A stretch of DNA of 64,000 nt from Bacilli bacterium (GTDB taxonomy: Bacteria > Bacillota_I > Bacilli_A > ML615J-28 > CAG-698), in NCBI GenBank assembly GCA_050953065.1, contig JBMNLZ010000002.1:192001-256000 (forward strand). The letters are read 5' to 3'. Shown here piece after piece: positions 1 through 64,000 of this stretch; positions within the stretch are counted from its first letter, which is position 1; every line of letters starts with the position of its first letter. Below the pieces are notes generated by a model, which was not told the DNA's origin, searched no databases, and saw only the letters and a program-made list of their open reading frames with translations. Both the position numbers and the translations under genes were made by a program.

Positions 1-2
1 TG

Positions 3-884
3 ATGATTACTATCTTTTTAATCACTAATTTAGCAATTTTAGCGGGATTTTTGGCTTTTATTTTAGCTTTAATTTTGATTTCAAAAGTTCCAATTTCTAA
101 GTTTATTAATAGTTTAAAATTTATATTTGTGATGCTTATTTTTACAATTATTTTTCAGTTATTATTTAATACAGGTGGTGCACTTTTAATAGGCTTTAAT
201 TTTAGTTTAACTTACATTAATTTAAGTATTATAATTATTATTTTATTTTTATATTTTTTATCAAAAAAAATTATTAGAAAATATCGTTTTTCACTTTTCT
301 TAATAATCTTTTTAGGTTCTTTTGTAATTCAATATTATTTAAATATTGGTCCAAAAATTGTTGATTATAATATTAGTATTTATGAACAAGGTTTCTTAAT
401 GTCTACAAAGATAATTTTAAGGATTATTTGTTTGATTTTTATTTCTGCTTTACTAACTTTAACAACAAAACCAACTGATTTAAATAATGGGTTAGAATCT
501 CTTTTTACACCATTAAAAATCATAAGAGTTAATACAAGTATTTTAGCGATGATGATTTCAATTGCTTTAAGATTTATTCCAACATTAATTAACGAAGCTA
601 GTAAGATTTTAAAAGCTCAAGCATCTCGTGGAGTAGACTTTGTAGAAGGCAGACTTAAAGATAAAATTAATCAAATTATTGCTTTATTAATCCCAATGTT
701 TGTTATTGCTTATAAAAGAGCAGAGGATTTAGCCTATGCAATGGAGGCTAGAGGCTATATTCCAGGTGAAAAGCGTACTAAAATAAGTGAACTTAAATAT
801 AAGGTAAGTGATTGGATAATCTTTGGTTTTTGTCTTATTTTACTTGGAGTATTTATTTATTTGAAAGTTGAATATAAAATATGA
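3..884 (+). CDS. ecfT: Energy-coupling factor transporter transmembrane component T (5' end probably outside the window)
   Basis: Multi-TM protein with LTLTTKP, IALRFIPTL, AQASRG and AMEARGY motifs; precedes truA as in the usual ecfA-ecfT-truA operon. Confidence 0.92.
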   Translation: MITIFLITNLAILAGFLAFILALILISKVPISKFINSLKFIFVMLIFTIIFQLLFNTGGALLIGFNFSLTYINLSIIIIILFLYFLSKKIIRKYRFSLFLIIFLGSFVIQYYLNIGPKIVDYNISIYEQGFLMSTKIILRIICLIFISALLTLTTKPTDLNNGLESLFTPLKIIRVNTSILAMMISIALRFIPTLINEASKILKAQASRGVDFVEGRLKDKINQIIALLIPMFVIAYKRAEDLAYAMEARGYIPGEKRTKISELKYKVSDWIIFGFCLILLGVFIYLKVEYKI

Positions 885-1609
885 GATTTAAATGCACTGT
901 TAAGTATGATGGAACACTATTTCATGGGTTTCAAGTTCAAAAAAACTTAAGAACTGTTCAAGCAGAAATTGAAAAGGTATTATTAATAATAAACAAGAAG
1001 AAAACAATACTTTATGCATCAGGAAGAACAGATGCTGGAGTTCATGCTTTAGCGCAAGTTTTTCATTTTGATACTGCTATAAAAATGAAACCAAGCAATT
1101 TAAAGAATGCTTTAAATTCTAGGCTTCCAAAAGATATTTATATTACTGAAGTTGAAGAAGTAAATGATGATTTTCACGCAAGGTTTTCTGCAGTCTCAAA
1201 AGAGTATCATTATTTAATTGAAACAGGTGAATATGATCCTTTATTAAAAAATTATAGATTTTTTTATAAGTATAATAATTTAGATGTTTCTTTAATGAAA
1301 GAAGCAGCTAAAATCTTTATCGGAAAACATGATTTTTCTAGCTTCACAAAAAATCACACTTTAGACGATTTAGAAAGAGAAATTTTTTCGCTTGAAATTG
1401 AAGAAAAAAACAGCCTTTTAATCCTAAAATTTAGAGCAAATGGCTTCCTTCACAACATGGTCAGAATTTTGGCTGCAATGTTAATAGAGGTCGGAAGATA
1501 TAAATACTCTCTTTCGGAATTAAAATACATTCTAGGGCAAAAAAACCGCAAATTAGCCCCAAAGATTTTGCCATCATCGGGGCTATACCTTTATAAAGTT
1601 TATTACTAG
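881..1609 (+). CDS. truA: tRNA pseudouridine(38-40) synthase
   Basis: YDGTLFHGFQ, SGRTDAGVHA, FHARF, GFLHNMVR motifs. Confidence 0.97.
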   Translation: MRFKCTVKYDGTLFHGFQVQKNLRTVQAEIEKVLLIINKKKTILYASGRTDAGVHALAQVFHFDTAIKMKPSNLKNALNSRLPKDIYITEVEEVNDDFHARFSAVSKEYHYLIETGEYDPLLKNYRFFYKYNNLDVSLMKEAAKIFIGKHDFSSFTKNHTLDDLEREIFSLEIEEKNSLLILKFRANGFLHNMVRILAAMLIEVGRYKYSLSELKYILGQKNRKLAPKILPSSGLYLYKVYY

Positions 1610-1738
1610 TGAAAAAAAGCCAAAATTTGCGTTTTTTTAAAAAGTGTTAAATTGATAAAAAAATGAATAAAAAATAAAAAGCTTACTTTTACAAAGAAAA
1701 ATAAGCTTTTTTTGATTCTAAATTTAAGGGTATAAAAA

Positions 1739-2632
1739 TTAAGAAATTTGTGTTTTATTTGCTTGATGTTGTTTAATTCTTTTTTTGATTCCAGCATACA
1801 TAATAACAAACACTAAAATGATTAAGTTTAGTAATACAATTGTGGCTCCAGTAGGCCATCCTGCGTAGTAACTAAAAACAAACCCGCAAACAATCGAAAC
1901 TTCTGAAATTATAATTGAAATGATAATTGTTTTTGTAAAACTATCGCCAATTAAAATTGCGGTTGCGATTGGGACGATTAATAAGGCTGAAATTAATAAA
2001 ACTCCTATCGTATCTATGAAGATAGAAATAACAATTGCTAGGATAATTGTTAGTAGTGTTTGCATTGCTTTTACGTTAAGCCCGCAAACTTGTGCGTATC
2101 TTTCATCAAAACATAGTTGTACAATCTGTTTATAGAAGAAAACTGCAATTAAAATGATTGAAACTGTAATAATTATAATAGTAATTAATAATTTTAAGGA
2201 AACGTTATATATATTTCCAAATAATAACTGATTTGTAAGGTTAGAAGTACCTCCACCACTTAAGGAAATAAATAAACTACTAAGGCCAACTCCTAGTGAT
2301 AAAACAATAGGCATGGACAATTCTTTATAGTTTTTATAAAGACCTCTAAGTTTTTCAATTAGAAAAGTACCACCAATTGAGAAAATTACCCCTAAAACGA
2401 TAGGGTCTAGAAACTTTATCATTACAATTTTAGATAAATAAACTCCAATACAAACTCCTGCTAGTGAAAAGTGACTTAAGGTATCAGCGATAAAAGATAA
2501 ACGTTTTATAACAACTACAGTCCCAAGAAGTGGAGCTAATATACCGATTAAAATAGCTGCGATAAAAGGCCATCTTATCCATTCTTTTTCAATCAATAAA
2601 GAGAAGAAATTTAAAATTAAAATATGGTTCAT
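1739..2632 (-). CDS. Zn/Mn ABC transporter permease (ZnuB-like)
   Basis: DTLSHFSLAG, LLFGNI, GVLLISALLIVP, PTGATIV motifs; multi-TM. Confidence 0.9.
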   Translation of the reverse strand: MNHILILNFFSLLIEKEWIRWPFIAAILIGILAPLLGTVVVIKRLSFIADTLSHFSLAGVCIGVYLSKIVMIKFLDPIVLGVIFSIGGTFLIEKLRGLYKNYKELSMPIVLSLGVGLSSLFISLSGGGTSNLTNQLLFGNIYNVSLKLLITIIIITVSIILIAVFFYKQIVQLCFDERYAQVCGLNVKAMQTLLTIILAIVISIFIDTIGVLLISALLIVPIATAILIGDSFTKTIIISIIISEVSIVCGFVFSYYAGWPTGATIVLLNLIILVFVIMYAGIKKRIKQHQANKTQIS

Positions 2633-3276
2633 TATTTTTCTCCTGCTTTCTTAAAAGAATAAGTTAGCGAATCATCTAAGAATAAATAATAATCACTTAA
2701 ACCTTCAACGAATTTTATATCGTGGCTAATTAAAATAATAGTTATTTTTTCTTCTTTTAATTCTTTTAATATTTGATAAACAGCTTTCATGTTTTCAATA
2801 TCAACTCCAACTGTTGGTTCATCTAGAATTAAGAGTTTAGGTTTTGTTAGTAAAGCACGAGCAATAAAGATTCTTTGGATTTGTCCGCCTGATAAATTAT
2901 TAATGTTTTCATTCATTATTTTTGTTAGGTCTAATCTATTAACAATTTCATCAAAAAGTTCATCTTTTTTATGATTATAAAATGAAGTTAAAATTTCAGA
3001 AACTGTGATTGGAAATTCGTAATTAAAATTATCTTTTTGAGGAACATATCCAATGTTTCTGAAACGTTTAATGTCATTTACATCAATATCATCTAAAAAA
3101 ATCATGGAATTTGGGATCTTAACAAGCTTTAAAAGACACTTTATAAAGGTTGTTTTACCGCTTCCGTTTTTACCGAATATTGTTAAAAAATCTCCGCTTG
3201 CAAGCGAAAATGAAATGTCATTTAGTATTAATTTTTGAGTATAACCGAAGGTAAGATTATTAACATTTACTCTCAA
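2632..3276 (-). CDS. Zn/Mn ABC transporter ATP-binding protein (ZnuC-like)
   Basis: GKNGSGKT, IGYVPQ, LSGGQ, LILDEP, SHD; TTG start with GAGGTG SD. Confidence 0.9.
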   Translation of the reverse strand: MRVNVNNLTFGYTQKLILNDISFSLASGDFLTIFGKNGSGKTTFIKCLLKLVKIPNSMIFLDDIDVNDIKRFRNIGYVPQKDNFNYEFPITVSEILTSFYNHKKDELFDEIVNRLDLTKIMNENINNLSGGQIQRIFIARALLTKPKLLILDEPTVGVDIENMKAVYQILKELKEEKITIILISHDIKFVEGLSDYYLFLDDSLTYSFKKAGEK

Positions 3277-3407
3277 AGTAAGTCACCACCTCAAAATAAT
3301 TTTACCATAATGAGTATATTATCTCAAGTATTAAAAAAAACATTTATTTTTTTAACCAAATGTGAGATAATAGACAAGAGGTAAAATTTTAAACAGGAGA
3401 TAAAAAA

Positions 3408-4031
3408 ATGTCTAAAGGAATTTTTATTACATTTGAAGGCGGAGAAGGTAGTGGGAAGACTACATTAATCCAATTAATAAAGGAACATTTAGAAAGCCTA
3501 AATTATAAAGTTGTTTCAACTAGAGAACCAGGTGGAGGTAGAATAGCTGAGGCGATTAGAAATATCATTTTAGATGTTAATAATCCTGATATGGATTATA
3601 AAACTGAAGCCTTACTTTATGCTAGCAGTAGACGTCAACATTTAGTTGATGTTGTCAAGCCAGCTTTAGAAAAGGGTTGTGTAGTTTTATGCGATAGATA
3701 TCTTGATAGTTCGCTTGCCTATCAAGGTTATGCAAGAGGGTTAGGGATAAAAGAAGTCTATAAAGTTAATCAATATGCAACAGAAGGAATCTTGCCTAAA
3801 ATAACTTTCTTTATAGATGTAGCTCCAGAGGTTGGATTATCTAGAATAAAGAAAAATAATCGTGATGAAAATAGACTTGATATTGAAAAAATAACTTTTC
3901 ATGAAGCAGTCTATAAGGGTTATAAAATAGTTGCTAAAAAATTCAAAAAAAGAATCCATGTTATTGATGGAGCACGTGATATAAATGAAGTGTATAAGGA
4001 TATTATTAAAATAATTCTTGAAAAAATTTAA
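3408..4031 (+). CDS. tmk: Thymidylate kinase
   Basis: FITFEGGEGSGKTT, TREPGG, CDRYLDSSLAYQG. Confidence 0.97.
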   Translation: MSKGIFITFEGGEGSGKTTLIQLIKEHLESLNYKVVSTREPGGGRIAEAIRNIILDVNNPDMDYKTEALLYASSRRQHLVDVVKPALEKGCVVLCDRYLDSSLAYQGYARGLGIKEVYKVNQYATEGILPKITFFIDVAPEVGLSRIKKNNRDENRLDIEKITFHEAVYKGYKIVAKKFKKRIHVIDGARDINEVYKDIIKIILEKI

Positions 4032-4042
4032 GGGAGAATAAA

Positions 4043-5029
4043 ATGAATTTTGATGATTTAAAAAATAATCAAAAGGAAGTAATAAGATTACTTGAAAATA
4101 CAGTCGAAAAAGAAAGACTAGTTCATACATATTTATTTGAAGGAGTTAAAGGAACTCCTAAAATAGAAGCAGCCTATTATTTAGCAATGCTTATATTATG
4201 TGAAGAATTAACAGATAAAAAACCATGCTTAAAATGTAGGCAATGTGTTAATGCAATGGCTGAGAATAATATTAATATATATGTAGTAAGGCCTGATAAA
4301 GAAACAATTAAAAAAGAGCAGATTAGAGATTTAGAATATGAGTTTGCTCATAGTGCACTTGAAGGTGGAAAAAGAGTTTTTATCATTGAAGATATTGATA
4401 AAGCAACTTTAGAAGCTGCCAATTCACTTTTAAAATTCTTAGAAGAATCAAATGATTCTAATTATGGTATACTAATAACAGATAATATTCAAAAAGTTTT
4501 ACTAACTATTAAATCAAGAAGTCAAGTGATTAGTTTTAGAGAAGTCCCTCGTGCAACATTAATTAATGAATTAGAAAAAGAGGGTATTCCAAGAGAAGAT
4601 GCTACAATTTATGCTAGTATAACAAACGATTTAAAAGAAGCATTAGAATATCATACAGATAGTAAAGTAAAACAAATTATAGAATTAGTAAAAGAAATAG
4701 GAAGAGTTTTAATTTTAAGAAGTAGAAGTGCTACAGTTGTTTTATTTAAAAATGGAGTTTTTTTATTAAAAGAACAACTAAAAAAATATCATTATATATT
4801 TGTTGATTTATTGATTGTTCATTTAAATGATCAATTATTAAGTTTATCTGATCAAAAAGATAAAATGATCTTTTATGAAGATATTTCAAAAATTGATAAT
4901 TATATTATTAATGATATTGCTAAGACTAGTCGTTTAATTGAAAAATTATTTGAATTTAGAAATAGACTAAATTATAATGTAAATATTGAATTAATGTATT
5001 GTCAAATGTTAGAAGAAATTGCGAGGTAA
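4043..5029 (+). CDS. holB: DNA polymerase III subunit delta'
   Basis: HTYLFEG, Zn-binding Cys cluster (C...PCLKCRQC), AANSLLKFLEE, TIKSR; synteny with tmk. Confidence 0.92.
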   Translation: MNFDDLKNNQKEVIRLLENTVEKERLVHTYLFEGVKGTPKIEAAYYLAMLILCEELTDKKPCLKCRQCVNAMAENNINIYVVRPDKETIKKEQIRDLEYEFAHSALEGGKRVFIIEDIDKATLEAANSLLKFLEESNDSNYGILITDNIQKVLLTIKSRSQVISFREVPRATLINELEKEGIPREDATIYASITNDLKEALEYHTDSKVKQIIELVKEIGRVLILRSRSATVVLFKNGVFLLKEQLKKYHYIFVDLLIVHLNDQLLSLSDQKDKMIFYEDISKIDNYIINDIAKTSRLIEKLFEFRNRLNYNVNIELMYCQMLEEIAR

Positions 5030-5031
5030 TT

Positions 5032-6030
5032 ATGGTAAAAGTTGTTGGCATCGGGTTTAAAGAGGTTGGAAAAATATATTGGTTTGATCCTAAAAACTTT
5101 CAACTTAAAAAAGGTGATAATGTTATAGTAGAAACAGTTCGTGGAATTGAAATTGGTGAGGTAATTGAAGATATTAAAGAAGTTGATGAGAAATCTTTAG
5201 AACATGAGTTAAAACCGATAATGAGAATTGCATCACAAAAAGATATTGAAAGACAAAAAGAAAATGAAGCTCAAGCATTAAAAGATAATGAAGTATGTAA
5301 AAAATTAATTGCAGAACATAATCTTGAAATGAAACTTTTGGGTTGTGAATATACTTTAGATAGACAAAAGATTATTATCTATTATAATGCAGAAGGTAGA
5401 ATTGATTTTAGAGAACTATTAAAAGATTTAGCAGCTAACTTTAGAGCACGAATTGAGCTACGCCAAATCGGCCCAAGAGAAGGTGCTAAGATAGTTGGTG
5501 GGATTGGGACTTGTGGAAGATGTCTATGTTGTACAACTCACATTAGAGATTTTGATGTAGTTTCAATGAAGATGGCCAAAGATCAAGGCATGAATTTAAG
5601 TTCAAATAAAATTACTGGAGTTTGTGGGAAACTGATGTGTTGTATAGCTTATGAGTTTCCTATATATGAGGAATTGAGAAAAACAATTCCAGGTGTTGGT
5701 GAGATTGTAGATACACCAGATTGTGAAGGGTGTAAAGTTTCTGCAGTTAACTATGTTAGTAAAAAGGTAACTGTAGTTAATGAAGATAAACAACAAACTT
5801 TTGATGCAAAAGAAGTAGTTAGAAAAAATAAACCGCATCATCATGAAAAGAAAGAAAAAGAAGAAAAAGAAGAACAGGATACAAAAGAAACTCTAACTGC
5901 TAAAGATAATCAACCTCAAATGCCAAAACAAAACCCAAATCAAAAGAATAAACAAAATCCAAATAAAAAAAATAAAAAACACAAACAAAAAAAACCAAAG
6001 GGAAAAAATGAGCCAAGAAATAATTCATGA
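5032..6030 (+). CDS. ricT: RicT/YaaT (PSP1 domain) protein with Lys/Asn/Gln-rich C-terminal tail
   Basis: RIELRQIGPR, GGIGTCGRCLCC, CGKLMCC; start placed at ATG 5032 after GAGG SD. Confidence 0.92.
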   Translation: MVKVVGIGFKEVGKIYWFDPKNFQLKKGDNVIVETVRGIEIGEVIEDIKEVDEKSLEHELKPIMRIASQKDIERQKENEAQALKDNEVCKKLIAEHNLEMKLLGCEYTLDRQKIIIYYNAEGRIDFRELLKDLAANFRARIELRQIGPREGAKIVGGIGTCGRCLCCTTHIRDFDVVSMKMAKDQGMNLSSNKITGVCGKLMCCIAYEFPIYEELRKTIPGVGEIVDTPDCEGCKVSAVNYVSKKVTVVNEDKQQTFDAKEVVRKNKPHHHEKKEKEEKEEQDTKETLTAKDNQPQMPKQNPNQKNKQNPNKKNKKHKQKKPKGKNEPRNNS

Positions 6031-6751
6031 GCTATTAGGGTATGATTACATTAAAATAGTCCAGCGCCCTGATATGTTTAACTTTTCGCTAGATTCTATT
6101 CTATTAGCTGATTTTGTTGAAGTTAAAAAAAGTGTTAAAAAGATTGTTGATTTAGGGTGTGGGAATGCTCCTATTCCACTTTTCTTAACCCTAAAAACAA
6201 AGGCCTTAATTTATGGGGTTGAAATTCAAAAAGATGTTTATGAGTTAGCACTTAAAAGTGTTAAACTAAATAACTTAGAAAACCAAATTAAAATTATTAA
6301 TGCGGATTTAAAAGATATTTATAAACAAATTAATCCTAATGAATTTGAAATAGTTATTTCAAATCCTCCTTATTTTAAATATTTACCAAGTAGTAATACA
6401 AATAAGAATGATTATTTAACTATTGCTCGTCATGAGGTTTTAGCCTCATTAGAAGATATAATAATAGAGGCTAAAAAATTGCTTGTTGATAGAGGCCAGT
6501 TTTATTTGATTCATCGAGCAGAGAGATTATCTGAGATTATGATTCTTTTAAATAAATATAAGTTTAGTATCAAAAAATTAAGATTTGTTTATCCTAAAAA
6601 AGATGATAAAGAAGCCTTGCTAGTTTTAGTTGAAGCAAGATTAAATGCTAGTGAAGGACTAAAGGTTATTAAACCTTTATATGTTTATGAGGAAGAAAAT
6701 GTTTATTCTAAAGAAGTTGAAAAAATATTTAATTTCCCTAAACAAAAATAA
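6008..6751 (+). CDS. tRNA1(Val) adenine(37)-N6 methyltransferase (YabB-like)
   Basis: FSLDSILLA, DLGCGNA, NPPYF, ARHE motifs; synteny. Confidence 0.9.
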   Translation: MSQEIIHELLGYDYIKIVQRPDMFNFSLDSILLADFVEVKKSVKKIVDLGCGNAPIPLFLTLKTKALIYGVEIQKDVYELALKSVKLNNLENQIKIINADLKDIYKQINPNEFEIVISNPPYFKYLPSSNTNKNDYLTIARHEVLASLEDIIIEAKKLLVDRGQFYLIHRAERLSEIMILLNKYKFSIKKLRFVYPKKDDKEALLVLVEARLNASEGLKVIKPLYVYEEENVYSKEVEKIFNFPKQK

Positions 6752-6791
6752 AGTAATATGATATAATTGATAATAAGGAGAGTGAAATTTT

Positions 6792-7196
6792 ATGTATTTA
6801 AGTCTTTTATCAAAAGAAGAAAAGTTTCATTTTATTGATTTACTAATTAAGGTTGTTTCAATTGATGGTGGAACTAATGAAACTGAATTACAAGTTATTA
6901 ATCGTTTAAAATATGAAATGGGTGAAGATGTTAATAAATATAAGAAAAGCAATGCAACAGTTGAAGAATTAATTAAGTATTTTTCTGAAAAAACAAAAAT
7001 TACTAAAAATGTTGTTTACATGAATTTAGTTAGTGCTTCAATTTTTGATGATTCTTATAGTGTTGAAGAACATCTATTATTAGAACAAATCCAAGAAGCA
7101 TTAGAGATAAACGATAAAGTAAAAGCTGAATTAATGCGTGTTATCTATGCTGAAAGAGATTTAAGAAATAAAGCATTAAAGGCGATTAGCGGATGA
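6792..7196 (+). CDS. TerB-like helical protein
   Basis: Repeated 'DG...E...I' / 'DD.Y..EE..LL..I' pattern typical of TerB fold; AAGGAG SD. Confidence 0.55.
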   Translation: MYLSLLSKEEKFHFIDLLIKVVSIDGGTNETELQVINRLKYEMGEDVNKYKKSNATVEELIKYFSEKTKITKNVVYMNLVSASIFDDSYSVEEHLLLEQIQEALEINDKVKAELMRVIYAERDLRNKALKAISG

Positions 7197-8047
7197 TTAT
7201 ACAAAAGTCGAATTTAAATGATAAACAAACTCTATATATTGTAGCAACTCCAATTGGGAATTTAAACGATATGACCTATAGAGGGGTTATGATATTAAAA
7301 GAGGTCAGTTTTATCTTTGCAGAAGACACTAGAGTGACTAAGGGATTACTTAGTCATTTTAATATTAGTACGCCTTTAATTAGTTGCCATGAATATAATG
7401 AAGAAGAAAGAATAAGTTTGATTAAAGAAAAATTAAGAAGTAATTTAAATGTAGCACTAGTAAGTGATGCTGGGATGCCTTTAATAAGTGACCCAGGATA
7501 TAAAATAGTAAAAGCAGTGCTTGATGAAGGATTTAATGTTGTAAGTTTGCCGGGCGCTAATGCCTTTTTAACAGCACTAGTAGCATCAGGTCTATCAACT
7601 GATAAGTTTTTATTTTATGGATTTTTAGACCATAAAAATACTAAAAAAGAAAAAGAGTTAACATCATTAGTTGATTATAAAGAAACTTTAATCTTTTATG
7701 AATCTCCTTTAAGATTAAAAGATACTCTTATATTAATAAAAAAAGTGATGGGAAATAGAAGTGTTGTTGTAGCACGTGAGTTGACTAAAAAGTATGAAGA
7801 ATATATTAGAGGTTCAGTTAGTGAAGTGCTTGATGTGCTTGATAATATTAAAGGAGAAATTGTTTTATTAGTAGAAGGTGCCAAAGAAGATAGCATTTTA
7901 AAAGAATTAAATGATAAATCAATTATTGAACATTATGAATTTTATTTACTTCAAAATTTAGAAACAATGGATGCGATGAAGAAGGTTGCTAAAGATAGAG
8001 GAATTTCAAAAAGTGAAGTATATGCGATGGTAAAAAAGAAAAATTAA
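7193..8047 (+). CDS. rsmI: 16S rRNA cytidine(1402)-2'-O-methyltransferase
   Basis: LYIVATPIGNL, AEDTR, VSDAGMPLISDPG, ARELTKKYEE. Confidence 0.97.
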   Translation: MIIQKSNLNDKQTLYIVATPIGNLNDMTYRGVMILKEVSFIFAEDTRVTKGLLSHFNISTPLISCHEYNEEERISLIKEKLRSNLNVALVSDAGMPLISDPGYKIVKAVLDEGFNVVSLPGANAFLTALVASGLSTDKFLFYGFLDHKNTKKEKELTSLVDYKETLIFYESPLRLKDTLILIKKVMGNRSVVVARELTKKYEEYIRGSVSEVLDVLDNIKGEIVLLVEGAKEDSILKELNDKSIIEHYEFYLLQNLETMDAMKKVAKDRGISKSEVYAMVKKKN

Positions 8048-8048
8048 A

Positions 8049-8166
8049 AACTTTTCTAATTGTAAAGAATTGACTATTTATGTTGAAGCCGAAAACAAAC
8101 CAAGTGCTTGGCATGATGATTGGTGTTGGGCTCCTATACCAGTTGTTTGGGGGATATTCTAAATAA
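8049..8166 (+). pseudogene. Orphan C-terminal cap fragment of a BspA-type LRR protein
   Basis: Translates NFSNCKELTIYVEAENKPSAWHDDWCWAPIPVVWG; no start codon; matches the cap ending ORF 10832-12457. Confidence 0.8.
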
Positions 8167-8247
8167 TTTTAATATTGTCTTTAAAACATTTTGATTATTG
8201 TTATATAAGATGGTATAATAAAGCTATAAAAGAAAGGAATGTTAATT

Positions 8248-8847
8248 ATGAAAAAATTATATTTATTTTTTATGTTTATAGTATTTGCTTTGATTTTTGT
8301 TGGTTGTGAATTTAGTGAAGAAAGCAAACTAGCCTTACAAAAATCTACAGCTGAAATTGCTATAACTCTAAATTTGCCACCTAGCGATAGGAATTCTAAT
8401 TTAGTATATGATTGGGATTCGTTAAACCAAATTGTAGAAGATGCTAAAGCACTGCTAGAAGATGCTCTTACTAAAGAAGAAATTGATAATATTGTAGAAG
8501 AAGCTAAAACTGCTATTGAAGGATATTTATTAAGTGATGAAACTAAAGATTTAATTAAAGAAAAGTTTTTAGAAGAATATGAATATGAACTAGATGCAAG
8601 ATATTATGGTAGGTATAAAAATGCATATGTCTTCTTTATCAACAAATATACTGAAGAAGGTCCTAATGAACCAAAGAATGCAACTATTCAAACTTATACA
8701 TTCCAACATAATGCCGATTGGTTAATGATAGCTTGGGAGACTGATACTTTTTATAATTTAGAAGAAGCAGCAGTTTTTGAAGAAGGAATCCTAACTAAAG
8801 ATGATGTTTATAGAATGTATAGTATTCATCATAATTGGAGAGATTAA
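8248..8847 (+). CDS. Lipoprotein carrying the same C-terminal domain as the repeats in 45988-46755
   Basis: Lipobox FVGC; YYGRY...TF...IAW...FYNL..A.FEEGILTKDD aligns with FLGVY...IF...LVW...ISSL.AAYEQGLLTKEN. Confidence 0.75.
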   Translation: MKKLYLFFMFIVFALIFVGCEFSEESKLALQKSTAEIAITLNLPPSDRNSNLVYDWDSLNQIVEDAKALLEDALTKEEIDNIVEEAKTAIEGYLLSDETKDLIKEKFLEEYEYELDARYYGRYKNAYVFFINKYTEEGPNEPKNATIQTYTFQHNADWLMIAWETDTFYNLEEAAVFEEGILTKDDVYRMYSIHHNWRD

Positions 8848-8860
8848 TAATTAAAATAAG

Positions 8861-8890
8861 AAACAGCATTTCATTTGAAATGCTGTTTTT
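8861..8890. terminator. Bidirectional intrinsic terminator
   Basis: AAACAGCATTTCA-TT-TGAAATGCTGTTT between convergent genes. Confidence 0.85.
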
Positions 8891-10493
8891 AAATTGACCT
8901 ATCTTTTTTTGTATAAATTGTAATGTTGTTTTGATTCTTATATATAATAGTAAAGATTTCATCTTTTACTTCTTCAATATGAGCATATCTATAAAGAAGT
9001 TCTAGTGAAAGAAGTCCGTTCATTTTAACTAAATATTCATATAACTCTTTTCTTCTTTTTCTAGTTATATTATGTTCCCACCAAATTTTAGGTTTGATTT
9101 TAAACTTTGTTAGATAGTCTTGTTTTATTATATATAGAAGAGTTTCTTTCTTTTTAGTTTTTACTGTTTTATAAATGTTTTGAGTAACTTCTTCAAAAGA
9201 TTTTATATTATCTAGATTTTTAGCTAGAGCTAAAAATGTTTTATAAGGATTTAATTTTAGTGTTTTAAATAAATATTCCATAGTGCGTGGGAAGTTATCT
9301 TTATTATAGTAAGTATCTAAGCCCTTACAAACTATTTTTAATTCTTCAATATCTTTTTTAGATAAATACTTGTTTTGAATTACCTCATAGGGGCTTTCTT
9401 CTTCAAAAATGTATTTATGTTTTTCTTTAGTTAGACTTATTTTTGTTCCTTTTAATTCTTTTAAAAAGCCAAGTTGAAGTTCTTTAGGAAAAGTTAAAAA
9501 TGTTTTATTAAAAGTCTTTTTAAAAGATTTTAAGTTTTCATAAGGAAGCCCTGCGATTAAATCAAGATGAGTTATCATGAAAGAGTTTAATTCTTTTAGG
9601 GTTCTTAAAAGAAGTTTATTATTTTGAATTCGATCAATTTCTTTTAAGGTTTTTTTATTTAAGGATTGAATTCCTATTTCAAATCTTAACATATCAGATC
9701 TAAAAGTTTTAAGTAGTTTTATCATATCTTGGTTGATATAATCGCCGATTACTTCAAATTGAAAGGTTGTATGGTTGTTGTCGTTTGCTTTAATATAGTT
9801 TAAGATTGCAAGAGTATATTCAGCGTTTACATTAAAACTTCTATCAAGAAATTTGATTATTTTAACCTTTTCTTTTAGTAAAAATGAGATCTCTTCTTTT
9901 AGTTTTTCTAGTGAAAAAAATCTTACTGGTTTATCAGTTGAAGCCATACAATAGCTACAATTAAAATAACAGCCACGGCTACTTTCGATATAAGCAATTC
10001 TATTTTTAAAGTCTTTGTTTAAGTTGTGAGAGTGTTTTATTTTTGAAATATCTGGTTTTTTATCGAAACTAAAAAAGGCTTTATTTAAGATTTTATAGTA
10101 TAAATTAGGGACTTCATTTAAAGGTTTTTTGTTTATTATAGCATCAACTAAAAAGTTAAAGCTTTCTTCACCCTCACCTTTTATAATATATGAAACGCCA
10201 TAATCAAGTAGGAAATATTCACTAGAATAAGTTACTTCTGGACCACCTAAAAGGATGGAATAGTTTTTAAGATTAGGTAGAAGTTCTTTAACTTTTTCAA
10301 CATTCCAAATATAAACAGAAAAACCTAATAGGTCGGGGTTATACTTGTTTATGTAGTCTATTATTTTTTTATTGTCGTCTTTAATGCTATATTCAATAAA
10401 GTCGCATGAATAGTTGCTATTAGCAACTATTTGGTAGATTCCATAGGCAGGATGAATATATTTAGCATTGATTCCTATTAGTAAAATTTTCAT
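8889..10493 (-). CDS. B12-binding radical SAM protein (DUF4080-type C-terminus)
   Basis: FSVYIWN, GGPEV, GEGE, ESSRGCYFNCSYC (CxxxCxxC), FEIGIQS, HLDLIAGLP. Confidence 0.92.
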   Translation of the reverse strand: MKILLIGINAKYIHPAYGIYQIVANSNYSCDFIEYSIKDDNKKIIDYINKYNPDLLGFSVYIWNVEKVKELLPNLKNYSILLGGPEVTYSSEYFLLDYGVSYIIKGEGEESFNFLVDAIINKKPLNEVPNLYYKILNKAFFSFDKKPDISKIKHSHNLNKDFKNRIAYIESSRGCYFNCSYCMASTDKPVRFFSLEKLKEEISFLLKEKVKIIKFLDRSFNVNAEYTLAILNYIKANDNNHTTFQFEVIGDYINQDMIKLLKTFRSDMLRFEIGIQSLNKKTLKEIDRIQNNKLLLRTLKELNSFMITHLDLIAGLPYENLKSFKKTFNKTFLTFPKELQLGFLKELKGTKISLTKEKHKYIFEEESPYEVIQNKYLSKKDIEELKIVCKGLDTYYNKDNFPRTMEYLFKTLKLNPYKTFLALAKNLDNIKSFEEVTQNIYKTVKTKKKETLLYIIKQDYLTKFKIKPKIWWEHNITRKRRKELYEYLVKMNGLLSLELLYRYAHIEEVKDEIFTIIYKNQNNITIYTKKDRSI

Positions 10494-10694
10494 TTGAAAA
10501 ACTCCTTTTAGAATTTATAAAACAATTATAACATAAGTTTTCAAAAAATTATATCTAAAAAGCATCTAAAATGTTATAATAAATGTGTAATAAAAAACCT
10601 TTAAAAAACAAAAGATTTATTTAAGAGAAATTATAATAAATAAGATTAGGTAATTTTTCAAGATTTTATAATTAATAAGGTAGTAGCATTTGTA

Positions 10695-10829
10695 ATGTTA
10701 AAGGTTCCTAGGTTAATTGGAATAGGCAGTGGTGGTAAAACAGCTAGAAGAGTATGGTATACCAAAGCGAGACTTACAGTAGGCTTTACAAAATTGATGA
10801 GTGAAATATTAGATTTTTTAGGAAGATAA
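10695..10829 (+). other. Short ORF or 3' gene remnant (44 aa from ATG; frame open from 10650)
   Basis: MLKVPRLIGIGSGGKTARRVWYTKARLTVGFTKLMSEILDFLGR; stop lies 2 nt before the next ATG; GC-richer than the flanking intergenic DNA. Confidence 0.45.
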
Positions 10830-10831
10830 AT

Positions 10832-12457
10832 ATGGAAAAATTGAAAATAGAAAAATGGAAAATGGATTATTTTGGTCCAGCAATAATTAATAATAATCTA
10901 TCTTTAGCAGTAAGAAGGTATTTTAAGAGTTTGTGTGTTGAAGGAAATAATGAAGAAATAGTAAAACAAACTTTATTTGAAGCTTTTAAGCCGATGTTAG
11001 ATTTTCAGGATTTAGAAGTTAGATTAGAATTTTATTTAACTTATACTACAATATTATGGACATATGGAATTTTAGATGATGAGATATTAAAAACTACACT
11101 TTCGTTATTAGAAGAAAGCAATTATATTGGTGTATGGGCAGTTAGAGGCACTCAAGAAGAAAAAGAAAAAAGGAAAAAATATTTAGATGAATGGGTAAAG
11201 AAAGTTACATCGCCTAATCCTAAACCTAAAAAAATGCCTTTTTATAAAAAGACACTAGATATTTCTTTTGCTGAAGACGGAGACATATTTGCATATCAAA
11301 TAGGGACTAGTATAGAATCAAGATATATTGGTTATAGTTATAGCAAAGAAGAGTTATTGGAAAGAGGCTGGATAGGAAAGTGGATTGCCTTTCAACAAGA
11401 AGATAGATTGCCACGCCTATCATTAAATGGCGCTACAACTTTATTAATACCTTATTTTGTTTGTTCAAGTAAACTTTTTGATAATAAACCAACAGTTGAA
11501 GAGTTTTTAGATTCGCATTTACTACCTTTACGAATACCGCCGATTGCTTTTGATAATAGGGTAACAAAAATGCCTAAAAAAATAATTGGAGCAAATATTT
11601 CTGGTATGAAAGCAGAGGGGAGGACTTACGGTATATGGTATAGGTTGCCTCTTGATAATCAAACAAAATTAAAAAAAATAGATGATATTGTGTATATAGG
11701 AAATGGACAGATTAATAAAAATAGGTCAAGATTTGAAAAAAGACCTACTGATAAACCATATGAAGTTGGTTCAATTAATGCAGGGGATGTTTATGCCAAT
11801 GATTATTTAGAAACAATTTTAAGTGAATTCATAAGAGAAGGATTAGAATATTGGGACGGATATGATTTTGATACTTCACCTCTTTTCAACGAACAAATAG
11901 ATATGAGAGTTTTAGAAGGTGAGAGTGAAATGATTTTTCATTTAAAAGAAGATGACACTTATGAATTAGCTCTTTATACATCAAATAAGAGTGATGTTAT
12001 TATCCCTTCTAAATATAATAATAAGGCTGTAACAAGTATCGCTAAAGATGTTTTTAATGGAAATAGCGACATAGAAAGCATTACAATTCCTGGTAGTATA
12101 AAAACGATAGGTAGAATGGCCTTTATGGGATGTAAGAACTTAAAAGAAGTAAAGTTAGAAGAAGGATTAATCAAAATTGATACAGCTGCATTTATGGACT
12201 GTGTTAATTTAATTAAAATAAATATCCCTGATGGTGTAAAAATAATTGCAAATACAGCTTTTGCTTGTTGTACAAACTTGACTGAAATAAACATACCTTT
12301 GAGTGTAGAAACAATTGGTGAATATGCTTTCACACAAATTAAACCAAAACTAACAATTTATATTGAAGCAGAAGAAATTCCAAACACTTGGGACAAACTT
12401 TGGAATAAATCTAATTGCGTTTATGAGTTAGGTTATAAAAACAAAATAATACAGTAA
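10832..12457 (+). CDS. Immunity-like (DUF4259-like) N-terminal domain fused to BspA-type LRR domain
   Basis: N-term FGPAIINNNLSLAVR...FYL....LWTYGIL...KRKKYL...SPNPKPKK; C-term repeats IPGSIKTIGRMAFMGCKNL / IPDGVKIIANTAFACCTNL. Confidence 0.65.
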   Translation: MEKLKIEKWKMDYFGPAIINNNLSLAVRRYFKSLCVEGNNEEIVKQTLFEAFKPMLDFQDLEVRLEFYLTYTTILWTYGILDDEILKTTLSLLEESNYIGVWAVRGTQEEKEKRKKYLDEWVKKVTSPNPKPKKMPFYKKTLDISFAEDGDIFAYQIGTSIESRYIGYSYSKEELLERGWIGKWIAFQQEDRLPRLSLNGATTLLIPYFVCSSKLFDNKPTVEEFLDSHLLPLRIPPIAFDNRVTKMPKKIIGANISGMKAEGRTYGIWYRLPLDNQTKLKKIDDIVYIGNGQINKNRSRFEKRPTDKPYEVGSINAGDVYANDYLETILSEFIREGLEYWDGYDFDTSPLFNEQIDMRVLEGESEMIFHLKEDDTYELALYTSNKSDVIIPSKYNNKAVTSIAKDVFNGNSDIESITIPGSIKTIGRMAFMGCKNLKEVKLEEGLIKIDTAAFMDCVNLIKINIPDGVKIIANTAFACCTNLTEINIPLSVETIGEYAFTQIKPKLTIYIEAEEIPNTWDKLWNKSNCVYELGYKNKIIQ

Positions 12458-12622
12458 CTAGTAAATGTTGTTGTCCTTGAGGGGGTTACTTCAATGGGTT
12501 CAAATGTCTTTAGGGGGTGTAGTAGTCTAACAATATACTGTGAATCAAGTTGTCAGCCAGATAGTTGGGATAGCAATTGGAATAAAAGCAATATACCTGT
12601 AGTGTGGGAGTATGTAGGTTAG
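12458..12622 (+). pseudogene. Second LRR unit plus C-terminal cap, in frame after the TAA of 10832-12457
   Basis: LVNVVVLEGVTSMGSNVFRGCSSLTIYCESSCQPDSWDSNWNKSNIPVVWEYVG*. Confidence 0.8.
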
Positions 12623-12675
12623 AAACAGAAAAAACTTTACAAATGACTGTAAAGAAATAAAATAAGTTATTTTAA

Positions 12676-12721
12676 AAAAGGTGAAGCATTTAGGATCAAT
12701 AATCCATAATGCTTCACTTTT
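12676..12721 (+). terminator. Hairpin / intrinsic terminator
   Basis: GTGAAGCATT...AATGCTTCAC followed by T run. Confidence 0.65.
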
Positions 12722-12869
12722 ATATTAAAGTTTTTATTTAAGTATACGTTTTAGTGTATGCGAATAATAAAAATTGTAAAAAGAGATAATCTCGCTTGTT
12801 TAATTTTGATGGTTGTGTTATAATGCTATAGGTTAGAAATTAAGTATTTAAAAAAATGGAGGTTTAAAT

Positions 12870-15800
12870 ATGTCTAAAAAAGTTTTTGATTCAATGGATG
12901 GGAACCAAGCTGCGGCGTATGCATCGTATGCATTTACTGAATTAGCTGGAATTTATCCTATCACACCATCATCACCTATGGCTGAGTATGTTGATGATTG
13001 GGCAAGTAAAGGAAAGAAGAATTTATTTGGAGCGCCAGTTAAGGTTGTTGAAATGCAATCTGAAGCAGGTGCTGCTGGTACAGTTCATGGTTCTTTACAA
13101 GCAGGTGCACTTACTACTACTTATACAGCAAGTCAAGGATTACTACTTAAGATTCCTAACATGTATAAGATTGCAGGGGAATTGTTACCTGGTGTTATTC
13201 ATGTAACTGCAAGAAGTCTTGCAGCTCAAGCCTTATCAATCTTTGGAGATCACCAAGATGTTATGGCAGCAAGACAAACTGGCTTTGCAATGCTTGCAAC
13301 ATCAAGTGTGCAAGAAGTAATGGATTTAGCTGGAGTTGCACATTTAGCTGCAATTAAATCAAGTGTTCCATTTATGCATTTCTTTGATGGCTTTAGAACA
13401 AGTCATGAAATTCAAAAAATTGAAGTAATGGATTATGCAGTATTTGATAGACTATTAGACAAAGATGCAGTAAAAGCTTTTAAAGATAGAGCACTTAATC
13501 CTAATAATCCAGTAACACGTGGTTCTGCTCAAAATGATGATGTATATTTCCAAACTCGTGAAGCTCAAAATAAATATTATGCAAAAATACCTGCTATTGT
13601 TGAAGAATATATGACAGAGATTTCAAAAGTAACAGGAAGACATTATGCTCCATTTGTATATTACGGAGCCAAAGATGCTACTGATATTATTATAGCAATG
13701 GGTTCTGTAAATGAATGTATTAAAGAAGTTGTTGACTATTTAACTAGCAAAGGTAAAAAAGTTGGTTTAGTAATAGTTCATTTATATCGTCCTTTCTCAG
13801 TTGAACATTTAATGAAAGTTTTACCTGAAACAGTAAAACGTATTGCTGTATTAGATAGAACTAAAGAACAAGGTTCAGTTGGTGAACCGCTATACTTAGA
13901 TGTTAAAGCTGCATTTTATGGTCAAAAGAAAACTCCATTAATTATTGGTGGAAGATATGGCTTAAGTAGTAAGAATACTACTCCTGGTCAAATCTTTGCA
14001 GTATATGACAATTTAAAGAAAGGTGAACAAGCACTTGATGGTTTTACAATTGGAATTGAAGATGATGTTACAAATCTTTCACTACCAGTTGAAAAAGAAA
14101 TCAATGTTGCAGGAAGCGGAACATCGCAATTAATTTTCTACGGTTTAGGAAGTGATGGAACTGTAGGTGCTAATAAAAATACAATTAAACTTATTGGTGA
14201 GGCTACTGATTATTATGCTCAAGCTTATTTCGCATATGATTCTAAAAAATCAGGTGGAGTTACAAGAAGCCATTTACGTTTTGGTAAAAACCCTATTCGT
14301 TCAACTTACCTTGTAACTGAGGCAGATTTTATTTCTTGTTCACTTGATACATTTACTGAAAAATATGATATGCTTAAGTATTTAAAGAAAGGTGGAACAT
14401 TCTTACTTAATACTGTAAGAAATGCAGAAGAAGTAGTTGAGTTTTTACCTAATTCATTTAAAAAAGCTTTAGCTGATAAGAAAGCAAAATTCTATATCAT
14501 TGATGCTATTTCTTTAGCAATCAAAATTGGTTTAGGACATAGAACTAATACAATTATGCAATCTGCTTTCTTTAAATTAAATGAACAAATTATGCCTTAT
14601 ACTGAAGCTCAAAAATTAATGAAAGAATATGCTTATAAATCTTACATTAAAAAAGGCGAAGAAATTGTTAATTTAAACTATAAAGCAATTGATCAAGGTG
14701 CTAAGAAACTTAAGAGAGTTACAGTTGATAAAGCATGGAGCACTTTACCAATTGAAGAAAAAGTTGAAGATCCAAATAGAATGGAATTTGTAAGAAAAAT
14801 TGCTGATCCAGTTAATGCAATGGAAGGAGAAAGCCTACCAGTTTCAGCTTTTAATGGATATGAAGATGGTACTATGGAAAATGGTACTACTGCATATGAA
14901 AGAAGATATATTGCATCGTTTGTTCCAAAATGGGATCCAAGCAATTGTATTCAATGTAACCAATGTGCCTTTGCATGTCCACATGCAGTAATTAGACCAT
15001 TCCTTGCAACGGCTGAAGAAATTAAAAATGCTCCTAAGAATGTTGTTACAATTCCTGCAATTGGAAAAGGTTATGAAGGTTTAGAATATTCAATTCAAAT
15101 TTCTGTTGCTAACTGTACTGGATGTGGTGTTTGTGTAGCACAATGTCCTGGTAAGAAAGGTGTTAAAGCATTAGACTTAGTAGCACTTGATGAAGCAAGA
15201 AAAACAGAAGCAGTAGCTGATTATTTCTTTAATGAAGTAACTTATAAAACTAATTTAATGGATATTAAAGCAAACCCTAAGAATTCTCAATTTGCAAAAC
15301 CATTATTTGAATTTTCTGGTGCTTGTGCTGGTTGTGGTGAATCTACATATATTAAAGTTATCACTCAATTATTTGGTGATAGAATGTTAGTAGCTAACGC
15401 TACAGGCTGTTCTTCAATTTATGGTGGAAGTTTCCCTTCTACTCCATATACTAAGAATGCTGAAGGTAAAGGTCCTGCATGGGCTAACTCATTATTTGAA
15501 GATAATGCTGAATTTGGTTTTGGTATGCATATGGCGGTTGAGGCTATTAGAAACCATATCGGTATGATTATGGAAGATGGCTTAAAATGTGAAAGCATAA
15601 CTCCACAACTTAAAGAATTATTTAATTCATGGCTTGCAAACAGAGATGATGCAGAGATAACTAAAGAAGTAGCTAGTGAATTAATCCCACTATTAGAAAA
15701 AAGCGATTGTCCTTCTGCTAAAGAATTATTAGGATATAAAAACTATCTTGTTAAACAATCTCAATGGATCTTTGGTGGAGATGGTTGGGCTTATGATATT

Positions 15801-16424
15801 GGTTATGGTGGATTAGACCATGTAATCGCTAATAATGAAGATGTTAATATTTTAGTATTAGATACAGAAGTATATTCAAATACAGGTGGACAATCATCTA
15901 AATCAAGTCCAACAGCTTCAATTGCTAAATTTACAGCTGCTGGTAAACCTGGCAAGAAAAAAGACTTAGCAGCAATTGCGATGAGTTATGGACATGTATA
16001 TGTTGCTCAAATCGCACATGGTGCAAGTCAAATGCAAATGCTTAAAGCAATTAAAGAAGCAGAAAGTTATAAAGGACCTTCTTTAATCATTGCATATTCA
16101 CCTTGTATTAACCATGGTATTAGAACTGGAATGGGTTCTACTCAACAACAAGCTGCTTTAGCTGTTGAATGTGGATATTGGAATTTATTTAGATTCGATC
16201 CACGTCTTTCAGCCGAAGGTAAAAATCCATTTATAATTGATTCTAAAGAACCACAATGGGATAAATATGATGCTTTCTTAATGTCTGAAAATAGATATAG
16301 TCAATTAAAGAAAATCAATCCTGCTAAGGCTCAAGAATTATTAGAATTAAATAAATCTGAGGCTCAAAGAAAATATCGTATGTATCAAAGATATGCAGCG
16401 ATGGATTATTCAAACGAAGAATAA
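12870..16424 (+). CDS. nifJ: Pyruvate:ferredoxin (flavodoxin) oxidoreductase
   Basis: YPITPSS, EMQSEAGAAG, two CxxCxxCxxxCP ferredoxin motifs, GACAGCGE, GGDGWAYDIG. Confidence 0.97.
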   Translation: MSKKVFDSMDGNQAAAYASYAFTELAGIYPITPSSPMAEYVDDWASKGKKNLFGAPVKVVEMQSEAGAAGTVHGSLQAGALTTTYTASQGLLLKIPNMYKIAGELLPGVIHVTARSLAAQALSIFGDHQDVMAARQTGFAMLATSSVQEVMDLAGVAHLAAIKSSVPFMHFFDGFRTSHEIQKIEVMDYAVFDRLLDKDAVKAFKDRALNPNNPVTRGSAQNDDVYFQTREAQNKYYAKIPAIVEEYMTEISKVTGRHYAPFVYYGAKDATDIIIAMGSVNECIKEVVDYLTSKGKKVGLVIVHLYRPFSVEHLMKVLPETVKRIAVLDRTKEQGSVGEPLYLDVKAAFYGQKKTPLIIGGRYGLSSKNTTPGQIFAVYDNLKKGEQALDGFTIGIEDDVTNLSLPVEKEINVAGSGTSQLIFYGLGSDGTVGANKNTIKLIGEATDYYAQAYFAYDSKKSGGVTRSHLRFGKNPIRSTYLVTEADFISCSLDTFTEKYDMLKYLKKGGTFLLNTVRNAEEVVEFLPNSFKKALADKKAKFYIIDAISLAIKIGLGHRTNTIMQSAFFKLNEQIMPYTEAQKLMKEYAYKSYIKKGEEIVNLNYKAIDQGAKKLKRVTVDKAWSTLPIEEKVEDPNRMEFVRKIADPVNAMEGESLPVSAFNGYEDGTMENGTTAYERRYIASFVPKWDPSNCIQCNQCAFACPHAVIRPFLATAEEIKNAPKNVVTIPAIGKGYEGLEYSIQISVANCTGCGVCVAQCPGKKGVKALDLVALDEARKTEAVADYFFNEVTYKTNLMDIKANPKNSQFAKPLFEFSGACAGCGESTYIKVITQLFGDRMLVANATGCSSIYGGSFPSTPYTKNAEGKGPAWANSLFEDNAEFGFGMHMAVEAIRNHIGMIMEDGLKCESITPQLKELFNSWLANRDDAEITKEVASELIPLLEKSDCPSAKELLGYKNYLVKQSQWIFGGDGWAYDIGYGGLDHVIANNEDVNILVLDTEVYSNTGGQSSKSSPTASIAKFTAAGKPGKKKDLAAIAMSYGHVYVAQIAHGASQMQMLKAIKEAESYKGPSLIIAYSPCINHGIRTGMGSTQQQAALAVECGYWNLFRFDPRLSAEGKNPFIIDSKEPQWDKYDAFLMSENRYSQLKKINPAKAQELLELNKSEAQRKYRMYQRYAAMDYSNEE

Positions 16425-16441
16425 TTTATAAATAATCTAAT

Positions 16442-16479
16442 AGGCGAAGTAAAATAAACACTTTACTTCGCCTTTTTTT
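16442..16479 (+). terminator. Intrinsic terminator of nifJ
   Basis: AGGCGAAGTAAA...TTTACTTCGCCT-TTTTTT. Confidence 0.9.
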
Positions 16480-16525
16480 AATATTAATAGTTATAATTAT
16501 TATAATTGAAAGTTATTTTTTTCAT

Positions 16526-16592
16526 ATGTTAGAAAAAGTGTAATCATATCACACTTTTATGTTGGAAAAAGTGTAATAGCAATACACTTTTT
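16526..16592. repeat. Two tandem 33-bp units, each an inverted repeat with a variable centre
   Basis: ATGTTAGAAAAAGTGTAATCATATCACACTTTT then ATGTTGGAAAAAGTGTAATAGCAATACACTTTT. Confidence 0.85.
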
Positions 16593-16604
16593 TTAAGGAA
16601 TAAG

Positions 16605-16636
16605 AAAAACATCCTTTAAAAATTTTAAGGATGTTT
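16605..16636 (-). terminator. Intrinsic terminator of rnj
   Basis: AAACATCCTT...AAGGATGTTT just past the rnj stop. Confidence 0.75.
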
Positions 16637-16644
16637 GAAATCTT

Positions 16645-18330
16645 TTATTCTGCAACACTCATAATTGGGATTATCATTGGACGTCTTTCAGTTAAACTAT
16701 AGATATAGTTTTTTAATTCTGAAGTGATATACTCTTTAATTTCATCAATGGTTGCATAATTATTATTTTTTAAATAATCATCATAAAGTTTGTTGGTTTG
16801 TTCTTTAATATTATTAATTAAATCTTCTGAACTTTTAGAATAAATAAAACCACTTGAAACAATCTTAGTTTCAGCAATTCTTCTATAATACATATTTACA
16901 ATAAAAACAGTTGCAAGCATTCCATCTTCTCCAAAAGCTTTTCTATCTGAGACTATTTGTTCATCTACTATAGTGTTATTATCATCAATGTAAGTAATGC
17001 CAGTTGGAACTTGATAATGTGCGAAAGCTTTATTTTTTGTAAAGGTTAAAACCTCACCATTGCCTAGAATAAAACAATTCTCAGGTTTTACTCCAGTTGA
17101 AACAGCTAATGCTACATGTTTTTTAAGCATTGAATATTCACCATGGATTGGAATAAAGTATTTTGGTTTTGTTAGAACTAACATTAATTTTAATTCATCT
17201 TCTGAGGCATGTCCTGATGTGTGAGTGTCTGTTAGTGGACTGTCTATTATAACGTTTCCTCCAGCTTTAAATAATTTATTGATAGTTCTATTAATACTAG
17301 CTTCATTTCCTGGAATAGCAGAAGAAGAAAAGATGATTGTATCTTTTGGTTGTATCTTAATGTGATTATGAGTTCCATCTGCAATTCTTGATAAAGCTGC
17401 CATTGGTTCACCTTGTGAACCAGTGCTTAGAATAGTTAAGTTTTCAGGTAAAATATGTGAGAATTCTTTAACTGAAATAAATGTTGCTGGTGGAGCAGAG
17501 ATATAGTTGAGTGCTTTAGCAACATTAATTGTATTTTGCATACTTCTACCAAAAATAATAATTTTACGATTGCTTTCAACACTCGCATCAATTATTTGTT
17601 GGACTCTATAAACATTAGATGCAAAAGTTGAAATAATAATTCTGCCTTCTATGCTTTTAAAAAGTGATTTAATATTTTCACCAATTTTTTGTTCAGATAC
17701 TGAAAAGTTAGTCTCGTAAGCATTAGTACTATCTGATAATAAACAAAGAACTCCTTCTTCAGAATAATTGGTTAGTTTTTTATAATCTGCTTGAGGACCA
17801 AGCGGTGAGAAGTCAAACTTAAAGTCTCCAGTATGAAGGATATAACCTAATGTTGTCTTGATAGCAATTCCAAAAGAATCAGGAATGCTATGATTAGTTC
17901 TAAAAAAAGAAACTTGAAAGTTTTTAAAACTATAAATACTATTATCTTTAAACTCAACGATATTAGCATTAAGTCTTCTATATTCAGATAGTTTACTTTT
18001 GATAAGTCCTGCTCCTAAACCGTTGGCATAAATTGTTGGAATTTTTACTTGATAAAGTAATTGAGGAATTCCACCAATATGGTCTTCATGTCCATGAGTA
18101 ATAAATAAACCAACTATCTTTTTTTGATTTTCTTTTAGATAAGTAAAATCAGGAACAATATAGTTTACTCCATAATTTGATTCAGGAAAAAACATTCCTG
18201 CATCAATAATAATAATTTCATCATCACATTCAACAATATACATATTTTTACCGATTTCATTTAAGCCACCTAAAGCAAAAATTTTAATATTGTTGTCATC
18301 AAAATAATTTATAATAGGTTTTTTTTCCAT
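16645..18330 (-). CDS. rnj: Ribonuclease J
   Basis: ALGGLNEIGKNM, THGHEDHIGG, HSIPD, HTGDFK, HTSGHA, PIHGE. Confidence 0.96.
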   Translation of the reverse strand: MEKKPIINYFDDNNIKIFALGGLNEIGKNMYIVECDDEIIIIDAGMFFPESNYGVNYIVPDFTYLKENQKKIVGLFITHGHEDHIGGIPQLLYQVKIPTIYANGLGAGLIKSKLSEYRRLNANIVEFKDNSIYSFKNFQVSFFRTNHSIPDSFGIAIKTTLGYILHTGDFKFDFSPLGPQADYKKLTNYSEEGVLCLLSDSTNAYETNFSVSEQKIGENIKSLFKSIEGRIIISTFASNVYRVQQIIDASVESNRKIIIFGRSMQNTINVAKALNYISAPPATFISVKEFSHILPENLTILSTGSQGEPMAALSRIADGTHNHIKIQPKDTIIFSSSAIPGNEASINRTINKLFKAGGNVIIDSPLTDTHTSGHASEDELKLMLVLTKPKYFIPIHGEYSMLKKHVALAVSTGVKPENCFILGNGEVLTFTKNKAFAHYQVPTGITYIDDNNTIVDEQIVSDRKAFGEDGMLATVFIVNMYYRRIAETKIVSSGFIYSKSSEDLINNIKEQTNKLYDDYLKNNNYATIDEIKEYITSELKNYIYSLTERRPMIIPIMSVAE

Positions 18331-18343
18331 AAGTTTTTATTTT

Positions 18344-18937
18344 TTATAAATTGTCTTCATCAATTAGGCTACTACTATTTTCAGGAGCTGAAAAAGGGTT
18401 AGCTTTATTGATTCTGTCAATATATAAAATTCCTTTTAAATGATCATATTCATGTTGAAAAACAATTGCTAAAAAATCTTTCATTACAATAGTTTTTTCT
18501 TCTAATTCGTTTGTAATAAAATTTAAAAAATGAGCTTTAACAGTGATTATTTTAGCTCTTGGAACGATTCCATCAATAGCCATTTCTTCAACTGATAGGC
18601 ATCCCTCACCATTTGGCAAGTATGTTTTTTTTATAGATTCAGAAATTATTTTTGGATTAACTACTCCAAAGCGTTGAGTTATTCCTTTATAGTCAACTAA
18701 GTTTATTGCAAACATTTGTTTAGAAATGTTTATCTGTGGAGCCGCAAGACCCACACCTGGTCTAATATCTAATTCTTTGGCTTTTTTTTCATCATAGCCA
18801 TTCTCAAGATATTCATCCATTAAGTAAAGTGTTTTTCTATCCTCATCACTAAGAGGTAAAAGGACCTCTTGAGCTCTAAGTCTTAATGTGGGATGATTAT
18901 CTTTTATGATGTCTTTATTTGTTAGCATGTATTTCAC
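18344..18937 (-). CDS. def: Peptide deformylase
   Basis: GVGLAAPQ, EGCLS, QHEYDHL. Confidence 0.96.
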   Translation of the reverse strand: MKYMLTNKDIIKDNHPTLRLRAQEVLLPLSDEDRKTLYLMDEYLENGYDEKKAKELDIRPGVGLAAPQINISKQMFAINLVDYKGITQRFGVVNPKIISESIKKTYLPNGEGCLSVEEMAIDGIVPRAKIITVKAHFLNFITNELEEKTIVMKDFLAIVFQHEYDHLKGILYIDRINKANPFSAPENSSSLIDEDNL

Positions 18938-19140
18938 CTCGTATATTATATTAACTTAAAAACTATAAAAATACAACTATTTATTACTTAAGAGTTAAAA
19001 TTTAACAAGATGATAGTATTTTGCTTTTAAAGGGTCTAAATTTGACCTTAGGTAGTCTTTTATTTCTTTTACAAGTAAATATAATATTAAATAATTTTAT
19101 TGAATAATTTAATTTAACGTGATAAAATAGAATTGTTCAA

Positions 19141-19235
19141 TTAACAGGGGAGCTCTTATATAAAAGGGCTGAGAGGTTATTATTAATAACGACCCTTTAA
19201 CCTGATCTAGGTAATGCTAGCGTAGGAAAGATAAT
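19141..19235 (+). ncRNA. TPP riboswitch
   Basis: GGGGAGC...GCTGAGAGG...GACCCTTTAACCTGATCTAGGTAATGCTAGCGTAGGAA; putative terminator TTCTTTG-GCATT-CAAAGAA-T run at about 19249-19277; upstream of thiT. Confidence 0.95.
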
Positions 19236-19293
19236 TCTTTTTCTTTCATTCTTTGGCATTCAAAGAATTTTTTTATTTTTAAAGGAGAAAAAA

Positions 19294-19917
19294 ATGAACA
19301 AACAAATTAGATTTATAGTAGATGTAGCGATCTTTTCAGGATTAGGATTAGTACTTGACTTAGTGGCTGAAATATATTCAGCAACTCTTTTTCCAAATGG
19401 TGGATCGATTGGTTTTGCAATGACTTGTATTTTTATTATGGCTTTTAAGTATAATCTTAAAGGAGGATTACTTAGTGGTTTTTTAATTGGAATTATTCAA
19501 ACTTTAATTTCATGTAAAACAGTTGGTTTTAATGCTTTAACAGTTTTTATTCAAATTGCTATGGATTATTGGCTAGCATATACTGTGGTAGGACTTGCTG
19601 GGATTTTTTCTAAAAAAATGCTTAATAGTGAAACTTTAAAAGAAAAAAATAAATTTTTTATTTTAGGAATTAGTTTAGGTGTTTTATTAAGATTAACCGT
19701 AGCTTCTCTTGCAGGAATTATCTTTTGGTCAGCGTATTTTCCAAGTCAATTTTTAGATAAAGGAATGCTAGGAATAATAATTTATTCTTTTGGATATAAT
19801 GCACTTTATTTAATTCCATCTGGAATTTTATGTGCGATTGTCTTAATTGCTCTTAACCATAAATTCCCTAAAATGTTTATAATTGAAGAATATGAAGAAT
19901 TTACAGATGTTAAGTAA
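19294..19917 (+). CDS. thiT: ECF S-component thiamine transporter
   Basis: PNGGSI, QIAMDYWLAY, GIIFW, YSFGYN; TPP riboswitch upstream. Confidence 0.9.
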   Translation: MNKQIRFIVDVAIFSGLGLVLDLVAEIYSATLFPNGGSIGFAMTCIFIMAFKYNLKGGLLSGFLIGIIQTLISCKTVGFNALTVFIQIAMDYWLAYTVVGLAGIFSKKMLNSETLKEKNKFFILGISLGVLLRLTVASLAGIIFWSAYFPSQFLDKGMLGIIIYSFGYNALYLIPSGILCAIVLIALNHKFPKMFIIEEYEEFTDVK

Positions 19918-19923
19918 AAAGAC

Positions 19924-19952
19924 TTGACAAGTAAAGCGAGTTAAGATATAAT
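19924..19952 (+). promoter_or_regulatory. SigA promoter of rpsP-khpA
   Basis: TTGACA-17 nt-TATAAT. Confidence 0.9.
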
Positions 19953-19984
19953 ACAACTTGTTAATATATTTTAAGGAGGAAAAT

Positions 19985-20257
19985 ATGGCAGTTAAAATTA
20001 GATTACAAAGATATGGTGCTAAGAAAAGACCTTACTATAGAGTAGTAGCAACTGATTCTACTAGTCCTCGTGATGGTCGTTTTATTGAAATTATCGGTAC
20101 TTATCATCCAATCGAAAAAGAAAATGTTTTAAAAATTGATGAAGAAAAAGCGATGAAGTGGCTTTTAAATGGTGCACAACCAACAGACACAGCAAAGTCT
20201 CTTTTATCAAAAGTTGGCATTATTGAAAAATTTACAAAAGCAAAACAAGGAAAGTAA
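19985..20257 (+). CDS. rpsP: 30S ribosomal protein S16
   Basis: [28 protein letters not shown]; AAGGAGG SD. Confidence 0.98.
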
Positions 20258-20260
20258 TTT

Positions 20261-20503
20261 ATGAAATACGAAAAATATTTACTGGACTTAGTTAAGCCAC
20301 TTGTCTTACATCCAGAAGATGTAAAGACAACTATTTTAGCAGAAGAGGATGATACTATTACTGTTCAGATCATGGTTCATGCTGATGATTTGGGTCGTGT
20401 TATTGGTAAGAAAGGGCGCGTTGCAAATGCAATTAGAACAATTGCATATTCAACAGCTGCAAAAAACAACAAAAGAATTGAAATTTTAATTGATTCATTT
20501 TAA
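20261..20503 (+). CDS. khpA: KH-domain RNA-binding protein
   Basis: DLGRVIGKKGRVANAIR; follows rpsP. Confidence 0.93.
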   Translation: MKYEKYLLDLVKPLVLHPEDVKTTILAEEDDTITVQIMVHADDLGRVIGKKGRVANAIRTIAYSTAAKNNKRIEILIDSF

Positions 20504-20529
20504 GAAGATAATTTTATCTTCTTTTTTTA
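20502..20529 (+). terminator. Intrinsic terminator after khpA
   Basis: AAGAAGATAA-T-TTATCTTCTT stem followed by T run. Confidence 0.7.
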
Positions 20530-20584
20530 TTGCAATAAAAAAAGAACTCATAAATTTATGAGTTTTTGTTAGTTAGGTGGTTTT

Positions 20585-21019
20585 TTAATTTGTATTAGTT
20601 TTTGAAACACTGACTTCTTCAGATTGTTTTTCAGGATTTTTAAGTTCAACTTCTGAATTCTTTAGTTTTTGATAATTATTATTAATTGGAGTTTCTTCAT
20701 CTTTAGCATAATTGGCAAGTAAGAGAATAACTCCTCCAAGTATACTAGAAAAAATTAAAGTTAATATTCCAAAAAGTATTCTATCTTTAAAGATATGAAA
20801 AGTAAAAAGAATAGTAATTACTAACATTACTAAAAGTATAAATAAAAAGATTCCAAAAGTTTTATCGATAAAACTAACAATTTTTGGAGGGAAAAAATCT
20901 ATTATTCCAAGGCGAACACCTTCTAAGCATAAAGTTAAAATTACAATTTTAAAAACGATTATTATATAAGTAAAAAGCAAACCAGCAAAAGTAGGATTAT
21001 TATGTTTTTTTCTGCTCAT
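20585..21019 (-). CDS. Hypothetical membrane protein (3 TM, polar tail)
   Basis: Hydrophobic segments; GAGG SD. Confidence 0.7.
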   Translation of the reverse strand: MSRKKHNNPTFAGLLFTYIIIVFKIVILTLCLEGVRLGIIDFFPPKIVSFIDKTFGIFLFILLVMLVITILFTFHIFKDRILFGILTLIFSSILGGVILLLANYAKDEETPINNNYQKLKNSEVELKNPEKQSEEVSVSKTNTN

Positions 21020-21129
21020 TTTTTATTACCTCGTTTAGGCTAATTATAATATATATAATTATTTTAGTCAAATTAAAAGATTTAATTTAATAAATAATTC
21101 AATAAAAACTTCAATTAAAGAGGTTTAAA

Positions 21130-21192
21130 TTGACAATCCTTTTTAATCGTATTATAATAATTATAATACATCTTGAATATATATTCAGATGT
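21130..21192 (+). promoter_or_regulatory. SigA promoter with downstream ArsR/SmtB-type operator palindrome
   Basis: TTGACA (21130)-17 nt-TATAAT (21153); ACATCT-TGAATATATATTCA-GATGT dyad at 21168-21192. Confidence 0.8.
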
Positions 21193-21219
21193 TTAAAAGA
21201 AGAAATAATAAAAAATTAT

Positions 21220-21430
21220 AAGCTTTAAAAAAATTTAAAGCAGTCGTTAACAAGACTATTAAGGATTATTAATTTACTTAAAGATAAAGAATTAAGTGTT
21301 AATGAAATTGCTAGTATTAAAAAAAATAAAGATCATAAAAGGCTTTAGAAAGGGGGAGCATGTTTATTATAGAATCAATAATAATCATATAAACATGATT
21401 GATTAAGTAGATAAACATGTTAATCAATAA
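21220..21430 (+). pseudogene. Degraded ArsR/SmtB/CadC-family repressor
   Basis: Fragments in different frames: TRLLRIINLLKDKELSVNEIAS, IIKGFRKGEHVYYR, NHINMID*VDKHVNQ; recognition helix missing. Confidence 0.8.
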
Positions 21431-21432
21431 GT

Positions 21433-23850
21433 ATGGGGAGCATTTTAAAAAAATACTTTATATTAAAAAATATTGATAATACAAACACATATAGAAAAAT
21501 TGAAATTGCTTTAGCAAAGAAATTTAAAAATGGCATTGCTAAAATAAATCCAGCTAATGATAATTTAGTTGTTGAGTTTAATACTGAAGAATATTTAGAA
21601 GAAGATTTAAAATTAATTTTTGAAGTTGTTAAAGAATATGCAGAAGATGTTGAAATTGAAGAAAAAGAAGCTAAAATTAAAATTAGAAAAACTTTAATTT
21701 TAGAAAATTTAGATTGTGCAAATTGTGCTGCTAAAATTGAAAGAATTGCTAAAAGAACATTTGATCATGAATTTATTGTAGTTGATTTTGTTACTTCAAG
21801 ATTTATTATTGAAACAACTGATAAAGATTTACTAGATCATCTTCAAGAAGAAGTGGCTGATATTGCAATTAGTGTAGATAGTAATATTGTTGTTTTAGAG
21901 AAACAAGAAAAAAGTAAAAAAGAAACTCAAAAGATTAGAATTGAAAGAAAGAAAGTTATTACATATAGTCTGGGAATGATTTTGTTTATTGGCGGAATGA
22001 TTACAAGACATTTGATAGGCTTATATACTGAATATAGAGTTCCATATTATATGTCACTGATTGTCTATTTAGCTGCTTATGCTTTACTAGGATTTGATTT
22101 AGTATATGGTGCGATTAGAAATATTATGTCAGGAAGGGTTTTTGATGAAAAATTCTTAATGACAATTGCAACTCTAACAGCTTTATTTATAGGTTCTTAT
22201 AATGAGGCTATCTTTGTATTGATTTTTTATAAGACAGGAGAATTATTACAACAATATGCAGTAAATTATTCAAGAAGATCAATTGCTGGATTAATTGATA
22301 TTAAACCTCAAAGTGCATTTTTATACAGTGATGGTGATATTACAGAAGTTGATCCAAGTGAGGTTGTTAAGGGAGATATTATCATTGTTAGAAAAGGTGA
22401 TAGAATACCTCTTGATGGAATAGTAGTAAGCGGGCATTCAGAATTAGATGTTTCTTCATTAACAGGAGAAAGTTTACTTAGAACAGTTGAAGCAGGAGAT
22501 GAAGTATTCTCAGGGTCTATTAATGTAGATGGACTTTTAAAAATAAAAGTAACTAAAGCATTTGAAGATTCAATGTGTACTAAGATTATAAATTTAGTAG
22601 AAAATGCTAGTACATTAAAATCTAAATCTGAAAATTTTATTTCAAAGTTTGCTAAGTATTATACACCTGCGATAGTTTTCTTTGCGGTGTTGTTAGCTGT
22701 TTTATTACCTTTTATGACAATTAATCAATATAATAGTTATTCTGAAGCTTTTCAAAGTTCAATTTATAAAGCATTAATCTTTTTAGTAATTTCATGTCCT
22801 TGTGCTTTAGTAATTTCAATTCCTTTAGGTTTTTTTGGAGGAATTGGAGCAGCTAGTAGGAATGGGATTTTAATTAAGGGAAGTAACTTTTTAGAAGCAT
22901 TAAATAATGTTAGTACAGTTGTTTTTGATAAAACAGGAACTCTAACTAAGGGTAAATTTAAAGTTGAAAAAATAGTTAGCACTTCTAGTATGAGTGAGGA
23001 TGATATCTTAGATTATTCTGCTCATTTAGAATCGCTAGCAAATCATCCGATTGCTAAATCAATCGTTGATTATTATGGGCTTCATCATATTAATACAACT
23101 GTTGTTCAGTTTGCTAAAACATCAAGTAGTAATGGAGTAGAAGGAACTGTAAAAAATACGCAAGTAGCATTAGGAAGTTATAAATTTATTTCTAAATTTA
23201 ATTTAGAAATTGAAGAGATAAATCTTCCTGGAGTTATTATTTATGTTGTAATAGATAATAAATATGTTGGTTATATTATTATTAAAGATGAAATTAAAGA
23301 TGAAACTGTTAAAGCATTAAATGAATTAAGAAGTTTAGGGATTAAAGATATTCAAATGATTACTGGTGATAGTTATGAAATTGCAAGTGAGGTTAGTGAG
23401 TCTTTAAATATTGAAAAGTTTCATGCTGAAAAAACTCCACTTGATAAAGTAGCAATTGTTGATAGTATTAAATCTAAATTATCAGTAAATGAAAAAATAG
23501 CTTTTGTTGGTGATGGGGTTAATGATGCTCCAGTTTTAAGTAGTGCTGATATTGGTATTGCAATGGGTGGTTATGGAAGTGATGCTGCAATAGAAGTAGC
23601 AGATATTGTTTTAATGAAAGACAATATGAATAAAATTCCACTGGCTATAAGAATTGCAAGAAAAACAAGAGAGATTGTAATTCAAAATATTATTTTAGCT
23701 TTAGGAATTAAAATCCTTGTTTTAGCACTTACTCCTTTTAATGGTTTAATTCATATTTGGGAAGCAATCTTTGCTGATGTTGGTGTTTCTTTACTAACAA
23801 TTCTTAATTCATTAAGAATTATGAGAATTAATAAAAAGAAAGTAGAATAA
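21433..23850 (+). CDS. cadA: Cd/Zn heavy-metal translocating P1B-type ATPase
   Basis: LDCANCAAKIE, TGES, ISCPCAL, DKTGT, HP, GDGVNDAP, FADVG. Confidence 0.93.
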   Translation: MGSILKKYFILKNIDNTNTYRKIEIALAKKFKNGIAKINPANDNLVVEFNTEEYLEEDLKLIFEVVKEYAEDVEIEEKEAKIKIRKTLILENLDCANCAAKIERIAKRTFDHEFIVVDFVTSRFIIETTDKDLLDHLQEEVADIAISVDSNIVVLEKQEKSKKETQKIRIERKKVITYSLGMILFIGGMITRHLIGLYTEYRVPYYMSLIVYLAAYALLGFDLVYGAIRNIMSGRVFDEKFLMTIATLTALFIGSYNEAIFVLIFYKTGELLQQYAVNYSRRSIAGLIDIKPQSAFLYSDGDITEVDPSEVVKGDIIIVRKGDRIPLDGIVVSGHSELDVSSLTGESLLRTVEAGDEVFSGSINVDGLLKIKVTKAFEDSMCTKIINLVENASTLKSKSENFISKFAKYYTPAIVFFAVLLAVLLPFMTINQYNSYSEAFQSSIYKALIFLVISCPCALVISIPLGFFGGIGAASRNGILIKGSNFLEALNNVSTVVFDKTGTLTKGKFKVEKIVSTSSMSEDDILDYSAHLESLANHPIAKSIVDYYGLHHINTTVVQFAKTSSSNGVEGTVKNTQVALGSYKFISKFNLEIEEINLPGVIIYVVIDNKYVGYIIIKDEIKDETVKALNELRSLGIKDIQMITGDSYEIASEVSESLNIEKFHAEKTPLDKVAIVDSIKSKLSVNEKIAFVGDGVNDAPVLSSADIGIAMGGYGSDAAIEVADIVLMKDNMNKIPLAIRIARKTREIVIQNIILALGIKILVLALTPFNGLIHIWEAIFADVGVSLLTILNSLRIMRINKKKVE

Positions 23851-23852
23851 AG

Positions 23853-24350
23853 ATGGATTATATTGAAGTTGGAAAAATTGTAGGAACTCATGGTATAAAG
23901 GGTGAATTAAAAGTATTATCTGATTCTGATTTTAAAAGTGAGAGATTTAAAAAGGGCAATGTTTTATATTTGAAAATAAATGATGAATATAAAGAAGTAA
24001 AAGTGTCTTCATATAGACCTCATAAAAATTTAGACTTAATAACTATTAATAATTTGTTTGATATTAATGAAGTTTTAAAATATGTTAATAAAGATTTATA
24101 TGTAAAAAAAGACCAATTAGAAAAATTAAATATAGATGAATATTATTATACAGAATTAATTGGTTTAGAAGTTGTTAGTTTAGAAAATGAATTAATAGGT
24201 GTTGTTAAAGATATTATGAGACTTCCTCAAGGAGAAGTATTAGTTGTTTATAATTCTAACAACAAAAGAATTTTAATTCCTTTTGTGGATGAATTTATTG
24301 TTGAAGTAAAAAATAAAGTAATTGTTAAAGTGATAGAAGGCTTAATATGA
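23853..24350 (+). CDS. rimM: Ribosome maturation factor
   Basis: VGKIVGTHGIKGELKV, EYYYTELIG, LIPFV. Confidence 0.96.
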   Translation: MDYIEVGKIVGTHGIKGELKVLSDSDFKSERFKKGNVLYLKINDEYKEVKVSSYRPHKNLDLITINNLFDINEVLKYVNKDLYVKKDQLEKLNIDEYYYTELIGLEVVSLENELIGVVKDIMRLPQGEVLVVYNSNNKRILIPFVDEFIVEVKNKVIVKVIEGLI

Positions 24351-25072
24351 TAATTGATGTTATAACTATTTTTCCTGAAATTATAAAGAGTGCGATTAAT
24401 CAATCAATCATTGCAAGAGCTCTTGTAAATAATTATGTAGAAATTAATGTTTTAGATTTTAGAGAATTTTCTTTAGATAAAAACAAAAGAGTAGATGATT
24501 ATTCTTATGGTGGTGGAGCAGGGATGGTGATTGGAGTCCAACCAATAGTAGCTGCTTTAAAAAGCATTAAAGACTATCAAAGCGCTCATAAGATTTTAAC
24601 TTCTCCTGAAGGAGTTAAATATAATCAAAAAAAAGCTCATGAGTTAAAGAGTAAAAAGCATTTAATTATTATTTGTGGGCATTATGAAGGAATTGATGCT
24701 AGGATTAATAATTATATAGATGAGACTATTAGTTTAGGTGATTTTATTTTAACAGGTGGAGAGATTGCTGCTTTAGCAATCATTGATAGTGTTGTAAGAC
24801 TTATTGATGGAGTTTTAGGCAATAGCCAGTCACTAGAAACTGAAAGTTTTGAAATGGGACTTTTAGAATATGATCAATACACTAGACCTGAAGAGTTTGA
24901 TGGATATAGTGTTCCTGAGGTATTGCTTTCTGGAAACCATGAAAAGATAAGACAGTTTAGACGCTATAATGCAATAGAAAAAACATATAAAAAAAGACCT
25001 GATTTATTAGAAGAAGTATCTCTTAGTAAAGAAGATGAGAAAATTTTAAAAGAAATTAAGAATAAGGAATAA
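24347..25072 (+). CDS. trmD: tRNA (guanine37-N1)-methyltransferase
   Basis: DDYSYGGGAGMV, CGHYEGIDAR, SLGDFILTGGE, YTRP, LLSGNH. Confidence 0.97.
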   Translation: MIIDVITIFPEIIKSAINQSIIARALVNNYVEINVLDFREFSLDKNKRVDDYSYGGGAGMVIGVQPIVAALKSIKDYQSAHKILTSPEGVKYNQKKAHELKSKKHLIIICGHYEGIDARINNYIDETISLGDFILTGGEIAALAIIDSVVRLIDGVLGNSQSLETESFEMGLLEYDQYTRPEEFDGYSVPEVLLSGNHEKIRQFRRYNAIEKTYKKRPDLLEEVSLSKEDEKILKEIKNKE

Positions 25073-25513
25073 TTGATGAAAAAATTATTTTTAGTATTAT
25101 TAAGTATGATAGTTTTTTTATTATCATCTTGCTGTGGAAGAGTATATAAATATAATCAAAATAATATTGATAGATTTGATTTGATTATTGAAAATAAATT
25201 AAATGGATTATATAGTCAAGCTTTAGCATATGATTTAAGAAAAGACTGTGATGATGGCCATATTGAAGGCTTTACTTGTGTAAGAGTTTTAGAAAACTCT
25301 TTAACAAAAGATGAGATTATTGAAATGATTTCGTCTTATAATAAAGATGCTGTTATTATTTTGATCTGTAGTGATGGATTAGAAAGTAGTGAAATTGCTA
25401 ATATTTTAAAGCGTAAAAATTATAAAAGCGTTCATTATTTTGAAGGCGGATATAATAATTATTGTGAGATTAAAGGCGATAGTTTTATTCCAAAAGTAGG
25501 GTGTGATTGTTAA
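25073..25513 (+). CDS. Rhodanese-like lipoprotein
   Basis: Lipobox LSSC; YDLR...GHIEG, ILICSDGLES, FEGGY; ends in CDC. Confidence 0.75.
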   Translation: MMKKLFLVLLSMIVFLLSSCCGRVYKYNQNNIDRFDLIIENKLNGLYSQALAYDLRKDCDDGHIEGFTCVRVLENSLTKDEIIEMISSYNKDAVIILICSDGLESSEIANILKRKNYKSVHYFEGGYNNYCEIKGDSFIPKVGCDC

Positions 25514-25541
25514 TGATATATTTTGTTTATAGGGTGAGCTT

Positions 25542-27134
25542 ATGAAAAAAATTTATGAAACAATTTTATTTATGATTTTTGGAATAATCTATATCGCCTT
25601 TTGTTTTGTTTTAATATGGTATTTAATTAACTTAATTTTTTTTAATTTAAATAAAGGCTTAATTTCTTTTTTAATTGTTTTATTTATTTCAAGTATTTCA
25701 TTAATAATAGGATTTATCTCTATTAAGAAATTAACTAAAAGATTTGTTGATTATAAAACAAAATTAAATCAAGAAGATAAAGAAAGATTATTTACTTTAT
25801 TTGAAGAAGTAAAAGAAAAATCAAAAAAGAAGAATGTAAAACTTTTATTGTTTAATGATTCTAAAGGTGATTTTTTAGGTTCACCTGCTCTTGCTCTTCA
25901 AACATCAAAGTCATACATTGGTTTAGCAGAAGATGTTAGAGTAGAACATGATGAAGTAATTAAGGGTTTAATTGCTCATGAGATGTATCATATTATTTCT
26001 AATTTTAATATTATATATTTTTTTATTAATATTCTAACAATGCCTTTATCTTTTCTTTTTTTATTGCTTTTAGAAAGTTATTGGGTTTTAGTAAAAGCAT
26101 TAGGAAAAAAACATAATACAATCATTTATATTTGTTTATATTTTATTTATCTTTTAACAGTTATTTTATTACTTATTGTAAGATTACCTTATAATATTTT
26201 AATTGCTCCACTTAATAGATATGAAGAAAGACAAGCAGATAAATTTGCTTGTAGTTTAGGTTATGCTGAGGGGTTAAGATATGGTTTGTATAAAACAACA
26301 AAGAACTCAAAAATAACAATTAAAAATATCTTTTATTGGATTTTACCAATCCATCCTTTAGTTGATAATAGATTAAGTAAGATTTATGAATTAAGCAAAA
26401 AAGAATATGATAAAGAATTCTATATTATAAATGATGAATTATTATTTATTGAAAAAGAAGTAGAAAATCTTAAAATACCAAATAATGTTTTAAAAGTTTC
26501 TTGTAGTAATGTTTTAAATTATAATGCAAAAGTTAAAACAATTGATTTTAATAATGTTAGAAAAATAAAAGCAAGTGCTTTTAGAAATATCCATTCATTA
26601 GAAAAAATAACTTTAGAAAATGTTGAAACAGTTGAGCAATATGCTTTCTTTAATTGTTTGAATTTAAAAGAAGTAAAGATTTCTAAAGTGTTAAATGAAA
26701 TTGGAGAAAATGCATTTTTAAATACTGTTCTTACAAAAAACAAAGAAATATCTTTTATTACATTAGATAATTGGGCAATTGCTTGTAATCTTAAAAATCC
26801 TAAGTATTTAGAAATTCCAAATAATATTTCTAATCTTCAAAACAAATTGTTTTTAAGATTTAATAATTTAGAGTTTGTTAGGATTTTAAATCCTAAATTT
26901 AAGTTTAAAGAAAAAGACTTTAATTTTTCAAACTTAAAAGCAATAATTTGGGAGAATAGTGAAATTGAAAATATAAAAATAATTAAATCATTAGATGAAT
27001 TAAAGATATTTTTGTTAGAAGATCTAAAAACAATAGAATTAGATGATGAAAAAATAAAAGAATTTAATGAATTAAGTAGTTTTCAAGAATTAATTGATAA
27101 GTACTATAATTTTATATTTTTAAGTAAGCAATAA
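25542..27134 (+). CDS. M48 (HtpX-like) membrane metallopeptidase fused to BspA-type LRR domain
   Basis: TM helices, IAHEMYH (HEXXH), YEERQADKFA, HPLVDNR; C-term VETVEQYAFFNCLNL / LNEIGENAFLNT repeats. Confidence 0.8.
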   Translation: MKKIYETILFMIFGIIYIAFCFVLIWYLINLIFFNLNKGLISFLIVLFISSISLIIGFISIKKLTKRFVDYKTKLNQEDKERLFTLFEEVKEKSKKKNVKLLLFNDSKGDFLGSPALALQTSKSYIGLAEDVRVEHDEVIKGLIAHEMYHIISNFNIIYFFINILTMPLSFLFLLLLESYWVLVKALGKKHNTIIYICLYFIYLLTVILLLIVRLPYNILIAPLNRYEERQADKFACSLGYAEGLRYGLYKTTKNSKITIKNIFYWILPIHPLVDNRLSKIYELSKKEYDKEFYIINDELLFIEKEVENLKIPNNVLKVSCSNVLNYNAKVKTIDFNNVRKIKASAFRNIHSLEKITLENVETVEQYAFFNCLNLKEVKISKVLNEIGENAFLNTVLTKNKEISFITLDNWAIACNLKNPKYLEIPNNISNLQNKLFLRFNNLEFVRILNPKFKFKEKDFNFSNLKAIIWENSEIENIKIIKSLDELKIFLLEDLKTIELDDEKIKEFNELSSFQELIDKYYNFIFLSKQ

Positions 27135-27220
27135 ATATCTTGCAAAGTGATAAAATAAATTTTATAATATGTATAAGGTTTATAAGAATCTTAAAATAAT
27201 TATTAAAGAAAGAGGAAAAA

Positions 27221-27823
27221 ATGAGTTTTAAAGAAAAGTTTTCAAACGAAGCAAAAGATTTAAGAAGTTTTAAAAAGTTTTATGAAACAATCGCATTTAT
27301 TGTTTTAACGGCTCTTGTTGTTCAACAATTATTTTTCTTGATTTGGAATGGTATAAGAGGTTTTGTTAAAAACGATTGGTTTAATACGAATGGTTTTACA
27401 AATGCTAACTTGCAAGCATATGTAGCAAGAATTGCAGATATAGATCGTAGTAGTGTATTTGTTATGATTGTTTCTTTGATAGCTTGGATTTTGTATTATG
27501 TTTTCATGTATTTTGTTGTATTTAAATTTTCTAGTAAACGTGGAATGTCTAAATGGACATGGACTTTGTTTGTAATTTTTGGTCCGAATGTTATTTTTGC
27601 ACCAGCATATATTTGGTTTATTCTATTTGCATATAGATATGAAATTTATGCTATCTTTAGAAAAGTTGTAAGAGAAGTTGGAGAAAGTGGTGAAGATTCA
27701 AAAGAAGATGTTGAAGTAGTTGAAGCAGAACCAATTGAGGAAGTAAAACCAGTTTTAAAACCAAAACCAGCAGCTAAACCAAAAACAACAGAAACTAAAA
27801 CAACAACAAAAAAAGAAGATTAA
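27221..27823 (+). CDS. Hypothetical membrane protein with charged low-complexity tail
   Basis: About 3 TM segments; own TATAAT promoter, GAGG SD and terminator (27836-27878). Confidence 0.75.
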   Translation: MSFKEKFSNEAKDLRSFKKFYETIAFIVLTALVVQQLFFLIWNGIRGFVKNDWFNTNGFTNANLQAYVARIADIDRSSVFVMIVSLIAWILYYVFMYFVVFKFSSKRGMSKWTWTLFVIFGPNVIFAPAYIWFILFAYRYEIYAIFRKVVREVGESGEDSKEDVEVVEAEPIEEVKPVLKPKPAAKPKTTETKTTTKKED

Positions 27824-27835
27824 TAAAAGATTTTA

Positions 27836-27878
27836 AATAAAAGACTTTTGAATTTATAAATTCAAAAGTCTTTATTTT
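27836..27878 (+). terminator. Intrinsic terminator
   Basis: AATAAAAGACTTTTGAATTT-AT-AAATTCAAAAGTCTTTTATT. Confidence 0.85.
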
Positions 27879-27902
27879 ATTTAAGAAAATATTAAAAATT
27901 AC

Positions 27903-27931
27903 TTGTCAAGTATAAAATCTTATGTTATACT
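27903..27931 (+). promoter_or_regulatory. SigA promoter of rplS
   Basis: TTGTCA-17 nt-TATACT with extended TG. Confidence 0.75.
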
Positions 27932-27957
27932 ACTTGAGGTTAAGAAATTAACAAACA

Positions 27958-27998
27958 CATTGTTCCGCTGCTATAAAATAAATAGTATTGAACATTGG
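27958..27998 (+). ncRNA. L19 leader RNA
   Basis: TGTTCCGCTG-hairpin-GAACATTGG directly upstream of rplS, matching the Firmicute L19 leader pattern. Confidence 0.75.
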
Positions 27999-28018
27999 AA
28001 GAAGGAGTGTGAACTATA

Positions 28019-28366
28019 ATGAGTCAAGAGTTAATCAAAGCTATCACTAATGATTATCTACGTGCAGAAGTTCCTGAATTCCGTCCTGGTGATAACGTAA
28101 AAGTATACGTTAAAATCAAAGAGGGTAATAGAGAAAGATTGCAAGTATTTGAAGGATTAGTGATCAAAAGACGTGGAAGTGGAATTAGCGAAACTTTTAC
28201 AGTGCGTAAAATGTCTTCAGGAGTAGGAGTTGAAAGAACTTTCCCTATTCATACACCAAACGTTGACAGAATTGAAGTTGTTCGTCGTGGTAAAGTTCGT
28301 CGTGCGAAACTTAACTACATTCGTACATTATCAGCTAAAGCCGCTCGTATTAAAGAGCGTAGATAA
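28019..28366 (+). CDS. rplS: 50S ribosomal protein L19
   Basis: [35 protein letters not shown]. Confidence 0.98.
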
Positions 28367-28391
28367 TAAAAGGCCAATAGGCCTTTTTATT
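28366..28391 (+). terminator. Intrinsic terminator of rplS
   Basis: AAAAGGCC-AATA-GGCCTTTT. Confidence 0.85.
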
Positions 28392-28484
28392 TATGAAAAT
28401 GGTTATAATTATTTTCACTAATCTTCTTGATAATAATTATAATTGTGTTATAATGAAAATGTATTTGCGGAAAGAGGTGTTAGG

Positions 28485-29477
28485 ATGAATCAAGTAAAAA
28501 TATATGATGTTGCCGGAGCTGCAGGAGTATCGCTTGCGACGGTTTCTAGAGTTCTTAATCATCCAGAAAAAGTAAAAGAAGCAACAAGAGAAAAGGTACT
28601 AAGAATCATTAAAGAAAAAGGGTATAAACCAAATGCTAATGCAAGAGGTCTTGCTAGTAGAAGATCTACTACAGTTGCAATCGTTGTACCAAATGTTTCT
28701 AGAGCATCTGTTGCTGAAATGATTCAAGGTGTTGTTGATACTGCAAAAGAATATGGTTATACAATTAGACTATTTGTTAGTGAAGATGCAACATCTCCAA
28801 GTGATCTATGGGGAGATGTCATTGCTAGTAGTGTTGATGGCGTTTTATTTATGAATGATCAAATGAATAGTGAACTTTATAAACAATTAGAACTTGCACC
28901 TGTGCCTGTTGTGTTTGTTAATTCAATTTCTGAAAGAGAAGGATTAGGTGGAGTTAGAATTAACTATGAAGAGGCAGCTTATACAATAACAAAAGAAATG
29001 ATTGCACGTGGTAATAAAAGTATCATGTTTATTAAATCAGGACATAAATATTCAGTTAATGAAATGAAAGAAGTAGGCTATGTTAAAGCCATGAAAGAAG
29101 CAGGTCTTGCTCCTGATATTGTTGTTTCAAGTGGTGATATTGATATTAATGAGGTTCAATTTAAAGAACTGTTAGATTGCAGAATTCCTGATGTTGCAAT
29201 GGCAGTTAGAGATTCTATCGCAATATCATTTATGAATATTGCAAGTAAAAAAGGAATTAAAGTTCCAGAACAACTACAAGTAATTGGTTTTCAAAATACT
29301 AGATATGCTTTACTTTCAAATCCTAAATTAACTTGTGTTGCAATTCCAATTTATGATATCGGACATAAAGCGATGAGTTATTTAACTCAGTTAATGAAAA
29401 AAGAAGATGAGAGTGTTGCGAAGTCTGAGGATGTAATCGTAGATTATAATATTATATGGAGAGAATCTACTAGATAA
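28485..29477 (+). CDS. ccpA: LacI-family regulator, CcpA-like
   Basis: IYDVAGAAGVSLATVSRVLN, YKPNANARGLAS, REST; start at ATG 28485 after GAGGTG. Confidence 0.8.
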   Translation: MNQVKIYDVAGAAGVSLATVSRVLNHPEKVKEATREKVLRIIKEKGYKPNANARGLASRRSTTVAIVVPNVSRASVAEMIQGVVDTAKEYGYTIRLFVSEDATSPSDLWGDVIASSVDGVLFMNDQMNSELYKQLELAPVPVVFVNSISEREGLGGVRINYEEAAYTITKEMIARGNKSIMFIKSGHKYSVNEMKEVGYVKAMKEAGLAPDIVVSSGDIDINEVQFKELLDCRIPDVAMAVRDSIAISFMNIASKKGIKVPEQLQVIGFQNTRYALLSNPKLTCVAIPIYDIGHKAMSYLTQLMKKEDESVAKSEDVIVDYNIIWRESTR

Positions 29478-29507
29478 AATAAAAGTCCTTAAACAGGACT
29501 TTTATTT
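29477..29507 (+). terminator. Intrinsic terminator after ccpA
   Basis: AAATAAAAGTCCT...AGGACTTTTATTT. Confidence 0.8.
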
Positions 29508-29535
29508 ACTTTTTAAAGTTTTAAGGAGAAAGAAA

Positions 29536-30795
29536 ATGAAATTATTAGATGAATTAAAATGGCGTGGTTTAATTTATGATATTATAGATGAAGAAAATTT
29601 AGCTAAAAGATTAGAAGAAAAACCGATTACTTTATATTGTGGGTTTGATCCAACTGCAGATAGTATGCATATTGGTTCTTTATTACCAATTGTAACTTTA
29701 GTAAGATTTCATAAAGCTGGTCATAAAATTATTGCTTTAACTGGAAGTGGAACAGCTTTAATTGGAGATCCGAGTGGTAAAAAAAGCGAAAGAGGTTTAA
29801 ACCCAGTTGATGTGGTAAGAGAGTGGGGCGAAAACTTTAAAGAACAGTTTTCAAGATTTATTCCATTTGATGGAAAAACTGCATTTAGCATTGATAATTA
29901 TGATTGGTTAGCTGAAATGAAAGCAATTGACCTTTGGAGAGATTACGGTAAGCATTTTAATATTAATTATATGCTAGCAAAAGAAAGTGTTAAATCTCGT
30001 CTTGAGACAGGGTTAACATATTTAGAGTTTTCATATATGATAATGCAATCAATTGATTTTTTAAAGATGTATCAAGATAAGGTGCTTAATTGTGAGATGC
30101 AAATTGGTGGACAAGACCAATGGGGAAATATTACAGCTGGAATGGAATTGATTAGAAAAATTGAAGGACCAGATGCTAAAGTATATGGACTAACTATTCC
30201 TTTAATTACAAAATCAGATGGGACTAAATTTGGAAAAACAGAAAGTGGTGCAGTATGGTTAGATAAAGAAAAAACATCTCCATATGAGATGTATCAATTT
30301 TTTATCAATACTGCAGATGCGGATGTAATTAAGTTTTTAAAATATTATACTTTTTTAACTAAAGCAGAAATTGATGTATTAGAAGAAAAAGTATCAACAG
30401 AAGCTCATTTAAGACTTGCTCAAAAAAGGTTAGCTGAAGAAGTAGTAAAACTAGTTCATGGAGAGACTGCTTTAGAAGAAGCAATTAGAATTACTAATGC
30501 ATTATTTAGTGGAGATGTAAAGACTTTATCAGTTAAAGAAATTAAAGAAGGTTTTAAGAATTTTGCTTTTGTTGAAGTAAAAGAAGACATTAATATAATA
30601 GATGCTTTAGTTTTAGCAGGTGCTGCTTCATCTAAAAGAGAAGCAAGACAATTCTTAAGTAATAATGCTATTTATGTTAATGGTGATTTAGTTAATGATT
30701 TTGAAGCATTAGTTAAAAAAGAAGAAGCCTTTGGAAATGAGTTTAGTATTATTAGACGTGGTAAGAAAAACTATTATTTAATTAAACATGTATAA
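29536..30795 (+). CDS. tyrS: Tyrosine--tRNA ligase
   Basis: LYCGFDPTADSMHIG, QIGGQDQWGNI, KFGKT, S4 tail RRGKK. Confidence 0.98.
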   Translation: MKLLDELKWRGLIYDIIDEENLAKRLEEKPITLYCGFDPTADSMHIGSLLPIVTLVRFHKAGHKIIALTGSGTALIGDPSGKKSERGLNPVDVVREWGENFKEQFSRFIPFDGKTAFSIDNYDWLAEMKAIDLWRDYGKHFNINYMLAKESVKSRLETGLTYLEFSYMIMQSIDFLKMYQDKVLNCEMQIGGQDQWGNITAGMELIRKIEGPDAKVYGLTIPLITKSDGTKFGKTESGAVWLDKEKTSPYEMYQFFINTADADVIKFLKYYTFLTKAEIDVLEEKVSTEAHLRLAQKRLAEEVVKLVHGETALEEAIRITNALFSGDVKTLSVKEIKEGFKNFAFVEVKEDINIIDALVLAGAASSKREARQFLSNNAIYVNGDLVNDFEALVKKEEAFGNEFSIIRRGKKNYYLIKHV

Positions 30796-30907
30796 AAGAT
30801 ATGAGATTATAAGACCCCTAAATTGAACCAAATAAAATTGGAAAATTTGGTGATTTATTTTATAAAGCATAATAGATTTTAATTAAAAACGTTAAAGGAG
30901 GGGAAAA

Positions 30908-31984
30908 ATGAAAAAAATTTTTTATTTAATCTTCGTTTTAATTATTTTGTTAACTGGCTGTGGTTATACTGGTATTAGTTTGAACGATGTATCAATAGAT
31001 TTTACAGATTCTAATTCAGTAGTGGTATTAAAAAGGGAATATACTGAACGACAAATTATAAAAGTTTATGATGAAGAAGGTCAAGCTCTTCTTTTAATGA
31101 TACCTTATATGGATGAAGTTGCCGACCAATTAATGGCAAATAAGATAATAGAGTTGCCAGATGGAATAACTGATTTTAAGATTGTTGGCTTTTCTAACAA
31201 TCAATATAGTGGCAGTTCGGTTGATGTTCTTATTGAAACTAATGTCGGATATTATGCTATTGTTAAATTTGTATCAACTTTTGGTTTATATTTTAAATAT
31301 TATAAAATTGATGACGAATCAATTATTTATAGTAATATAAAAAATGTTATATATAAAGACCATACTACATCAGATAAATTAAAAATACATTGTAATAATG
31401 TAATCAAATATGCTTCAATAATAAATAAAGATGATAGTATTTATTTTATAAATGAGGAAAAAGAAACTCTATTATTTGAGAATAGTCAAATTAAGGATTC
31501 GTTTTTCTTGACTGCCTATGGTGAAAAACGATTAGATTATTATAATTTTATTATTATAAATCAAAATAATGAAATTAAATATTGTTCTATGTCGACAGAT
31601 CAAGAACTAGTTATAGACAAAGACATTATTGTAGAGGGTAAAATTATAAATTTTGGACCAATAGTAAATGGAGCGACTAAGATGTATACAGATACTAATA
31701 ATCCTTTTGAAAAGCAAATCATTACTGTAGAAAATCAAAAAGGTGAAATAATAGAAAAAGAAATAGTTGATTATTTCTATATACTTACAGATGAATATGT
31801 CTATGTTTATGATAAGTTAGGTGTAGAGTTTTATAAAGAAACAATAGAAGAGACAGTTTATGGAATAAATTTTATTAATTTCGGATATAAAGATAACGGC
31901 ATAGATTTGCAATTAGCTTATAAAACAAATGATAATTTATTTAGATGGAAAACAAAAACAATTGGAAAGGAAGAAAAAGAATGA
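30908..31984 (+). CDS. Uncharacterised beta-rich lipoprotein coupled to the downstream hydrolase
   Basis: Lipobox LTGC; AAGGAGG SD; ATGA overlap with next gene. Confidence 0.8.
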   Translation: MKKIFYLIFVLIILLTGCGYTGISLNDVSIDFTDSNSVVVLKREYTERQIIKVYDEEGQALLLMIPYMDEVADQLMANKIIELPDGITDFKIVGFSNNQYSGSSVDVLIETNVGYYAIVKFVSTFGLYFKYYKIDDESIIYSNIKNVIYKDHTTSDKLKIHCNNVIKYASIINKDDSIYFINEEKETLLFENSQIKDSFFLTAYGEKRLDYYNFIIINQNNEIKYCSMSTDQELVIDKDIIVEGKIINFGPIVNGATKMYTDTNNPFEKQIITVENQKGEIIEKEIVDYFYILTDEYVYVYDKLGVEFYKETIEETVYGINFINFGYKDNGIDLQLAYKTNDNLFRWKTKTIGKEEKE

Positions 31985-34900
31985 TTAAAAAAATATTTGT
32001 AAAAGGATTAATAATTTTAATGATGCTAATTTTAATAAATTTTAATGTTGAATTAAAAGCAGCTGGAAATGAGTTTGTAGGTCAAAGTGCTGGAATAACA
32101 GAACAAGATATAAAAAATGCAATAAAAATTACAGACAAAAACATTAATTATGAAACTAATATAACGTTTATTTCGCATGGTTTACAAGGTAGCGCAGCTC
32201 ACTGGAGCAATATAATGGAGATGTCTTCTGCCCTTAACAGTTATGAATTTCAATATAATCATAATTCGATTATTGAATGTTTAAGAAGGCGATGCAATGC
32301 AGATGTATATAAGATAGAAGACTTTAATACAAGTTATGTAATAGAAGATAATCAAATTGTTGGTGTAACACCACATTCATTTAAACTGAGAAAACTTATA
32401 GTTGACAGTGTTGAAAAAATTTATAAAGAAAATGAATATATAAATTCAATTACAAATATGAATAACCATATTGTTATAATTTATCAATCTTCTAATGAAA
32501 CAAATGATAAAATCTCTGATTTTGCGTATAAAGAATTGGAATTTGCAATAAACAAAATTACCTACGATGTTATACAATTAATGGAAACGAAAGTAAAAAT
32601 AAATTTAATTGGTCATAGCAGAGGGGGGATTTTAAATATGAAATATGCTATAGAATATCCTTATAATGTTGATGGTTTATTTAGTGTTGGTACCCCTTAT
32701 AACGGGACTAATTTGGCTAGCATATATAATTTGTTATCAAGTGCATTTCCTTCAAATTCGGGAGATCCGTTTGGATTAACAGATTTAATAAATTCACCTG
32801 GAGGAAGTGAAATTATAAGTATTAATCCTGAAAACAATCATTTAAAAACCGCTTGGTTGAATATGCATGAAGAATATTCACCAAACATCAATTTTCATGC
32901 AATTGCAGGTGAAACAGGTATAACACATTTGATTAAAGAATTAATAGATATTCAAAATATGGCTGGGGGGAATGCGACCTTAAGCGAAGTGGTTAATATA
33001 TTGTTTAGTGCTTTAATTGCGCTTGAACAAACATATATTAGTAATGGAATAACGCCTAATACTGATGAGAGTTCTCCTAATAGAAAACCGTATAATTCAC
33101 AAAATTTAAATTTAGAAGAGGAGCCATTGGTTAGTACGGCCGCTTTTATTTCGAGTGCACTTTTATGTTTTGGATTAAGTATAGAGAATGAGGATTATTT
33201 AGCTCTTAGTGAATTATTAATTAACTGCCGTTATTCATTCGCTGAAGGCGAGTTATTTTTAAGATCTGATTTATTTAGTCATACTTACTCACAACAGGCC
33301 GATGGCTTTGAATTTGGACTTAATGATAATATAATTTTAGTAAATAGATACAAAAAAATATTTACAGGAAATAATTCTACATATGAAATGAAAGCAGCTA
33401 ATTCTGTAGGAGTAGTTCATAATAGTGAGACAAAAGATTTAGAAATAATTAATTATATTTTATTAAATATTAATATATCTAGAAATGACAATAAAGTAAA
33501 TACTTGCTTTATTAATAAATACAATGATTCGTGCTTGGCATTTATGGGAGTTGTAATTAATAGCACTGAAAATAATGTTCATATTTCTTTGCCCAATATA
33601 ATAACTTACGATTTATATGGGGATGGAACATATATGATTCACAACGTAAAAGGCATTTCAAGATTTTTTTCTAAGAGTTTAAATAATGACAAGGTCACTC
33701 AAATTAGTTTTGGGAATAAAATAAGCATAATTGAGCAAGGGGCTTTTAATAGCTTTGATAATGTTATAGCATTTAATGTAGATGCAACGAGCGAATATTT
33801 TTGTAGTAATTCGGGTAGTTTGTATACTAAAAATAAAAAAAGTTTAATAAAGTATTGTAATGGTTCATCTTTCACAACAGCATTTATTTTGCCGAATGAA
33901 ACCACAAATATTGAGTCTTTTGCTTTTACAAATAATAATTTTTTAACAAGTGTAGACCTTAATAATGTAACAATGGTTGGAGAAAAGTGTTTTTATAATG
34001 CTTCTAATTTAGCTAGTATTGTCGGCAATCAATTGTGCTATGCTTATGATTTTGCATTCCATTATACTGAATGGCTTGACAATATAAGTAATACTGAATC
34101 AACAAATCTAGGCAAAGTATTAATAAAGTACATTGATAACTCACAACCAAAAAAAACTAAATTAGTGGTTAATCAATATTCTTGTGTATATTCATATGCT
34201 TTTTTGAATAGTGAAAATTTAGTAGAAATAATTTTCAACACTGAAGAGTTACTTGTGAATAGATATGCATTTGTAGATAATATTTCGTTAGAAAGAGTAA
34301 TGCTTTTAGTAGAACAAGTTTTTGTAATATGTCCATATTCTTTTGTTAATAATAACAATCAGTTTACGTGTTATTATTTAGAAAATGTATATATTAATGG
34401 ATTTGCAAATTTTAATATATATAGGAATCGAGGTTCTTGTGTTCCCATATCTAGATATGATTTGAATTGTAGAAGCGATGTAAATGATTTTAATAAAAAC
34501 TTGGGAAAAGGAATGTCATTAATCTATCAATTAGATGTTGATTGTGCAAAATCATATAAAATTACATCAAGTTCTACATCAGCATTTGAAATGAAAATAT
34601 ATGATCAAAATATGAATTTGATAAATGATATTGTCGCTACAATTTCAAATGATGAATTATCTGGAATAACGACTGGTACAATTACAAATTATTTAAGCCC
34701 AGGAAAATATTTTTTGAAAATAAAGTACAATGATAGTAGCAAAAGCGGAATTATAAAAACAAATTATAAAGCTACATGGCCAGTAAAAACTTACAATGTA
34801 CATTATAGCGATGTTGAAAATAAAAATAATATTTTAAATCATCTACATAAAATTTCTAAACCAATTAGTAATATTTACAAAAACGAATTAATATACGCTA

Positions 34901-36183
34901 ATTGTAAAGGCACAGGTTTTTATGAAATAAAACTTACCGGAATAAAAGAAGATGGAACTGTCATTAATTTCCCAGAAAAATCTATAAAAATATATAATAG
35001 TGCTGATAAGACCGAATTAATGCAAAAGTTTGCACTTGAAGAAAATCCATTGTTAGCAAAAAATGCATCCAATTCTAATACTGTGTATGTATATTTGACA
35101 AAAAATACAGGGTATTATATTGATATAGAATTGTATGATAAAGATTTTGTATCATTATATCTCGACATAACTTTGGCGAATATTCAAGAAATAGATATTT
35201 TTGATTTGAATAATTTAACTTCGAATGAAAATATAAATATAACAAATGAAAGTGATAAAAAGGGAGATTATGTAAAAAAAATAAAAATAAAACAAGCATG
35301 TCAAGTAAAGTTAGAAGTAGAATATGAGGGGTATCAGCATCAAAATGTAGTCATCATTCTAATGAAAATAGAATATGATAGTTTGTCAAATGAACAAACA
35401 ATAAATTTAAAATATATTGATTATCTTAATAAAGATAAAACTACGAATAATGCGAATAGCGGTGTGATTTTAGATTTAGAACCTGGAAATTATTATATTG
35501 GATACTTTAATTTGAGTAACGGCCAAATTACTATTATGAAACTAAAAAGAATTGTTAGCAATAATATTACTAATATCAATTGTGGACTACTCCCTGATCG
35601 TAGCATCCATTTCCCATATGGAAGTCAATTGTCAATTTTAGAAAAAGATGTGCCTCCTTTATACAAAAGTTATCAAGGGACTAATATTACCGTAGGTTTT
35701 ACAAGGTTAATATACTTGGACTTGGATTATGCACAATCTGATTCTAGATTAGATTATTATTGGTATTCAAGTGACAATGCTAAAGCTACTATAACAGCAT
35801 ATGCTACTATTCTTGGAAGAACTCCTGGTAATGTTACAATAATGGCGGTTTATAAAGAAGATCCATCTATCATATTTGTGAAGGAATTTACTATACAGCC
35901 AGATTTAGATAACACACCCCTAAATATAGAAATTTATCAAACCCATTCACTAAGTGAAGATGGTCCTTATCAAATAACCTTAACAGCTCAAAATAGTCCA
36001 TATGTATTTTTGCAATATTATAATTGGAGCGTTTATGTTCCGTGCCAAGAAAATGATTTTAGTGCATGGCTTGATGCTTGGGGGAATCTTGCTACTACAG
36101 GAACAGGACTTCTTTATATAACTGGTGGATATATAATTAATCCAAGGATTAGTATTACAATTTATCTGACCTTAATAGAATGA
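31981..36183 (+). CDS. Large secreted protein: lipase-like (PGAP1/DUF676-type) alpha/beta-hydrolase, BspA LRR, conserved Ig-like C-terminal scaffold
   Basis: Signal peptide ending LKA; SHGLQG, LIGHSRGG (GxSxG), VGTPYNGT; LRR units IESFAFTNN; C-terminal about 430 aa homologous to 46768-50442. Confidence 0.8.
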   Translation: MIKKIFVKGLIILMMLILINFNVELKAAGNEFVGQSAGITEQDIKNAIKITDKNINYETNITFISHGLQGSAAHWSNIMEMSSALNSYEFQYNHNSIIECLRRRCNADVYKIEDFNTSYVIEDNQIVGVTPHSFKLRKLIVDSVEKIYKENEYINSITNMNNHIVIIYQSSNETNDKISDFAYKELEFAINKITYDVIQLMETKVKINLIGHSRGGILNMKYAIEYPYNVDGLFSVGTPYNGTNLASIYNLLSSAFPSNSGDPFGLTDLINSPGGSEIISINPENNHLKTAWLNMHEEYSPNINFHAIAGETGITHLIKELIDIQNMAGGNATLSEVVNILFSALIALEQTYISNGITPNTDESSPNRKPYNSQNLNLEEEPLVSTAAFISSALLCFGLSIENEDYLALSELLINCRYSFAEGELFLRSDLFSHTYSQQADGFEFGLNDNIILVNRYKKIFTGNNSTYEMKAANSVGVVHNSETKDLEIINYILLNINISRNDNKVNTCFINKYNDSCLAFMGVVINSTENNVHISLPNIITYDLYGDGTYMIHNVKGISRFFSKSLNNDKVTQISFGNKISIIEQGAFNSFDNVIAFNVDATSEYFCSNSGSLYTKNKKSLIKYCNGSSFTTAFILPNETTNIESFAFTNNNFLTSVDLNNVTMVGEKCFYNASNLASIVGNQLCYAYDFAFHYTEWLDNISNTESTNLGKVLIKYIDNSQPKKTKLVVNQYSCVYSYAFLNSENLVEIIFNTEELLVNRYAFVDNISLERVMLLVEQVFVICPYSFVNNNNQFTCYYLENVYINGFANFNIYRNRGSCVPISRYDLNCRSDVNDFNKNLGKGMSLIYQLDVDCAKSYKITSSSTSAFEMKIYDQNMNLINDIVATISNDELSGITTGTITNYLSPGKYFLKIKYNDSSKSGIIKTNYKATWPVKTYNVHYSDVENKNNILNHLHKISKPISNIYKNELIYANCKGTGFYEIKLTGIKEDGTVINFPEKSIKIYNSADKTELMQKFALEENPLLAKNASNSNTVYVYLTKNTGYYIDIELYDKDFVSLYLDITLANIQEIDIFDLNNLTSNENINITNESDKKGDYVKKIKIKQACQVKLEVEYEGYQHQNVVIILMKIEYDSLSNEQTINLKYIDYLNKDKTTNNANSGVILDLEPGNYYIGYFNLSNGQITIMKLKRIVSNNITNINCGLLPDRSIHFPYGSQLSILEKDVPPLYKSYQGTNITVGFTRLIYLDLDYAQSDSRLDYYWYSSDNAKATITAYATILGRTPGNVTIMAVYKEDPSIIFVKEFTIQPDLDNTPLNIEIYQTHSLSEDGPYQITLTAQNSPYVFLQYYNWSVYVPCQENDFSAWLDAWGNLATTGTGLLYITGGYIINPRISITIYLTLIE

Positions 36184-36191
36184 TATATAAA

Positions 36192-36226
36192 AATACTCTA
36201 ATAATGAAAATTATTAGAGCATTTTT
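36192..36226 (+). terminator. Intrinsic terminator
   Basis: CTCTAATAAT-GAAA-ATTATTAGAG followed by T run. Confidence 0.75.
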
Positions 36227-36262
36227 ATATTTATAGAGTAATGTTAAAAAAATTAAAAACTC

Positions 36263-37264
36263 CTATTTTTTAATTCTATTAAAGCCCATTTTTTTATAAA
36301 CATCTTTGATTTTTCTTTCGGCTAATAGACTTGCTTGTCTATAACCTTCATCTAAGATATTGTCTAGTTCATTAGATTCTACTAAAGCATTATATCTGTT
36401 TTGAACTTTTTGGATTTCTTCAGCTACAATTTCAGCTAAATCTTTTTTAAAATCTCCATAGCCTTTACCTTCGTATTTTTTTTCAATTTCTTTAAAGCTT
36501 AATCCTGTAATAGTAGAATATATCATCATAAGGTTTGAAATTCCTGGTTTTAACTTTTTATCATACTTTACAATAGCTTCTGAATCAGTAACTGCACTTT
36601 TGATTTTCTTTTTAATACTTGAGATTGGTTCTAATAGATAAATACATCCTTTTTCATTTTCAGCTGATTTATCCATCTTTTTACTTGGATCTTGTAGGTC
36701 CATGATTCTAGCGCCTTTTTTACTGATAAGAGGTTCAGGGATTTTAAAAGTTTCTCCAAAGCGATTATTAAAGCGAACACCTAAATCTCTTGTTAGTTCT
36801 AGATGTTGTTTTTGATCATCTCCAACTGGAACAAAATCAGCATCATATAATAAGATATCAGCTGCCATTAAAGCAGGATAAGTGAAAAGGGCTGATGTTA
36901 CTCCTTGAGTTTGTTTGGCTTTTTTATCCTTATATTGTGTCATTCTTTCTAATTCACCCATATAGGCAATAGTTTGCATAATATAGGCAAGTTCAGCATG
37001 AGCTGGGATTTCAGATTGAATGTATAAAGCAAGGTTTTCAGTTGACAGTCCTGAAGCTAAAAAGATTGCTGCAACATTTTTAATGTTTTGGCGTAATTCT
37101 TTTGGATCTTGTGGGACAGTTATAGCGTGTAAGTCAGCCACAAAAACAAAGAATTTATAATCTGTCATTTCTTTTTGAAGGAGTGCGAAATTTCTAAAAG
37201 CTCCTAAATAATTTCCAAGAGTTGGTGTGCCACTTGGTTTTACACCTGATAATACGATTTTCAT
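36263..37264 (-). CDS. trpS: Tryptophan--tRNA ligase
   Basis: SGVKPSGTPTLGNYLGA, ADLHAIT, YPALMAADILLY, VPVGDDQKQHLE; KMSKS loop reads KMDKS. Confidence 0.97.
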   Translation of the reverse strand: MKIVLSGVKPSGTPTLGNYLGAFRNFALLQKEMTDYKFFVFVADLHAITVPQDPKELRQNIKNVAAIFLASGLSTENLALYIQSEIPAHAELAYIMQTIAYMGELERMTQYKDKKAKQTQGVTSALFTYPALMAADILLYDADFVPVGDDQKQHLELTRDLGVRFNNRFGETFKIPEPLISKKGARIMDLQDPSKKMDKSAENEKGCIYLLEPISSIKKKIKSAVTDSEAIVKYDKKLKPGISNLMMIYSTITGLSFKEIEKKYEGKGYGDFKKDLAEIVAEEIQKVQNRYNALVESNELDNILDEGYRQASLLAERKIKDVYKKMGFNRIKK

Positions 37265-37417
37265 ATGGTTCATATCAAGATAACTTGATATTCCTCCTTT
37301 CTTTTAGCCAATATGTATTATAAGCCTATTTTTTAAAAGTGTCAACTTCTTAAATTATTTCTCTTTACCCTTTAACTTTAGTATGCTATAATTTAAATAC
37401 AAGGGAAGGGTGGTTTT

Positions 37418-37888
37418 ATGATAAAGGTATATTCATCTCCAAGTTGTATTTCATGTAGAAAAGTTAAAAAATTTTTCAAATCATATAATATTCCTTTCAT
37501 TGAAAAAAACATTTTTAAAACTCCTATTTTAAAAGAAGAGATTTTTAAAATGTTAACAATGAGTGAGAATGGTTTTGATGATATCATTTCTAGAAGATCA
37601 CGTGTCTTTCAAGAAACAAAAGTTGATTTAGAAAAAATGAAAACTAAGGAATTAGTTGATTTTATTATTGAAAATCCTAGTGTCTTAAAACGTCCGATTA
37701 TTGTTAGTGAACTTGATTTACAAGTAGGTTATAACAATGAAGATATTGAAGTCTTTCTTCCAGAAGAAGTTAGAAATAGAGAATGTTTTGAATGTTATGG
37801 TAAGAATGTAGATTGTCCTTATGTAAAAGCAATTAGGTTTGAAGATAAGGAAAAAAAAGAAAAAGATAATTGTCCATTTAAGGTATAA
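37418..37888 (+). CDS. spx: Spx/MgsR-family regulator with Cys-rich C-terminal extension
   Basis: SPSCISCRK, ENGFDDIISRRS, LKRPII, LQVGYN. Confidence 0.88.
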   Translation: MIKVYSSPSCISCRKVKKFFKSYNIPFIEKNIFKTPILKEEIFKMLTMSENGFDDIISRRSRVFQETKVDLEKMKTKELVDFIIENPSVLKRPIIVSELDLQVGYNNEDIEVFLPEEVRNRECFECYGKNVDCPYVKAIRFEDKEKKEKDNCPFKV

Positions 37889-37891
37889 AAG

Positions 37892-37919
37892 AAAAATCGA
37901 CTAGATAGTCGATTTTTTT
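37892..37919. terminator. Bidirectional terminator
   Basis: AAAAATCGACTA-GA-TAGTCGATTTTT. Confidence 0.85.
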
Positions 37920-38490
37920 AATAAAGTCTTTTATAAGCATTCATAGCTCTTTTAATTTTCTTTTCTGCTTTTTTATATTGAATTGCTAGTTCAGAAATTA
38001 TTGCTATAAATTCTTTTTTTCCTTCATGATATGATGTTGCAACATATTCTAATTCATAATCAATTTCACCTAGATATGTACTTTCATCAATGAATAATAC
38101 GCCATTACTATATGGTAAATACATTCTCTTAGTTGAAAGACTTAAATAGTTATGAACTAATTGATCTTGAATAATTGAAGTAGTTTCAACTTTAATTTTT
38201 TCTTTTTCAATTACACCAGTTTCTTTTAAGACAGCAAATTCTTCTTGAGTAATCTCTTCTTTGAATTCGTGAATAGCATAACCTTTTTTCTTTTTTAAAG
38301 TTAGTTCAAGAGTATCATCTCTTTCTTTTACTCTTAAAGAAGCATCAACTGCTTTAAGAGAAAATCTTTTAGTATCAAAATAATGATTTGTTTGAAAGTC
38401 ATATTTATTACCATCAAACATTTCAATTAACTTATCATATTCTTCTTTAGTAAGTAGTGTTTTAAATTCAGCTTCTGTACCTTTATTCAT
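37918..38490 (-). CDS. CYTH-domain protein (YjbK-like)
   Basis: EAEFK, QTNHYFDT, LRVKE, ELTLK, DYELE; synteny with spx and nadK. Confidence 0.88.
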   Translation of the reverse strand: MNKGTEAEFKTLLTKEEYDKLIEMFDGNKYDFQTNHYFDTKRFSLKAVDASLRVKERDDTLELTLKKKKGYAIHEFKEEITQEEFAVLKETGVIEKEKIKVETTSIIQDQLVHNYLSLSTKRMYLPYSNGVLFIDESTYLGEIDYELEYVATSYHEGKKEFIAIISELAIQYKKAEKKIKRAMNAYKRLY

Positions 38491-38659
38491 GTTGTCCTCC
38501 TATAAAAGATAATATCTATTAAAAAGTTATTTATATTATACATAATATAATATAAAAATCAAGGGTTAAATAATATAGACTTAAAATAGATTAAAAAAAA
38601 TTTAAATTTAGATTAAATATATGTTATAATGTGTGTATATAATAATAGGAGTGTTAGTT

Positions 38660-39421
38660 ATGAAGTATGCAATTTATAGTAAAGAACCTTTAGCAGAAGT
38701 AATCCTATCAAAGTTTAAAGGAAAACTAGATTATGAAAAACCTGATTTTGTTTTTTCTTTTGGTGGGGATGGAACTATGCTTAATGCAGTTAATCAATAT
38801 ATTGATAAAATAGATAAAACTATTTTTGTTGGGATTAATACAGGTAAGTTAGGGTTTTATACTGACTTTGTTTTAGATGAACTTGACAGTATCATTACAG
38901 CAATTTCTAAAGGCGAAGTTTTTTGTCATGAATTTTTCTTGCTTCAGTATTCTTTGATTAAAGATACTCAAGTAAAGAAAGGTTATGCCTTAAATGAAAT
39001 CGCAGTTACAAATCCAATCCACACTCAAATAATAGAAGTCTATATTAATGATAAAATGTTTGAAACATTTAGAGGCACTGGATTATTGGTTTCTACTCCG
39101 AGTGGGTCAACTGGTTATAATAAGTCTTTGGGTGGAAGTGTAATGGATTCAAGTATTGAAGCAATTCAGTTAACTGAGATTGCTGCGATTAATAATAGAG
39201 TCTTTAAGTCACTAGCATCTCCTTTAATAATTCCTAAGAATAATAAAGTTTCAATGGTTGCAACTGATTCTGATAATATTTATATTAGTGTTGATGGTAG
39301 ATATGAAGAGTTTAAAGGTGTTGAAAAAATTGATGTTAAACTTTCTAGTAAAAAAGTTAAAATGTTAGGAACAAAGGATTATAGTTTTTATAATAGAGTT
39401 AAAAAATCATTTATTGAATAA
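38660..39421 (+). CDS. nadK: NAD kinase
   Basis: GGDGTML, GKLGFY, ALNE, STPSGSTGYNKSLGG. Confidence 0.95.
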   Translation: MKYAIYSKEPLAEVILSKFKGKLDYEKPDFVFSFGGDGTMLNAVNQYIDKIDKTIFVGINTGKLGFYTDFVLDELDSIITAISKGEVFCHEFFLLQYSLIKDTQVKKGYALNEIAVTNPIHTQIIEVYINDKMFETFRGTGLLVSTPSGSTGYNKSLGGSVMDSSIEAIQLTEIAAINNRVFKSLASPLIIPKNNKVSMVATDSDNIYISVDGRYEEFKGVEKIDVKLSSKKVKMLGTKDYSFYNRVKKSFIE

Positions 39422-39429
39422 AAAAAAGA

Positions 39430-39456
39430 ATACTTCCCCATAAAGGGGAAGTAATT
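39430..39456. terminator. Bidirectional terminator
   Basis: TACTTCCCC-ATAAA-GGGGAAGTA between convergent nadK and clpP. Confidence 0.85.
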
Positions 39457-40044
39457 TTATACTTTTTGTTTTTCCATAATAGAATCAATTATTCCGTATT
39501 TTAGTGCATCTTCTGCGAACATATAATTATCTCTATCAGTATCAATTGTTATTTTTTCTAATGGTTGATTAGTGTTTTTTGCTAGAATTTTATTCATTCT
39601 TTCTTTTATTTTTATGATGTGTTTGGCAGCAATTTCAATTTCACTAGCTTGTCCTCTAGCACCACCCATTGGCTGATGAATCATCACCTCACTATTAGGT
39701 AAGCAATATCTTTTTCCTTTAGCTCCACTAGATAAAATAAATGCAGCCATTGAAGCAGCCATTCCAACACAAATCGTTGATACCTCTGGTGAGATTAAAT
39801 TCATTGTATCATAAATTGCCATTCCAGCTGTAATTGATCCACCTGGACTATTGATATATAAAAAGATATCTTTTTTAGAATCCTCAGCTGCTAAAAACAA
39901 TAATTGAGCAACGATACTATTAGCCATATAATCATCAATTTCACCACTTAGTAAAATGATTCTATCTTTTAAAAGACGAGAATAAATATCATAACTTCTT
40001 TCACCTTTAGAAGTTTGTTCGATAACATAAGGTATTGAATGCAT
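39457..40044 (-). CDS. clpP: ATP-dependent Clp protease proteolytic subunit
   Basis: [31 protein letters not shown]. Confidence 0.98.
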
Positions 40045-40175
40045 AATTTAAGCCTCCTATATATATTGTAATTTTACTATTTAGAGATAAAAAAGTCAAA
40101 TGATATTAAAAATAACTGAAGAAAAAAAATAAAATAAACTTGCATTTTAAAAGCTAAATAGTTATAATGGTATAA

Positions 40176-40405
40176 ATCGTTGAAAAAGAAGTAGTAGTAA
40201 AGATATTTTTATTTAAAAAGAGAAAAAGACCTTGGGTGGAAGTCTTTAATAAAAATCTTTATGAATTCGTCTTTGGAGAGACTTATCAAAAATAGGTCCG
40301 TAATCTTTGCGTTAAAAGAAATAAAGTGCATCTATTAAATAGATGAATCAAAGGTGGTACCACGGAAAAGTTTTCGTCCTTGAATTAATTTCAAGGACGT
40401 TTTTA
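40176..40405 (+). ncRNA. T-box riboswitch (Phe)
   Basis: AGTAG and AGAGA stem I motifs, specifier GAA-TTC at 40266-40268, AAGGTGGTACCACGG at 40351, terminator CGTCCTTGAA...TTCAAGGACG-TTTTT; promoter TTGCAT-17 nt-TATAAT at 40140. Confidence 0.95.
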
Positions 40406-40425
40406 ATATAAAGGAGAAATAAAAA

Positions 40426-41448
40426 ATGATTAAAAAATTAGTAGCATTACAAGAACAAGCAAAAAGTGAAATTATGGCAGTTAAAACAATGCATCATTTA
40501 AATGAAGTTAAAGCATTGTATTTAGGAAAGAAAAGTCCTTTGCAGGAAATCTTACAACAGATGAAAGATTTAACTGTAGAAGAAAAAAAGAAAATGGGGA
40601 TTGCGATTAATGCTTTTAAACAAGCAGTTGAAGAAGCTGTTTTAGTAAAAAGAGATTTAATTGAAAAAGATCTAATTAATGAAAGATTAGAAAAAGAAGC
40701 AATTGATATTAGTTTGCCTGGTGTTAAGTTTAAGAAAGCAAATTATCATCCATTAGAATTAGTAACAAGAGAAATTGAAGAAATCTTTATTGGAATGGGC
40801 TATAACATTGCAGTAGGACCTGAGGTAGAGTTAGATTTATATAATTTTGAAATGCTTAATTTACCAGCAGGTCATCCAGCAAGAGAAATGCAAGATTCAT
40901 TCTATATTAATCCAACAACTCTACTTAGAACTCATACTTCTCCTGTTCAAGCAAGAACAATGCTTGAAAATCAAAATAAACCAATTCAAATAATTTGTCC
41001 GGGGAAAGTTTATAGACGTGATGATGATGATGCAACGCATTCTCATCAGTTTATGCAAGTTGAAGGTTTAGTATTAGGTAGTGATATTTCTTTAGCTGAT
41101 TTAAAAGGAACATTAGAATATCTGCTTAAGAAATTGTTTGGTGGAGATAGAACAATTAGATTTAGACCATCATACTTTCCTTTTACAGAACCTAGTGTAG
41201 AAGTAGATGTTAGTTGTTTTAAATGTAATGGTAAAGGATGTGCTCTTTGCAAGCAAAATGGTTGGATTGAAATATTAGGAGCTGGTATGGTTCACCCTAA
41301 TGTTTTAACAATGGCAGGATATGATCCTGAAAAATTCCAAGGATTTGCTTTTGGAATTGGAATTGAAAGAGTAACAATGCTTAAATATGGAATTGATGAC
41401 ATTAGACATTTTTATACTAATGACATTAGATTCTTAAGGCAGTTTTAG
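40426..41448 (+). CDS. pheS: Phenylalanine--tRNA ligase alpha subunit
   Basis: [36 protein letters not shown]. Confidence 0.98.
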
Positions 41449-41459
41449 GAGGTAGCATC

Positions 41460-43847
41460 ATGAAAGTAAAATTAGAATGGTTAAATGAATTAGTAGATTT
41501 ATCTGATTTATCATTACAAGAAATAATAGATACAATTTCACTTAATTGTATAGAAATTGAAACAGTGTTACCATTATCTAGTGCGACTAATTTAGTAACT
41601 GGATATGTTTTAGAAAAAGAAGCTCATCCTAATTCTGATCACTTATCAGTATGTAAAGTAGATGTTGGATGTAACACACTACAAATTGTTTGTGGTGCTC
41701 CAAATGTAGAAAAGGGTCAAACAGTAATTGTTGCTTTGGTTGGAGCAGTTTTACCAGGAGATTTTAAAATTACAAAAGCTAAAATCAGAGGTGTAGAATC
41801 AAGTGGAATGATTTGTTCGCTTCAAGAATTAGGATTTGAAAAGAAATATATTCAAGAAAAATATCAAGAAGGAATTTATTATTTTACTGAAGAAGTTGAA
41901 ATTGGGATTAATGCTTTAGAAGCATTAAAGATGGATGATGTAGTAATTGAATTAGGTCTTACTCCAAATAGGAGTGATTTATTAAGTATGATTGGAGTTG
42001 CATATGATGTAAGTGCAGCTTTTAATAGACCAAGGAAAGAATTAAAATATGATTTAAAAAAATCAAATATTACTGAGACAGTAGATGTTACTATTAAAAC
42101 AAAAGATTGTAGCGCATATTATGCCATTATAGCAAAAGATTTAGTAATTAAAGATTCACCTCAATGGTTAGTATCAAGACTAGTTGCTTTTGGAGCAAGA
42201 CCAATTAATAATGTTGTTGATATTACAAACTATATTCTAGCTCTTTTTGGTCAACCTTTACATGCTTTTGATTATCAAAAGTTAGGTAATAAAATTGTAG
42301 TAAGAAACGCATTAAAGAAAGAAAAAATTACAACACTTGATTTAGAAGAAAGAGTTTTAGAAGAAGATGATATTTTAATTACTGATGGTAAAAAAGGCGT
42401 TGCTCTAGGTGGAGTAATGGGTGGAATAGACACTGCAATTTCTAATGATACTAAAGATATTGTAATTGAAGCGGCTGTCTTTAATCCTGCTTCTATTAGA
42501 AAAACATCAACTAGATTAGATTTAAGAAGTGAATCTTCAATTAGATTTGAAAAAGGTGTTGACGTTAATAGAACTCTAGAAGCTTTAAATTATACTTGTT
42601 ATTTACTTGAAACTTTAGCTGATGCTAAGATTTCAAAAGAATATAAAGTAGCTGGAATTACAGAAGTAGTGGATCTACCAATCTCAATTACTCTTGATTA
42701 TATTAATAAATATTTAGGACTTGATTTAACTATTAAAGAAGTAATTAATATCTTTAAAGCATTAGAATTTAAAACTGCTTTAGAGTCAAGTAATGAATTA
42801 GTAGTTTATGTTCCAAACAGAAGAAGTGATATTACAATTAAAGCTGATTTAGTAGAAGAGATTGGAAGATTTTATGGTTATGAAAAACTACCTAATACTT
42901 TACCTAAATCAAACCTTACTTCAACTCTAACTCCAAAACAAAAAAATACTAGAAAATTAAAAGATATTCTAGTAGGTTTAGGATTAAATGAAGTAATTAA
43001 TTATTCGCTTGTTTCAAAAGAAAAGAATCAAATGTTTACATTAAACAATAAAGAAAAGATTAAAGAAATATCTTTAGTAATGCCATTAAGTGAAGAACAT
43101 AAATATTTAAGACTTAATCTACTTTCTGGTTTAATTGAAAATGTAAAATATAACTTTGCTCGTGATTTAAAAGATTTAGCTTTATTTGAAGTAGGTAAAA
43201 CTTATTATGAAAAGGATGGCAAAACTTTTGAAGATACGTATTTAGGAATTGCAATTTCTAATTCATTCTTTTCAAATGCTTGGCAAAAAACAAATATTCA
43301 AGCTGACTTTTATTTACTAAAAGGTATTCTAGAACAAATCCTATCAAAATTTGATTTAAACTTTGACCTAAGACCTTTAGAAAAAGTGATAGCAGAAATG
43401 CATCCAAAAAGAAGTGCTAGAATTGTAGTAAATGGAAAACCAATTGGCTTCTTAGGAGCACTTCATCCTGAGTTTGCTTTAAAGAATGATTTAAATAATG
43501 TTTATGTTTTAGAAATGGATTTAGAAGATTTTATTAATACTAAAGAAGAAATAAATCTTTATAAACCAATTACTAAAATTCCAAGCATGGAACGAGATAT
43601 TGCAGTAGTAGTTAATAAAAATGTTTTAGCAGGAGATTTAATTAAATCAATTAAACAAGAAGCTAAAGATTTAATTAGTAGTATTGATATTTTTGACGTT
43701 TATGAAATAAACGAAAAAGAAAAATCAATTGCGATTAAAATGATTTTTACATCTTTTGAAACCCTAACTGATGATATTGTAAACAAAAAGATTGCTAGAA
43801 TATTAAAGAAGTTAAATGAAGAATATAATGCAGTCTTAAGAAGTTAA
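41460..43847 (+). CDS. pheT: Phenylalanine--tRNA ligase beta subunit
   Basis: IVCGAPN, TPNRSD, NNVVDITNY, RFEKGVD, DLVEEIGRFYGY. Confidence 0.98.
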   Translation: MKVKLEWLNELVDLSDLSLQEIIDTISLNCIEIETVLPLSSATNLVTGYVLEKEAHPNSDHLSVCKVDVGCNTLQIVCGAPNVEKGQTVIVALVGAVLPGDFKITKAKIRGVESSGMICSLQELGFEKKYIQEKYQEGIYYFTEEVEIGINALEALKMDDVVIELGLTPNRSDLLSMIGVAYDVSAAFNRPRKELKYDLKKSNITETVDVTIKTKDCSAYYAIIAKDLVIKDSPQWLVSRLVAFGARPINNVVDITNYILALFGQPLHAFDYQKLGNKIVVRNALKKEKITTLDLEERVLEEDDILITDGKKGVALGGVMGGIDTAISNDTKDIVIEAAVFNPASIRKTSTRLDLRSESSIRFEKGVDVNRTLEALNYTCYLLETLADAKISKEYKVAGITEVVDLPISITLDYINKYLGLDLTIKEVINIFKALEFKTALESSNELVVYVPNRRSDITIKADLVEEIGRFYGYEKLPNTLPKSNLTSTLTPKQKNTRKLKDILVGLGLNEVINYSLVSKEKNQMFTLNNKEKIKEISLVMPLSEEHKYLRLNLLSGLIENVKYNFARDLKDLALFEVGKTYYEKDGKTFEDTYLGIAISNSFFSNAWQKTNIQADFYLLKGILEQILSKFDLNFDLRPLEKVIAEMHPKRSARIVVNGKPIGFLGALHPEFALKNDLNNVYVLEMDLEDFINTKEEINLYKPITKIPSMERDIAVVVNKNVLAGDLIKSIKQEAKDLISSIDIFDVYEINEKEKSIAIKMIFTSFETLTDDIVNKKIARILKKLNEEYNAVLRS

Positions 43848-43988
43848 AAAATGTTTGATTTAAAAAAACTTTGTTTTATGTTGAACTTATAAAATATGAT
43901 TTAACTGAATTTGATTATATAATTTATTCTTTGTAGGATTGTAAATGATGTGAGACATAACATAATAATTAAAAAAGAGGTAAGGAAA

Positions 43989-44741
43989 ATGAAGAAAGCG
44001 AGTACTAAGTTATTACGAGTATTAATTGTTTGTTTTTTATTGTTGTTGATGTCTGGGTGTCGATATCGATATGATCCTTATAAGGACAAAGTAAATGTAG
44101 TTGTTGAAACGGATTATTTTTATGTTCAGTTAATAGTAAAAAATGTAAAAGAACCAAGGGCTTGTATATTAGAATTAACTGATTTAGGGAAAGAACAAGA
44201 AATTTTAGTTATTCCAGAATATGTAGAAGGGCTTCCTGTAAGGACTATTGGTAGACAAGAATTTAGTACATTTGGATGGAGAATTATAAGTGATAATTTA
44301 AAGAAAGTTTATGTTCCTATAACTGTAACCTCCATTTTAAGTACTGCATTTTTAGATTGCACTAATTTAGAAGAACTTGTGATGTTATCAGTGCCTATTA
44401 ATTATAATATGCCTGATCTTTGGTCTACTGGTGGACAAGCAACAATTATTCTTTCTAATCCATTGCAAGAAAATAGACTTATTGCAGTCCTAAAACCAGA
44501 AAATATAACATTACCAGTAAATCTAGTTTTTTACTATAACTATTCTGATGCACCAAATTCTGGATATTATTGGTTTGATTATATAACTGGTAGTAATTTA
44601 TATGTTTTACCAAACAATCCCGAAAGAGAAGGATATACTTTTAAAGGATGGTATATAGATGAAGAATGTAGTATAGAGTGGGATAAAGTATTACCAACAT
44701 CAGAAACTGAAATACTTGAATTATATGCTTTATGGGAATAA
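43989..44741 (+). CDS. Lipoprotein with BspA LRR-like segment and InlB B-repeat (copy 1)
   Basis: Lipobox MSGC; IPEYVEGLPVRTIG, AFLDCTNL, PEREGYTFKGWY...LYALW. Confidence 0.85.
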   Translation: MKKASTKLLRVLIVCFLLLLMSGCRYRYDPYKDKVNVVVETDYFYVQLIVKNVKEPRACILELTDLGKEQEILVIPEYVEGLPVRTIGRQEFSTFGWRIISDNLKKVYVPITVTSILSTAFLDCTNLEELVMLSVPINYNMPDLWSTGGQATIILSNPLQENRLIAVLKPENITLPVNLVFYYNYSDAPNSGYYWFDYITGSNLYVLPNNPEREGYTFKGWYIDEECSIEWDKVLPTSETEILELYALWE

Positions 44742-45488
44742 AAAAATGAGTGTAAAATTATTTAAAATTTTTGTTATGATTTGTTTATTGTTGTTGATGT
44801 CTGGGTGTCGATATCGATATGATCCTTATAAGGACAAAGTAAATGTAGTTGTTGAAACGGATTATTTTTATGTTCAGTTAATAGTAAAAAATGTAAAAGA
44901 ACCAAGGGCTTGTATATTAGAATTAACTGATTTAGGGAAAGAACAAGAAATTTTAGTTATTCCAGAATATGTAGAAGGGCTTCCTGTAAGGACTATTGGT
45001 AGACAAGAATTTAGTACATTTGGATGGAGAATTATAAGTGATAATTTAAAGAAAGTTTATGTTCCTATAACTGTAACCTCCATTTTAAGTACTGCATTTT
45101 TAGATTGCACTAATTTAGAAGAACTTGTTGAATTATCAGTGCCTATTAATTATGATATTCCTGATCTTTGGTCTACTGGTGGACAAGCAACAATTATTTT
45201 TTCTAATCCATTGATGGAAAATAAAATTATTGCTCGTCAAAGATCTGGTGGAATACAAATACCAGTAAATTTAGTTTTTTACTATAACTATACTGATGCA
45301 CCAAATTCAGGATATTATTGGTTTGATTGTATAACTGGTAGTAATTTATATGTTTTACCAAACAACCCTGAAAGAGAAGGATATACTTTTAAAGGATGGT
45401 ATATAGATGAAGAATGTAGTATAGAGTGGGATGAAGTATTACCAACATCTGAGACTGAAATACTTGAATTATATGCTTTATGGGAATA
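44036..45488 (+). repeat. Tandem gene duplication, period 748 bp
   Basis: 44036-44380 appears identical to 44784-45128 by eye; differences cluster downstream. Confidence 0.93.
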
Positions 45489-45489
45489 G
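44746..45489 (+). CDS. Lipoprotein with BspA LRR-like segment and InlB B-repeat (copy 2)
   Basis: Tandem paralog at 748-bp period with the same motifs. Confidence 0.85.
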   Translation: MSVKLFKIFVMICLLLLMSGCRYRYDPYKDKVNVVVETDYFYVQLIVKNVKEPRACILELTDLGKEQEILVIPEYVEGLPVRTIGRQEFSTFGWRIISDNLKKVYVPITVTSILSTAFLDCTNLEELVELSVPINYDIPDLWSTGGQATIIFSNPLMENKIIARQRSGGIQIPVNLVFYYNYTDAPNSGYYWFDCITGSNLYVLPNNPEREGYTFKGWYIDEECSIEWDEVLPTSETEILELYALWE

Positions 45490-45875
45490 AAGGAAAGATG
45501 TAGTAGAGAAAGCATTTGATAATATGAAGAATGATTTAGACTTTAGAAGATTAAGAATTCATAATGAAAACACGTTAAGAGGTAAAATGTTTATAGTGTT
45601 TATTGCTTTAATATTAAAAACATATTTATATAATATGGTAATACAAAGAGGAATAGTAAAAGAATATTCAATTAATGAAGTACTAAAAGAAGTACAAAAA
45701 ATATCTAGAATTGAATTTGATAAAAACAACTCATTGTTAACGGAGATATCAAGCGAGCAAAGAAAATTATTTAGATTATTAGAAATAACAGAACCAAAAG
45801 AGAAAGAATGTACCCTAATGTAGGGGGTACATTCTTTATTGTTTATACGTGTATAATTCTTATAGGGAATTTAGG
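45487..45875 (+). mobile_element. IS1634-family transposase 3' remnant with probable right end
   Basis: RRKDVVEKAFDNMKNDLDFRRLRIHNENTLRGKMFIVFIALIL; GGGAATTTAGG at 45865-45875 resembles a terminal IR. Confidence 0.75.
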
Positions 45876-45987
45876 TTGATAATACGATTATACATTAATT
45901 ATGGCAAATAACAATACTATTTTGAACGGTATATGTTGACTGGGATATTTTTAAATGTTAAAATATTGGTGTAGGGGGTAAATAAAA

Positions 45988-46755
45988 ATGCGAAAATTAT
46001 TATTTTTTTTGATAACATTTATTTTGGGATTAAGTCTTGTAGGGTGCGACGACGAAATAAATGCGATTGAGAAAGTGAAAGTCCAAGCAAGACAAACTTA
46101 TTTGAACACAATCATTAAACCTCGGTATCCCGATGCTACAATAGCCGATGTGTCATTCAGACCTTTTCTTGGGGTTTATAGCAATAGCTTGGTAGCCATT
46201 TTCTATGGTGGACAGTATCACGGTAGTCAAATAGCAGTTGAGGTAACTGAGGAAATTGAGAATATAATTTTTGCATATTCCAGCGGATATCCAATCCTTG
46301 TTTGGAACGACGGGAAAATAAGTTCGCTAACGGCGGCATACGAGCAAGGGCTTTTAACAAAAGAAAATTTGACAACCATACACAATCTTTATTGCGATAT
46401 AGATGATGGAGTGGAGGTCGAAATGGAAATACAGTCAAGGCTAACTTATTTGAACACAATCGTTAAACCTCGGTATCCCGATGCTACAATAGCCGATGTG
46501 TCATTCAGACCGTTTCTTGGGGTTTATAACAACAGCTTGGTAGCCGTTTTTTATGGCGGGCAGTATCACGGTCCTCACATAGAACGTGAGGTAACTGAGG
46601 AAATTGAGAATATAATTTTTGCATATTCTAGCGGATATCCAATCCTTGTTTGGAACGACGGGGAAATAAGTTCGCTAACGGCGGCATACGAGCAAGGGCT
46701 TTTAACAAAAGAAAATTTGACAACTATACACAATCTTTATATAGGTAAAAAGTAA
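45988..46755 (+). CDS. Lipoprotein of two near-identical domains (116-aa period); putative partner/inhibitor of the downstream protease
   Basis: Lipobox LVGC; repeat 46095-46392 vs 46443-46740. Confidence 0.85.
   Translation: MRKLLFFLITFILGLSLVGCDDEINAIEKVKVQARQTYLNTIIKPRYPDATIADVSFRPFLGVYSNSLVAIFYGGQYHGSQIAVEVTEEIENIIFAYSSGYPILVWNDGKISSLTAAYEQGLLTKENLTTIHNLYCDIDDGVEVEMEIQSRLTYLNTIVKPRYPDATIADVSFRPFLGVYNNSLVAVFYGGQYHGPHIEREVTEEIENIIFAYSSGYPILVWNDGEISSLTAAYEQGLLTKENLTTIHNLYIGKK
46095..46740 (+). repeat. Intragenic direct repeat, period 348 bp
   Basis: AACTTATTTGAACACAATC...CACAATCTTTAT occurs twice. Confidence 0.95.
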
Positions 46756-46767
46756 AAGGAGAAAATC

Positions 46768-49700
46768 ATGTTTAATACTAACAAAGTAAAGAAAGTATCG
46801 CGATTTAGTGCATTATCAATTATAATATCAATCCTAATATTGGGATTAATAGTATCATTTACTTTCATGAACTGCAATACTATCTACGTATTTGCTGCTG
46901 AAGGCGAACAAACCGTGTCGATGACAAAAGTTTACAGCGACGTGTCAATTGAAGAGGATTTTGATGGCAGTAGCATTATTGTTATTATTGACAATAGTCT
47001 AAGTGGGATAAACAAGCGCCATGATGTAAATTTTTTTGAAGGAATTGAAATAGTCGAAATCGAAGACTTAACCGTAAAAACAGAGAGTGCAAGAAGTCTC
47101 GTTGACAAGAAAACTTTCGAGCAGGTCTTGAAGATAAAGTTACCGCAAGATTGTAAAGAAAGTGTCATACGCGGTATTAAGCAATTAGAAAGCATAAACG
47201 GAATTAAGTATGCTGGACCCAATAGGTATATTGAAGTGGAGAGGAATCCTAATGACCCGTTTTTTACCCATGTTTCCGGCGGTGAGGCGAATCAATGGGG
47301 GCTTAATAGAATTCAAGCAAATTTAGCTTGGGATTTGACAACGGGCAATAATAACGTGCGTGTCGGGATAATCGATACGGGAATTGGTGATATTGTCGGC
47401 GGACAAGCTAATCATCCTGACTTAAATGCAAACTTAGTTGCAGGTGGAGATTTTGTTAACATGAACGGAACTACGCCGGGGCCGTTAAGAGCAGATACTG
47501 ATGGACACGGAACTCACGTTGCTGGAATTGTAGGAGGGGTTGGCAATAATAGTGTGGGAATCTCTGGCGTTAATTGGAACGTTTCATTAGTGCCGATGCA
47601 AGTCGCAACAGGTGATACAATCGACGCCGCGGCTTGCGTAAGAGCAATAAATTTTGCAACAAACACTTGGAATAACGAAAATAGAATTAGTATTTTGAGT
47701 ATGAGTATCGGTCGATATACTGAGTGGCCAGAAATAGAAACTGCGATTAGAGCGTACCCTGGACTTTTTGTTTGCTCCACAGGAAACAGAAAACAGAACA
47801 ATGATATCACTCACCATTATCCCTCTTTTTATGGTTCCGCTTTGCACACAAATCCGCTTACAAATATGATTTCAGTAGGCAGAAGTGACATTAACGATGA
47901 GCGTCCTACAGATTTGAATATCAATGCAAATTGGGGAGCGCAAACGATTACTCTTTTTGCACCAGGTCAAAACATCATTAGTACATACCCCGTTAGCGTG
48001 ACATCAAATTGGACTCCTGGATATCACAGAACATCAGGCAGCTCAATGGCAGCGCCTATGGTTTCGGGGGTAGCGGCTTTATTGTTATCAGTTAATGCAA
48101 ATCTTACAACTACTCAATTAAGAGCGGCAATCGTCAACAACGTGGATGTGTTGGACACTTTTGAAAACGACCCAACAAACGGACGTCAATGCGTAACAGG
48201 TGGACGGCTTAATGCATACAAGGCACTTAGTAGCGTAATTTTTACAACAAGTAACGTTAGTAATGGCATATCAATAAACGGTTTTATAAACGGATACACT
48301 ATGCCAAACAACACAGAATTAGTTTTACCAGATAGCTTTGCACCATTAGGAGATGAAGAACAACAACCTGTTGTTGCAATTGGGAATAATGCTTTTGCTA
48401 ATCAAACAAGCCTAACTGAAATCTCTATTCCTAGCAGTATTACAAGTATTGGAGCAAATGCCTTTGCTGGTTGTACTTCATTAAACAGTGTAATAAGAGA
48501 ATTTAATTATGATATTACTACCACTAATTGCTATTACTTAATAAGAGAAAATTTAAATAATAATTTTCTTGAAGTGAACGGAGAAACTGTCTCAAATACA
48601 AATGATATAGTTCCTTTGTACTTAAGTGCAGGCAATCATAGTATTAAAGTACAAGGGTCAAATATTTCAAGTGTTATGAGTGCTCCAACTTTAGAGAAAG
48701 TAGAACAGATTTTTCTAAACTCAAATCAAGATGTTAAAAGTAGCATTGAAAGTGGAAAAAATATTTTTCATTTTAATAATTTTGGTGGAAGGTTTGTTCG
48801 ATTTACTATAGAAGCAACTAGTAGTAATCCTAACAATCCAACTATTAGTTATTTAGAAAATGCAATAATAGTTAGAGACTCAAATGGTGTGATAAAAAAA
48901 TTTGAAAATTCTATTTTTTCTATAGAAGCAAGAAATGTTACTGATTCAAATACAATAACAGTTTATCTTCCTACAACTAAAACTTATTATGTAGAAGTAA
49001 ACTTTTCAACTACGGATATTTCCGAATTAACATTGACTGCTAGATTATTAGATAATGCATCTCAATTTAATTTATTTAATTTAAATGAAAATGCTAATTC
49101 TAACATTAATTTGTTTAACATTGGCACATCAAATGGTGATGAAATTAAGGTAATTAATATATTGCAATCAGGACAATTTAAATTTGTAGTTAATTGTGAT
49201 AATCGAACAACTAGTTCAAAATTTGTAATTATTAAAGAAAAGTTAGTTGATAATCAAATAGTTAGACAGGTTATAAATGTGTGGAATATGGATATGGATG
49301 AAAATGGGAATGGTGAAATAGTTGATTTAGAACCTGCTAAATATTATATGGGATATTTTAATACACCGGTAGGGGTAGATGTTACTATTCTAATCAATAG
49401 ACTTGTTACACAAAGCGGAAGTGATGTATTGGTAACCGATCCAGATTATATGACACCTTGTGGAAGTCAAATCAATATAATTGAAGCAGATAAAAACATA
49501 AAAAGTTATCGTCAAACATTTATAACAGAGGGATTTACAAGATTAGTATATTTTGATATAGATTATGCTCCTTCTATTTCTAGATTAGATTATTATTGGT
49601 ATTCAAGCAATTCAAGTGTAGCAACAGTTACCCCATATGGAACTGTTTTAGCATTGCCAGTAACAACAGCTACTACAGTAAAAATAATGGCTGTATTTAA

Positions 49701-50442
49701 AACAGATTGTTCAAAAGTTTTCATTAAGGAATTTACTATTTTAGATGATATAGGATTGTCATGTGAATATGATAATAGAGAAGAAATGGTAAATGATTTT
49801 CTAGATGATTATACAGCATTTTACAATGCTGCTAACAATACAAGTTTATCTAGAGTAACCTTACTTATTCCAGGAGATTCTGGCTATGATGCTAGTACGG
49901 CATTAGTGGCTAGATTAGATAATCAAAATGCTACTTTAGAATTATTTTATAACAACCTTGATTTATACAATAAGTGGATTTGGATTGTTGACTATACAAT
50001 GGAAATACGCCCTTCAAGTCAAACTGAGTTTCAAAAATATATAAACAATACAGCAACTGGAACAAGTACAATTGTAAAATATGAAATATGGGCTTTCTTA
50101 AGTAAAAGAGTAAAAACAACGTGGCCACAAACTAGTGACTATACAATAGATGAAAACGCAAATGGTTTTTGGAGTTTAATAAATGGTGAATCTATAACTA
50201 TAGATATTAATGTTACAATTCCAGCTGGTCAAACAGTTATGATTCCTTTAATAGATGCAGAAGTACCTATTAATATATTGCAATATTATTTGTGGTCTAC
50301 AGAAAATCCAGAATCCGTAACATTTGCAGATTGGGGAAAAGTATATATTAGTTCTTCGGCAATTGGACAAACGGTTGTACTTAATGGAAGTTATATTCTT
50401 AACCCTAGGGTAGTAGTTAAGATTACTGTACAAGTAGAATAA
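46768..50442 (+). CDS. Large secreted S8 subtilase with short BspA LRR and conserved Ig-like C-terminal scaffold
   Basis: Signal peptide ending VFA; triad VGIIDTG, GHGTHVAG, SGSSMAAPMVSG; GGRLNA; IGNNAFANQTSL; C-terminus homologous to 31981-36183. Confidence 0.92.
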   Translation: MFNTNKVKKVSRFSALSIIISILILGLIVSFTFMNCNTIYVFAAEGEQTVSMTKVYSDVSIEEDFDGSSIIVIIDNSLSGINKRHDVNFFEGIEIVEIEDLTVKTESARSLVDKKTFEQVLKIKLPQDCKESVIRGIKQLESINGIKYAGPNRYIEVERNPNDPFFTHVSGGEANQWGLNRIQANLAWDLTTGNNNVRVGIIDTGIGDIVGGQANHPDLNANLVAGGDFVNMNGTTPGPLRADTDGHGTHVAGIVGGVGNNSVGISGVNWNVSLVPMQVATGDTIDAAACVRAINFATNTWNNENRISILSMSIGRYTEWPEIETAIRAYPGLFVCSTGNRKQNNDITHHYPSFYGSALHTNPLTNMISVGRSDINDERPTDLNINANWGAQTITLFAPGQNIISTYPVSVTSNWTPGYHRTSGSSMAAPMVSGVAALLLSVNANLTTTQLRAAIVNNVDVLDTFENDPTNGRQCVTGGRLNAYKALSSVIFTTSNVSNGISINGFINGYTMPNNTELVLPDSFAPLGDEEQQPVVAIGNNAFANQTSLTEISIPSSITSIGANAFAGCTSLNSVIREFNYDITTTNCYYLIRENLNNNFLEVNGETVSNTNDIVPLYLSAGNHSIKVQGSNISSVMSAPTLEKVEQIFLNSNQDVKSSIESGKNIFHFNNFGGRFVRFTIEATSSNPNNPTISYLENAIIVRDSNGVIKKFENSIFSIEARNVTDSNTITVYLPTTKTYYVEVNFSTTDISELTLTARLLDNASQFNLFNLNENANSNINLFNIGTSNGDEIKVINILQSGQFKFVVNCDNRTTSSKFVIIKEKLVDNQIVRQVINVWNMDMDENGNGEIVDLEPAKYYMGYFNTPVGVDVTILINRLVTQSGSDVLVTDPDYMTPCGSQINIIEADKNIKSYRQTFITEGFTRLVYFDIDYAPSISRLDYYWYSSNSSVATVTPYGTVLALPVTTATTVKIMAVFKTDCSKVFIKEFTILDDIGLSCEYDNREEMVNDFLDDYTAFYNAANNTSLSRVTLLIPGDSGYDASTALVARLDNQNATLELFYNNLDLYNKWIWIVDYTMEIRPSSQTEFQKYINNTATGTSTIVKYEIWAFLSKRVKTTWPQTSDYTIDENANGFWSLINGESITIDINVTIPAGQTVMIPLIDAEVPINILQYYLWSTENPESVTFADWGKVYISSSAIGQTVVLNGSYILNPRVVVKITVQVE

Positions 50443-50505
50443 AAGTTTTTTAAGACTTTGTAAAGAAAGTGGTGGTTTTTAGGCCTTAAACTTCTCAGTA
50501 ATCAA

Positions 50506-50542
50506 AAAAAGCGTTTCGTTTTTAAATTGCGAAACGCTTTTT
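50506..50542. terminator. Bidirectional terminator
   Basis: AAAAAGCGTTTCG...CGAAACGCTTTTT. Confidence 0.85.
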
Positions 50543-50664
50543 ATCTATCTTAAAATTATAATTATTTTTTAATCAAAATTTATATAAATAAATAAAATAC
50601 CTTTACAAGGATACTTAAACCAGCATCATCTTTACATAATCAATATAATAAAGGCGCCTATATA

Positions 50665-51528
50665 TTAGCGCCTTTTATTTAATTCATCTATTACTTCATC
50701 AACTAAATGTTTGGGAGTACTAGCTCCACTAGTTACTCCAATTGATTTTATATTTGAAAAATCAATTTTATCTAAATCTTTATAATTATCAATTAATTCA
50801 CATCTTGCTTTAGTATTATTAAGACAAACATTTTTTAATTCTTTAGTATTATTACTCATCTTATCTCCAACAATGATAATTAAATCATAAAGCATCCCTG
50901 CTTCAATTACAGCTTTTTGACGTAATTTAGTAGCCGAACAAACTTCTTCTGAATAAATAATATGAGGAAACTTATTCTTTAGTTTTTGATATACTTTTAT
51001 TACATCAAAAGTTGAAAGAGTAGTTTGGTTTGTAAAGAAGATTTTTTGATAATTTAAATTTAAATTATCTAAATTATCTTCTAAAGTAATTAAAGAGATG
51101 TTTTTCTTATTAGAGATGATTCCTTCTGTTTCAGGATGGTTTTTAACTCCAAGATATAAGATGTGATAACCTTCGTTTATTTTTTCTTTTATTAAATTAG
51201 CAGTCTTTAAAACATTAGGACAAGTTGTATCAATATAGTCTAAGTTTTTTTCTTTTAAGATTTCATAAACTCTATCACTTACTCCATGTGCAGTTAGGAT
51301 TACAGTACCTTCATTAATTTCTTTAAGTAAGTTTTCTCTAGTATCACCATGTAATATAATTACACCTTTTTCTTTAAAACTATTGATAACATGAGAATTA
51401 TGAACTAAATCACCAAGCATATAAATAGGTTTTTTAAGATTAGGATTACTTAATGCTTTATTTAAAAGGTTTATGGCATTTACTACTCCAAAACAAAAGC
51501 CTTGAGGTTTTATTTCAAAAATTTTCAT
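50665..51528 (-). CDS. ispH: 4-hydroxy-3-methylbut-2-enyl diphosphate reductase
   Basis: GFCFGV, LVHN, TAHGV, DTTCP, HPE, NQTT, CSAT, SGASTP. Confidence 0.96.
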   Translation of the reverse strand: MKIFEIKPQGFCFGVVNAINLLNKALSNPNLKKPIYMLGDLVHNSHVINSFKEKGVIILHGDTRENLLKEINEGTVILTAHGVSDRVYEILKEKNLDYIDTTCPNVLKTANLIKEKINEGYHILYLGVKNHPETEGIISNKKNISLITLEDNLDNLNLNYQKIFFTNQTTLSTFDVIKVYQKLKNKFPHIIYSEEVCSATKLRQKAVIEAGMLYDLIIIVGDKMSNNTKELKNVCLNNTKARCELIDNYKDLDKIDFSNIKSIGVTSGASTPKHLVDEVIDELNKRR

Positions 51529-51645
51529 AAAAAGTCTCCTTTTAAAAGATTTTAACATTACTTTAAATTAAAGTAAATAAATAAAATTAATAGTTTATTT
51601 TTTTAAAATGTTTTGGTATAATTTTTTATGGAAGAGGTATTTTAA

Positions 51646-52518
51646 ATGAAGATAATTGAAAACAAATATTTAAAAGCAAGGATTGCTGTTAAAGGAGCTG
51701 AATTAAAGTCTTTAATCTATAATGATAAAGAATATATTTGGCCAGGCCAAGATGGCATTTGGAATAGAAGTGCTCCACTTCTTTTTCCAATTGTTGGAAG
51801 CTTAAAAGATAAAACAACTTATATTAATTCAAAACCTTACTCAATGTCACAACATGGATTTTTAAGAGACCAAAAATTCTCTTTATTAAAGTGTAAGAAA
51901 AATGAAATAAAATTAGTTAATTTATATGATGATAATACATTAAAGATGTATCCTTTTAAATATAAAGCAGTTGTAACATATAAGCTTTTTGGTAAGAAAA
52001 TTAGAACTCAAATTGAAATCTTTAATTTAGATATGGAAGAGTTACCTTTTAATATTGGTGGACATCCTGGAATAACTTGTCCTATATATAAAAACGAAAC
52101 ATTTGAAGATTATAGTATTATTTTTCAAAAGAAGGAAACATTTAATGCACCTAGTGTAAATGAGAAATCTTTACTGGATTTTGATAAAGTATATTGTTCA
52201 TATGAAAATTTAAAAAAACTACCACTTAAATATTCTTATTTTGATATTGATGCAATTATAATTCCTGAGGTTAAATCTTCAAAAGTAAAATTATTTAATA
52301 AATCAAATAAAGGAATTGAATTTAATTTTCCAAAGTTTAAATCTTTAGCACTTTGGACTGCTCCTAAAAAAGAAGCTAATTATATTTGTTTAGAACCTTG
52401 GATTGGTTATGCTGATAAAGCTAATACTAAACAAAAGTTTATTGAAAAAGATAATATTATTAAATTAAAACAAGCTCAAAAATTTAAAATATATTATGAT
52501 ATTAAAATAGTTGATTAA
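51646..52518 (+). CDS. Aldose 1-epimerase family protein (LacX-like)
   Basis: GAELKS, APLLFPIVG, HGFLRD, GGHPG, ICLEPW. Confidence 0.92.
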   Translation: MKIIENKYLKARIAVKGAELKSLIYNDKEYIWPGQDGIWNRSAPLLFPIVGSLKDKTTYINSKPYSMSQHGFLRDQKFSLLKCKKNEIKLVNLYDDNTLKMYPFKYKAVVTYKLFGKKIRTQIEIFNLDMEELPFNIGGHPGITCPIYKNETFEDYSIIFQKKETFNAPSVNEKSLLDFDKVYCSYENLKKLPLKYSYFDIDAIIIPEVKSSKVKLFNKSNKGIEFNFPKFKSLALWTAPKKEANYICLEPWIGYADKANTKQKFIEKDNIIKLKQAQKFKIYYDIKIVD

Positions 52519-52589
52519 TAATAAAAAGTAGACAATTAAAGGAAAATATAGTATAATACTTATATATATAAAACAAAAGAGGTATAAAA

Positions 52590-53147
52590 ATGATTTCAAG
52601 TAATGAATTTAAAACAGGTGTTACAATTGAATATGATGGGAATATTTTTCAAGTAATAGAATTTCAACATGTAAAGCCTGGAAAAGGACAAGCTTTTGTT
52701 CGTACAAAAATGCGTAATTTAAGAACTGGTGCCACAATCGATTATACATTTAATGCTGGCGAAAAAATGAAAAGAGCTAATATTGAAAAAAAGAAGATGC
52801 AATATTTGTATAATGCAGGAGAGACATATTCTTTTATGGATATGGAAACATATGAACAATTAGATCTACCAAAAGAAAGATTAGAATTTGAAAGAAACTT
52901 TTTATTAGAAGGTATGGAAGTTACAATTATTTCTTTTCAAAATGAAATATTAGGAATAAACTTACCTGAAAAAGTAACTTTAAAAGTTGTTGATTGTCCA
53001 CCAGGAGTTAAAGGAAATACTGCAGCTAATGCAACAAAAGAAGCAATCGTAGAAACAGGTTATAGAGTGTTAGTTCCTCTATTTATAGAAAACGATGATT
53101 TAATTATCATAAGTACTCTTGATGGCAAATACTCTTCAAGAGCTTAA
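52590..53147 (+). CDS. efp: Elongation factor P
   Basis: HVKPGKGQAFVR, PGVKGNTA, VPLFI. Confidence 0.98.
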   Translation: MISSNEFKTGVTIEYDGNIFQVIEFQHVKPGKGQAFVRTKMRNLRTGATIDYTFNAGEKMKRANIEKKKMQYLYNAGETYSFMDMETYEQLDLPKERLEFERNFLLEGMEVTIISFQNEILGINLPEKVTLKVVDCPPGVKGNTAANATKEAIVETGYRVLVPLFIENDDLIIISTLDGKYSSRA

Positions 53148-53220
53148 ATATAAGAATAGGGAAGCAAATCCCTATTTTATTTTTTAAAAAGCAAGATATT
53201 TTAAAAGGAGGTGAATAGTT

Positions 53221-53745
53221 GTGTTTAAATATAAAAGTAAGAATCAAATAGAAAAACAAGAAATGATGAGGCATTTAAAACTTGTTGAAAAAGATGAATA
53301 CCTATATGTTGTCACAACCGACCCTTCTTTAATTGAAAGTGATAAAATTAATATAGTTTTTTCTAATAAAGATTTACCAATTGTTGAGGACTTAGTTTAT
53401 AAAATTAAAATGGGAGAAAACTATTATATTAATTTAGTCAATGAATCAGGAATTAAAAAAACTAGTGTTAGAGATATTGAATATTTTGAATCACTAGAAA
53501 ATGAAGTTTTCGCTTATGTTGGAAATGAAAAATTTACCGTTATGGAAAAATTATATACAATTGAAAATGAATTAATGGATAAACATTTTATTAGAACATC
53601 AAAATCATTTATCGTTAATATTTTAAAGATTTCAAGAATTAAACCAAAGCTTAATTATAAATTAGAATTAGTGATGATGAATAATGATACAATTGATGTT
53701 AATAGAACATATATGAAAAGTTTTAAAAAGGCTTTAAAAATTTAG
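53221..53745 (+). CDS. Stand-alone LytTR DNA-binding protein
   Basis: DIEYFES, KLYTIE, FIRTSKSFIVN, VNRTY; GTG start with AAGGAGGTG SD. Confidence 0.88.
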   Translation: MFKYKSKNQIEKQEMMRHLKLVEKDEYLYVVTTDPSLIESDKINIVFSNKDLPIVEDLVYKIKMGENYYINLVNESGIKKTSVRDIEYFESLENEVFAYVGNEKFTVMEKLYTIENELMDKHFIRTSKSFIVNILKISRIKPKLNYKLELVMMNNDTIDVNRTYMKSFKKALKI

Positions 53746-55349
53746 GTGAAAAATATGGTTATACATGCAATAATAATTTTTTTAGGATTATTTCTAATTT
53801 CTGTTTTCTTAATGTTTTTTACAAATTATGTAAAAAACATTAATAAAGAACTACAAGCTAAACAAAGATACTTATATATTCAAAATAATACAAAAGTAGT
53901 ACCAAAGAGTGCTTGTGTTTCTTATATATTGTTTTTGCTGTTATTATCAATGATGATAGCTATTGCGATTGCTCCTGAGGATTTAAGTTTTAAAAAAGTT
54001 AGAACTCTTAGTAATCTTAATGATATAATTACTGCTAATTCTTTAGAAAACGAAGATCTTTTAGACCAAAGTATTAGTAGTGTTATTTGTAATATCACAG
54101 GAGAGATTGATCTAACTGTAGAAAATGGCAATAATGTTTATTACATCAAAGAAAATAAAATATTTAAAATAGAATTGATTGAATCTCTTAATTCTTTAAT
54201 GTATACTTTTGAAACAGAATATGAAGTTAAACTATTTAGTTTAGTCAAAGATACATTTTTAATAGTATTAGAAAAAGAATGTTGTGATAGTGCAATTTAT
54301 TTATTTGATGAAGATTTTAATTTATTAAAAGAATTTTATTTTACATGTAAAATAAAAAAACATATCTTCAAAATAATGAATTAATAGTTGTTGGATGTAG
54401 AGGGGTAAGTGAAACTAGTTCATATGAAATAAAAATTAAAGATGAAAAAGAGATTGATTATAATATTGAAATTGGTGATATGTATTATACCAGCAATTCA
54501 ATTATAAAAAAGAATTTATTAATTTTTAAATATAATTTGAAAGCTTCTACATATCAAGCAAGAACTGTTTTAGTTTATGACTTTATGTATGAATTTATAG
54601 ACAATAAAAATTTGTTTTATATTGTTAATGCTAGTTTACAAGGAGATAGTATTAGATATTATACAATTGTAATTGATTATAATTTTTCTTCTTTTAAAAG
54701 AAATAAAGATGTAAAAATTGTTGGTATGGCATATAGTTTTCATCATTTAGATCAAGACATTATTCAAATTCAAACCATAGCTGTTAAGAATGGTAAAAAT
54801 ATTATTAAAAAAATTAGTATTTCTAAAAATTTTAAAATTAAAGAAATTGAAATTTTAGAATTAGAAAAAAATAAAATCGTAGTTGAAAAATTTAATAAAG
54901 CTTTTTTAATTGATACAGAAATAAAAAAAATGCTTGGAGTTGGTGAAATTTATGGTGGTGAGTTTATTTCTGGAACAAATACTTCAGGAGAAAATCTTTA
55001 TAGACGAATCATTGATAACTCGTTAATTGAAATATATGAAACTGATTACCATTATTTGATTAGAAAAATAAATTTATTTACGAATAAAGAAGTAAGTTAT
55101 AGTTTTGGTAAAGCAAATGTTTTAGATATTAAAAGTAAAATTAAAGAAGGACTTACTGGAGGAGTTATTTTTAAGTTAACAGATAATACAATAAAAATTG
55201 TTATTTTTAAAGAAAGTAACGAAGATAATATTTCAATAGAAAAAGATAATGGCATAATTATTTTTACAAGAAATTATATTTTGGTAGAAAACGAAGAAAC
55301 TTTGATATATAATTATTTAGGGGAGCACTTAAAAACTATTAATAAATAG
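53746..55349 (+). pseudogene. Membrane-anchored beta-rich protein split by a one-base frameshift in an A7 tract
   Basis: Adding one A at 54354-54360 joins ORF 53746 to ORF 54480 through an open frame KTYLQNNELIVVGC...IGDMYY. Confidence 0.7.
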
Positions 55350-55361
55350 GAGAAGTAAAAA

Positions 55362-56105
55362 ATGATTTTAACGATTGATATTGGAAACACTACCATTACC
55401 TTTGGTGTGTTTGAAAAGGAAAGATTAGTTCATAAGTTTAAACTTTTAACTCATAAAACTTTAAATACTGATAATTATATGTATTTACTTGAAACGAATT
55501 TAGCTGAGTTTAAAGATAAAATTGAAGTAATGGTTTTTTGTAGTGTTGTGCCATCTTTAGATGATATTTTTAAAGCGATTGCCATTAAGATGAATGTTGA
55601 GTGTATAGAAATTACTGTTCAAGATAAAGGCGATTTAAAAATTATGTTAGAGGATGAAACAGAACTAGGTAGTGATATTTTAGTTGGAGTTTTAGCTGCT
55701 ATTAAAAAATATAAAGAGCCTTTGATAGTAATTGATTTAGGAACAGCAATTAGTATGGCTGCAGTTAATGAAAAAAAAGAAATGTTAGGTGGAATTATAA
55801 TGCCTGGTATGGCAACCTCATACAAAGCATTATTTAATAAAGCTGCTAAATTAAATGATGTAGAAATTGCTGTACCTAAAAATGTAATAGGAAAAAATAC
55901 TAAAGAAAGTCTTCAAAGTGGAATGACATATGGTTTTGCTTCTTTACTAGATGGAATGATTAGAAAGGTAAAAAAGCAGATGGGGGAAGCTAAGGTTATT
56001 ATTACTGGTGGGAATGCACTGGATATTATGCATCTTTTTGAAGAAAAGATAATTTATGATGAAAATTTATTATTAGAAGGATTGTTAATGCTAGCAAAAA
56101 AATAA
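55362..56105 (+). CDS. coaX: Type III pantothenate kinase
   Basis: LTIDIGNT, SVVP, LGSD, IDLGTA, GGIIMPG, TGG. Confidence 0.95.
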   Translation: MILTIDIGNTTITFGVFEKERLVHKFKLLTHKTLNTDNYMYLLETNLAEFKDKIEVMVFCSVVPSLDDIFKAIAIKMNVECIEITVQDKGDLKIMLEDETELGSDILVGVLAAIKKYKEPLIVIDLGTAISMAAVNEKKEMLGGIIMPGMATSYKALFNKAAKLNDVEIAVPKNVIGKNTKESLQSGMTYGFASLLDGMIRKVKKQMGEAKVIITGGNALDIMHLFEEKIIYDENLLLEGLLMLAKK

Positions 56106-56126
56106 AAGATAAAGAAGGTATTTAAA

Positions 56127-57491
56127 ATGAAAGAAATAGAAAATGCCAATTTAGAATTAGTAGAATTAATGAAAGCCTCATCGCAAGATATTTTTGAATA
56201 CCATCCATAGGATATTGCTGTAATTTATCAGGCTTTTGAAGACGAAGAACGTTTAGAGTTTAATCAAAATTTTACGCCAGCAGAATTGGCAAAAATTTAT
56301 GAACACATTGATAGTAAGATTGCTTTAGAATATTTAAGTCAAATGCCGTTGAAGGTTGGAGCTAAAATATTAGAAGAAATGGATATTGAAGAGGCAGTTG
56401 ATATTTTACAACTTTTAGAGGAAGAAGAAGTTTTAAGTTATGTTTCGTTTATCAATAAAGAAACAGCTAAAGAAATAAAAACATTACTTAAGTATGATGA
56501 AGAAGTTGCTGGTTCAATTATGGGGACTAGTTATGTTGAAATTCCAGTTGATTCTTTAGTAAAAGATGCTATGAAAATAATGATTCAAGAAGCTAAAGAT
56601 ACTTCATACATTAATACTTTATATGTAGTTAATAAAAAAGGAGTTTTAGTTGGAGCTTTAGGATTAAAACAATTAATCATTGCTCGTAAAGAAGATAAAA
56701 TTATAGATATTATGACTGAGAAGGTAATCTCAGCTAATGTAATGAGTCAAAAAGAAGATGTTGCATCTTTAATGCAAGACTACGATATTGATGCAATTCC
56801 TATTGTTGATAATAAAAACAATATGTTAGGTATTATCACATTTGATGATATTATGGACGTAATTACTAAGGAATCAGAAGAAGATTATGCGATGTTAGCC
56901 GGTTTAACAAGTGGGGCAATTGAGGCTACTAGAGAAAGTATTTTTTCAGCGGTAAAAAAACGTGTTCCTTGGTTAATGATATTATTAGTACTTAATTTAT
57001 TCACCTCACTAATTATTAGTGGTTTTGAAAAAACTCTTGCAACAATTGGTTTGCTTGCGATGTTTATGCCACTGGTATTAGGAATGGCTGGTAATACTGG
57101 GACTCAAAGTCTAGCTGTTACGATTAGATCTTTATCAGAAGATGCGTTAAAATCAAAAAAAGAAGTTATTAAGCATATTTTAAGAGAAGCTTTAATTGGA
57201 TTTTTTAATGGACTTGTTGTTGGTATAATGGTTTTTTTAATGGCTAATTTAGTCGTTGGTATTACAACTAATGCTTTCTTTACAGCTGAAAACATTAAAA
57301 CAGGAGCTGTAATTGGTGCTAGTATTATGCTTACCTTAGCAGTGTCAACTACTGCTGGAGCGTTGATTCCTGTTGTTTTCAATATGATAAAAATAGATCC
57401 TGCTTTAGCAAGCGGACCACTAATTACAACCATAAATGACATCGTTGCTTTAACAATTTACTTTGGACTAGCTACAATACTTCTTTTATAA
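56127..57491 (+). pseudogene. mgtE: Magnesium transporter MgtE with in-frame TAG at codon 28
   Basis: ATG 56127 with GAAGG SD reads ...EYHP*DIA... in frame with ORF 56286; CBS pair, RVPWL, GNTGTQ, DPALASGPLITTIND. Confidence 0.85.
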
Positions 57492-57518
57492 GACTCAAGG
57501 GGAAACCTTGAGTCTTTT
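57490..57518 (+). terminator. Intrinsic terminator of mgtE
   Basis: AAGACTCAAGG-GGAAA-CCTTGAGTCTT-TT. Confidence 0.88.
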
Positions 57519-57694
57519 ATTATCCTTAAACCAAGGTTAAAAAAAGAAGTTTCAAAATCAAAAACGATAGACTTTTAAAGTTCTAAATGCTAGAATAAAT
57601 TGAAGAGTTATGCATATATATTTAAGATAATTATAAAAAATCTTAGGGAAGGAGATTGCATAAATAAGATATTTATGCATCTAAAGTAAGGGGT

Positions 57695-60600
57695 ATGAAA
57701 AGAATATTATTGTTTTTTGTTTTATTAGTAGTAGTAGGACTTGCTGGTTGTATGCAAACTAGTAATGTTACTTTAGAATTTCAAAGTAAGGCGTTTACTC
57801 TTGAAGTAGGTGAAACTGTTCAATTGTTACCAACAATTAAAGGAGCAGAAAGTTATACGGTAGTATACAATTCACTAGATCAAACAATTGTATCTGTTAA
57901 TACTGAAGGACTTTTAACAGCTATTAGTGAAGGTACAACTAAAGTTGTAGCGCGTTTAACGGGTGTTGAAAATATTAGGGTAGATGTTGATGTGACAGTT
58001 ATAAAAGGAACTGGGACTGACACACCAACTCCACCTAGTGAAAACAAAACTTTAAGTTTAGTTGTTGCTAATGGCGATAACAACATGATTCAAGAAGAAA
58101 CAATTCAATTAAGATTATTGAGTGGTGTAAACACTTATGCTGGTCAAATTATTTGGATGTCTGGCAATCCAAGTGTTGCAACAGTATCTCCCACTGGTCT
58201 TGTAACAGCAGTTGCAGCAGGGACTGCAACAATTACAGCGATTGCTGGTAGTGAATTTAAAACAATTCAAATTAATGTTGAAGCTAAAGAACAAATAATA
58301 GTTCCTAATATTGAATCTATAACAATTAGTGGTAGCAGTTTTGTAACTGTTGAACAACAAACTACATTAACTGTAACAGATAATACAGGTAATGTTGCTA
58401 GAGTTATTTGGGTTGCAGATACTCCACATGTAGCAACAATTAATGAAATGGGTGTTGTAACAGGCGTTTCAACTGGTATTGCACAATTTACAGCTAAGGC
58501 TCAAGGTAGCCAAAATATAACAGCTAGTTATATGATGCTTGTAAAAGAAGCAGACAGTAGTGGTGGTGGCAGCAATATAACTTCAATTGAAGTTACAGGT
58601 GTTGCTGAAATATTAACTGGAAATAAAATGAAATTAAATGTAACATATACTCCTTCAACAGAAGCAGCAACTTTTACTTATACATCAACTAATGAATCTG
58701 TAGCAACAGTTGATGCTGCTGGTTGGGTAACAGGAGTTGGTGGTGGTACTGTTCAAATAGTTGTAACTTTAAATGAAGATACTTCTAAGAGTGCAACATA
58801 TACAGTTACAGTAATCCCATTACCAGAAGGAATTACAATTAGTGGTGCTAATAACGTAAGTTATGGACAAAATATATTATTACAAGCTGCGGCTTATCCT
58901 ATTGGAGCAAGTAGTTTAGTTACTTGGACAAGTAGTAATACTGCAATTGCAACAGTTGATGCAAATGGTAGAGTAACAGGTGTTGCAACTGGTTCTGTAA
59001 CAATTACAGCAACTTCAATCGTATCAAGCACAATTAAAGCAACTCATCAAGTTACAGTTAGTGATGCGATGAATATAACATTAAATCCAACAAGTTTATC
59101 AATTGCTGCAGGTGCAAGTCAAACAATTACTGCAACTGTAATTGCAGCATCACTAACAGATAAATCAGTTGTTTGGAGTAGTAGTAATACTAGTGTTGCA
59201 ACAGTAGATGCAAATGGTAAAGTAACTGGTATTGCTCAAGGTAGCGCAACAATTATCGCTAAACTTAATGCTGATAATAGTATTCAAGCTCAAGCAAGTG
59301 TTACTGTTTCTCAAGCAGCAACTCCTTCAATTTCACTTTCAGATTCAAGTATATCAATAATTACTGGTACAACAAAAACTTTAACAGCAACAGTAAGTAA
59401 TACTAGTAATACAAGTGTTACTTGGAGTAGTAGTAATACTGGTGTTGCAACAGTTTCTAATGGTGTTGTAACAGGCGTTGCAGCAGGTAGTGCAACAATT
59501 ACAGCAACTTCAGTTGCTGATACATCAGTAAAAGCAACATGCGCTGTAACAGTAACAGCAGCTCCAGCAGGAACTCTAACAGTAACGCAAAGCCCAACTG
59601 GAACAATTGCAGTTGGAGCAAGTGGTTATCAAATATATGTAGCCGATTCAAGTGGAACAGCTGTTTCAAGACTTGAATGTACATTTACATCAAGTAACTC
59701 AAGTGTTGCAACAGTTTCAGCATATGGAACAATTTCAGCTTTAGCAAATGGCACTGCAACAATTACAGTAACTCATTCAACAAAAGGAACAGGCTCAATT
59801 GTTTTAACAATTGGATCTGGTGGTGGGACAACTCCTCCAGTTAATCCTCCAGCAGGAAGCCTAACAGTAACACAAAGCCCAACTGGAACAATTGCAGTTG
59901 GAGCAAGTGGTTATCAATTATATATTTCAGATTCAAACGGTAGTATCTCAAGAACTGAATGTACATTTACATCAAGTAATAGTAGTGTTGCAACAGTTTC
60001 TTCATACGGAACAATTTCAGCTTTAGCAGCTGGTACTGCAACAATTACAGTATCTCACCCAACAAAAGGAACAGGCTCAATTACTTTAACAGTTGGCGGT
60101 GGTGGCACAACACCTCCTCCATCATCAGGAGCTGATTATCCTCAACATATCATTGTAGATAAAGCAAGTACTTATACTGGTACATTTAGTAATGTTCAAT
60201 TATCAGGTAGTAAATTAGTGTTAAGCAGTGGTGCAACTTCAGGAACTTATACTTCTAAACAATTTTCTAGTGCAATATCGTTTACTAAAATGGTTGGTTC
60301 GTGGTCTGCAACTTACCCTGCTACAAGTGCTACAGTTGAAGTTCAATTTAGATTAAAGATTGGTTCAACTTGGACAAGTTATTTATCTTATAGACAATGG
60401 GCTAAAGGAAAAACAAATTCAGCTGTTGATACATCAGTTAGTGGTGCTAAGATTAGTTGTGATGAAATCTATACAACAGGATCTGCTGCAACAGGCTTCC
60501 AATATACAGTTACACTTAGAAGAGCATCAGCAACTTCTTCAAGCCCTCAATTATCACTGGTTGCTGCAACATTATATAACTCAGGAAGAAACACAGCTTC

Positions 60601-61132
60601 TATTTATGATGTTACACAATATCCTACTTCAAAAGTTTATTCAGTAGAACGTCTATATCAATATAGTGTATCAGGAATTGGTGGTATTATATGTAGTCCT
60701 ACAACTTCAACAATGTTATTGAAATGGAAAGGTGCTACAGCATTTGGTGGATATACTTATCCTCATCAATACATTGCAGGTATTGCATATGATTCAGGTT
60801 CAAAAATTTATGGTAACTGGACATATAACTGTGCAACAATTGGATCTTATGGTTATAATAGTTATGTTAGAATGATGTATTCTTATCAAGAATTAGTAAG
60901 ACATTTAGCATATGTTGGACCAGTTGGTGTAAGTGTACAAGGTACAGTAGCAGGTAGTCAAGGAAGTTATTATACAAACGGACACTTAATGGTTGTTAGA
61001 GGTTATAGTAGAAGTGGTACTTCTGTAACATTTAATATTAACGACCCAGCTAAGAATGTAGCTTATACTATGACATCAACTCAACTTATGAATTGTTGGT
61101 CTGCTAAGAAAGTTGCATATATTGTAGAATAA
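57695..61132 (+). CDS. Surface lipoprotein with multiple Big_2 Ig-like repeats and a C-terminal C39-like (papain-fold) peptidase
   Basis: Lipobox LAGC; about nine W.SSN..VATV...G.VTGV-type repeats; catalytic ICSPTT, GHLMVVRGY, INDPA. Confidence 0.85.
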   Translation: MKRILLFFVLLVVVGLAGCMQTSNVTLEFQSKAFTLEVGETVQLLPTIKGAESYTVVYNSLDQTIVSVNTEGLLTAISEGTTKVVARLTGVENIRVDVDVTVIKGTGTDTPTPPSENKTLSLVVANGDNNMIQEETIQLRLLSGVNTYAGQIIWMSGNPSVATVSPTGLVTAVAAGTATITAIAGSEFKTIQINVEAKEQIIVPNIESITISGSSFVTVEQQTTLTVTDNTGNVARVIWVADTPHVATINEMGVVTGVSTGIAQFTAKAQGSQNITASYMMLVKEADSSGGGSNITSIEVTGVAEILTGNKMKLNVTYTPSTEAATFTYTSTNESVATVDAAGWVTGVGGGTVQIVVTLNEDTSKSATYTVTVIPLPEGITISGANNVSYGQNILLQAAAYPIGASSLVTWTSSNTAIATVDANGRVTGVATGSVTITATSIVSSTIKATHQVTVSDAMNITLNPTSLSIAAGASQTITATVIAASLTDKSVVWSSSNTSVATVDANGKVTGIAQGSATIIAKLNADNSIQAQASVTVSQAATPSISLSDSSISIITGTTKTLTATVSNTSNTSVTWSSSNTGVATVSNGVVTGVAAGSATITATSVADTSVKATCAVTVTAAPAGTLTVTQSPTGTIAVGASGYQIYVADSSGTAVSRLECTFTSSNSSVATVSAYGTISALANGTATITVTHSTKGTGSIVLTIGSGGGTTPPVNPPAGSLTVTQSPTGTIAVGASGYQLYISDSNGSISRTECTFTSSNSSVATVSSYGTISALAAGTATITVSHPTKGTGSITLTVGGGGTTPPPSSGADYPQHIIVDKASTYTGTFSNVQLSGSKLVLSSGATSGTYTSKQFSSAISFTKMVGSWSATYPATSATVEVQFRLKIGSTWTSYLSYRQWAKGKTNSAVDTSVSGAKISCDEIYTTGSAATGFQYTVTLRRASATSSSPQLSLVAATLYNSGRNTASIYDVTQYPTSKVYSVERLYQYSVSGIGGIICSPTTSTMLLKWKGATAFGGYTYPHQYIAGIAYDSGSKIYGNWTYNCATIGSYGYNSYVRMMYSYQELVRHLAYVGPVGVSVQGTVAGSQGSYYTNGHLMVVRGYSRSGTSVTFNINDPAKNVAYTMTSTQLMNCWSAKKVAYIVE
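59564..60120 (+). repeat. Intragenic duplication of a variant Ig-like module, period 285 bp
   Basis: CCAGCAGGA...CAAAGCCCAACTGGAACAATTGCAGTTGGAGCAAGTGGTTATCAA starts at 59564 and 59849. Confidence 0.9.
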
Positions 61133-61144
61133 TTAATTAAAATA

Positions 61145-61183
61145 AAAAGGAATATTTCTTTTAAGAAATATTCCTCTTTTTTT
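61145..61183. terminator. Bidirectional terminator
   Basis: AGGAATATTTCTT-TT-AAGAAATATTCCT with flanking A/T runs. Confidence 0.85.
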
Positions 61184-61185
61184 AT

Positions 61186-61608
61186 TTATAATGTTTTTTC
61201 CATACTTTTATGTTCAGTGTTAGCTTCAATATAGACTTTGCTAGTAGTAATAAAACCTAGACTTTCATAGAATTTAATGGCACCAACTTGAGCACTAATT
61301 TTAATTTTTACACATTTCTTTTTTTTACAAAATTTAATTACTGCTTCCATTAAAGCTTGTCCTACTTTATGACGCCTATATTCTTTTAAAACACAAATTC
61401 TACTAGCTTTAGCATAATCATCAATTAACTTTACTCTAGCAGTTCCTACTGCTTTTTTATTTAAATAGGCAATAAAAACAGTTTGGTTTAATTCATCTAA
61501 ATCAAATTCTAAATCAAAGGCTACATTTTGTTCTTTAACAAACACTTCTTTTCTAATTAAAAAACAATCCATTAATTCTTTAGCACTTTTTACAAGTTTT
61601 ACTTTCAT
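61186..61608 (-). CDS. GNAT N-acetyltransferase (ElaA/YjcF-like)
   Basis: IRKEVFVKEQ, RICVLKEYR..VG, AQ, FYESLGF, EANTEH. Confidence 0.9.
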   Translation of the reverse strand: MKVKLVKSAKELMDCFLIRKEVFVKEQNVAFDLEFDLDELNQTVFIAYLNKKAVGTARVKLIDDYAKASRICVLKEYRRHKVGQALMEAVIKFCKKKKCVKIKISAQVGAIKFYESLGFITTSKVYIEANTEHKSMEKTL

Positions 61609-62426
61609 GTTAACACCACATAAAGAATGACTAGAATTGAAACTATTAAGCAATAAAATCCAAAGTATTTAAAATTATCTTTTTTGACTAATTTAAAAAA
61701 CCATTTTAATGAAAAAAACGTTGCGATAATACTAGCAAGAAATGCTAGTGTGTAACCTAAAACGTGAATTGATTCAAGACCATTTTTTAAAATATTATAA
61801 CAACCAAGTCCAAAGCTTGCAATACTGATTGGAATATACATCATAAATGAAAACCTTAAAGCCGTTGCTAATTCTAATTTTTTTATTACTCCAACTGAAG
61901 TTGTACTTCCTGATCTACTAATTCCAGGTAAAAGTCCAACACATTGACCTAGTCCCATTAATAAAGCATCAGACCATGTAATAGTAGTTCTGATAGCATT
62001 CTTTGAATAATAACTAATATATAAAACTAAAGCTCCAGTAATAAACAAACAAATTCCAACGCTTAATAATGTATTAAAGTTTTCGTTAATAAAATCTTCT
62101 AAAAAAAGTCCTACAATTCCTGCTGGAATTGTTGCTAGAAGTACTAATAAAATATATAAAAATTTACTTTTGTTTTCTTCTTTATTCTCTAAATCTTTTT
62201 TAAAGATAAAGTTAAACGAACCAACAATTAATTCTTTTAACATACTTCTAAAATAAAAGATAATTGCAATCAATGATCCAAAATTAACAATAATTAAAAA
62301 GTTTTCTTCAAAAGTAATTTTAAATATTTCTCTAAAGATTGTTACATGTCCACTAGATGAAATCGGTAAAGGTTCAGTAAAACCTTGGATTAAACCTAGT
62401 AAGAAGTATTTTAGTGCTTCAATCAT
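61605..62426 (-). CDS. uppP: Undecaprenyl-diphosphate phosphatase
   Basis: QGFTEPLPISSSGH, PGISRSGST, RFSFMM. Confidence 0.95.
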   Translation of the reverse strand: MIEALKYFLLGLIQGFTEPLPISSSGHVTIFREIFKITFEENFLIIVNFGSLIAIIFYFRSMLKELIVGSFNFIFKKDLENKEENKSKFLYILLVLLATIPAGIVGLFLEDFINENFNTLLSVGICLFITGALVLYISYYSKNAIRTTITWSDALLMGLGQCVGLLPGISRSGSTTSVGVIKKLELATALRFSFMMYIPISIASFGLGCYNILKNGLESIHVLGYTLAFLASIIATFFSLKWFFKLVKKDNFKYFGFYCLIVSILVILYVVLT

Positions 62427-62618
62427 TTGTTGTTTCTCCTATTTATGTAATAATAGATAACATAATTTATTGTATCGCTAAATGAGAATAATTGCAATAA
62501 TAAAATGATAACGATTTTAAAATTGTAAATATTAATAATAGTTATTTTAAAAAAACTTAAATTGTGGTATAATGTTAATAGTTTTAGAAAATAGAAGAGT
62601 AAAAGGAAGGGAAAAATT

Positions 62619-63014
62619 ATGAATATGAATTTAATTTTAGCTTTAACAAATGACCAATTAGTGTGGGTACTTTTAAGTGCTTTTGTATTACCAGTTTTTG
62701 CTTTGATATTAGTAGCTTTAATTATAAAGTTTGCTAAAACAAAAAAAGGACGTGTTGATTTAACTGTGCCAGATGATCAAAACGAAGTGTTTGAAACTAC
62801 ATATGGAGGAAAAGATAATATAGTAGAAGTAACTAAAGAATTAAGTAGAGTTACAGTAAAAGTTAAAGATTTAGAAAAAGTAGATTTAGAAGCCTTAAAA
62901 GAATTAGGTGCCGATGGAATATTAGTTGCAGGAGATTTGGTTAAATGTTCTTTTAAAGAAAGATCAGAGAACATTTATCAAATATTATTAAATATAAAAG
63001 GTGAAAATAAATGA
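62619..63014 (+). CDS. Single-TM protein with PTS glucose-family EIIB-like domain lacking the catalytic Cys
   Basis: GGKDNIVEVTKELSRVTVKVKDLEKVD..ALKELGADG matches the EIIB fold pattern. Confidence 0.7.
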   Translation: MNMNLILALTNDQLVWVLLSAFVLPVFALILVALIIKFAKTKKGRVDLTVPDDQNEVFETTYGGKDNIVEVTKELSRVTVKVKDLEKVDLEALKELGADGILVAGDLVKCSFKERSENIYQILLNIKGENK

Positions 63015-64000
63015 TTGAACAAAAAGCAATAGATACATTAAGAGTTTTATCAGTAGAAGCTATTTTGAAAGCCTCATCAGGACATCCTGGTATGGCTCTT
63101 GGTGCAGCACCAATTATGCATACTTTGTTTACTAAAGTTTTAAATTTTAATCCTAAAGTAGATAAATGGTTTAATAGAGATAGATTTGTTATGGCAGCAG
63201 GACATGGTTCTAGTTTGCTTTATTCTTGTCTTCATTTAGCAGGTGCAATTACGCTTGATGATTTAAAATCTTTTAGATCTTTAAATAGTATTACTCCAGG
63301 ACATCCTGAACTAAATATCACTCCATGTGTTGATATTAGTAGTGGTCCTTTAGGGCAAGGGATACCTGAGGCGGTTGGGTTTGCAATTGCTGAAAGTTTC
63401 TTAGGGAGTAAATACAATACAGAAAATGTTAAAGTTGTAAATCACTATACATATGTCTTATGTGGTGATGGTGATATGCAAGAAGGCGCTACAATGGAAG
63501 CACTAAGCCTAGCAGGACATTTAGGCCTTAATAAATTAATTGTTTTATATGATTCAAATGATGTTCAATTAGATGGTGCTGTAAGTTTAGCAATGAGTGA
63601 TGATACAAAGAAAAAAATGGAAGCCTTTAATTGGAATTATTTATTTGTTAAAGATGGTAACGATATAAAAGATATTATATCAAAAGTAAAAAAAGCTCAA
63701 AAGAGTAATAAACCAACTTTAATTGAAATTAAAACAGTAATTGGTTATGGCGCTAAAAAAGCAGGATCTTCAGCTGTACATGGTGCTCCACTTGCACTTG
63801 AAGAAGTGCAAGCAATGCGTAAGGCTTTAGGTGGAGAAGAGTTTAGTGTAGCAGATGAAGTATATGAATTATACAAAACAGTTCAAAAGAATGGCTGTAA
63901 GAAATATCGCAAATGGAAAAGAGATATTAAACAATATAAATTTGAAAGTTTTGAAAAATATCAAGAATTTGAAAAAATAATCAACAATGAATTTGCAGTG
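63011..64000 (+). CDS. tkt: Transketolase (runs off the window end)
   Basis: Own translation from ATG 63011: SGHPGMALGAA, NRDRFVMAAGHGS, TPGHPE, GPLGQG, GDGDMQEG, HGAPL. Confidence 0.97.
   Translation, partial: MIEQKAIDTLRVLSVEAILKASSGHPGMALGAAPIMHTLFTKVLNFNPKVDKWFNRDRFVMAAGHGSSLLYSCLHLAGAITLDDLKSFRSLNSITPGHPELNITPCVDISSGPLGQGIPEAVGFAIAESFLGSKYNTENVKVVNHYTYVLCGDGDMQEGATMEALSLAGHLGLNKLIVLYDSNDVQLDGAVSLAMSDDTKKKMEAFNWNYLFVKDGNDIKDIISKVKKAQKSNKPTLIEIKTVIGYGAKKAGSSAVHGAPLALEEVQAMRKALGGEEFSVADEVYELYKTVQKNGCKKYRKWKRDIKQYKFESFEKYQEFEKIINNEFAV

Follow-up and report, generated by a model that had tools for sequence, protein, structure and literature searches.

The system described here probably consists of modular secreted hydrolases with swappable cassettes of a lipoprotein and an enzyme head, in which the lipoprotein is the membrane-tethered inhibitor of its cognate head. 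Its architecture, family, gene linkage, co-variation and mosaics were observed, and it is best read as analogous rather than homologous to the KLIKK-peptidase/potempin system of Tannerella forsythia (PMC9890683; PMC4404884). The window analysed, 64,000 nt in length, covers positions 192,001-256,000 on the forward strand of contig JBMNLZ010000002.1 (assembly GCA_050953065.1) from a Bacilli bacterium (GTDB lineage Bacteria; Bacillota_I; Bacilli_A; ML615J-28; CAG-698); the stretch is present in sequencing runs from digesters, sludge and bioreactors, 16 studies in all. A search of the bacterium's own genome (94% complete) found neither a PBP transpeptidase nor a sortase, and the organism probably lacks a cell wall. 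Each of the two loci consists of a lipoprotein gene, translationally coupled as judged from sequence, and then a large secreted protein (lipoA-bigA and lipoB-bigB). The ORFs of both hold under genetic code table 11, and translation of the window under table 4 gained no extra ORF. This verified the claim of the first-pass annotation that the loci have the same layout, one joined by an ATGA overlap and the other by a 12-nt spacer. The features are as follows.

lipoA, 30908-31984, + strand: lipoprotein upstream of bigA, 358 aa, lipobox LLTGC, orphan family
bigA, 31981-36183, + strand: secreted; alpha/beta-hydrolase head resembling lipases, then BspA-type LRRs and the shared C-terminal module
bigA head, up to about 33660, + strand: alpha/beta-hydrolase, lipase-like
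bigA BspA-type LRRs and middle domains, 33661-34899, + strand: from profile matches
bigA C-terminal module, 34900-36183, + strand: from homology to bigB
lipoC1, 43950-44741, + strand: lipoprotein carrying a segment of BspA-type LRR plus a Listeria-Bacteroides (InlB-B) repeat
lipoC2, 44716-45489, + strand: tandem duplicate of lipoC1, 89% identity
IS1634-family transposase fragment, 45431-45823, + strand: C-terminal end, NCBIfam positions 379-482 of 483
lipoB, 45988-46755, + strand: lipoprotein, 255 aa, lipobox LVGC, two tandem alpha+beta domains of about 105 aa
GC-rich, foreign cassette, 46000-48450 (edges approximate), + strand: mature lipoB together with bigB's signal peptide, propeptide and S8 domain
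bigB, 46768-50442, + strand: secreted protein, 1224 aa, with a pre-pro S8 subtilase head, the last LRR piece, a middle domain and the module
bigB C-terminal module, 48781-50442, + strand: from homology to bigA, with an insert of about 160 aa
Insert in the bigB module, about 49753-50240, + strand: about 160 aa, absent from bigA

The end of lipoA and the likely start of bigA overlap in ATGA at 31981-31984; the longest bigA ORF begins at 31945, the likely start is 31981, and GGAAAGGAAG lies immediately 5' of it. lipoA matched no Pfam or NCBIfam family, has one homologue (64% identity) and is possibly beta-propeller-like in fold, on Atlas leads only. In Pfam, the bigA head gave a weak DUF676 match (21.4 bits, cut-off 20.3) with Abhydrolase_1 under its cut-off, and the rest of the protein scored just under the LRR_5 cut-off (27.5 bits, cut-off 27.7) and gave a weak Big_2. 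HG, S213, D430 and H480 (bigA numbering) are unchanged in all four compared heads of bigA type. In the second locus, the 12 nt between the lipoB stop and bigB contain AAGGAG, and bigB matched Peptidase_S8 (E 5.8e-42; active-site residues D203, H247, N340 and S426) as well as LRR_5. The predicted structure of lipoB had a pLDDT of 88.2, and neither lipoB nor two other lipoproteins had a sequence match among solved chains. The likeness of lipoA to lipoB is confined to the signal peptides, and BLASTP of the two heads found no similarity above chance, in keeping with the earlier view that lipoproteins and heads are unrelated.

The C-terminal regions, by contrast with the heads, are homologous, as had been proposed. 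BLASTP aligned bigA residues 993-1321 with bigB residues 679-995 (36% identity over 333 aa, E 9e-48) and also the final 66 aa of both proteins (E 1e-4), and every motif block quoted in support of the proposal lies inside the aligned region. The shared region measures 427 aa in bigA and 553 aa in bigB because about 160 extra bigB residues lie between the aligned blocks. The model of the bigA module (pLDDT 89.3) revealed four beta-sandwich domains, one of them a PPC/collagen-binding-like jelly roll that precedes Big_2 and another Ig-like domain; no translocation or secretion-system feature and no trafficking domain was seen among them, and module sequences finish in ...TLIE or ...VQVE. The module would most likely be a binding or display stalk. 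A profile search identified 312 representatives at E≤1e-3 (111 at ≤1e-30), and in 180 of the 188 proteins whose match reaches the profile end, the module stops at most 10 aa from the C-terminus. Of 300 genomes in the class, 25 had matches, and all of these belong to two families within the source's order (9/16 genomes in one and 15/18 in the other); the 265 genomes elsewhere in the class had none (0/265). The hosts have 1-2 Mb genomes with up to about 10 module genes each.

Within the second locus, GC content is 0.36-0.465 per 200 nt across the cassette versus 0.22-0.30 in the flanks, with the right end of the cassette at about residues 535-560 of bigB. lipoB itself has a GC of 0.387; lipoB and the S8 head together have GC 0.39-0.41 and GC3 0.35, compared with 0.28 and 0.12 for the remainder of bigB. 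Residues 535-1224 of bigB are 59% identical to L067, a protein of the same genus with a hydrolase head and a lipoC-type lipoprotein directly upstream, and the homology begins at residue 535. Both cassette edges are spanned by contigs from three other studies. By composition and homology, lipoB and the S8 head are a foreign block that replaced the hydrolase head of a resident gene, and the last LRR piece, middle domain and module of bigB are resident sequence. Upstream, lipoC1 is 63% identical to the lipoprotein preceding L067, and the two lipoC copies differ with a dN/dS of 0.57 (lipoC range 0.39-0.57). The IS1634 fragment (NCBIfam E 3e-20, under the cut-off; weak Pfam DDE match) has a hairpin in its region at 45803-45837, and a repeat boundary at about 45875-45880 is marked in three sequencing runs by a spike in depth and by loose ends. 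lipoC1, lipoC2 and the fragment are, in all appearance, remnants stranded upstream after the hydrolase head was replaced.

Four mosaics in the family revealed that the lipoprotein and head shift as one unit. L041 and L065 have a single 2387-nt block in common (92% identity), which spans from just past the lipoprotein signal peptide to 37 nt ahead of the module, and their modules are 34% identical; conversely, the flanks of L060 and L063 are 94-95% identical and the cassettes between them unrelated. Such exchange between conserved flanks extends across genera. Head labels are nearly random on the module tree, needing 24 changes (minimum 11, shuffled mean 26.5), and the seven S8 rows need seven. 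A family protein comprises a signal peptide that can be cleaved off, a head that can be exchanged, in most cases BspA-type LRRs, and the constant module. In the scheme that we propose, cassettes of lipoprotein and head are swapped by recombination, with the right-hand crossover in the conserved LRR/module and the left-hand one at, or upstream of, the region encoding the lipoprotein signal peptide. One such swap in the window brought in lipoB and the S8 head at the expense of a hydrolase head.

We then tabulated heads against upstream gene families, a check that the first-pass annotation had suggested together with the profile search. The module carries at least five enzyme families by Pfam (S8, M64, trypsin-like, Abhydrolase_1 and C92), besides weak C39/C10 and M10 matches and several unnamed types. 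By manual reading, 25 of 38 assessable loci clearly, and 2 more probably, have a same-strand lipobox gene as their immediate upstream neighbour (gaps of -40 to +77 nt), most with a stop/start overlap or a spacer of at most 34 nt; the own-genome background is 27/1328 genes (2.0%), against 3/3 module genes there. The other 11 of the 38 have no lipoprotein gene upstream, and some of these have an ECF sigma/anti-sigma pair, others a downstream lipoprotein. Lipoprotein family tracks head family: among 34 pairs (30 once near-identical heads were merged; L106, L111 and L113 came from a lipoB similarity search), 17 of 20 pairs with the same lipoprotein cluster share the head cluster too, against a shuffled mean of 1.8 with 0/5000 shuffles reaching 17, a co-variation partly expected because adjacent genes are co-inherited. 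Pairing is retained down to 25-33% identity, and in 3 of 9 metagenome loci the gene just before a bigB-like S8 gene encodes a lipoB-type lipoprotein. The correspondence is not one to one. The 'IDF' lipoprotein type is found ahead of S8, trypsin-like and unnamed heads. Genes of lipoB type also occur as the second gene upstream of an M64 pair and of unnamed heads, at least three unrelated lipoprotein types accompany S8 heads, and lipoA is unlike the lipoC type of other hydrolase heads. The upstream lipoprotein appears to belong to the head, not to the module. These mosaics, near-random head labels and co-variation uphold the first-pass annotation's exchangeable unit of lipoprotein and N-terminal head, and run opposite to what it had named as telling against it, namely one or two fixed heads and a lipoprotein family indifferent to head type.

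Complex modelling covered a single pair, lipoB (aa 21-255) with the S8 head of bigB (aa 160-500). The model scored 0.79, and the best of three controls 0.00; 58 of 80 solved complexes reach that mark, against 2 of 110 mismatched pairs. Agreement of contacts between runs was at least 87%, with a partner pLDDT of at least 82. The modelled interface includes bigB D203, H247, N340 and S426, that is, the active-site cleft, and lipoB loop 194-201, the most conserved loop of the lipoB family. The loop is predicted to bind in the S8 active site, a placement that could partly be model memory because subtilase-inhibitor complexes are common among solved structures. A fold search with lipoB returned cystatin-fold peptidase inhibitors at Z 3.2-4.3, under the tool's own caution level, and its best hit (Z 5.2) was a dimerisation domain. 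We infer that the lipoprotein would inhibit its head and so allow the producer to protect itself, a role that lipoA, lipoC and the remaining lipoprotein families may have as well; the architecture of lipoC (LRR and InlB-B repeat) is a general binding scaffold, not a known inhibitor type. The inhibitor or immunity role claimed earlier for the lipoproteins at large gained support, from the model, for lipoB with its S8 head, and is an extrapolation for the others.

We consider it unlikely that the lipoprotein is instead a head-specific anchor or assembly partner, holding and stabilising the mature enzyme, once its signal peptide has been cleaved off, on the membrane of a cell that offers no wall for attachment, as PrcB does for PrtP. 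That precedent is the dentilisin operon prcB-prcA-prtP of Treponema denticola, whose first gene encodes the 23-kDa lipoprotein PrcB; as described in PMC8167434, PrcB binds the subtilase PrtP, PrtP protein depends on PrcB, and the complex is proposed to be anchored through the acyl group of PrcB. A small lineage-specific lipoprotein, first in the operon and partner of a subtilase, is common to both systems, but the dentilisin account gives PrcB a stabilising and anchoring role rather than an inhibitory one, and presents no exchangeable-head family (PMC8167434). The signal-peptidase-type sites of the big proteins, in a genome where no sortase or PBP was found, and the protein-binding repeats of lipoC would suit an anchor, which must also bind as the model shows. 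However, the modelled contact is the catalytic cleft, where an anchor would obstruct catalysis. A single anchor serving the constant module would be the simpler arrangement, but it is heads, not modules, that the lipoproteins follow, and bigB falls far under the PrtP model cut-off (76.8 vs 300 bits).

The reading of the first-pass annotation, an inverted polymorphic effector-immunity system, with heads as weapons on wall-less neighbours, lipoproteins as immunity (for kin too) and the module for delivery or targeting, seems to us distinctly unlikely. Exchange between conserved flanks, also across genera, fits it, as do lipoC1 and lipoC2, which stayed intact and were duplicated after the head was replaced (recalling orphan immunity genes), and the dense communities in which the hosts live. 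KLIKK peptidases, too, are described as targeting bacterial competitors (PMC9890683, section 2.12). As in polymorphic toxins, cassettes recombine onto a constant part and the cognate protective gene adjoins the variable part; in those toxins the variable toxin is C-terminal and the immunity gene downstream, with a single lipoprotein immunity family, Imm65, in the survey's account (PMC3482391), whereas here the N-terminus varies, the putative protective gene is upstream and the variable parts are ordinary hydrolases. Moreover, the module resembles binding or stalk domains, and the heads carry a propeptide of their own and come from ordinary enzyme families with digestive or host-directed roles. 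Those of S8, M64 and similar types are plausibly nutritional in organisms whose genomes measure 1-2 Mb.

Lif/LipH foldases serve family I.1/I.2 lipases, and it is very unlikely that the lipoprotein is, at least for lipase-like heads, a membrane-tethered steric chaperone of their kind. Among solved sequences, the bigA head comes closest to Burkholderia and Pseudomonas lipases of family I (47 aa round the nucleophile, E 7e-4 to 4e-3), which are described as requiring a cognate membrane-anchored foldase (PMC13381987, PMC12096544), and lipoC-type lipoproteins pair with hydrolase heads in 4 loci. That similarity is nevertheless short and weak, Pfam and NCBIfam searches detected no Lif likeness in lipoA or lipoC, and the sole modelled pair gives an active-site plug. 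Subtilases usually fold with the help of a propeptide, and the S8 head carries one of its own. Finally, lipobox genes are common (8.5% of own-genome ORFs), adjacent genes hitch-hike and some lipoprotein families pair with several head types, but mere carriage of lipoprotein genes in surface-protein islands with the 5' end of big genes, with no direct interaction, is highly improbable given the upstream frequency against background, the tight spacing, the persistence of pairs at low identity, the recurrence of the lipoB-S8 pair in unrelated contigs and the complex score.

We therefore return to the lipoprotein as cognate inhibitor. In type VI secretion, Tle lipases have a paired Tli lipoprotein that neutralises the lipase at the producer's envelope; here, too, a lipase-type enzyme has a lipoprotein partner, but the enzymes are Sec-secreted multidomain proteins. 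T9SS CTD cargo and the CWB2 proteins of Clostridioides difficile combine a constant anchoring module with variable enzyme domains, like the paralogues here with one constant terminal module and differing functional domains; their modules bind a secretion machine or wall polymer, and the organism here apparently has no wall. The KLIKK/potempin system, which the first-pass annotation does not mention, is a nearer precedent than polymorphic toxins or Tle/Tli. As described in PMC9890683, it comprises secreted peptidases of differing catalytic classes with a common C-terminal extension, each with a co-transcribed small lipoprotein immediately upstream (overlapping or a few bp away) that shields the producer's own surface; its mature lipoproteins are unrelated to one another but bear very similar signal peptides, as do those of the relatives here, and orphan lipoproteins bear the same signal peptide. 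The differences are also clear. T. forsythia is a diderm of another phylum using type IX secretion, whereas the present hosts are probably wall-less Bacilli; a 427-aa four-domain module stands in place of a T9SS CTD ending in KLIKK; lipoB is a 255-aa tandem alpha+beta protein and potempins are 98-132-aa beta-barrels; lipase-like hydrolases are among the heads here; members of the family occur in two bacterial families; and cassette exchange is documented here, with the pairing known from sequence and model rather than biochemistry. To our knowledge, a system of the KLIKK/potempin type has hitherto been described from a single gum pathogen. In these Bacilli, the lipoprotein would work as potempins do, by blocking its own enzyme's active site close to the exposed membrane of the producer.

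The two islets were read with translation table 11; table 4 was rejected, as it yielded only spurious ORFs. Their gene orders and the coupled lipoproteins are as follows.

Islet 1: tyrS, lipoA-bigA, then trpS on the opposite strand, in housekeeping surroundings
Islet 2: pheS-pheT, lipoC1, lipoC2, a transposase fragment, lipoB-bigB, then ispH on the opposite strand
lipoA: 30908-31984, lipoprotein of 358 aa, lipobox present
lipoB: 45988-46755, lipoprotein of 255 aa, lipobox present

The lipoA stop overlaps the likely start of bigA as ATGA (31981-31984), preceded by a purine-rich ribosome-binding site, and the 12-nt spacer between lipoB and bigB contains the ribosome-binding site AAGGAG. The bigB head is an S8 subtilase (Pfam E 5.8e-42) with the catalytic triad and oxyanion Asn at D203, H247, N340 and S426; the last three are invariant in 26 sequences, and D203 lies within GIIDTG. 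The bigA head gave a weak, borderline Pfam signal for an alpha/beta-hydrolase. Among solved sequences, family I lipases were nearest to it, around the GHSRGG nucleophile (E 7e-4), a GxSxG elbow; S213, D430, H480 and an HG are invariant in four such heads. We regard this head as a putative lipase-like alpha/beta-hydrolase. The two large proteins align at 36% identity across 333 aa (E 9e-48) and again over their final 66 aa, with about 160 additional bigB residues between the homologous blocks, while lipoA and lipoB are unrelated. The first-pass annotation had described two islets in which unrelated lipoproteins are coupled to large proteins with homologous C-termini, and these comparisons therefore confirm that layout.

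Promoter and terminator scans of the window found no signal exceeding shuffles; TTGACT-17-TAAAAT at 45936-45964 and a hairpin at 45803-45837 are consensus matches only. Contigs of one RNA library lay on lipoC, lipoB and bigB, a contig map that implies neither transcription nor co-transcription and in which uncovered parts of the stretch are uninformative. Downstream of the bigB islet, 57695-61132 holds a further large lipoprotein gene (1145 aa), and paralogous lipoproteins of about 1100-1200 aa occur across the genome.

We then analyzed the shared C-terminal region (the module, 427 aa in bigA). Among 1.84 billion representatives, a search identified 312 proteins at E≤1e-3, 111 of them at ≤1e-30. 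The profile end was reached in 188 of the 196 database proteins examined, and the module ended within 10 residues of the C-terminus in 180 of these 188. When 300 genomes of the class were searched with a profile, the module was detected in 25, all in two families of the window's order (9/16 and 15/18), and in none of 265 genomes from 27 other families of the class. The window's own genome encodes a third module protein outside the window. The two window modules are 36% identical, and paralogues of one relative reach up to 93%. The module is a defined part of a lineage-specific family.

The predicted structure of the module was all-beta (pLDDT 89.3, pTM 0.84). Residues 93-219 form a jelly roll in the model that resembles the C. 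perfringens enterotoxin receptor-binding domain (Z 9.8, rmsd 3.1, 110 aligned), HA70 domain 3 and the PPC/collagen-binding domains of collagenases. Residues 220-335 correspond to a Big_2 Ig-like domain and 336-427 to another Ig-like domain of the kind found in LigA and S-layer proteins. Fold comparison of the module model revealed no enzymatic feature, and the predicted structure looks like a binding or display stalk. Other arrangements also occur in relatives. Three 535-aa proteins (L091, L092, L094) carry the second module half only, and their genes directly follow a unit of two genes, one of them encoding a 913-931-aa ABC-type ATPase/permease-like protein. Three proteins of about 730 aa (L064, L086, L089) carry the full module in the N-terminal half, two of them with a lipoprotein-like gene directly downstream (overlap of -1, or a 21-nt gap). 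At L042, L048, L062 and L090 the big gene is split into a signal-peptide-bearing N-terminal piece and a main ORF, a split that may reflect a frameshift, misassembly or a pseudogene.

Tabulating heads over module homologues showed that the heads are not limited to one or two fixed types: at least five Pfam enzyme families were found, namely S8, M64, trypsin-like, Abhydrolase_1 and C92, along with weak C39/C10 and M10 signals. Pfam was run on 48 of 133 full-length database members (precomputed Pfam was used for 60), and these 48 comprised 15 S8, one M64, one C92, one DUF6973 and 30 without a catalytic family. On a quick tree of 36 modules, head labels required 24 changes (minimum 11, shuffled mean 26.5), and the seven S8-headed rows required seven. 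Near-identical modules bear differing heads. Heads swap freely among modules. The sole head type clustering on the module tree was an unnamed one with an N-terminus like AH..NLGI.G.D.ITYD.C (L069, L071-L074, L100).

Next, we examined the gene upstream of each module gene. By our reading of the neighborhood table, 25 of 38 assessable loci have a same-strand lipobox gene directly upstream, separated by -40 to +77 nt; in three of the 25 it precedes the N-terminal fragment of a split gene. Two more loci are probable. The other 11 have no upstream lipoprotein, several having an ECF sigma and putative anti-sigma pair and some a downstream lipoprotein. By the same crude lipobox pattern, only 27 of 1328 genes (2.0%) in the window's genome have such a neighbor, compared with 3/3 module genes. 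An upstream lipoprotein is thus the rule for module genes. At L069, L071-L074 and L100, an ECF-type sigma gene and a 272-399-aa gene, possibly encoding an anti-sigma factor, lie upstream with no lipoprotein. The S8-headed member at L070 (genome G009) immediately follows pheT, as the bigB islet does in the window, so that both occupy one chromosomal site; its lipoB-type lipoprotein (400 aa) is downstream with a 4-nt overlap, not upstream.

The lipoprotein belongs to the head. We clustered 34 lipoprotein/head pairs, or 30 after merging heads of >80% identity. Stricter limits were applied after an earlier all-against-all comparison gave 37 pairs matching in the head only, partly through LRR pieces inside the 400-aa head window. 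Twenty pairs shared a lipoprotein family and 17 of these also shared a head family, against a shuffled mean of 1.8 and with 0/5000 shuffles reaching 17; this figure includes co-inheritance of linked genes and three pairs found via lipoB similarity. The co-variation anticipated in the first-pass annotation was therefore observed. NCBIfam and Pfam named almost none of these lipoproteins.

Concordant and exceptional combinations of lipoprotein family and head family
Concordant: lipoC-type (the family of lipoC1 and lipoC2) with hydrolase heads; L067, L079, L099, L106
Concordant: lipoB-type with bigB-like S8 heads; window, L111, L113, also L109
Concordant: one lipoprotein family with M64 heads
Concordant: one lipoprotein family with the unnamed 'H' head
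Concordant: two more lipoprotein families with unnamed heads
Exception: lipoA
Exception: three lipoprotein types among S8 heads
Exception: the 'IDF' family with trypsin-like, S8 and unnamed heads

To locate the borders of exchange, we compared the window with related loci. GC content is 0.39-0.41 (GC3 0.35) across lipoB and the N-terminal ~535-560 residues of bigB, whereas the remainder of bigB has 0.28-0.30 (GC3 0.12) and the whole window 0.283. Contigs of three other studies bridge both edges of this GC block and the lipoB/bigB junction, so the block is no assembly artefact of this genome. From residue 535, bigB is 59% identical over 700 aa, the 160-aa insert included, to the protein of L067, a locus in a same-genus genome that has a hydrolase head and an upstream lipoprotein 63% identical to lipoC1 and lipoC2. 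The window locus is therefore read as a replaced cassette, with old duplicated lipoproteins, an IS1634-family remnant, and then a foreign lipoB and S8 head on the resident LRR and module. The duplicated lipoC1 and lipoC2 (43950-45489) lie in tandem at 89% amino acid identity (dS 0.12, dN/dS 0.57), their frames overlapping by 26 nt. The transposase remnant (45431-45880) matches the final ~100 model positions; contigs from three metagenome runs diverge at 45875-45880 and depth spikes at 45648-45878, which mark it as the end of a multi-copy element.

Two comparisons between relatives bracketed the exchanged unit. L041 and L065, which belong to different genera, have one 2387-nt block of 92% identity in common; it begins just past the lipoprotein signal peptide and stops 37 nt short of the module, and their modules are 34% identical. 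Conversely, L060 and L063 have flanks 94-95% identical (2.4 and 3.4 kb) around unrelated cassettes: one pairs a lipoprotein of 236 aa with a trypsin-like head, the other a lipoprotein of 113 aa with an S8 head. Their left flank stops 35-109 nt short of the lipoprotein gene, and their right flank begins in the LRR. The genomes bearing them, G037 and G021, are assigned to different families (f2 and f1), and the near-identical flanks suggest a recent whole-locus transfer or a binning problem. Within one genome, two paralogues are 94% identical from the LRR onward with differing heads; in another pair, 7 kb apart, the modules are 93% identical, the heads unrelated and the lipoproteins 42% identical. 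In several relatives, unrelated mature lipoproteins carry nearly identical signal peptides, which could provide the left-hand homology for exchange. The architecture is that of a modular cassette, which we state with high confidence, and lipoprotein and head move as one piece. The exchangeable unit proposed in the first-pass annotation is thus borne out by all four mosaics. Docking of the lipoprotein onto the constant module was rejected, because lipoproteins stay with their heads through module swaps and differ between paralogues with 93%-identical modules.

We utilized structure prediction to ask what lipoB might do. lipoB contains one type of ~105-aa domain twice, a domain that also occurs in 32 other lipoproteins, and the lipoB model (pLDDT 88.2) shows two helix-plus-sheet domains. 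Foldseek returned no match at E≤1e-3. A wide VIA fold search gave a best Z of 5.2 and many cystatin-fold peptidase inhibitors at Z 3.2-4.3, all below the tool's caution level. PDB sequence searches with lipoB, the L063 lipoprotein and an IDF-type lipoprotein returned nothing meaningful, and Atlas searches with lipoA and lipoB gave leads only (all <0.9). When lipoB (aa 21-255) was modeled in complex with the mature S8 domain of bigB (aa 160-500), the score was 0.79 (runs 0.78-0.81), whereas the best of three controls scored 0.00. The calibration counts for this mark, which hold only roughly here because our own alignments were used, are 58 of 80 among solved complexes and 2 of 110 among mismatched pairs. 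Contact agreement between runs was at least 87% and partner pLDDT at least 82.

In the model, the enzyme interface comprises residues 203-204, 245, 247-248, 280-290, 313-320, 337-342, 384-386 and 422-427, which cover the catalytic Asp, His and Ser, the oxyanion Asn and the substrate-binding strands. On the lipoB side (189-201 and 212-217), contact is made by the YGGQYHG... loop, which is more conserved than any other motif in the family. lipoB is thus predicted to sit in the S8 cleft like a substrate-like inhibitor, a pose toward which solved subtilase-inhibitor complexes may bias the model. Of nine metagenome loci, three have lipoB-type lipoproteins directly before bigB-like pre-pro-S8 genes (41-52% identity to bigB), and a fourth has one before a lipoC-type gene and a hydrolase-headed protein; the remaining five have no such neighbor or are too short. 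The expectation that lipoproteins bind their cognate heads is supported by modeling for this one pair only. On balance, we lean toward the lipoproteins acting as inhibitors. Rival roles would be those of an anchor and stabilizer, as portions of the published account describe for PrcB of dentilisin (PMC8167434), or of a foldase like Lif. bigB scored 76.8 bits for dentilisin PrtP, against an NCBIfam equivalog cut-off of 300.

We compared the family with known systems. Polymorphic toxins, as outlined in part of one survey, have a constant N-terminal trafficking part, a variable C-terminal toxin and a downstream immunity gene (PMC3482391). Here recombinational cassette exchange is shared with them, but the variable part is N-terminal and the partner upstream, and no toxin or trafficking domain was seen in the family proteins. 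In the KLIKK/potempin system of Tannerella forsythia, according to portions of two reports, six secreted peptidases of different classes carry a near-identical C-terminal domain. They are preceded, by overlap or ≤5 bp, by co-transcribed genes for outer-membrane lipoproteins of 98-132 residues. Each potempin blocks its own peptidase via a loop inserted in the cleft, shielding the producer's surface, and mature potempins are 4-14% identical with signal peptides 65% identical (PMC9890683; PMC4404884). Our family likewise has a lipoprotein ORF immediately upstream (ATGA overlap; 12-nt spacer; 25/38 loci) and a C-terminal extension common to peptidases of different classes; the cleft loop is, for lipoB, a modeled feature (0.79 vs 0.00; D203, H247, N340, S426). 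The family works like the KLIKK/potempin system in every testable respect and has its nearest precedent there. It is not a member, however, because the module, Ig-like and jelly-roll in its model, is not a type IX CTD (ends ...TLIE and ...VQVE rather than KLIKK; no Por_Secre_tail in Pfam), lipoB, with two predicted helix-plus-sheet domains, is a potempin (a 98-132-aa beta-barrel, OB or eight-stranded) neither in sequence nor in predicted fold, the hosts are Bacilli, with the family confined to one order, and the heads include lipase-like hydrolases.

The window's genome is 94% complete (1.55 Mb, ~28% GC), and neither a PBP transpeptidase nor a sortase was found in it. Its one Mur-ligase-like gene adjoins valS and, by position, is presumably folC. 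A lipobox occurs in 113 of 1330 ORFs (8.5%), and dozens of secreted proteins or lipoproteins of 800-3100 aa are encoded, many in tandem arrays. Related records are titled 'Tenericutes bacterium', 'uncultured Mollicutes bacterium', 'Bacilli bacterium' and 'Staphylococcus sp. CAG:324', and the stretch 45700-48700 occurs in runs of 16 studies, mostly of anaerobic digesters, sludge and bioreactors. Part of one study notes predicted peptidoglycan-deficient lineages among such uncultured, reduced Bacilli (PMC10868615). For a cell that has a bare membrane and secretes proteases and lipases, the need for own-surface protection is evident.

The first-pass annotation had proposed an inverted polymorphic effector system. 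An interbacterial weapon is a candidate reading that we consider unlikely. Its fullest form is also improbable: a wall-less, genome-reduced order would hold a recombining armory of dozens of cassettes, each a tethered inhibitor and a hydrolase, several inhibitor folds being new, shuffled within and between genera onto an adhesive stalk. Orphan lipoC1 and lipoC2 would then confer immunity against neighbors' enzymes, in a true inverted effector-immunity system serving competition or predation in dense anaerobic communities.

Overall, the finding is real and richer than first reported. We read it as an analogue of the potempin system that is independent of it, extends across an order and recombines. 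No prior description of the module family was found in the limited literature searched. The family clearly illustrates how a domain and its partner are exchanged in nature as a cassette, with the breakpoints mapped, and its many unclassified lipoprotein families are candidate new inhibitors of peptidases and perhaps lipases. It also opens a way into the surface biology of uncultured Tenericutes-like digester and gut bacteria. The KLIKK/potempin arrangement has been presented as unique to one periodontal pathogen. If our reading is true, the same logic, a secreted hydrolase with a common C-terminal extension and a lipid-anchored plug for its active site, evolved independently in a remote lineage with an exposed membrane, and may therefore be a general answer to secreting aggressive enzymes without self-digestion.

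Follow-up and report, generated by a model that had tools for sequence, protein, structure and literature searches.

The window examined here is a 64,000-nucleotide stretch of a Bacilli bacterium genome, and the genes of interest form a 6.6-kb block on its forward strand. This block opens with two tandem copies of a gene for a protein that we call lipoprotein A (positions 43950-44741 and 44716-45489), each encoding a lipobox (SGC) and one Listeria-Bacteroides repeat (Pfam Flg_new, 8.5e-10 and 6.2e-10). The pair forms a direct repeat with a period of 748 nt and 94-95% identity, and both copies have the native composition of the genome, with G+C at third codon positions (GC3) of 0.06-0.27. Next come a 3′ remnant of an IS1634-family element (45486-45877), comprising the last ~100 transposase codons, a hairpin, and the end of the element, and an upstream region (45880-45987) with a promoter-like site and a ribosome-binding site. 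The promoter-like site (TTGACT-17-TAAAAT with TG, 45936-45964) matches 10 of 12 consensus positions, in a region that holds 6 such sites where 8.1 are expected, and GGGGG lies 9 nt ahead of the ATG of the following gene. That gene (45988-46755) encodes lipoprotein B, a 255-aa protein with the lipobox LVGC and two ~115-aa helix-plus-sheet domains, and it ends 12 nt before the start of a 1224-aa gene on the same strand at 46768.

The reading frame of this second gene is open through all 1224 codons and joins parts of unlike character. Its S8 head (46768-48312) consists of a signal or anchor peptide, an N-terminal pro-like domain, and a subtilase catalytic domain, and shares a foreign-looking composition with the lipoprotein B gene. 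About two BspA-type leucine-rich repeats (LRRs) and a linker follow (48313-48687), with native composition from there on, and then the C-terminal ~580 aa (48688-50442; GC3 0.06-0.19), a scaffold that belongs to a multigene family of the order. The Peptidase S8 profile (PF00082) is matched at residues 195-459 with 144.4 bits against a cut-off of 21.8 (5.8e-42). D203 (in DTG), H247 (in HGTH), N340, and S426 (in SSMAAP) are invariant in a 10-row alignment (A1); we take D203, H247, and S426 to be the subtilase catalytic Asp-His-Ser and N340 to be the oxyanion Asn. The LRR_5 profile (PF13306) is matched at residues 535-619 with 39.2 bits against a cut-off of 27.7 (7.6e-10). This match above cut-off is the likeness to BspA-type LRR proteins, from which the gene differs in having only about two repeats, which here link an enzyme head to a large C-terminal scaffold. 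The LRRs have many paralogous copies elsewhere in the genome, and both the S8 head and lipoprotein B are present in single copy, with no second head found.

The original prediction placed a compositional break inside the subtilase gene, between a GC-rich, foreign-looking lipoprotein and protease head and a native-looking scaffold. Plain G+C in 300-nt windows is 0.37-0.47 at 46000-48400, falling to 0.31-0.32 only at 46600-47049, around the spacer that separates the lipoprotein B and subtilase genes, and the flanks stand at 0.22-0.31. GC3 was then compared, in 50-codon bins, with the value expected from the per-residue codon usage of the same genome, which controls for amino acid content. The lipoprotein B gene has GC3 of 0.31-0.42 versus 0.11-0.12 expected (z 4.3-7.0 per 50 codons), subtilase codons 1-500 have 0.24-0.42 versus 0.11-0.13 (z 2.8-6.3), and from codon 501 onward GC3 is 0.06-0.19 (z -1.2 to 1.7). 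CpG counts fall from 3-10 per 150 nt in the GC-rich part to 0-3 beyond the break, the last dense CpG being at 48291. A one-change-point likelihood scan puts the switch at codon 516 (nucleotide 48313; 2-lnL support 48298-48349), with a log-likelihood gain of 38.9 and GC3 of 0.325 to the left versus 0.116 to the right. Among all 416 ATG-started ORFs of at least 400 codons in the 1.55-Mb genome, the subtilase gene ranks first in this gain (next 15.8, median 2.0, 95th percentile 5.3).

The break is therefore real and sharp, the excess of GC3 survives the control for amino acid content, and the switch falls where it was proposed, near where the LRRs begin: past residue 459, the last of the Pfam S8 match, and ahead of the LRR_5 match. 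The tetranucleotide profile, suggested as a further check, agrees only in part: the foreign-looking stretch is moderately distant from the genome mean (rank 86 of 1334 windows, ~94th percentile), though ahead of the scaffold part (rank 321). A composition unlike that of the genome together with sharp edges is what horizontal acquisition predicts, even with a tetranucleotide distance that is only moderate. As for the extent of the stretch, originally given as 45988 to about 48330, the right edge holds, and the left edge probably lies at ~45880 instead, ~110 nt upstream, where the IS remnant ends.

A vertically inherited native gene could also be rich in G+C, either from the amino acid make-up of the S8 domain or from codon selection linked to expression, and G+C at first (0.40-0.60) and second (0.40-0.56) codon positions is indeed raised in the catalytic domain, as expected of a Gly/Ala-rich fold. 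We regard this explanation as very improbable. The GC3 excess holds at z 2.8-7.0 given the amino acids, and it extends beyond the catalytic domain to the pro-like domain and the unrelated lipoprotein. Furthermore, the S8 heads from other genomes of the order (15 of 15) have native GC3 (0.09-0.21) and 7.6-26 CpG per kb, compared with 0.325 and 47 per kb for the head of the gene at 46768. A congener (G001; PheT 84% identical, genome 86% complete) gave 0 matches to the head, and the topology test described below rejects a place for the head among those of the order.

The relationships of the head point outside the order. Across 105 other genomes of the order, the best identity to the head is 46% (G078), or 48% for a partial match (G082); outside the order it reaches 62-63% (L018 and P0007) and 54-59% (P0008-P0012). 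The PheT of the genome carrying L018 is 36% identical to that of this genome, compared with 47-51% within the order. In a 51-row tree of heads, the S8 head falls in a starred clade of eight rows whose proteins lack this scaffold, one of them encoded by the genome with the 36%-identical PheT, and its sister is P0009, a protein with S8 and LRR_5 domains. One clade made of this head and the 15 order heads is rejected (lnL difference 106.7, p-AU 2.7e-07) and the 15 order heads alone, as a control clade, are not (p 0.185), with the caveat that the trees come from “quick” searches and that the group for the AU test was named after the tree had been seen. A head that was not found in the nearest relative and that is placed among distant lineages is in keeping with horizontal acquisition, and the claim that it arrived from elsewhere is upheld by this grouping. 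A close donor was not found, the best head being 63% and the best lipoprotein 84% identical. No near-identical head was returned from 5.8 billion proteins, among them short fragments, and plasmid and phage collections gave no DNA match. L018, the closest head, has a GC3 of only 0.19 and so does not match the composition of the donor.

The C-terminal part has a different history. In G001, lipoprotein A abuts a 1381-aa gene that encodes a lipase-like head (GHSRGG), about six LRRs, and the scaffold, with uniform native GC3 (0.04-0.27). DNA homology between G001 and the window is confined to 43969-45510 and 48427-50419, and the sequence without it coincides exactly with the IS remnant and the GC-rich stretch. 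The right-hand homology begins at 48370 by tblastx and at 48427 by blastn, a short way beyond the change point. At the protein level, identity to G001 does not exceed 0.33 through residue 540, then rises to 0.57 from residue 541 and to 0.70-0.83 from residue 571, with 70% over residues 535-640. Over its whole length, the scaffold is 59% identical to that of G001 in amino acids and 72% in nucleotides, and the scaffold tree makes the two sisters (SH-aLRT 96). Scaffold paralogs within this genome, including the gene at 31945-36183, are at most 39% identical over the N-terminal part and 56% over one 149-aa domain. Likewise, the lipoprotein A copies share 73% (nucleotide) and 63% (amino acid) identity with the one lipoprotein located next to the lipase-head gene of G001, and a relative at 32% identity precedes another lipase-head paralog (G000 C2:286780).

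The comparison with close relatives thus finds the nearest relatives of the lipoprotein A genes and of the last LRR plus scaffold (72-73% nucleotide identity) on either side of a lipase-like head of native composition. The scaffold was found in neither of the genomes of L018 and L019 (0 of 2), which falls short of proving that they lack it. The trees of the S8 head and the scaffold are not congruent, and the start of homology to G001 at 48370-48427, beside the change point, fits the proposed recombination at the LRR. Because neither uniform GC3 nor congruent trees, the two outcomes named as counting against a head swap, was obtained, the interpretation that a cassette was grafted in frame onto a scaffold is supported.

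The genome is a metagenome bin of three contigs with 1.19% contamination, one contig end (C1:1-20700) reaches 67% G+C, and LRR repeats are common in it, all of which would suit an assembly artifact that joined contigs of two organisms at a common LRR repeat. Such a chimera has a negligible chance of being the explanation. Contigs of 12281 nt (run X1) and 4259 nt (run X2) cross the junction interval (48298-48427), where the LRR region begins and the in-frame crossover falls, with 0 differences, and a 525-nt contig (run X5) does so with 1 difference; the three runs are from different studies, and one bridging contig extends 8.5 kb into native downstream genes. Moreover, native sequence flanks the foreign-looking part left and right, which would call for two chimeric joins, and the reading frame stays open over all 1224 codons.

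At the left edge, the match to the IS1634-family transposase model NF033559 (E 3.2e-20) scores 72.6 bits, below the cut-off of 100, and covers model positions 379-482 of 483 only. A full-length DDE transposase is therefore lacking, and we describe the feature as a 3′ remnant and not as an element. A terminator-like hairpin lies within it at 45803-45837. A 1648-nt contig of run X5 matches 45486-45867 only, at a depth above that of the surrounding contigs, and loose contig ends at 45875-45880 in four of four runs mark the end of the IS element. We found no second copy of the remnant in the genome and no direct repeats flanking either the 6.6-kb block or the cassette. The remnant, which abuts the cassette, may have supplied the left join. 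This link is circumstantial, and the occurrence of IS1634-like genes (up to 57% identity) in 11 of 105 other genomes of the order weighs against it.

The block as a whole occupies the gap between pheT and ispH. Twenty stretches downstream of pheT were fetched, and 18 family genomes were counted after two that were too short (108 and 385 nt) had been left out. The gap is empty in 10 of the 18, including G086, a congener of G009, and holds other inserts in 4 more. In G001, pheT and ispH are 835 nt apart with a small membrane-protein ORF between them and no block; its homologous gene pair is elsewhere, on a 6.5-kb contig (C149) beside a PadR gene, and no syntenic empty site for that contig was found in the genome studied here. 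The block is therefore a newcomer at this site, and the description of the scaffold as resident applies to the lineage and not to the site.

A newcomer block leaves room for events in another order. A whole foreign lipoprotein-subtilase pair could have entered first and had its 3′ part overwritten by gene conversion from a native LRR-scaffold paralog, for which the many LRR and scaffold paralogs in the genome are possible donors, or the mosaic could have formed in a close relative, with the finished 6.6-kb block inserted at pheT-ispH afterward. We consider this unlikely. With native lipoprotein A upstream and the order of lipoprotein A, head, LRR, and scaffold in G001, replacement of the middle is the simplest account, and the closest scaffold is that of G001 rather than a paralog from the same genome. 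Even this scenario requires a foreign cassette and a crossover in an LRR; only the order and place of events differ.

Lipoprotein B carries two copies of a domain with the conserved loop FYGGQYHG, encoded by an internal repeat with a period of 348 nt and 92% identity. Its relatives within the order are at most 39% identical, and those outside include metagenome proteins at 84% (P0126, encoded on a 2558-nt contig) and 58% and a protein at about 50% in L018. In L018, the gene immediately ahead of the 62% head encodes a lipoprotein of this domain family. For P0008 (58% head) and the lipoprotein P0137, the longest contig listed has an identical length (33742), so the two may be encoded on one contig. 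In 7 genomes of the order, coordinates read by eye place lipoprotein-B-like domains within ~2 kb of an S8 gene, at 8 sites in all. A metagenome scan with the lipoprotein alignment returned three loci (39-56% identity), none with an S8 gene, and the contig of P0126 was not among them. The proposal that lipoprotein and head arrived as one cassette is strengthened by their common composition, by the closeness of the lipoprotein to outsiders, and by the same-domain lipoprotein upstream of the L018 head.

Structure prediction suggests why the two genes might keep company. The AF2 model of lipoprotein B (pLDDT 88.7) has two domains, each of helix plus antiparallel sheet. Modeling of the complex with the S8 domain gave a median score of 0.66 (runs 0.66, 0.62, and 0.72) versus 0.00 for the best of three controls; among solved complexes, 116 of 157 attain this mark, and among mismatched pairs, 2 of 215, counts that are only roughly valid here because our own alignments were used. 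At least 97% of contacts are common to the runs, and the pLDDT of the partner is at least 80. The modeled contacts include protease residues D203, H247, 313-318, 337-342, and 422-427 and lipoprotein residues 194-201, and a variable loop after the conserved GGQYHG motif sits in the active-site cleft. Lipoprotein B is thus predicted, with the support of this model, to be a cognate inhibitor that plugs the active site of the S8 head.

The fold of lipoprotein B offers less guidance. Foldseek returned no match of the model in the PDB at E <= 0.001. A wide VIA-align comparison had a best Z of 5.1 and listed some twelve inhibitors of the cystatin superfamily at Z 3.2-4.3; chance models reach a Z of 7-8, such that a cystatin-type likeness is only hinted at. 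In the ESM Atlas, the best feature score (0.78) and a “PepSY-like / beta-lactamase-inhibitor-like” cluster (0.77) are both under the bar of 0.9. A borderline match to a phage base-plate barrel domain (PF20955, 27.6 bits against a cut-off of 27) was set aside.

Taken together, we find it likely that a foreign cassette of S8 head and lipoprotein was spliced in frame onto a native LRR-scaffold tail. The cassette would span ~2.4 kb (~45880 to 48300-48430) and would have brought its own upstream region, the lipoprotein B gene, and the 5′ 1.5 kb of the subtilase gene (signal peptide, pro-like domain, and S8 domain) from a bacterium outside the order with a higher GC3. The in-frame join to an LRR-plus-scaffold tail native to the genus would have come about by a crossover in the first BspA-type LRR. 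What the cassette displaced was most likely a lipase-type head with the majority of its LRRs, given that the nearest tail (G001) has a lipase-like head with lipoprotein A, which still lies upstream here. Since the G001 pair is not at the same site, this step draws on the nearest homolog in one incomplete congener, and the replaced head could have been another S8 because this scaffold family also carries S8 heads elsewhere in the order (e.g., G009, G004, G021, G037, and G038). Lipoprotein B and the S8 head probably travel together because the lipoprotein would be the protease's own inhibitor, as the complex model suggests. The cell would then secrete a protease borne on an LRR/scaffold carrier and guard its own surface with an inhibitor anchored in the membrane.

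Other members of the family show similar discordance. G038 and G037 have in common a 2387-nt stretch of 92.3% identity that takes in the preceding lipoprotein gene together with the S8 head as far as residue ~615, yet their tails are only 20-57% identical and their pheT genes 70% identical. This suggests a second, more recent exchange, between two other genera, and hence a rule rather than an accident. The same head-versus-tail discordance is present in the pairs P0012/P0014, P0014/L106, and P0022/L107. Judging from these sequences, repeated reassortment of head and scaffold seems common in this surface-protein family, and elsewhere in it, too, the exchanged unit would be the catalytic head plus the small gene in front of it.

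A comparable arrangement is described for the KLIKK peptidases of Tannerella forsythia. Each KLIKK peptidase gene lies directly downstream of a small lipoprotein (potempin) gene, and the peptidases have different catalytic heads and a nearly identical C-terminal part (PMC9890683, PMC4404884). Potempins, beta-barrels of 98-132 residues (OB or eight-stranded up-and-down), inhibit “their” peptidase by a loop wedged in the active-site cleft and protect the cell's own surface, and one of them, PotC, is a standard-mechanism subtilase inhibitor (PMC9890683). As far as these accounts go, the locus resembles that system in having a lipoprotein gene immediately upstream of the peptidase on the same strand, a modeled loop in the cleft, and different heads (S8 and lipase-like) on a common LRR-scaffold tail. 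Lipoprotein B differs from the potempins described there in its tandem helix-plus-sheet domains, with no sequence or clear fold match, and no potempin is among its listed fold matches; as it is not a beta-barrel, we consider it a candidate analogue and not a member. The tail here also differs from the one in those reports, being LRR plus an unnamed scaffold and not a type IX secretion C-terminal domain, and the host is an uncultured low-G+C lineage from digesters.

Mosaic genes are familiar from penicillin-binding proteins and surface antigens. Their origin by intragenic recombination with foreign DNA (see also PMC4437187, PMC4534519) gives a close precedent for the junction. The likeness lies in a foreign block within one reading frame, a jump in composition or similarity, and a crossover in a conserved stretch. 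However, a whole catalytic module is exchanged here for another enzyme class, not for a diverged allele of the same domain, the neighboring gene is carried along, and the crossover lies in a repeat (LRR) that would act as a universal adaptor. Polymorphic toxin systems (CdiA-CT/CdiI, Rhs) exchange a variable end together with the immunity gene that belongs to it. These share with the locus a conserved carrier, an exchangeable active end, and a small adjacent neutralizing gene that moves along, the inhibitor role here being predicted by modeling. The polarity is reversed in the present case, with an N-terminal head that varies and an upstream gene that travels. Furthermore, the heads are ordinary hydrolase families (S8 and alpha/beta hydrolase) and not toxins, and inter-bacterial killing is no part of the case.

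A broader proposal, which we offer tentatively and rate as less probable than the splice itself, is that an upstream lipoprotein plus enzyme head forms a mobile two-gene-part cassette, made of an enzyme and the membrane-anchored inhibitor specific to it, which passes from one genus or order of uncultured anaerobes to another and joins interchangeable scaffold carriers through crossovers in the LRR or linker. Lipoprotein B would then found a new family of tandem, cystatin-like, loop-inserting subtilase inhibitors, and the system might parallel polymorphic toxin/immunity swapping, though without a toxin, and serve as the Bacillota-type equivalent of KLIKK/potempin.

The locus is an unusually clean natural case of domain-level gene transfer, in which composition, homology boundaries, trees, and independent assemblies converge on one 130-nt junction in a single reading frame. 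If the lipoprotein is an inhibitor, a new protease would be safe only with its own antidote, which would give a reason for paired exchange, and a new subtilase inhibitor family would be at hand. For annotation, the long surface-protein genes of these lineages are to be read as mosaics whose parts have separate origins.

The block of 6.6 kb between pheS-pheT (40426-43847) and the convergent ispH gene (50665-51558) carries a mosaic subtilase gene, and our analyses support, with amendments, the proposal that a foreign cassette was grafted onto a resident scaffold. Everything between these borders lies on the forward strand. Two tandem lipoprotein A genes with Listeria-Bacteroides repeats (43950-44741 and 44716-45489; 748-nt period, 94-95% identical) are followed by the 3' remnant of an IS1634 element (45486-45877), which marks the left edge of the cassette. 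The lipoprotein B gene (45988-46755) contains a domain of ~115 amino acids twice, and the 1224-codon subtilase gene (46768-50442) starts 12 nt after it. This gene encodes an S8 domain (residues 195-459), LRR_5 repeats (535-619), and a ~580-residue scaffold without a Pfam name. The source genome (G000) is a metagenome-assembled genome of 1.55 Mb (3 contigs, 29.5% G+C); the window corresponds to 192001-256000 of its contig C2, and metagenomes with window sequence come from anaerobic digesters, bioreactors, and sludge. Among the matches listed, 20 rows from 17 studies contain part of the window, and 5 contain at least half of the words sampled from it.

The compositional break noted inside the subtilase gene was confirmed. 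In 300-nt windows, G+C is mostly 0.37-0.47 over 46000-48400, with a dip to 0.31-0.32 around the gap between the lipoprotein B and subtilase genes, versus 0.22-0.31 in the flanks. Expected GC3 was conditioned on amino acids with G000's own codon usage, per 50 codons. Lipoprotein B (0.31-0.42) and subtilase codons 1-500 (0.24-0.42) exceed the expected 0.11-0.13 (z 2.8-7.0), and from codon 501 onward GC3 is 0.06-0.19 (z -1.2 to 1.7). Per 150 nt, CpG counts drop from 3-10 to 0-3. Maximum likelihood places the change point at nucleotide 48313 (support 48298-48349; gain 38.9 lnL units); among 416 G000 ORFs of at least 400 codons, no intragenic GC3 change is larger (next 15.8, median 2.0). Thus, the GC3 signal withstands amino-acid control, but the raw tetranucleotide distance is only moderate (the cassette ranks 86th of 1334 windows) and less telling. 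The S8 fold was ruled out as the cause of the GC-rich composition, since heads cut from other genomes of the order have native values in 15 of 15 cases (GC3 0.09-0.21, 7.6-26 CpG per kb, versus 0.325 and 47 for the window's head).

Other compositional irregularities were recorded in the same genome. Five further long ORFs (C3:422730-426734, C2:34727-38095, C2:73654-77043, C2:27800-31087, and C3:84427-88074) show a smaller GC3 rise in their first 74-199 codons (0.17-0.26 versus 0.06-0.09; lnL gain 7.7-12.7), which may stem from further head exchanges that were older or shorter, or from a codon effect at the 5' end. A contig end outside the window (C1:1-20700) reaches 67% G+C in 2.3-kb windows, and no other part of the genome deviates more in tetranucleotide content; this end may represent a foreign island, or it may result from misbinning or misassembly. 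Within the window, the stretch around a 1145-residue lipoprotein-like protein (57695-61132; eight Big_2 domains and a C-terminal Peptidase_C39_2-like domain) has 0.35-0.37 G+C. This protein is rich in Ala, Gly, Thr, and Ser, and either amino-acid content or foreign origin may account for the value.

An assembly artefact at the junction was ruled out by comparison with contigs from four metagenome sequencing runs, where those from three studies cross the junction with 0-1 differences. A 12281-nt contig from run X1 spans 46695-50500 plus 8.5 kb beyond without differences (X1 may be the source sample of G000), a 4259-nt contig from X2 also crosses without differences, and a 525-nt contig from X5 (48140-48664) has one. 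On the left side, repeats break the assemblies into short contigs; a 297-nt contig found in X1 and X2 (45848-46144; no differences) spans the IS end and extends 30 nt into the IS. Another X5 contig matches only the 107 nt from the IS end to the lipoprotein B start (45876-45982), with a few differences and unrelated sequence on either side, and this segment may itself be repeated or mobile.

Comparison with a congener (G001; 86% complete, PheT 84% identical) places a homology boundary beside the compositional one. On its contig C149, a lipoprotein A stop codon directly abuts a 1381-codon gene whose product has a lipase-like head of the alpha/beta-hydrolase type (GHSRGG), some six LRR_5 repeats, and a scaffold; GC3 is flat and native throughout this gene (0.04-0.27). 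At the DNA level, the window is homologous to this contig over 43969-45510 (73%) and 48427-50419 (72%); in tblastx, the second region already begins at 48370, which places the homology edge within ~100 nt of the change point. Along the protein, identity stays at or below 0.33 up to residue 540, is 0.57 from 541, and reaches 0.70-0.83 over 571-630. The difference between the two loci is therefore exactly the IS remnant and GC-rich cassette in the window versus the lipase head and extra LRRs in the congener, where searches did not find the S8 head or lipoprotein B. Another lipase-head paralog in G000 (C2:287458) is also preceded by a lipoprotein A relative (C2:286780), which makes the two a recurring pair; the window's lipoprotein A genes look like remains of such a pair. 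A paralogous pair at 30908-36183, native in composition throughout, consists of a 358-residue lipoprotein (lipobox LTGC, no Pfam match) overlapping the start of a 1412-residue gene with a lipase-like head, LRR_5, and a scaffold of the subtilase's family (36-39% identical).

The phylogenies of head and scaffold are discordant, as predicted. The scaffold has that of G001 as its sister (96) among the order's sequences. The best head identity in 105 other genomes of the order is 46% (G078), with a 48% partial match (G082), and 23 of 106 genomes, G000 included, have a match at E <= 1e-40. A collection of 5.8 billion proteins yielded heads of 63% (P0007), 59% (P0010), 58% (P0008), and 56% (P0009) identity and no closer short fragment. 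No donor was identified in the collections searched. Among species-representative genomes, the best head is 62% identical (L018, an "uncultured Clostridia" bin; next 41%); PheT of that genome is only 36% identical to G000's versus 47-51% within the order. In a 51-row tree, the head falls in a starred 8-row clade with P0009 (its sister, an S8 plus LRR_5 protein), P0010, P0025, P0011, P0008, and P0007/L018; no scaffold match was found in the other members. A larger clade of 32 rows encloses this one and includes none of the 15 heads from the order. Constraining the window's head to group with them costs 106.7 lnL (p-AU 2.7e-07) versus 10.2 lnL (p 0.185) for the 15 alone, in quick tree searches with the group named after the tree was seen. 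In L018, head GC3 (0.19) is below that of its neighbours (0.28-0.43), and hence the cassette looks foreign there too; the adjacent lipoprotein has 0.24. At this L018 locus (5014-8892 of CAMBZZ010000012.1), the head is joined to a tail of quite another kind, whose C-terminal portion is Hint-like.

The scaffold had been called resident. It is native to the lineage, but not demonstrably to this place. In G001, the pheT-ispH gap is only 835 nt with a small membrane-protein ORF, and the homologous gene pair on C149 has different neighbours, among them a PadR gene. Among 18 family genomes counted (20 obtained, 2 dropped as too short), ispH follows pheT by ~65-165 nt in 10, by 1.3-5.5 kb in 4, and not within 9 kb in 4. 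This survey indicates that the whole block is a newcomer at the site. G009 has an S8-scaffold gene in the same gap (head 35-39%, scaffold 26-31% identical), and its low identity and the empty gap in its congener G086 mark it as an independent insertion. In family genomes (L139, L140, L142, L143, and L103), the convergent gap contains either unrelated inserts of 1.3-5.5 kb, spread over several genera, or the S8-scaffold gene of G009, and it looks like a recurrent insertion site.

Lipoprotein B, which is unique in G000, shares the composition of the head, and L018 encodes a lipoprotein with the same domain (~50% identical) directly upstream of its head; both observations support a single cassette. 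Its closest relatives are metagenome proteins (84% and 58% identical), and distant relatives of the domain (22-39%) occur in 39 of 105 other genomes of the order. Judged by eye, 7 genomes have such a domain no more than ~2 kb from an S8 gene, at 8 places in all (G058, G075, G078, G100 twice, G009, G068, and G025). One 814-codon open frame (L122/L128; G058:C4:36921-38654) combines a lipoprotein-B-like domain (35%) with an S8 head (41%), a possible natural fusion of predicted inhibitor and protease.

The AlphaFold model of lipoprotein B (pLDDT 88.7) has two helix-plus-sheet domains. Modeled with S8 residues 45-500, lipoprotein residues 21-255 gave a median score of 0.66 versus 0.00 for the best of three controls. 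Of 157 solved complexes, 116 attained this mark, as did 2 of 215 mismatches; with our own alignments as input, these counts are only approximate here. The runs share at least 97% of contacts, with partner pLDDT of at least 80. The model places variable residues 194-201, right after the conserved GGQYHG, against protease D203, H247, 313-318, 337-342, and 422-427, which we take to be the catalytic triad and substrate-binding strands of subtilases. The modeling supports a predicted role for lipoprotein B as a standard-mechanism-like inhibitor of the S8 head. Among described systems, the closest is that of the potempins and KLIKK peptidases in Tannerella forsythia (PMC9890683); the likeness is an analogy of logic rather than homology, because the folds differ.

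Head swapping, also proposed originally, appears to be general in this protein family. Genomes G038 and G037, from different genera (pheT 70% identical in nucleotides), have in common a 2387-nt block of 92.3% identity that runs from 61 nt inside an upstream lipoprotein gene into the S8 gene, stopping near residue 615; past that point protein identity is 20-57%, and the sequences flanking the block are unrelated. Likewise, P0012 and P0014 have heads 82-100% and tails 17-47% identical. The reverse pattern is seen in P0014/L106 and P0022/L107 (heads 0-42%, tails mostly 90-100%, with one 40-column window at 75%). The swapped unit and breakpoint zone match those proposed for the window.

The position of the G001 homology start fits recombination at the LRR, and the crossover probably occurred in the first LRR. 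Like the LRR of P0009, this repeat is missing the Cys that the resident repeats have. A lipase-type head would have been replaced by the cassette, and the IS may have had a role in the left join. A mosaic gene formed by intragenic transfer is of a known kind; the added, testable idea is that enzyme-plus-inhibitor cassettes may travel on interchangeable carriers.
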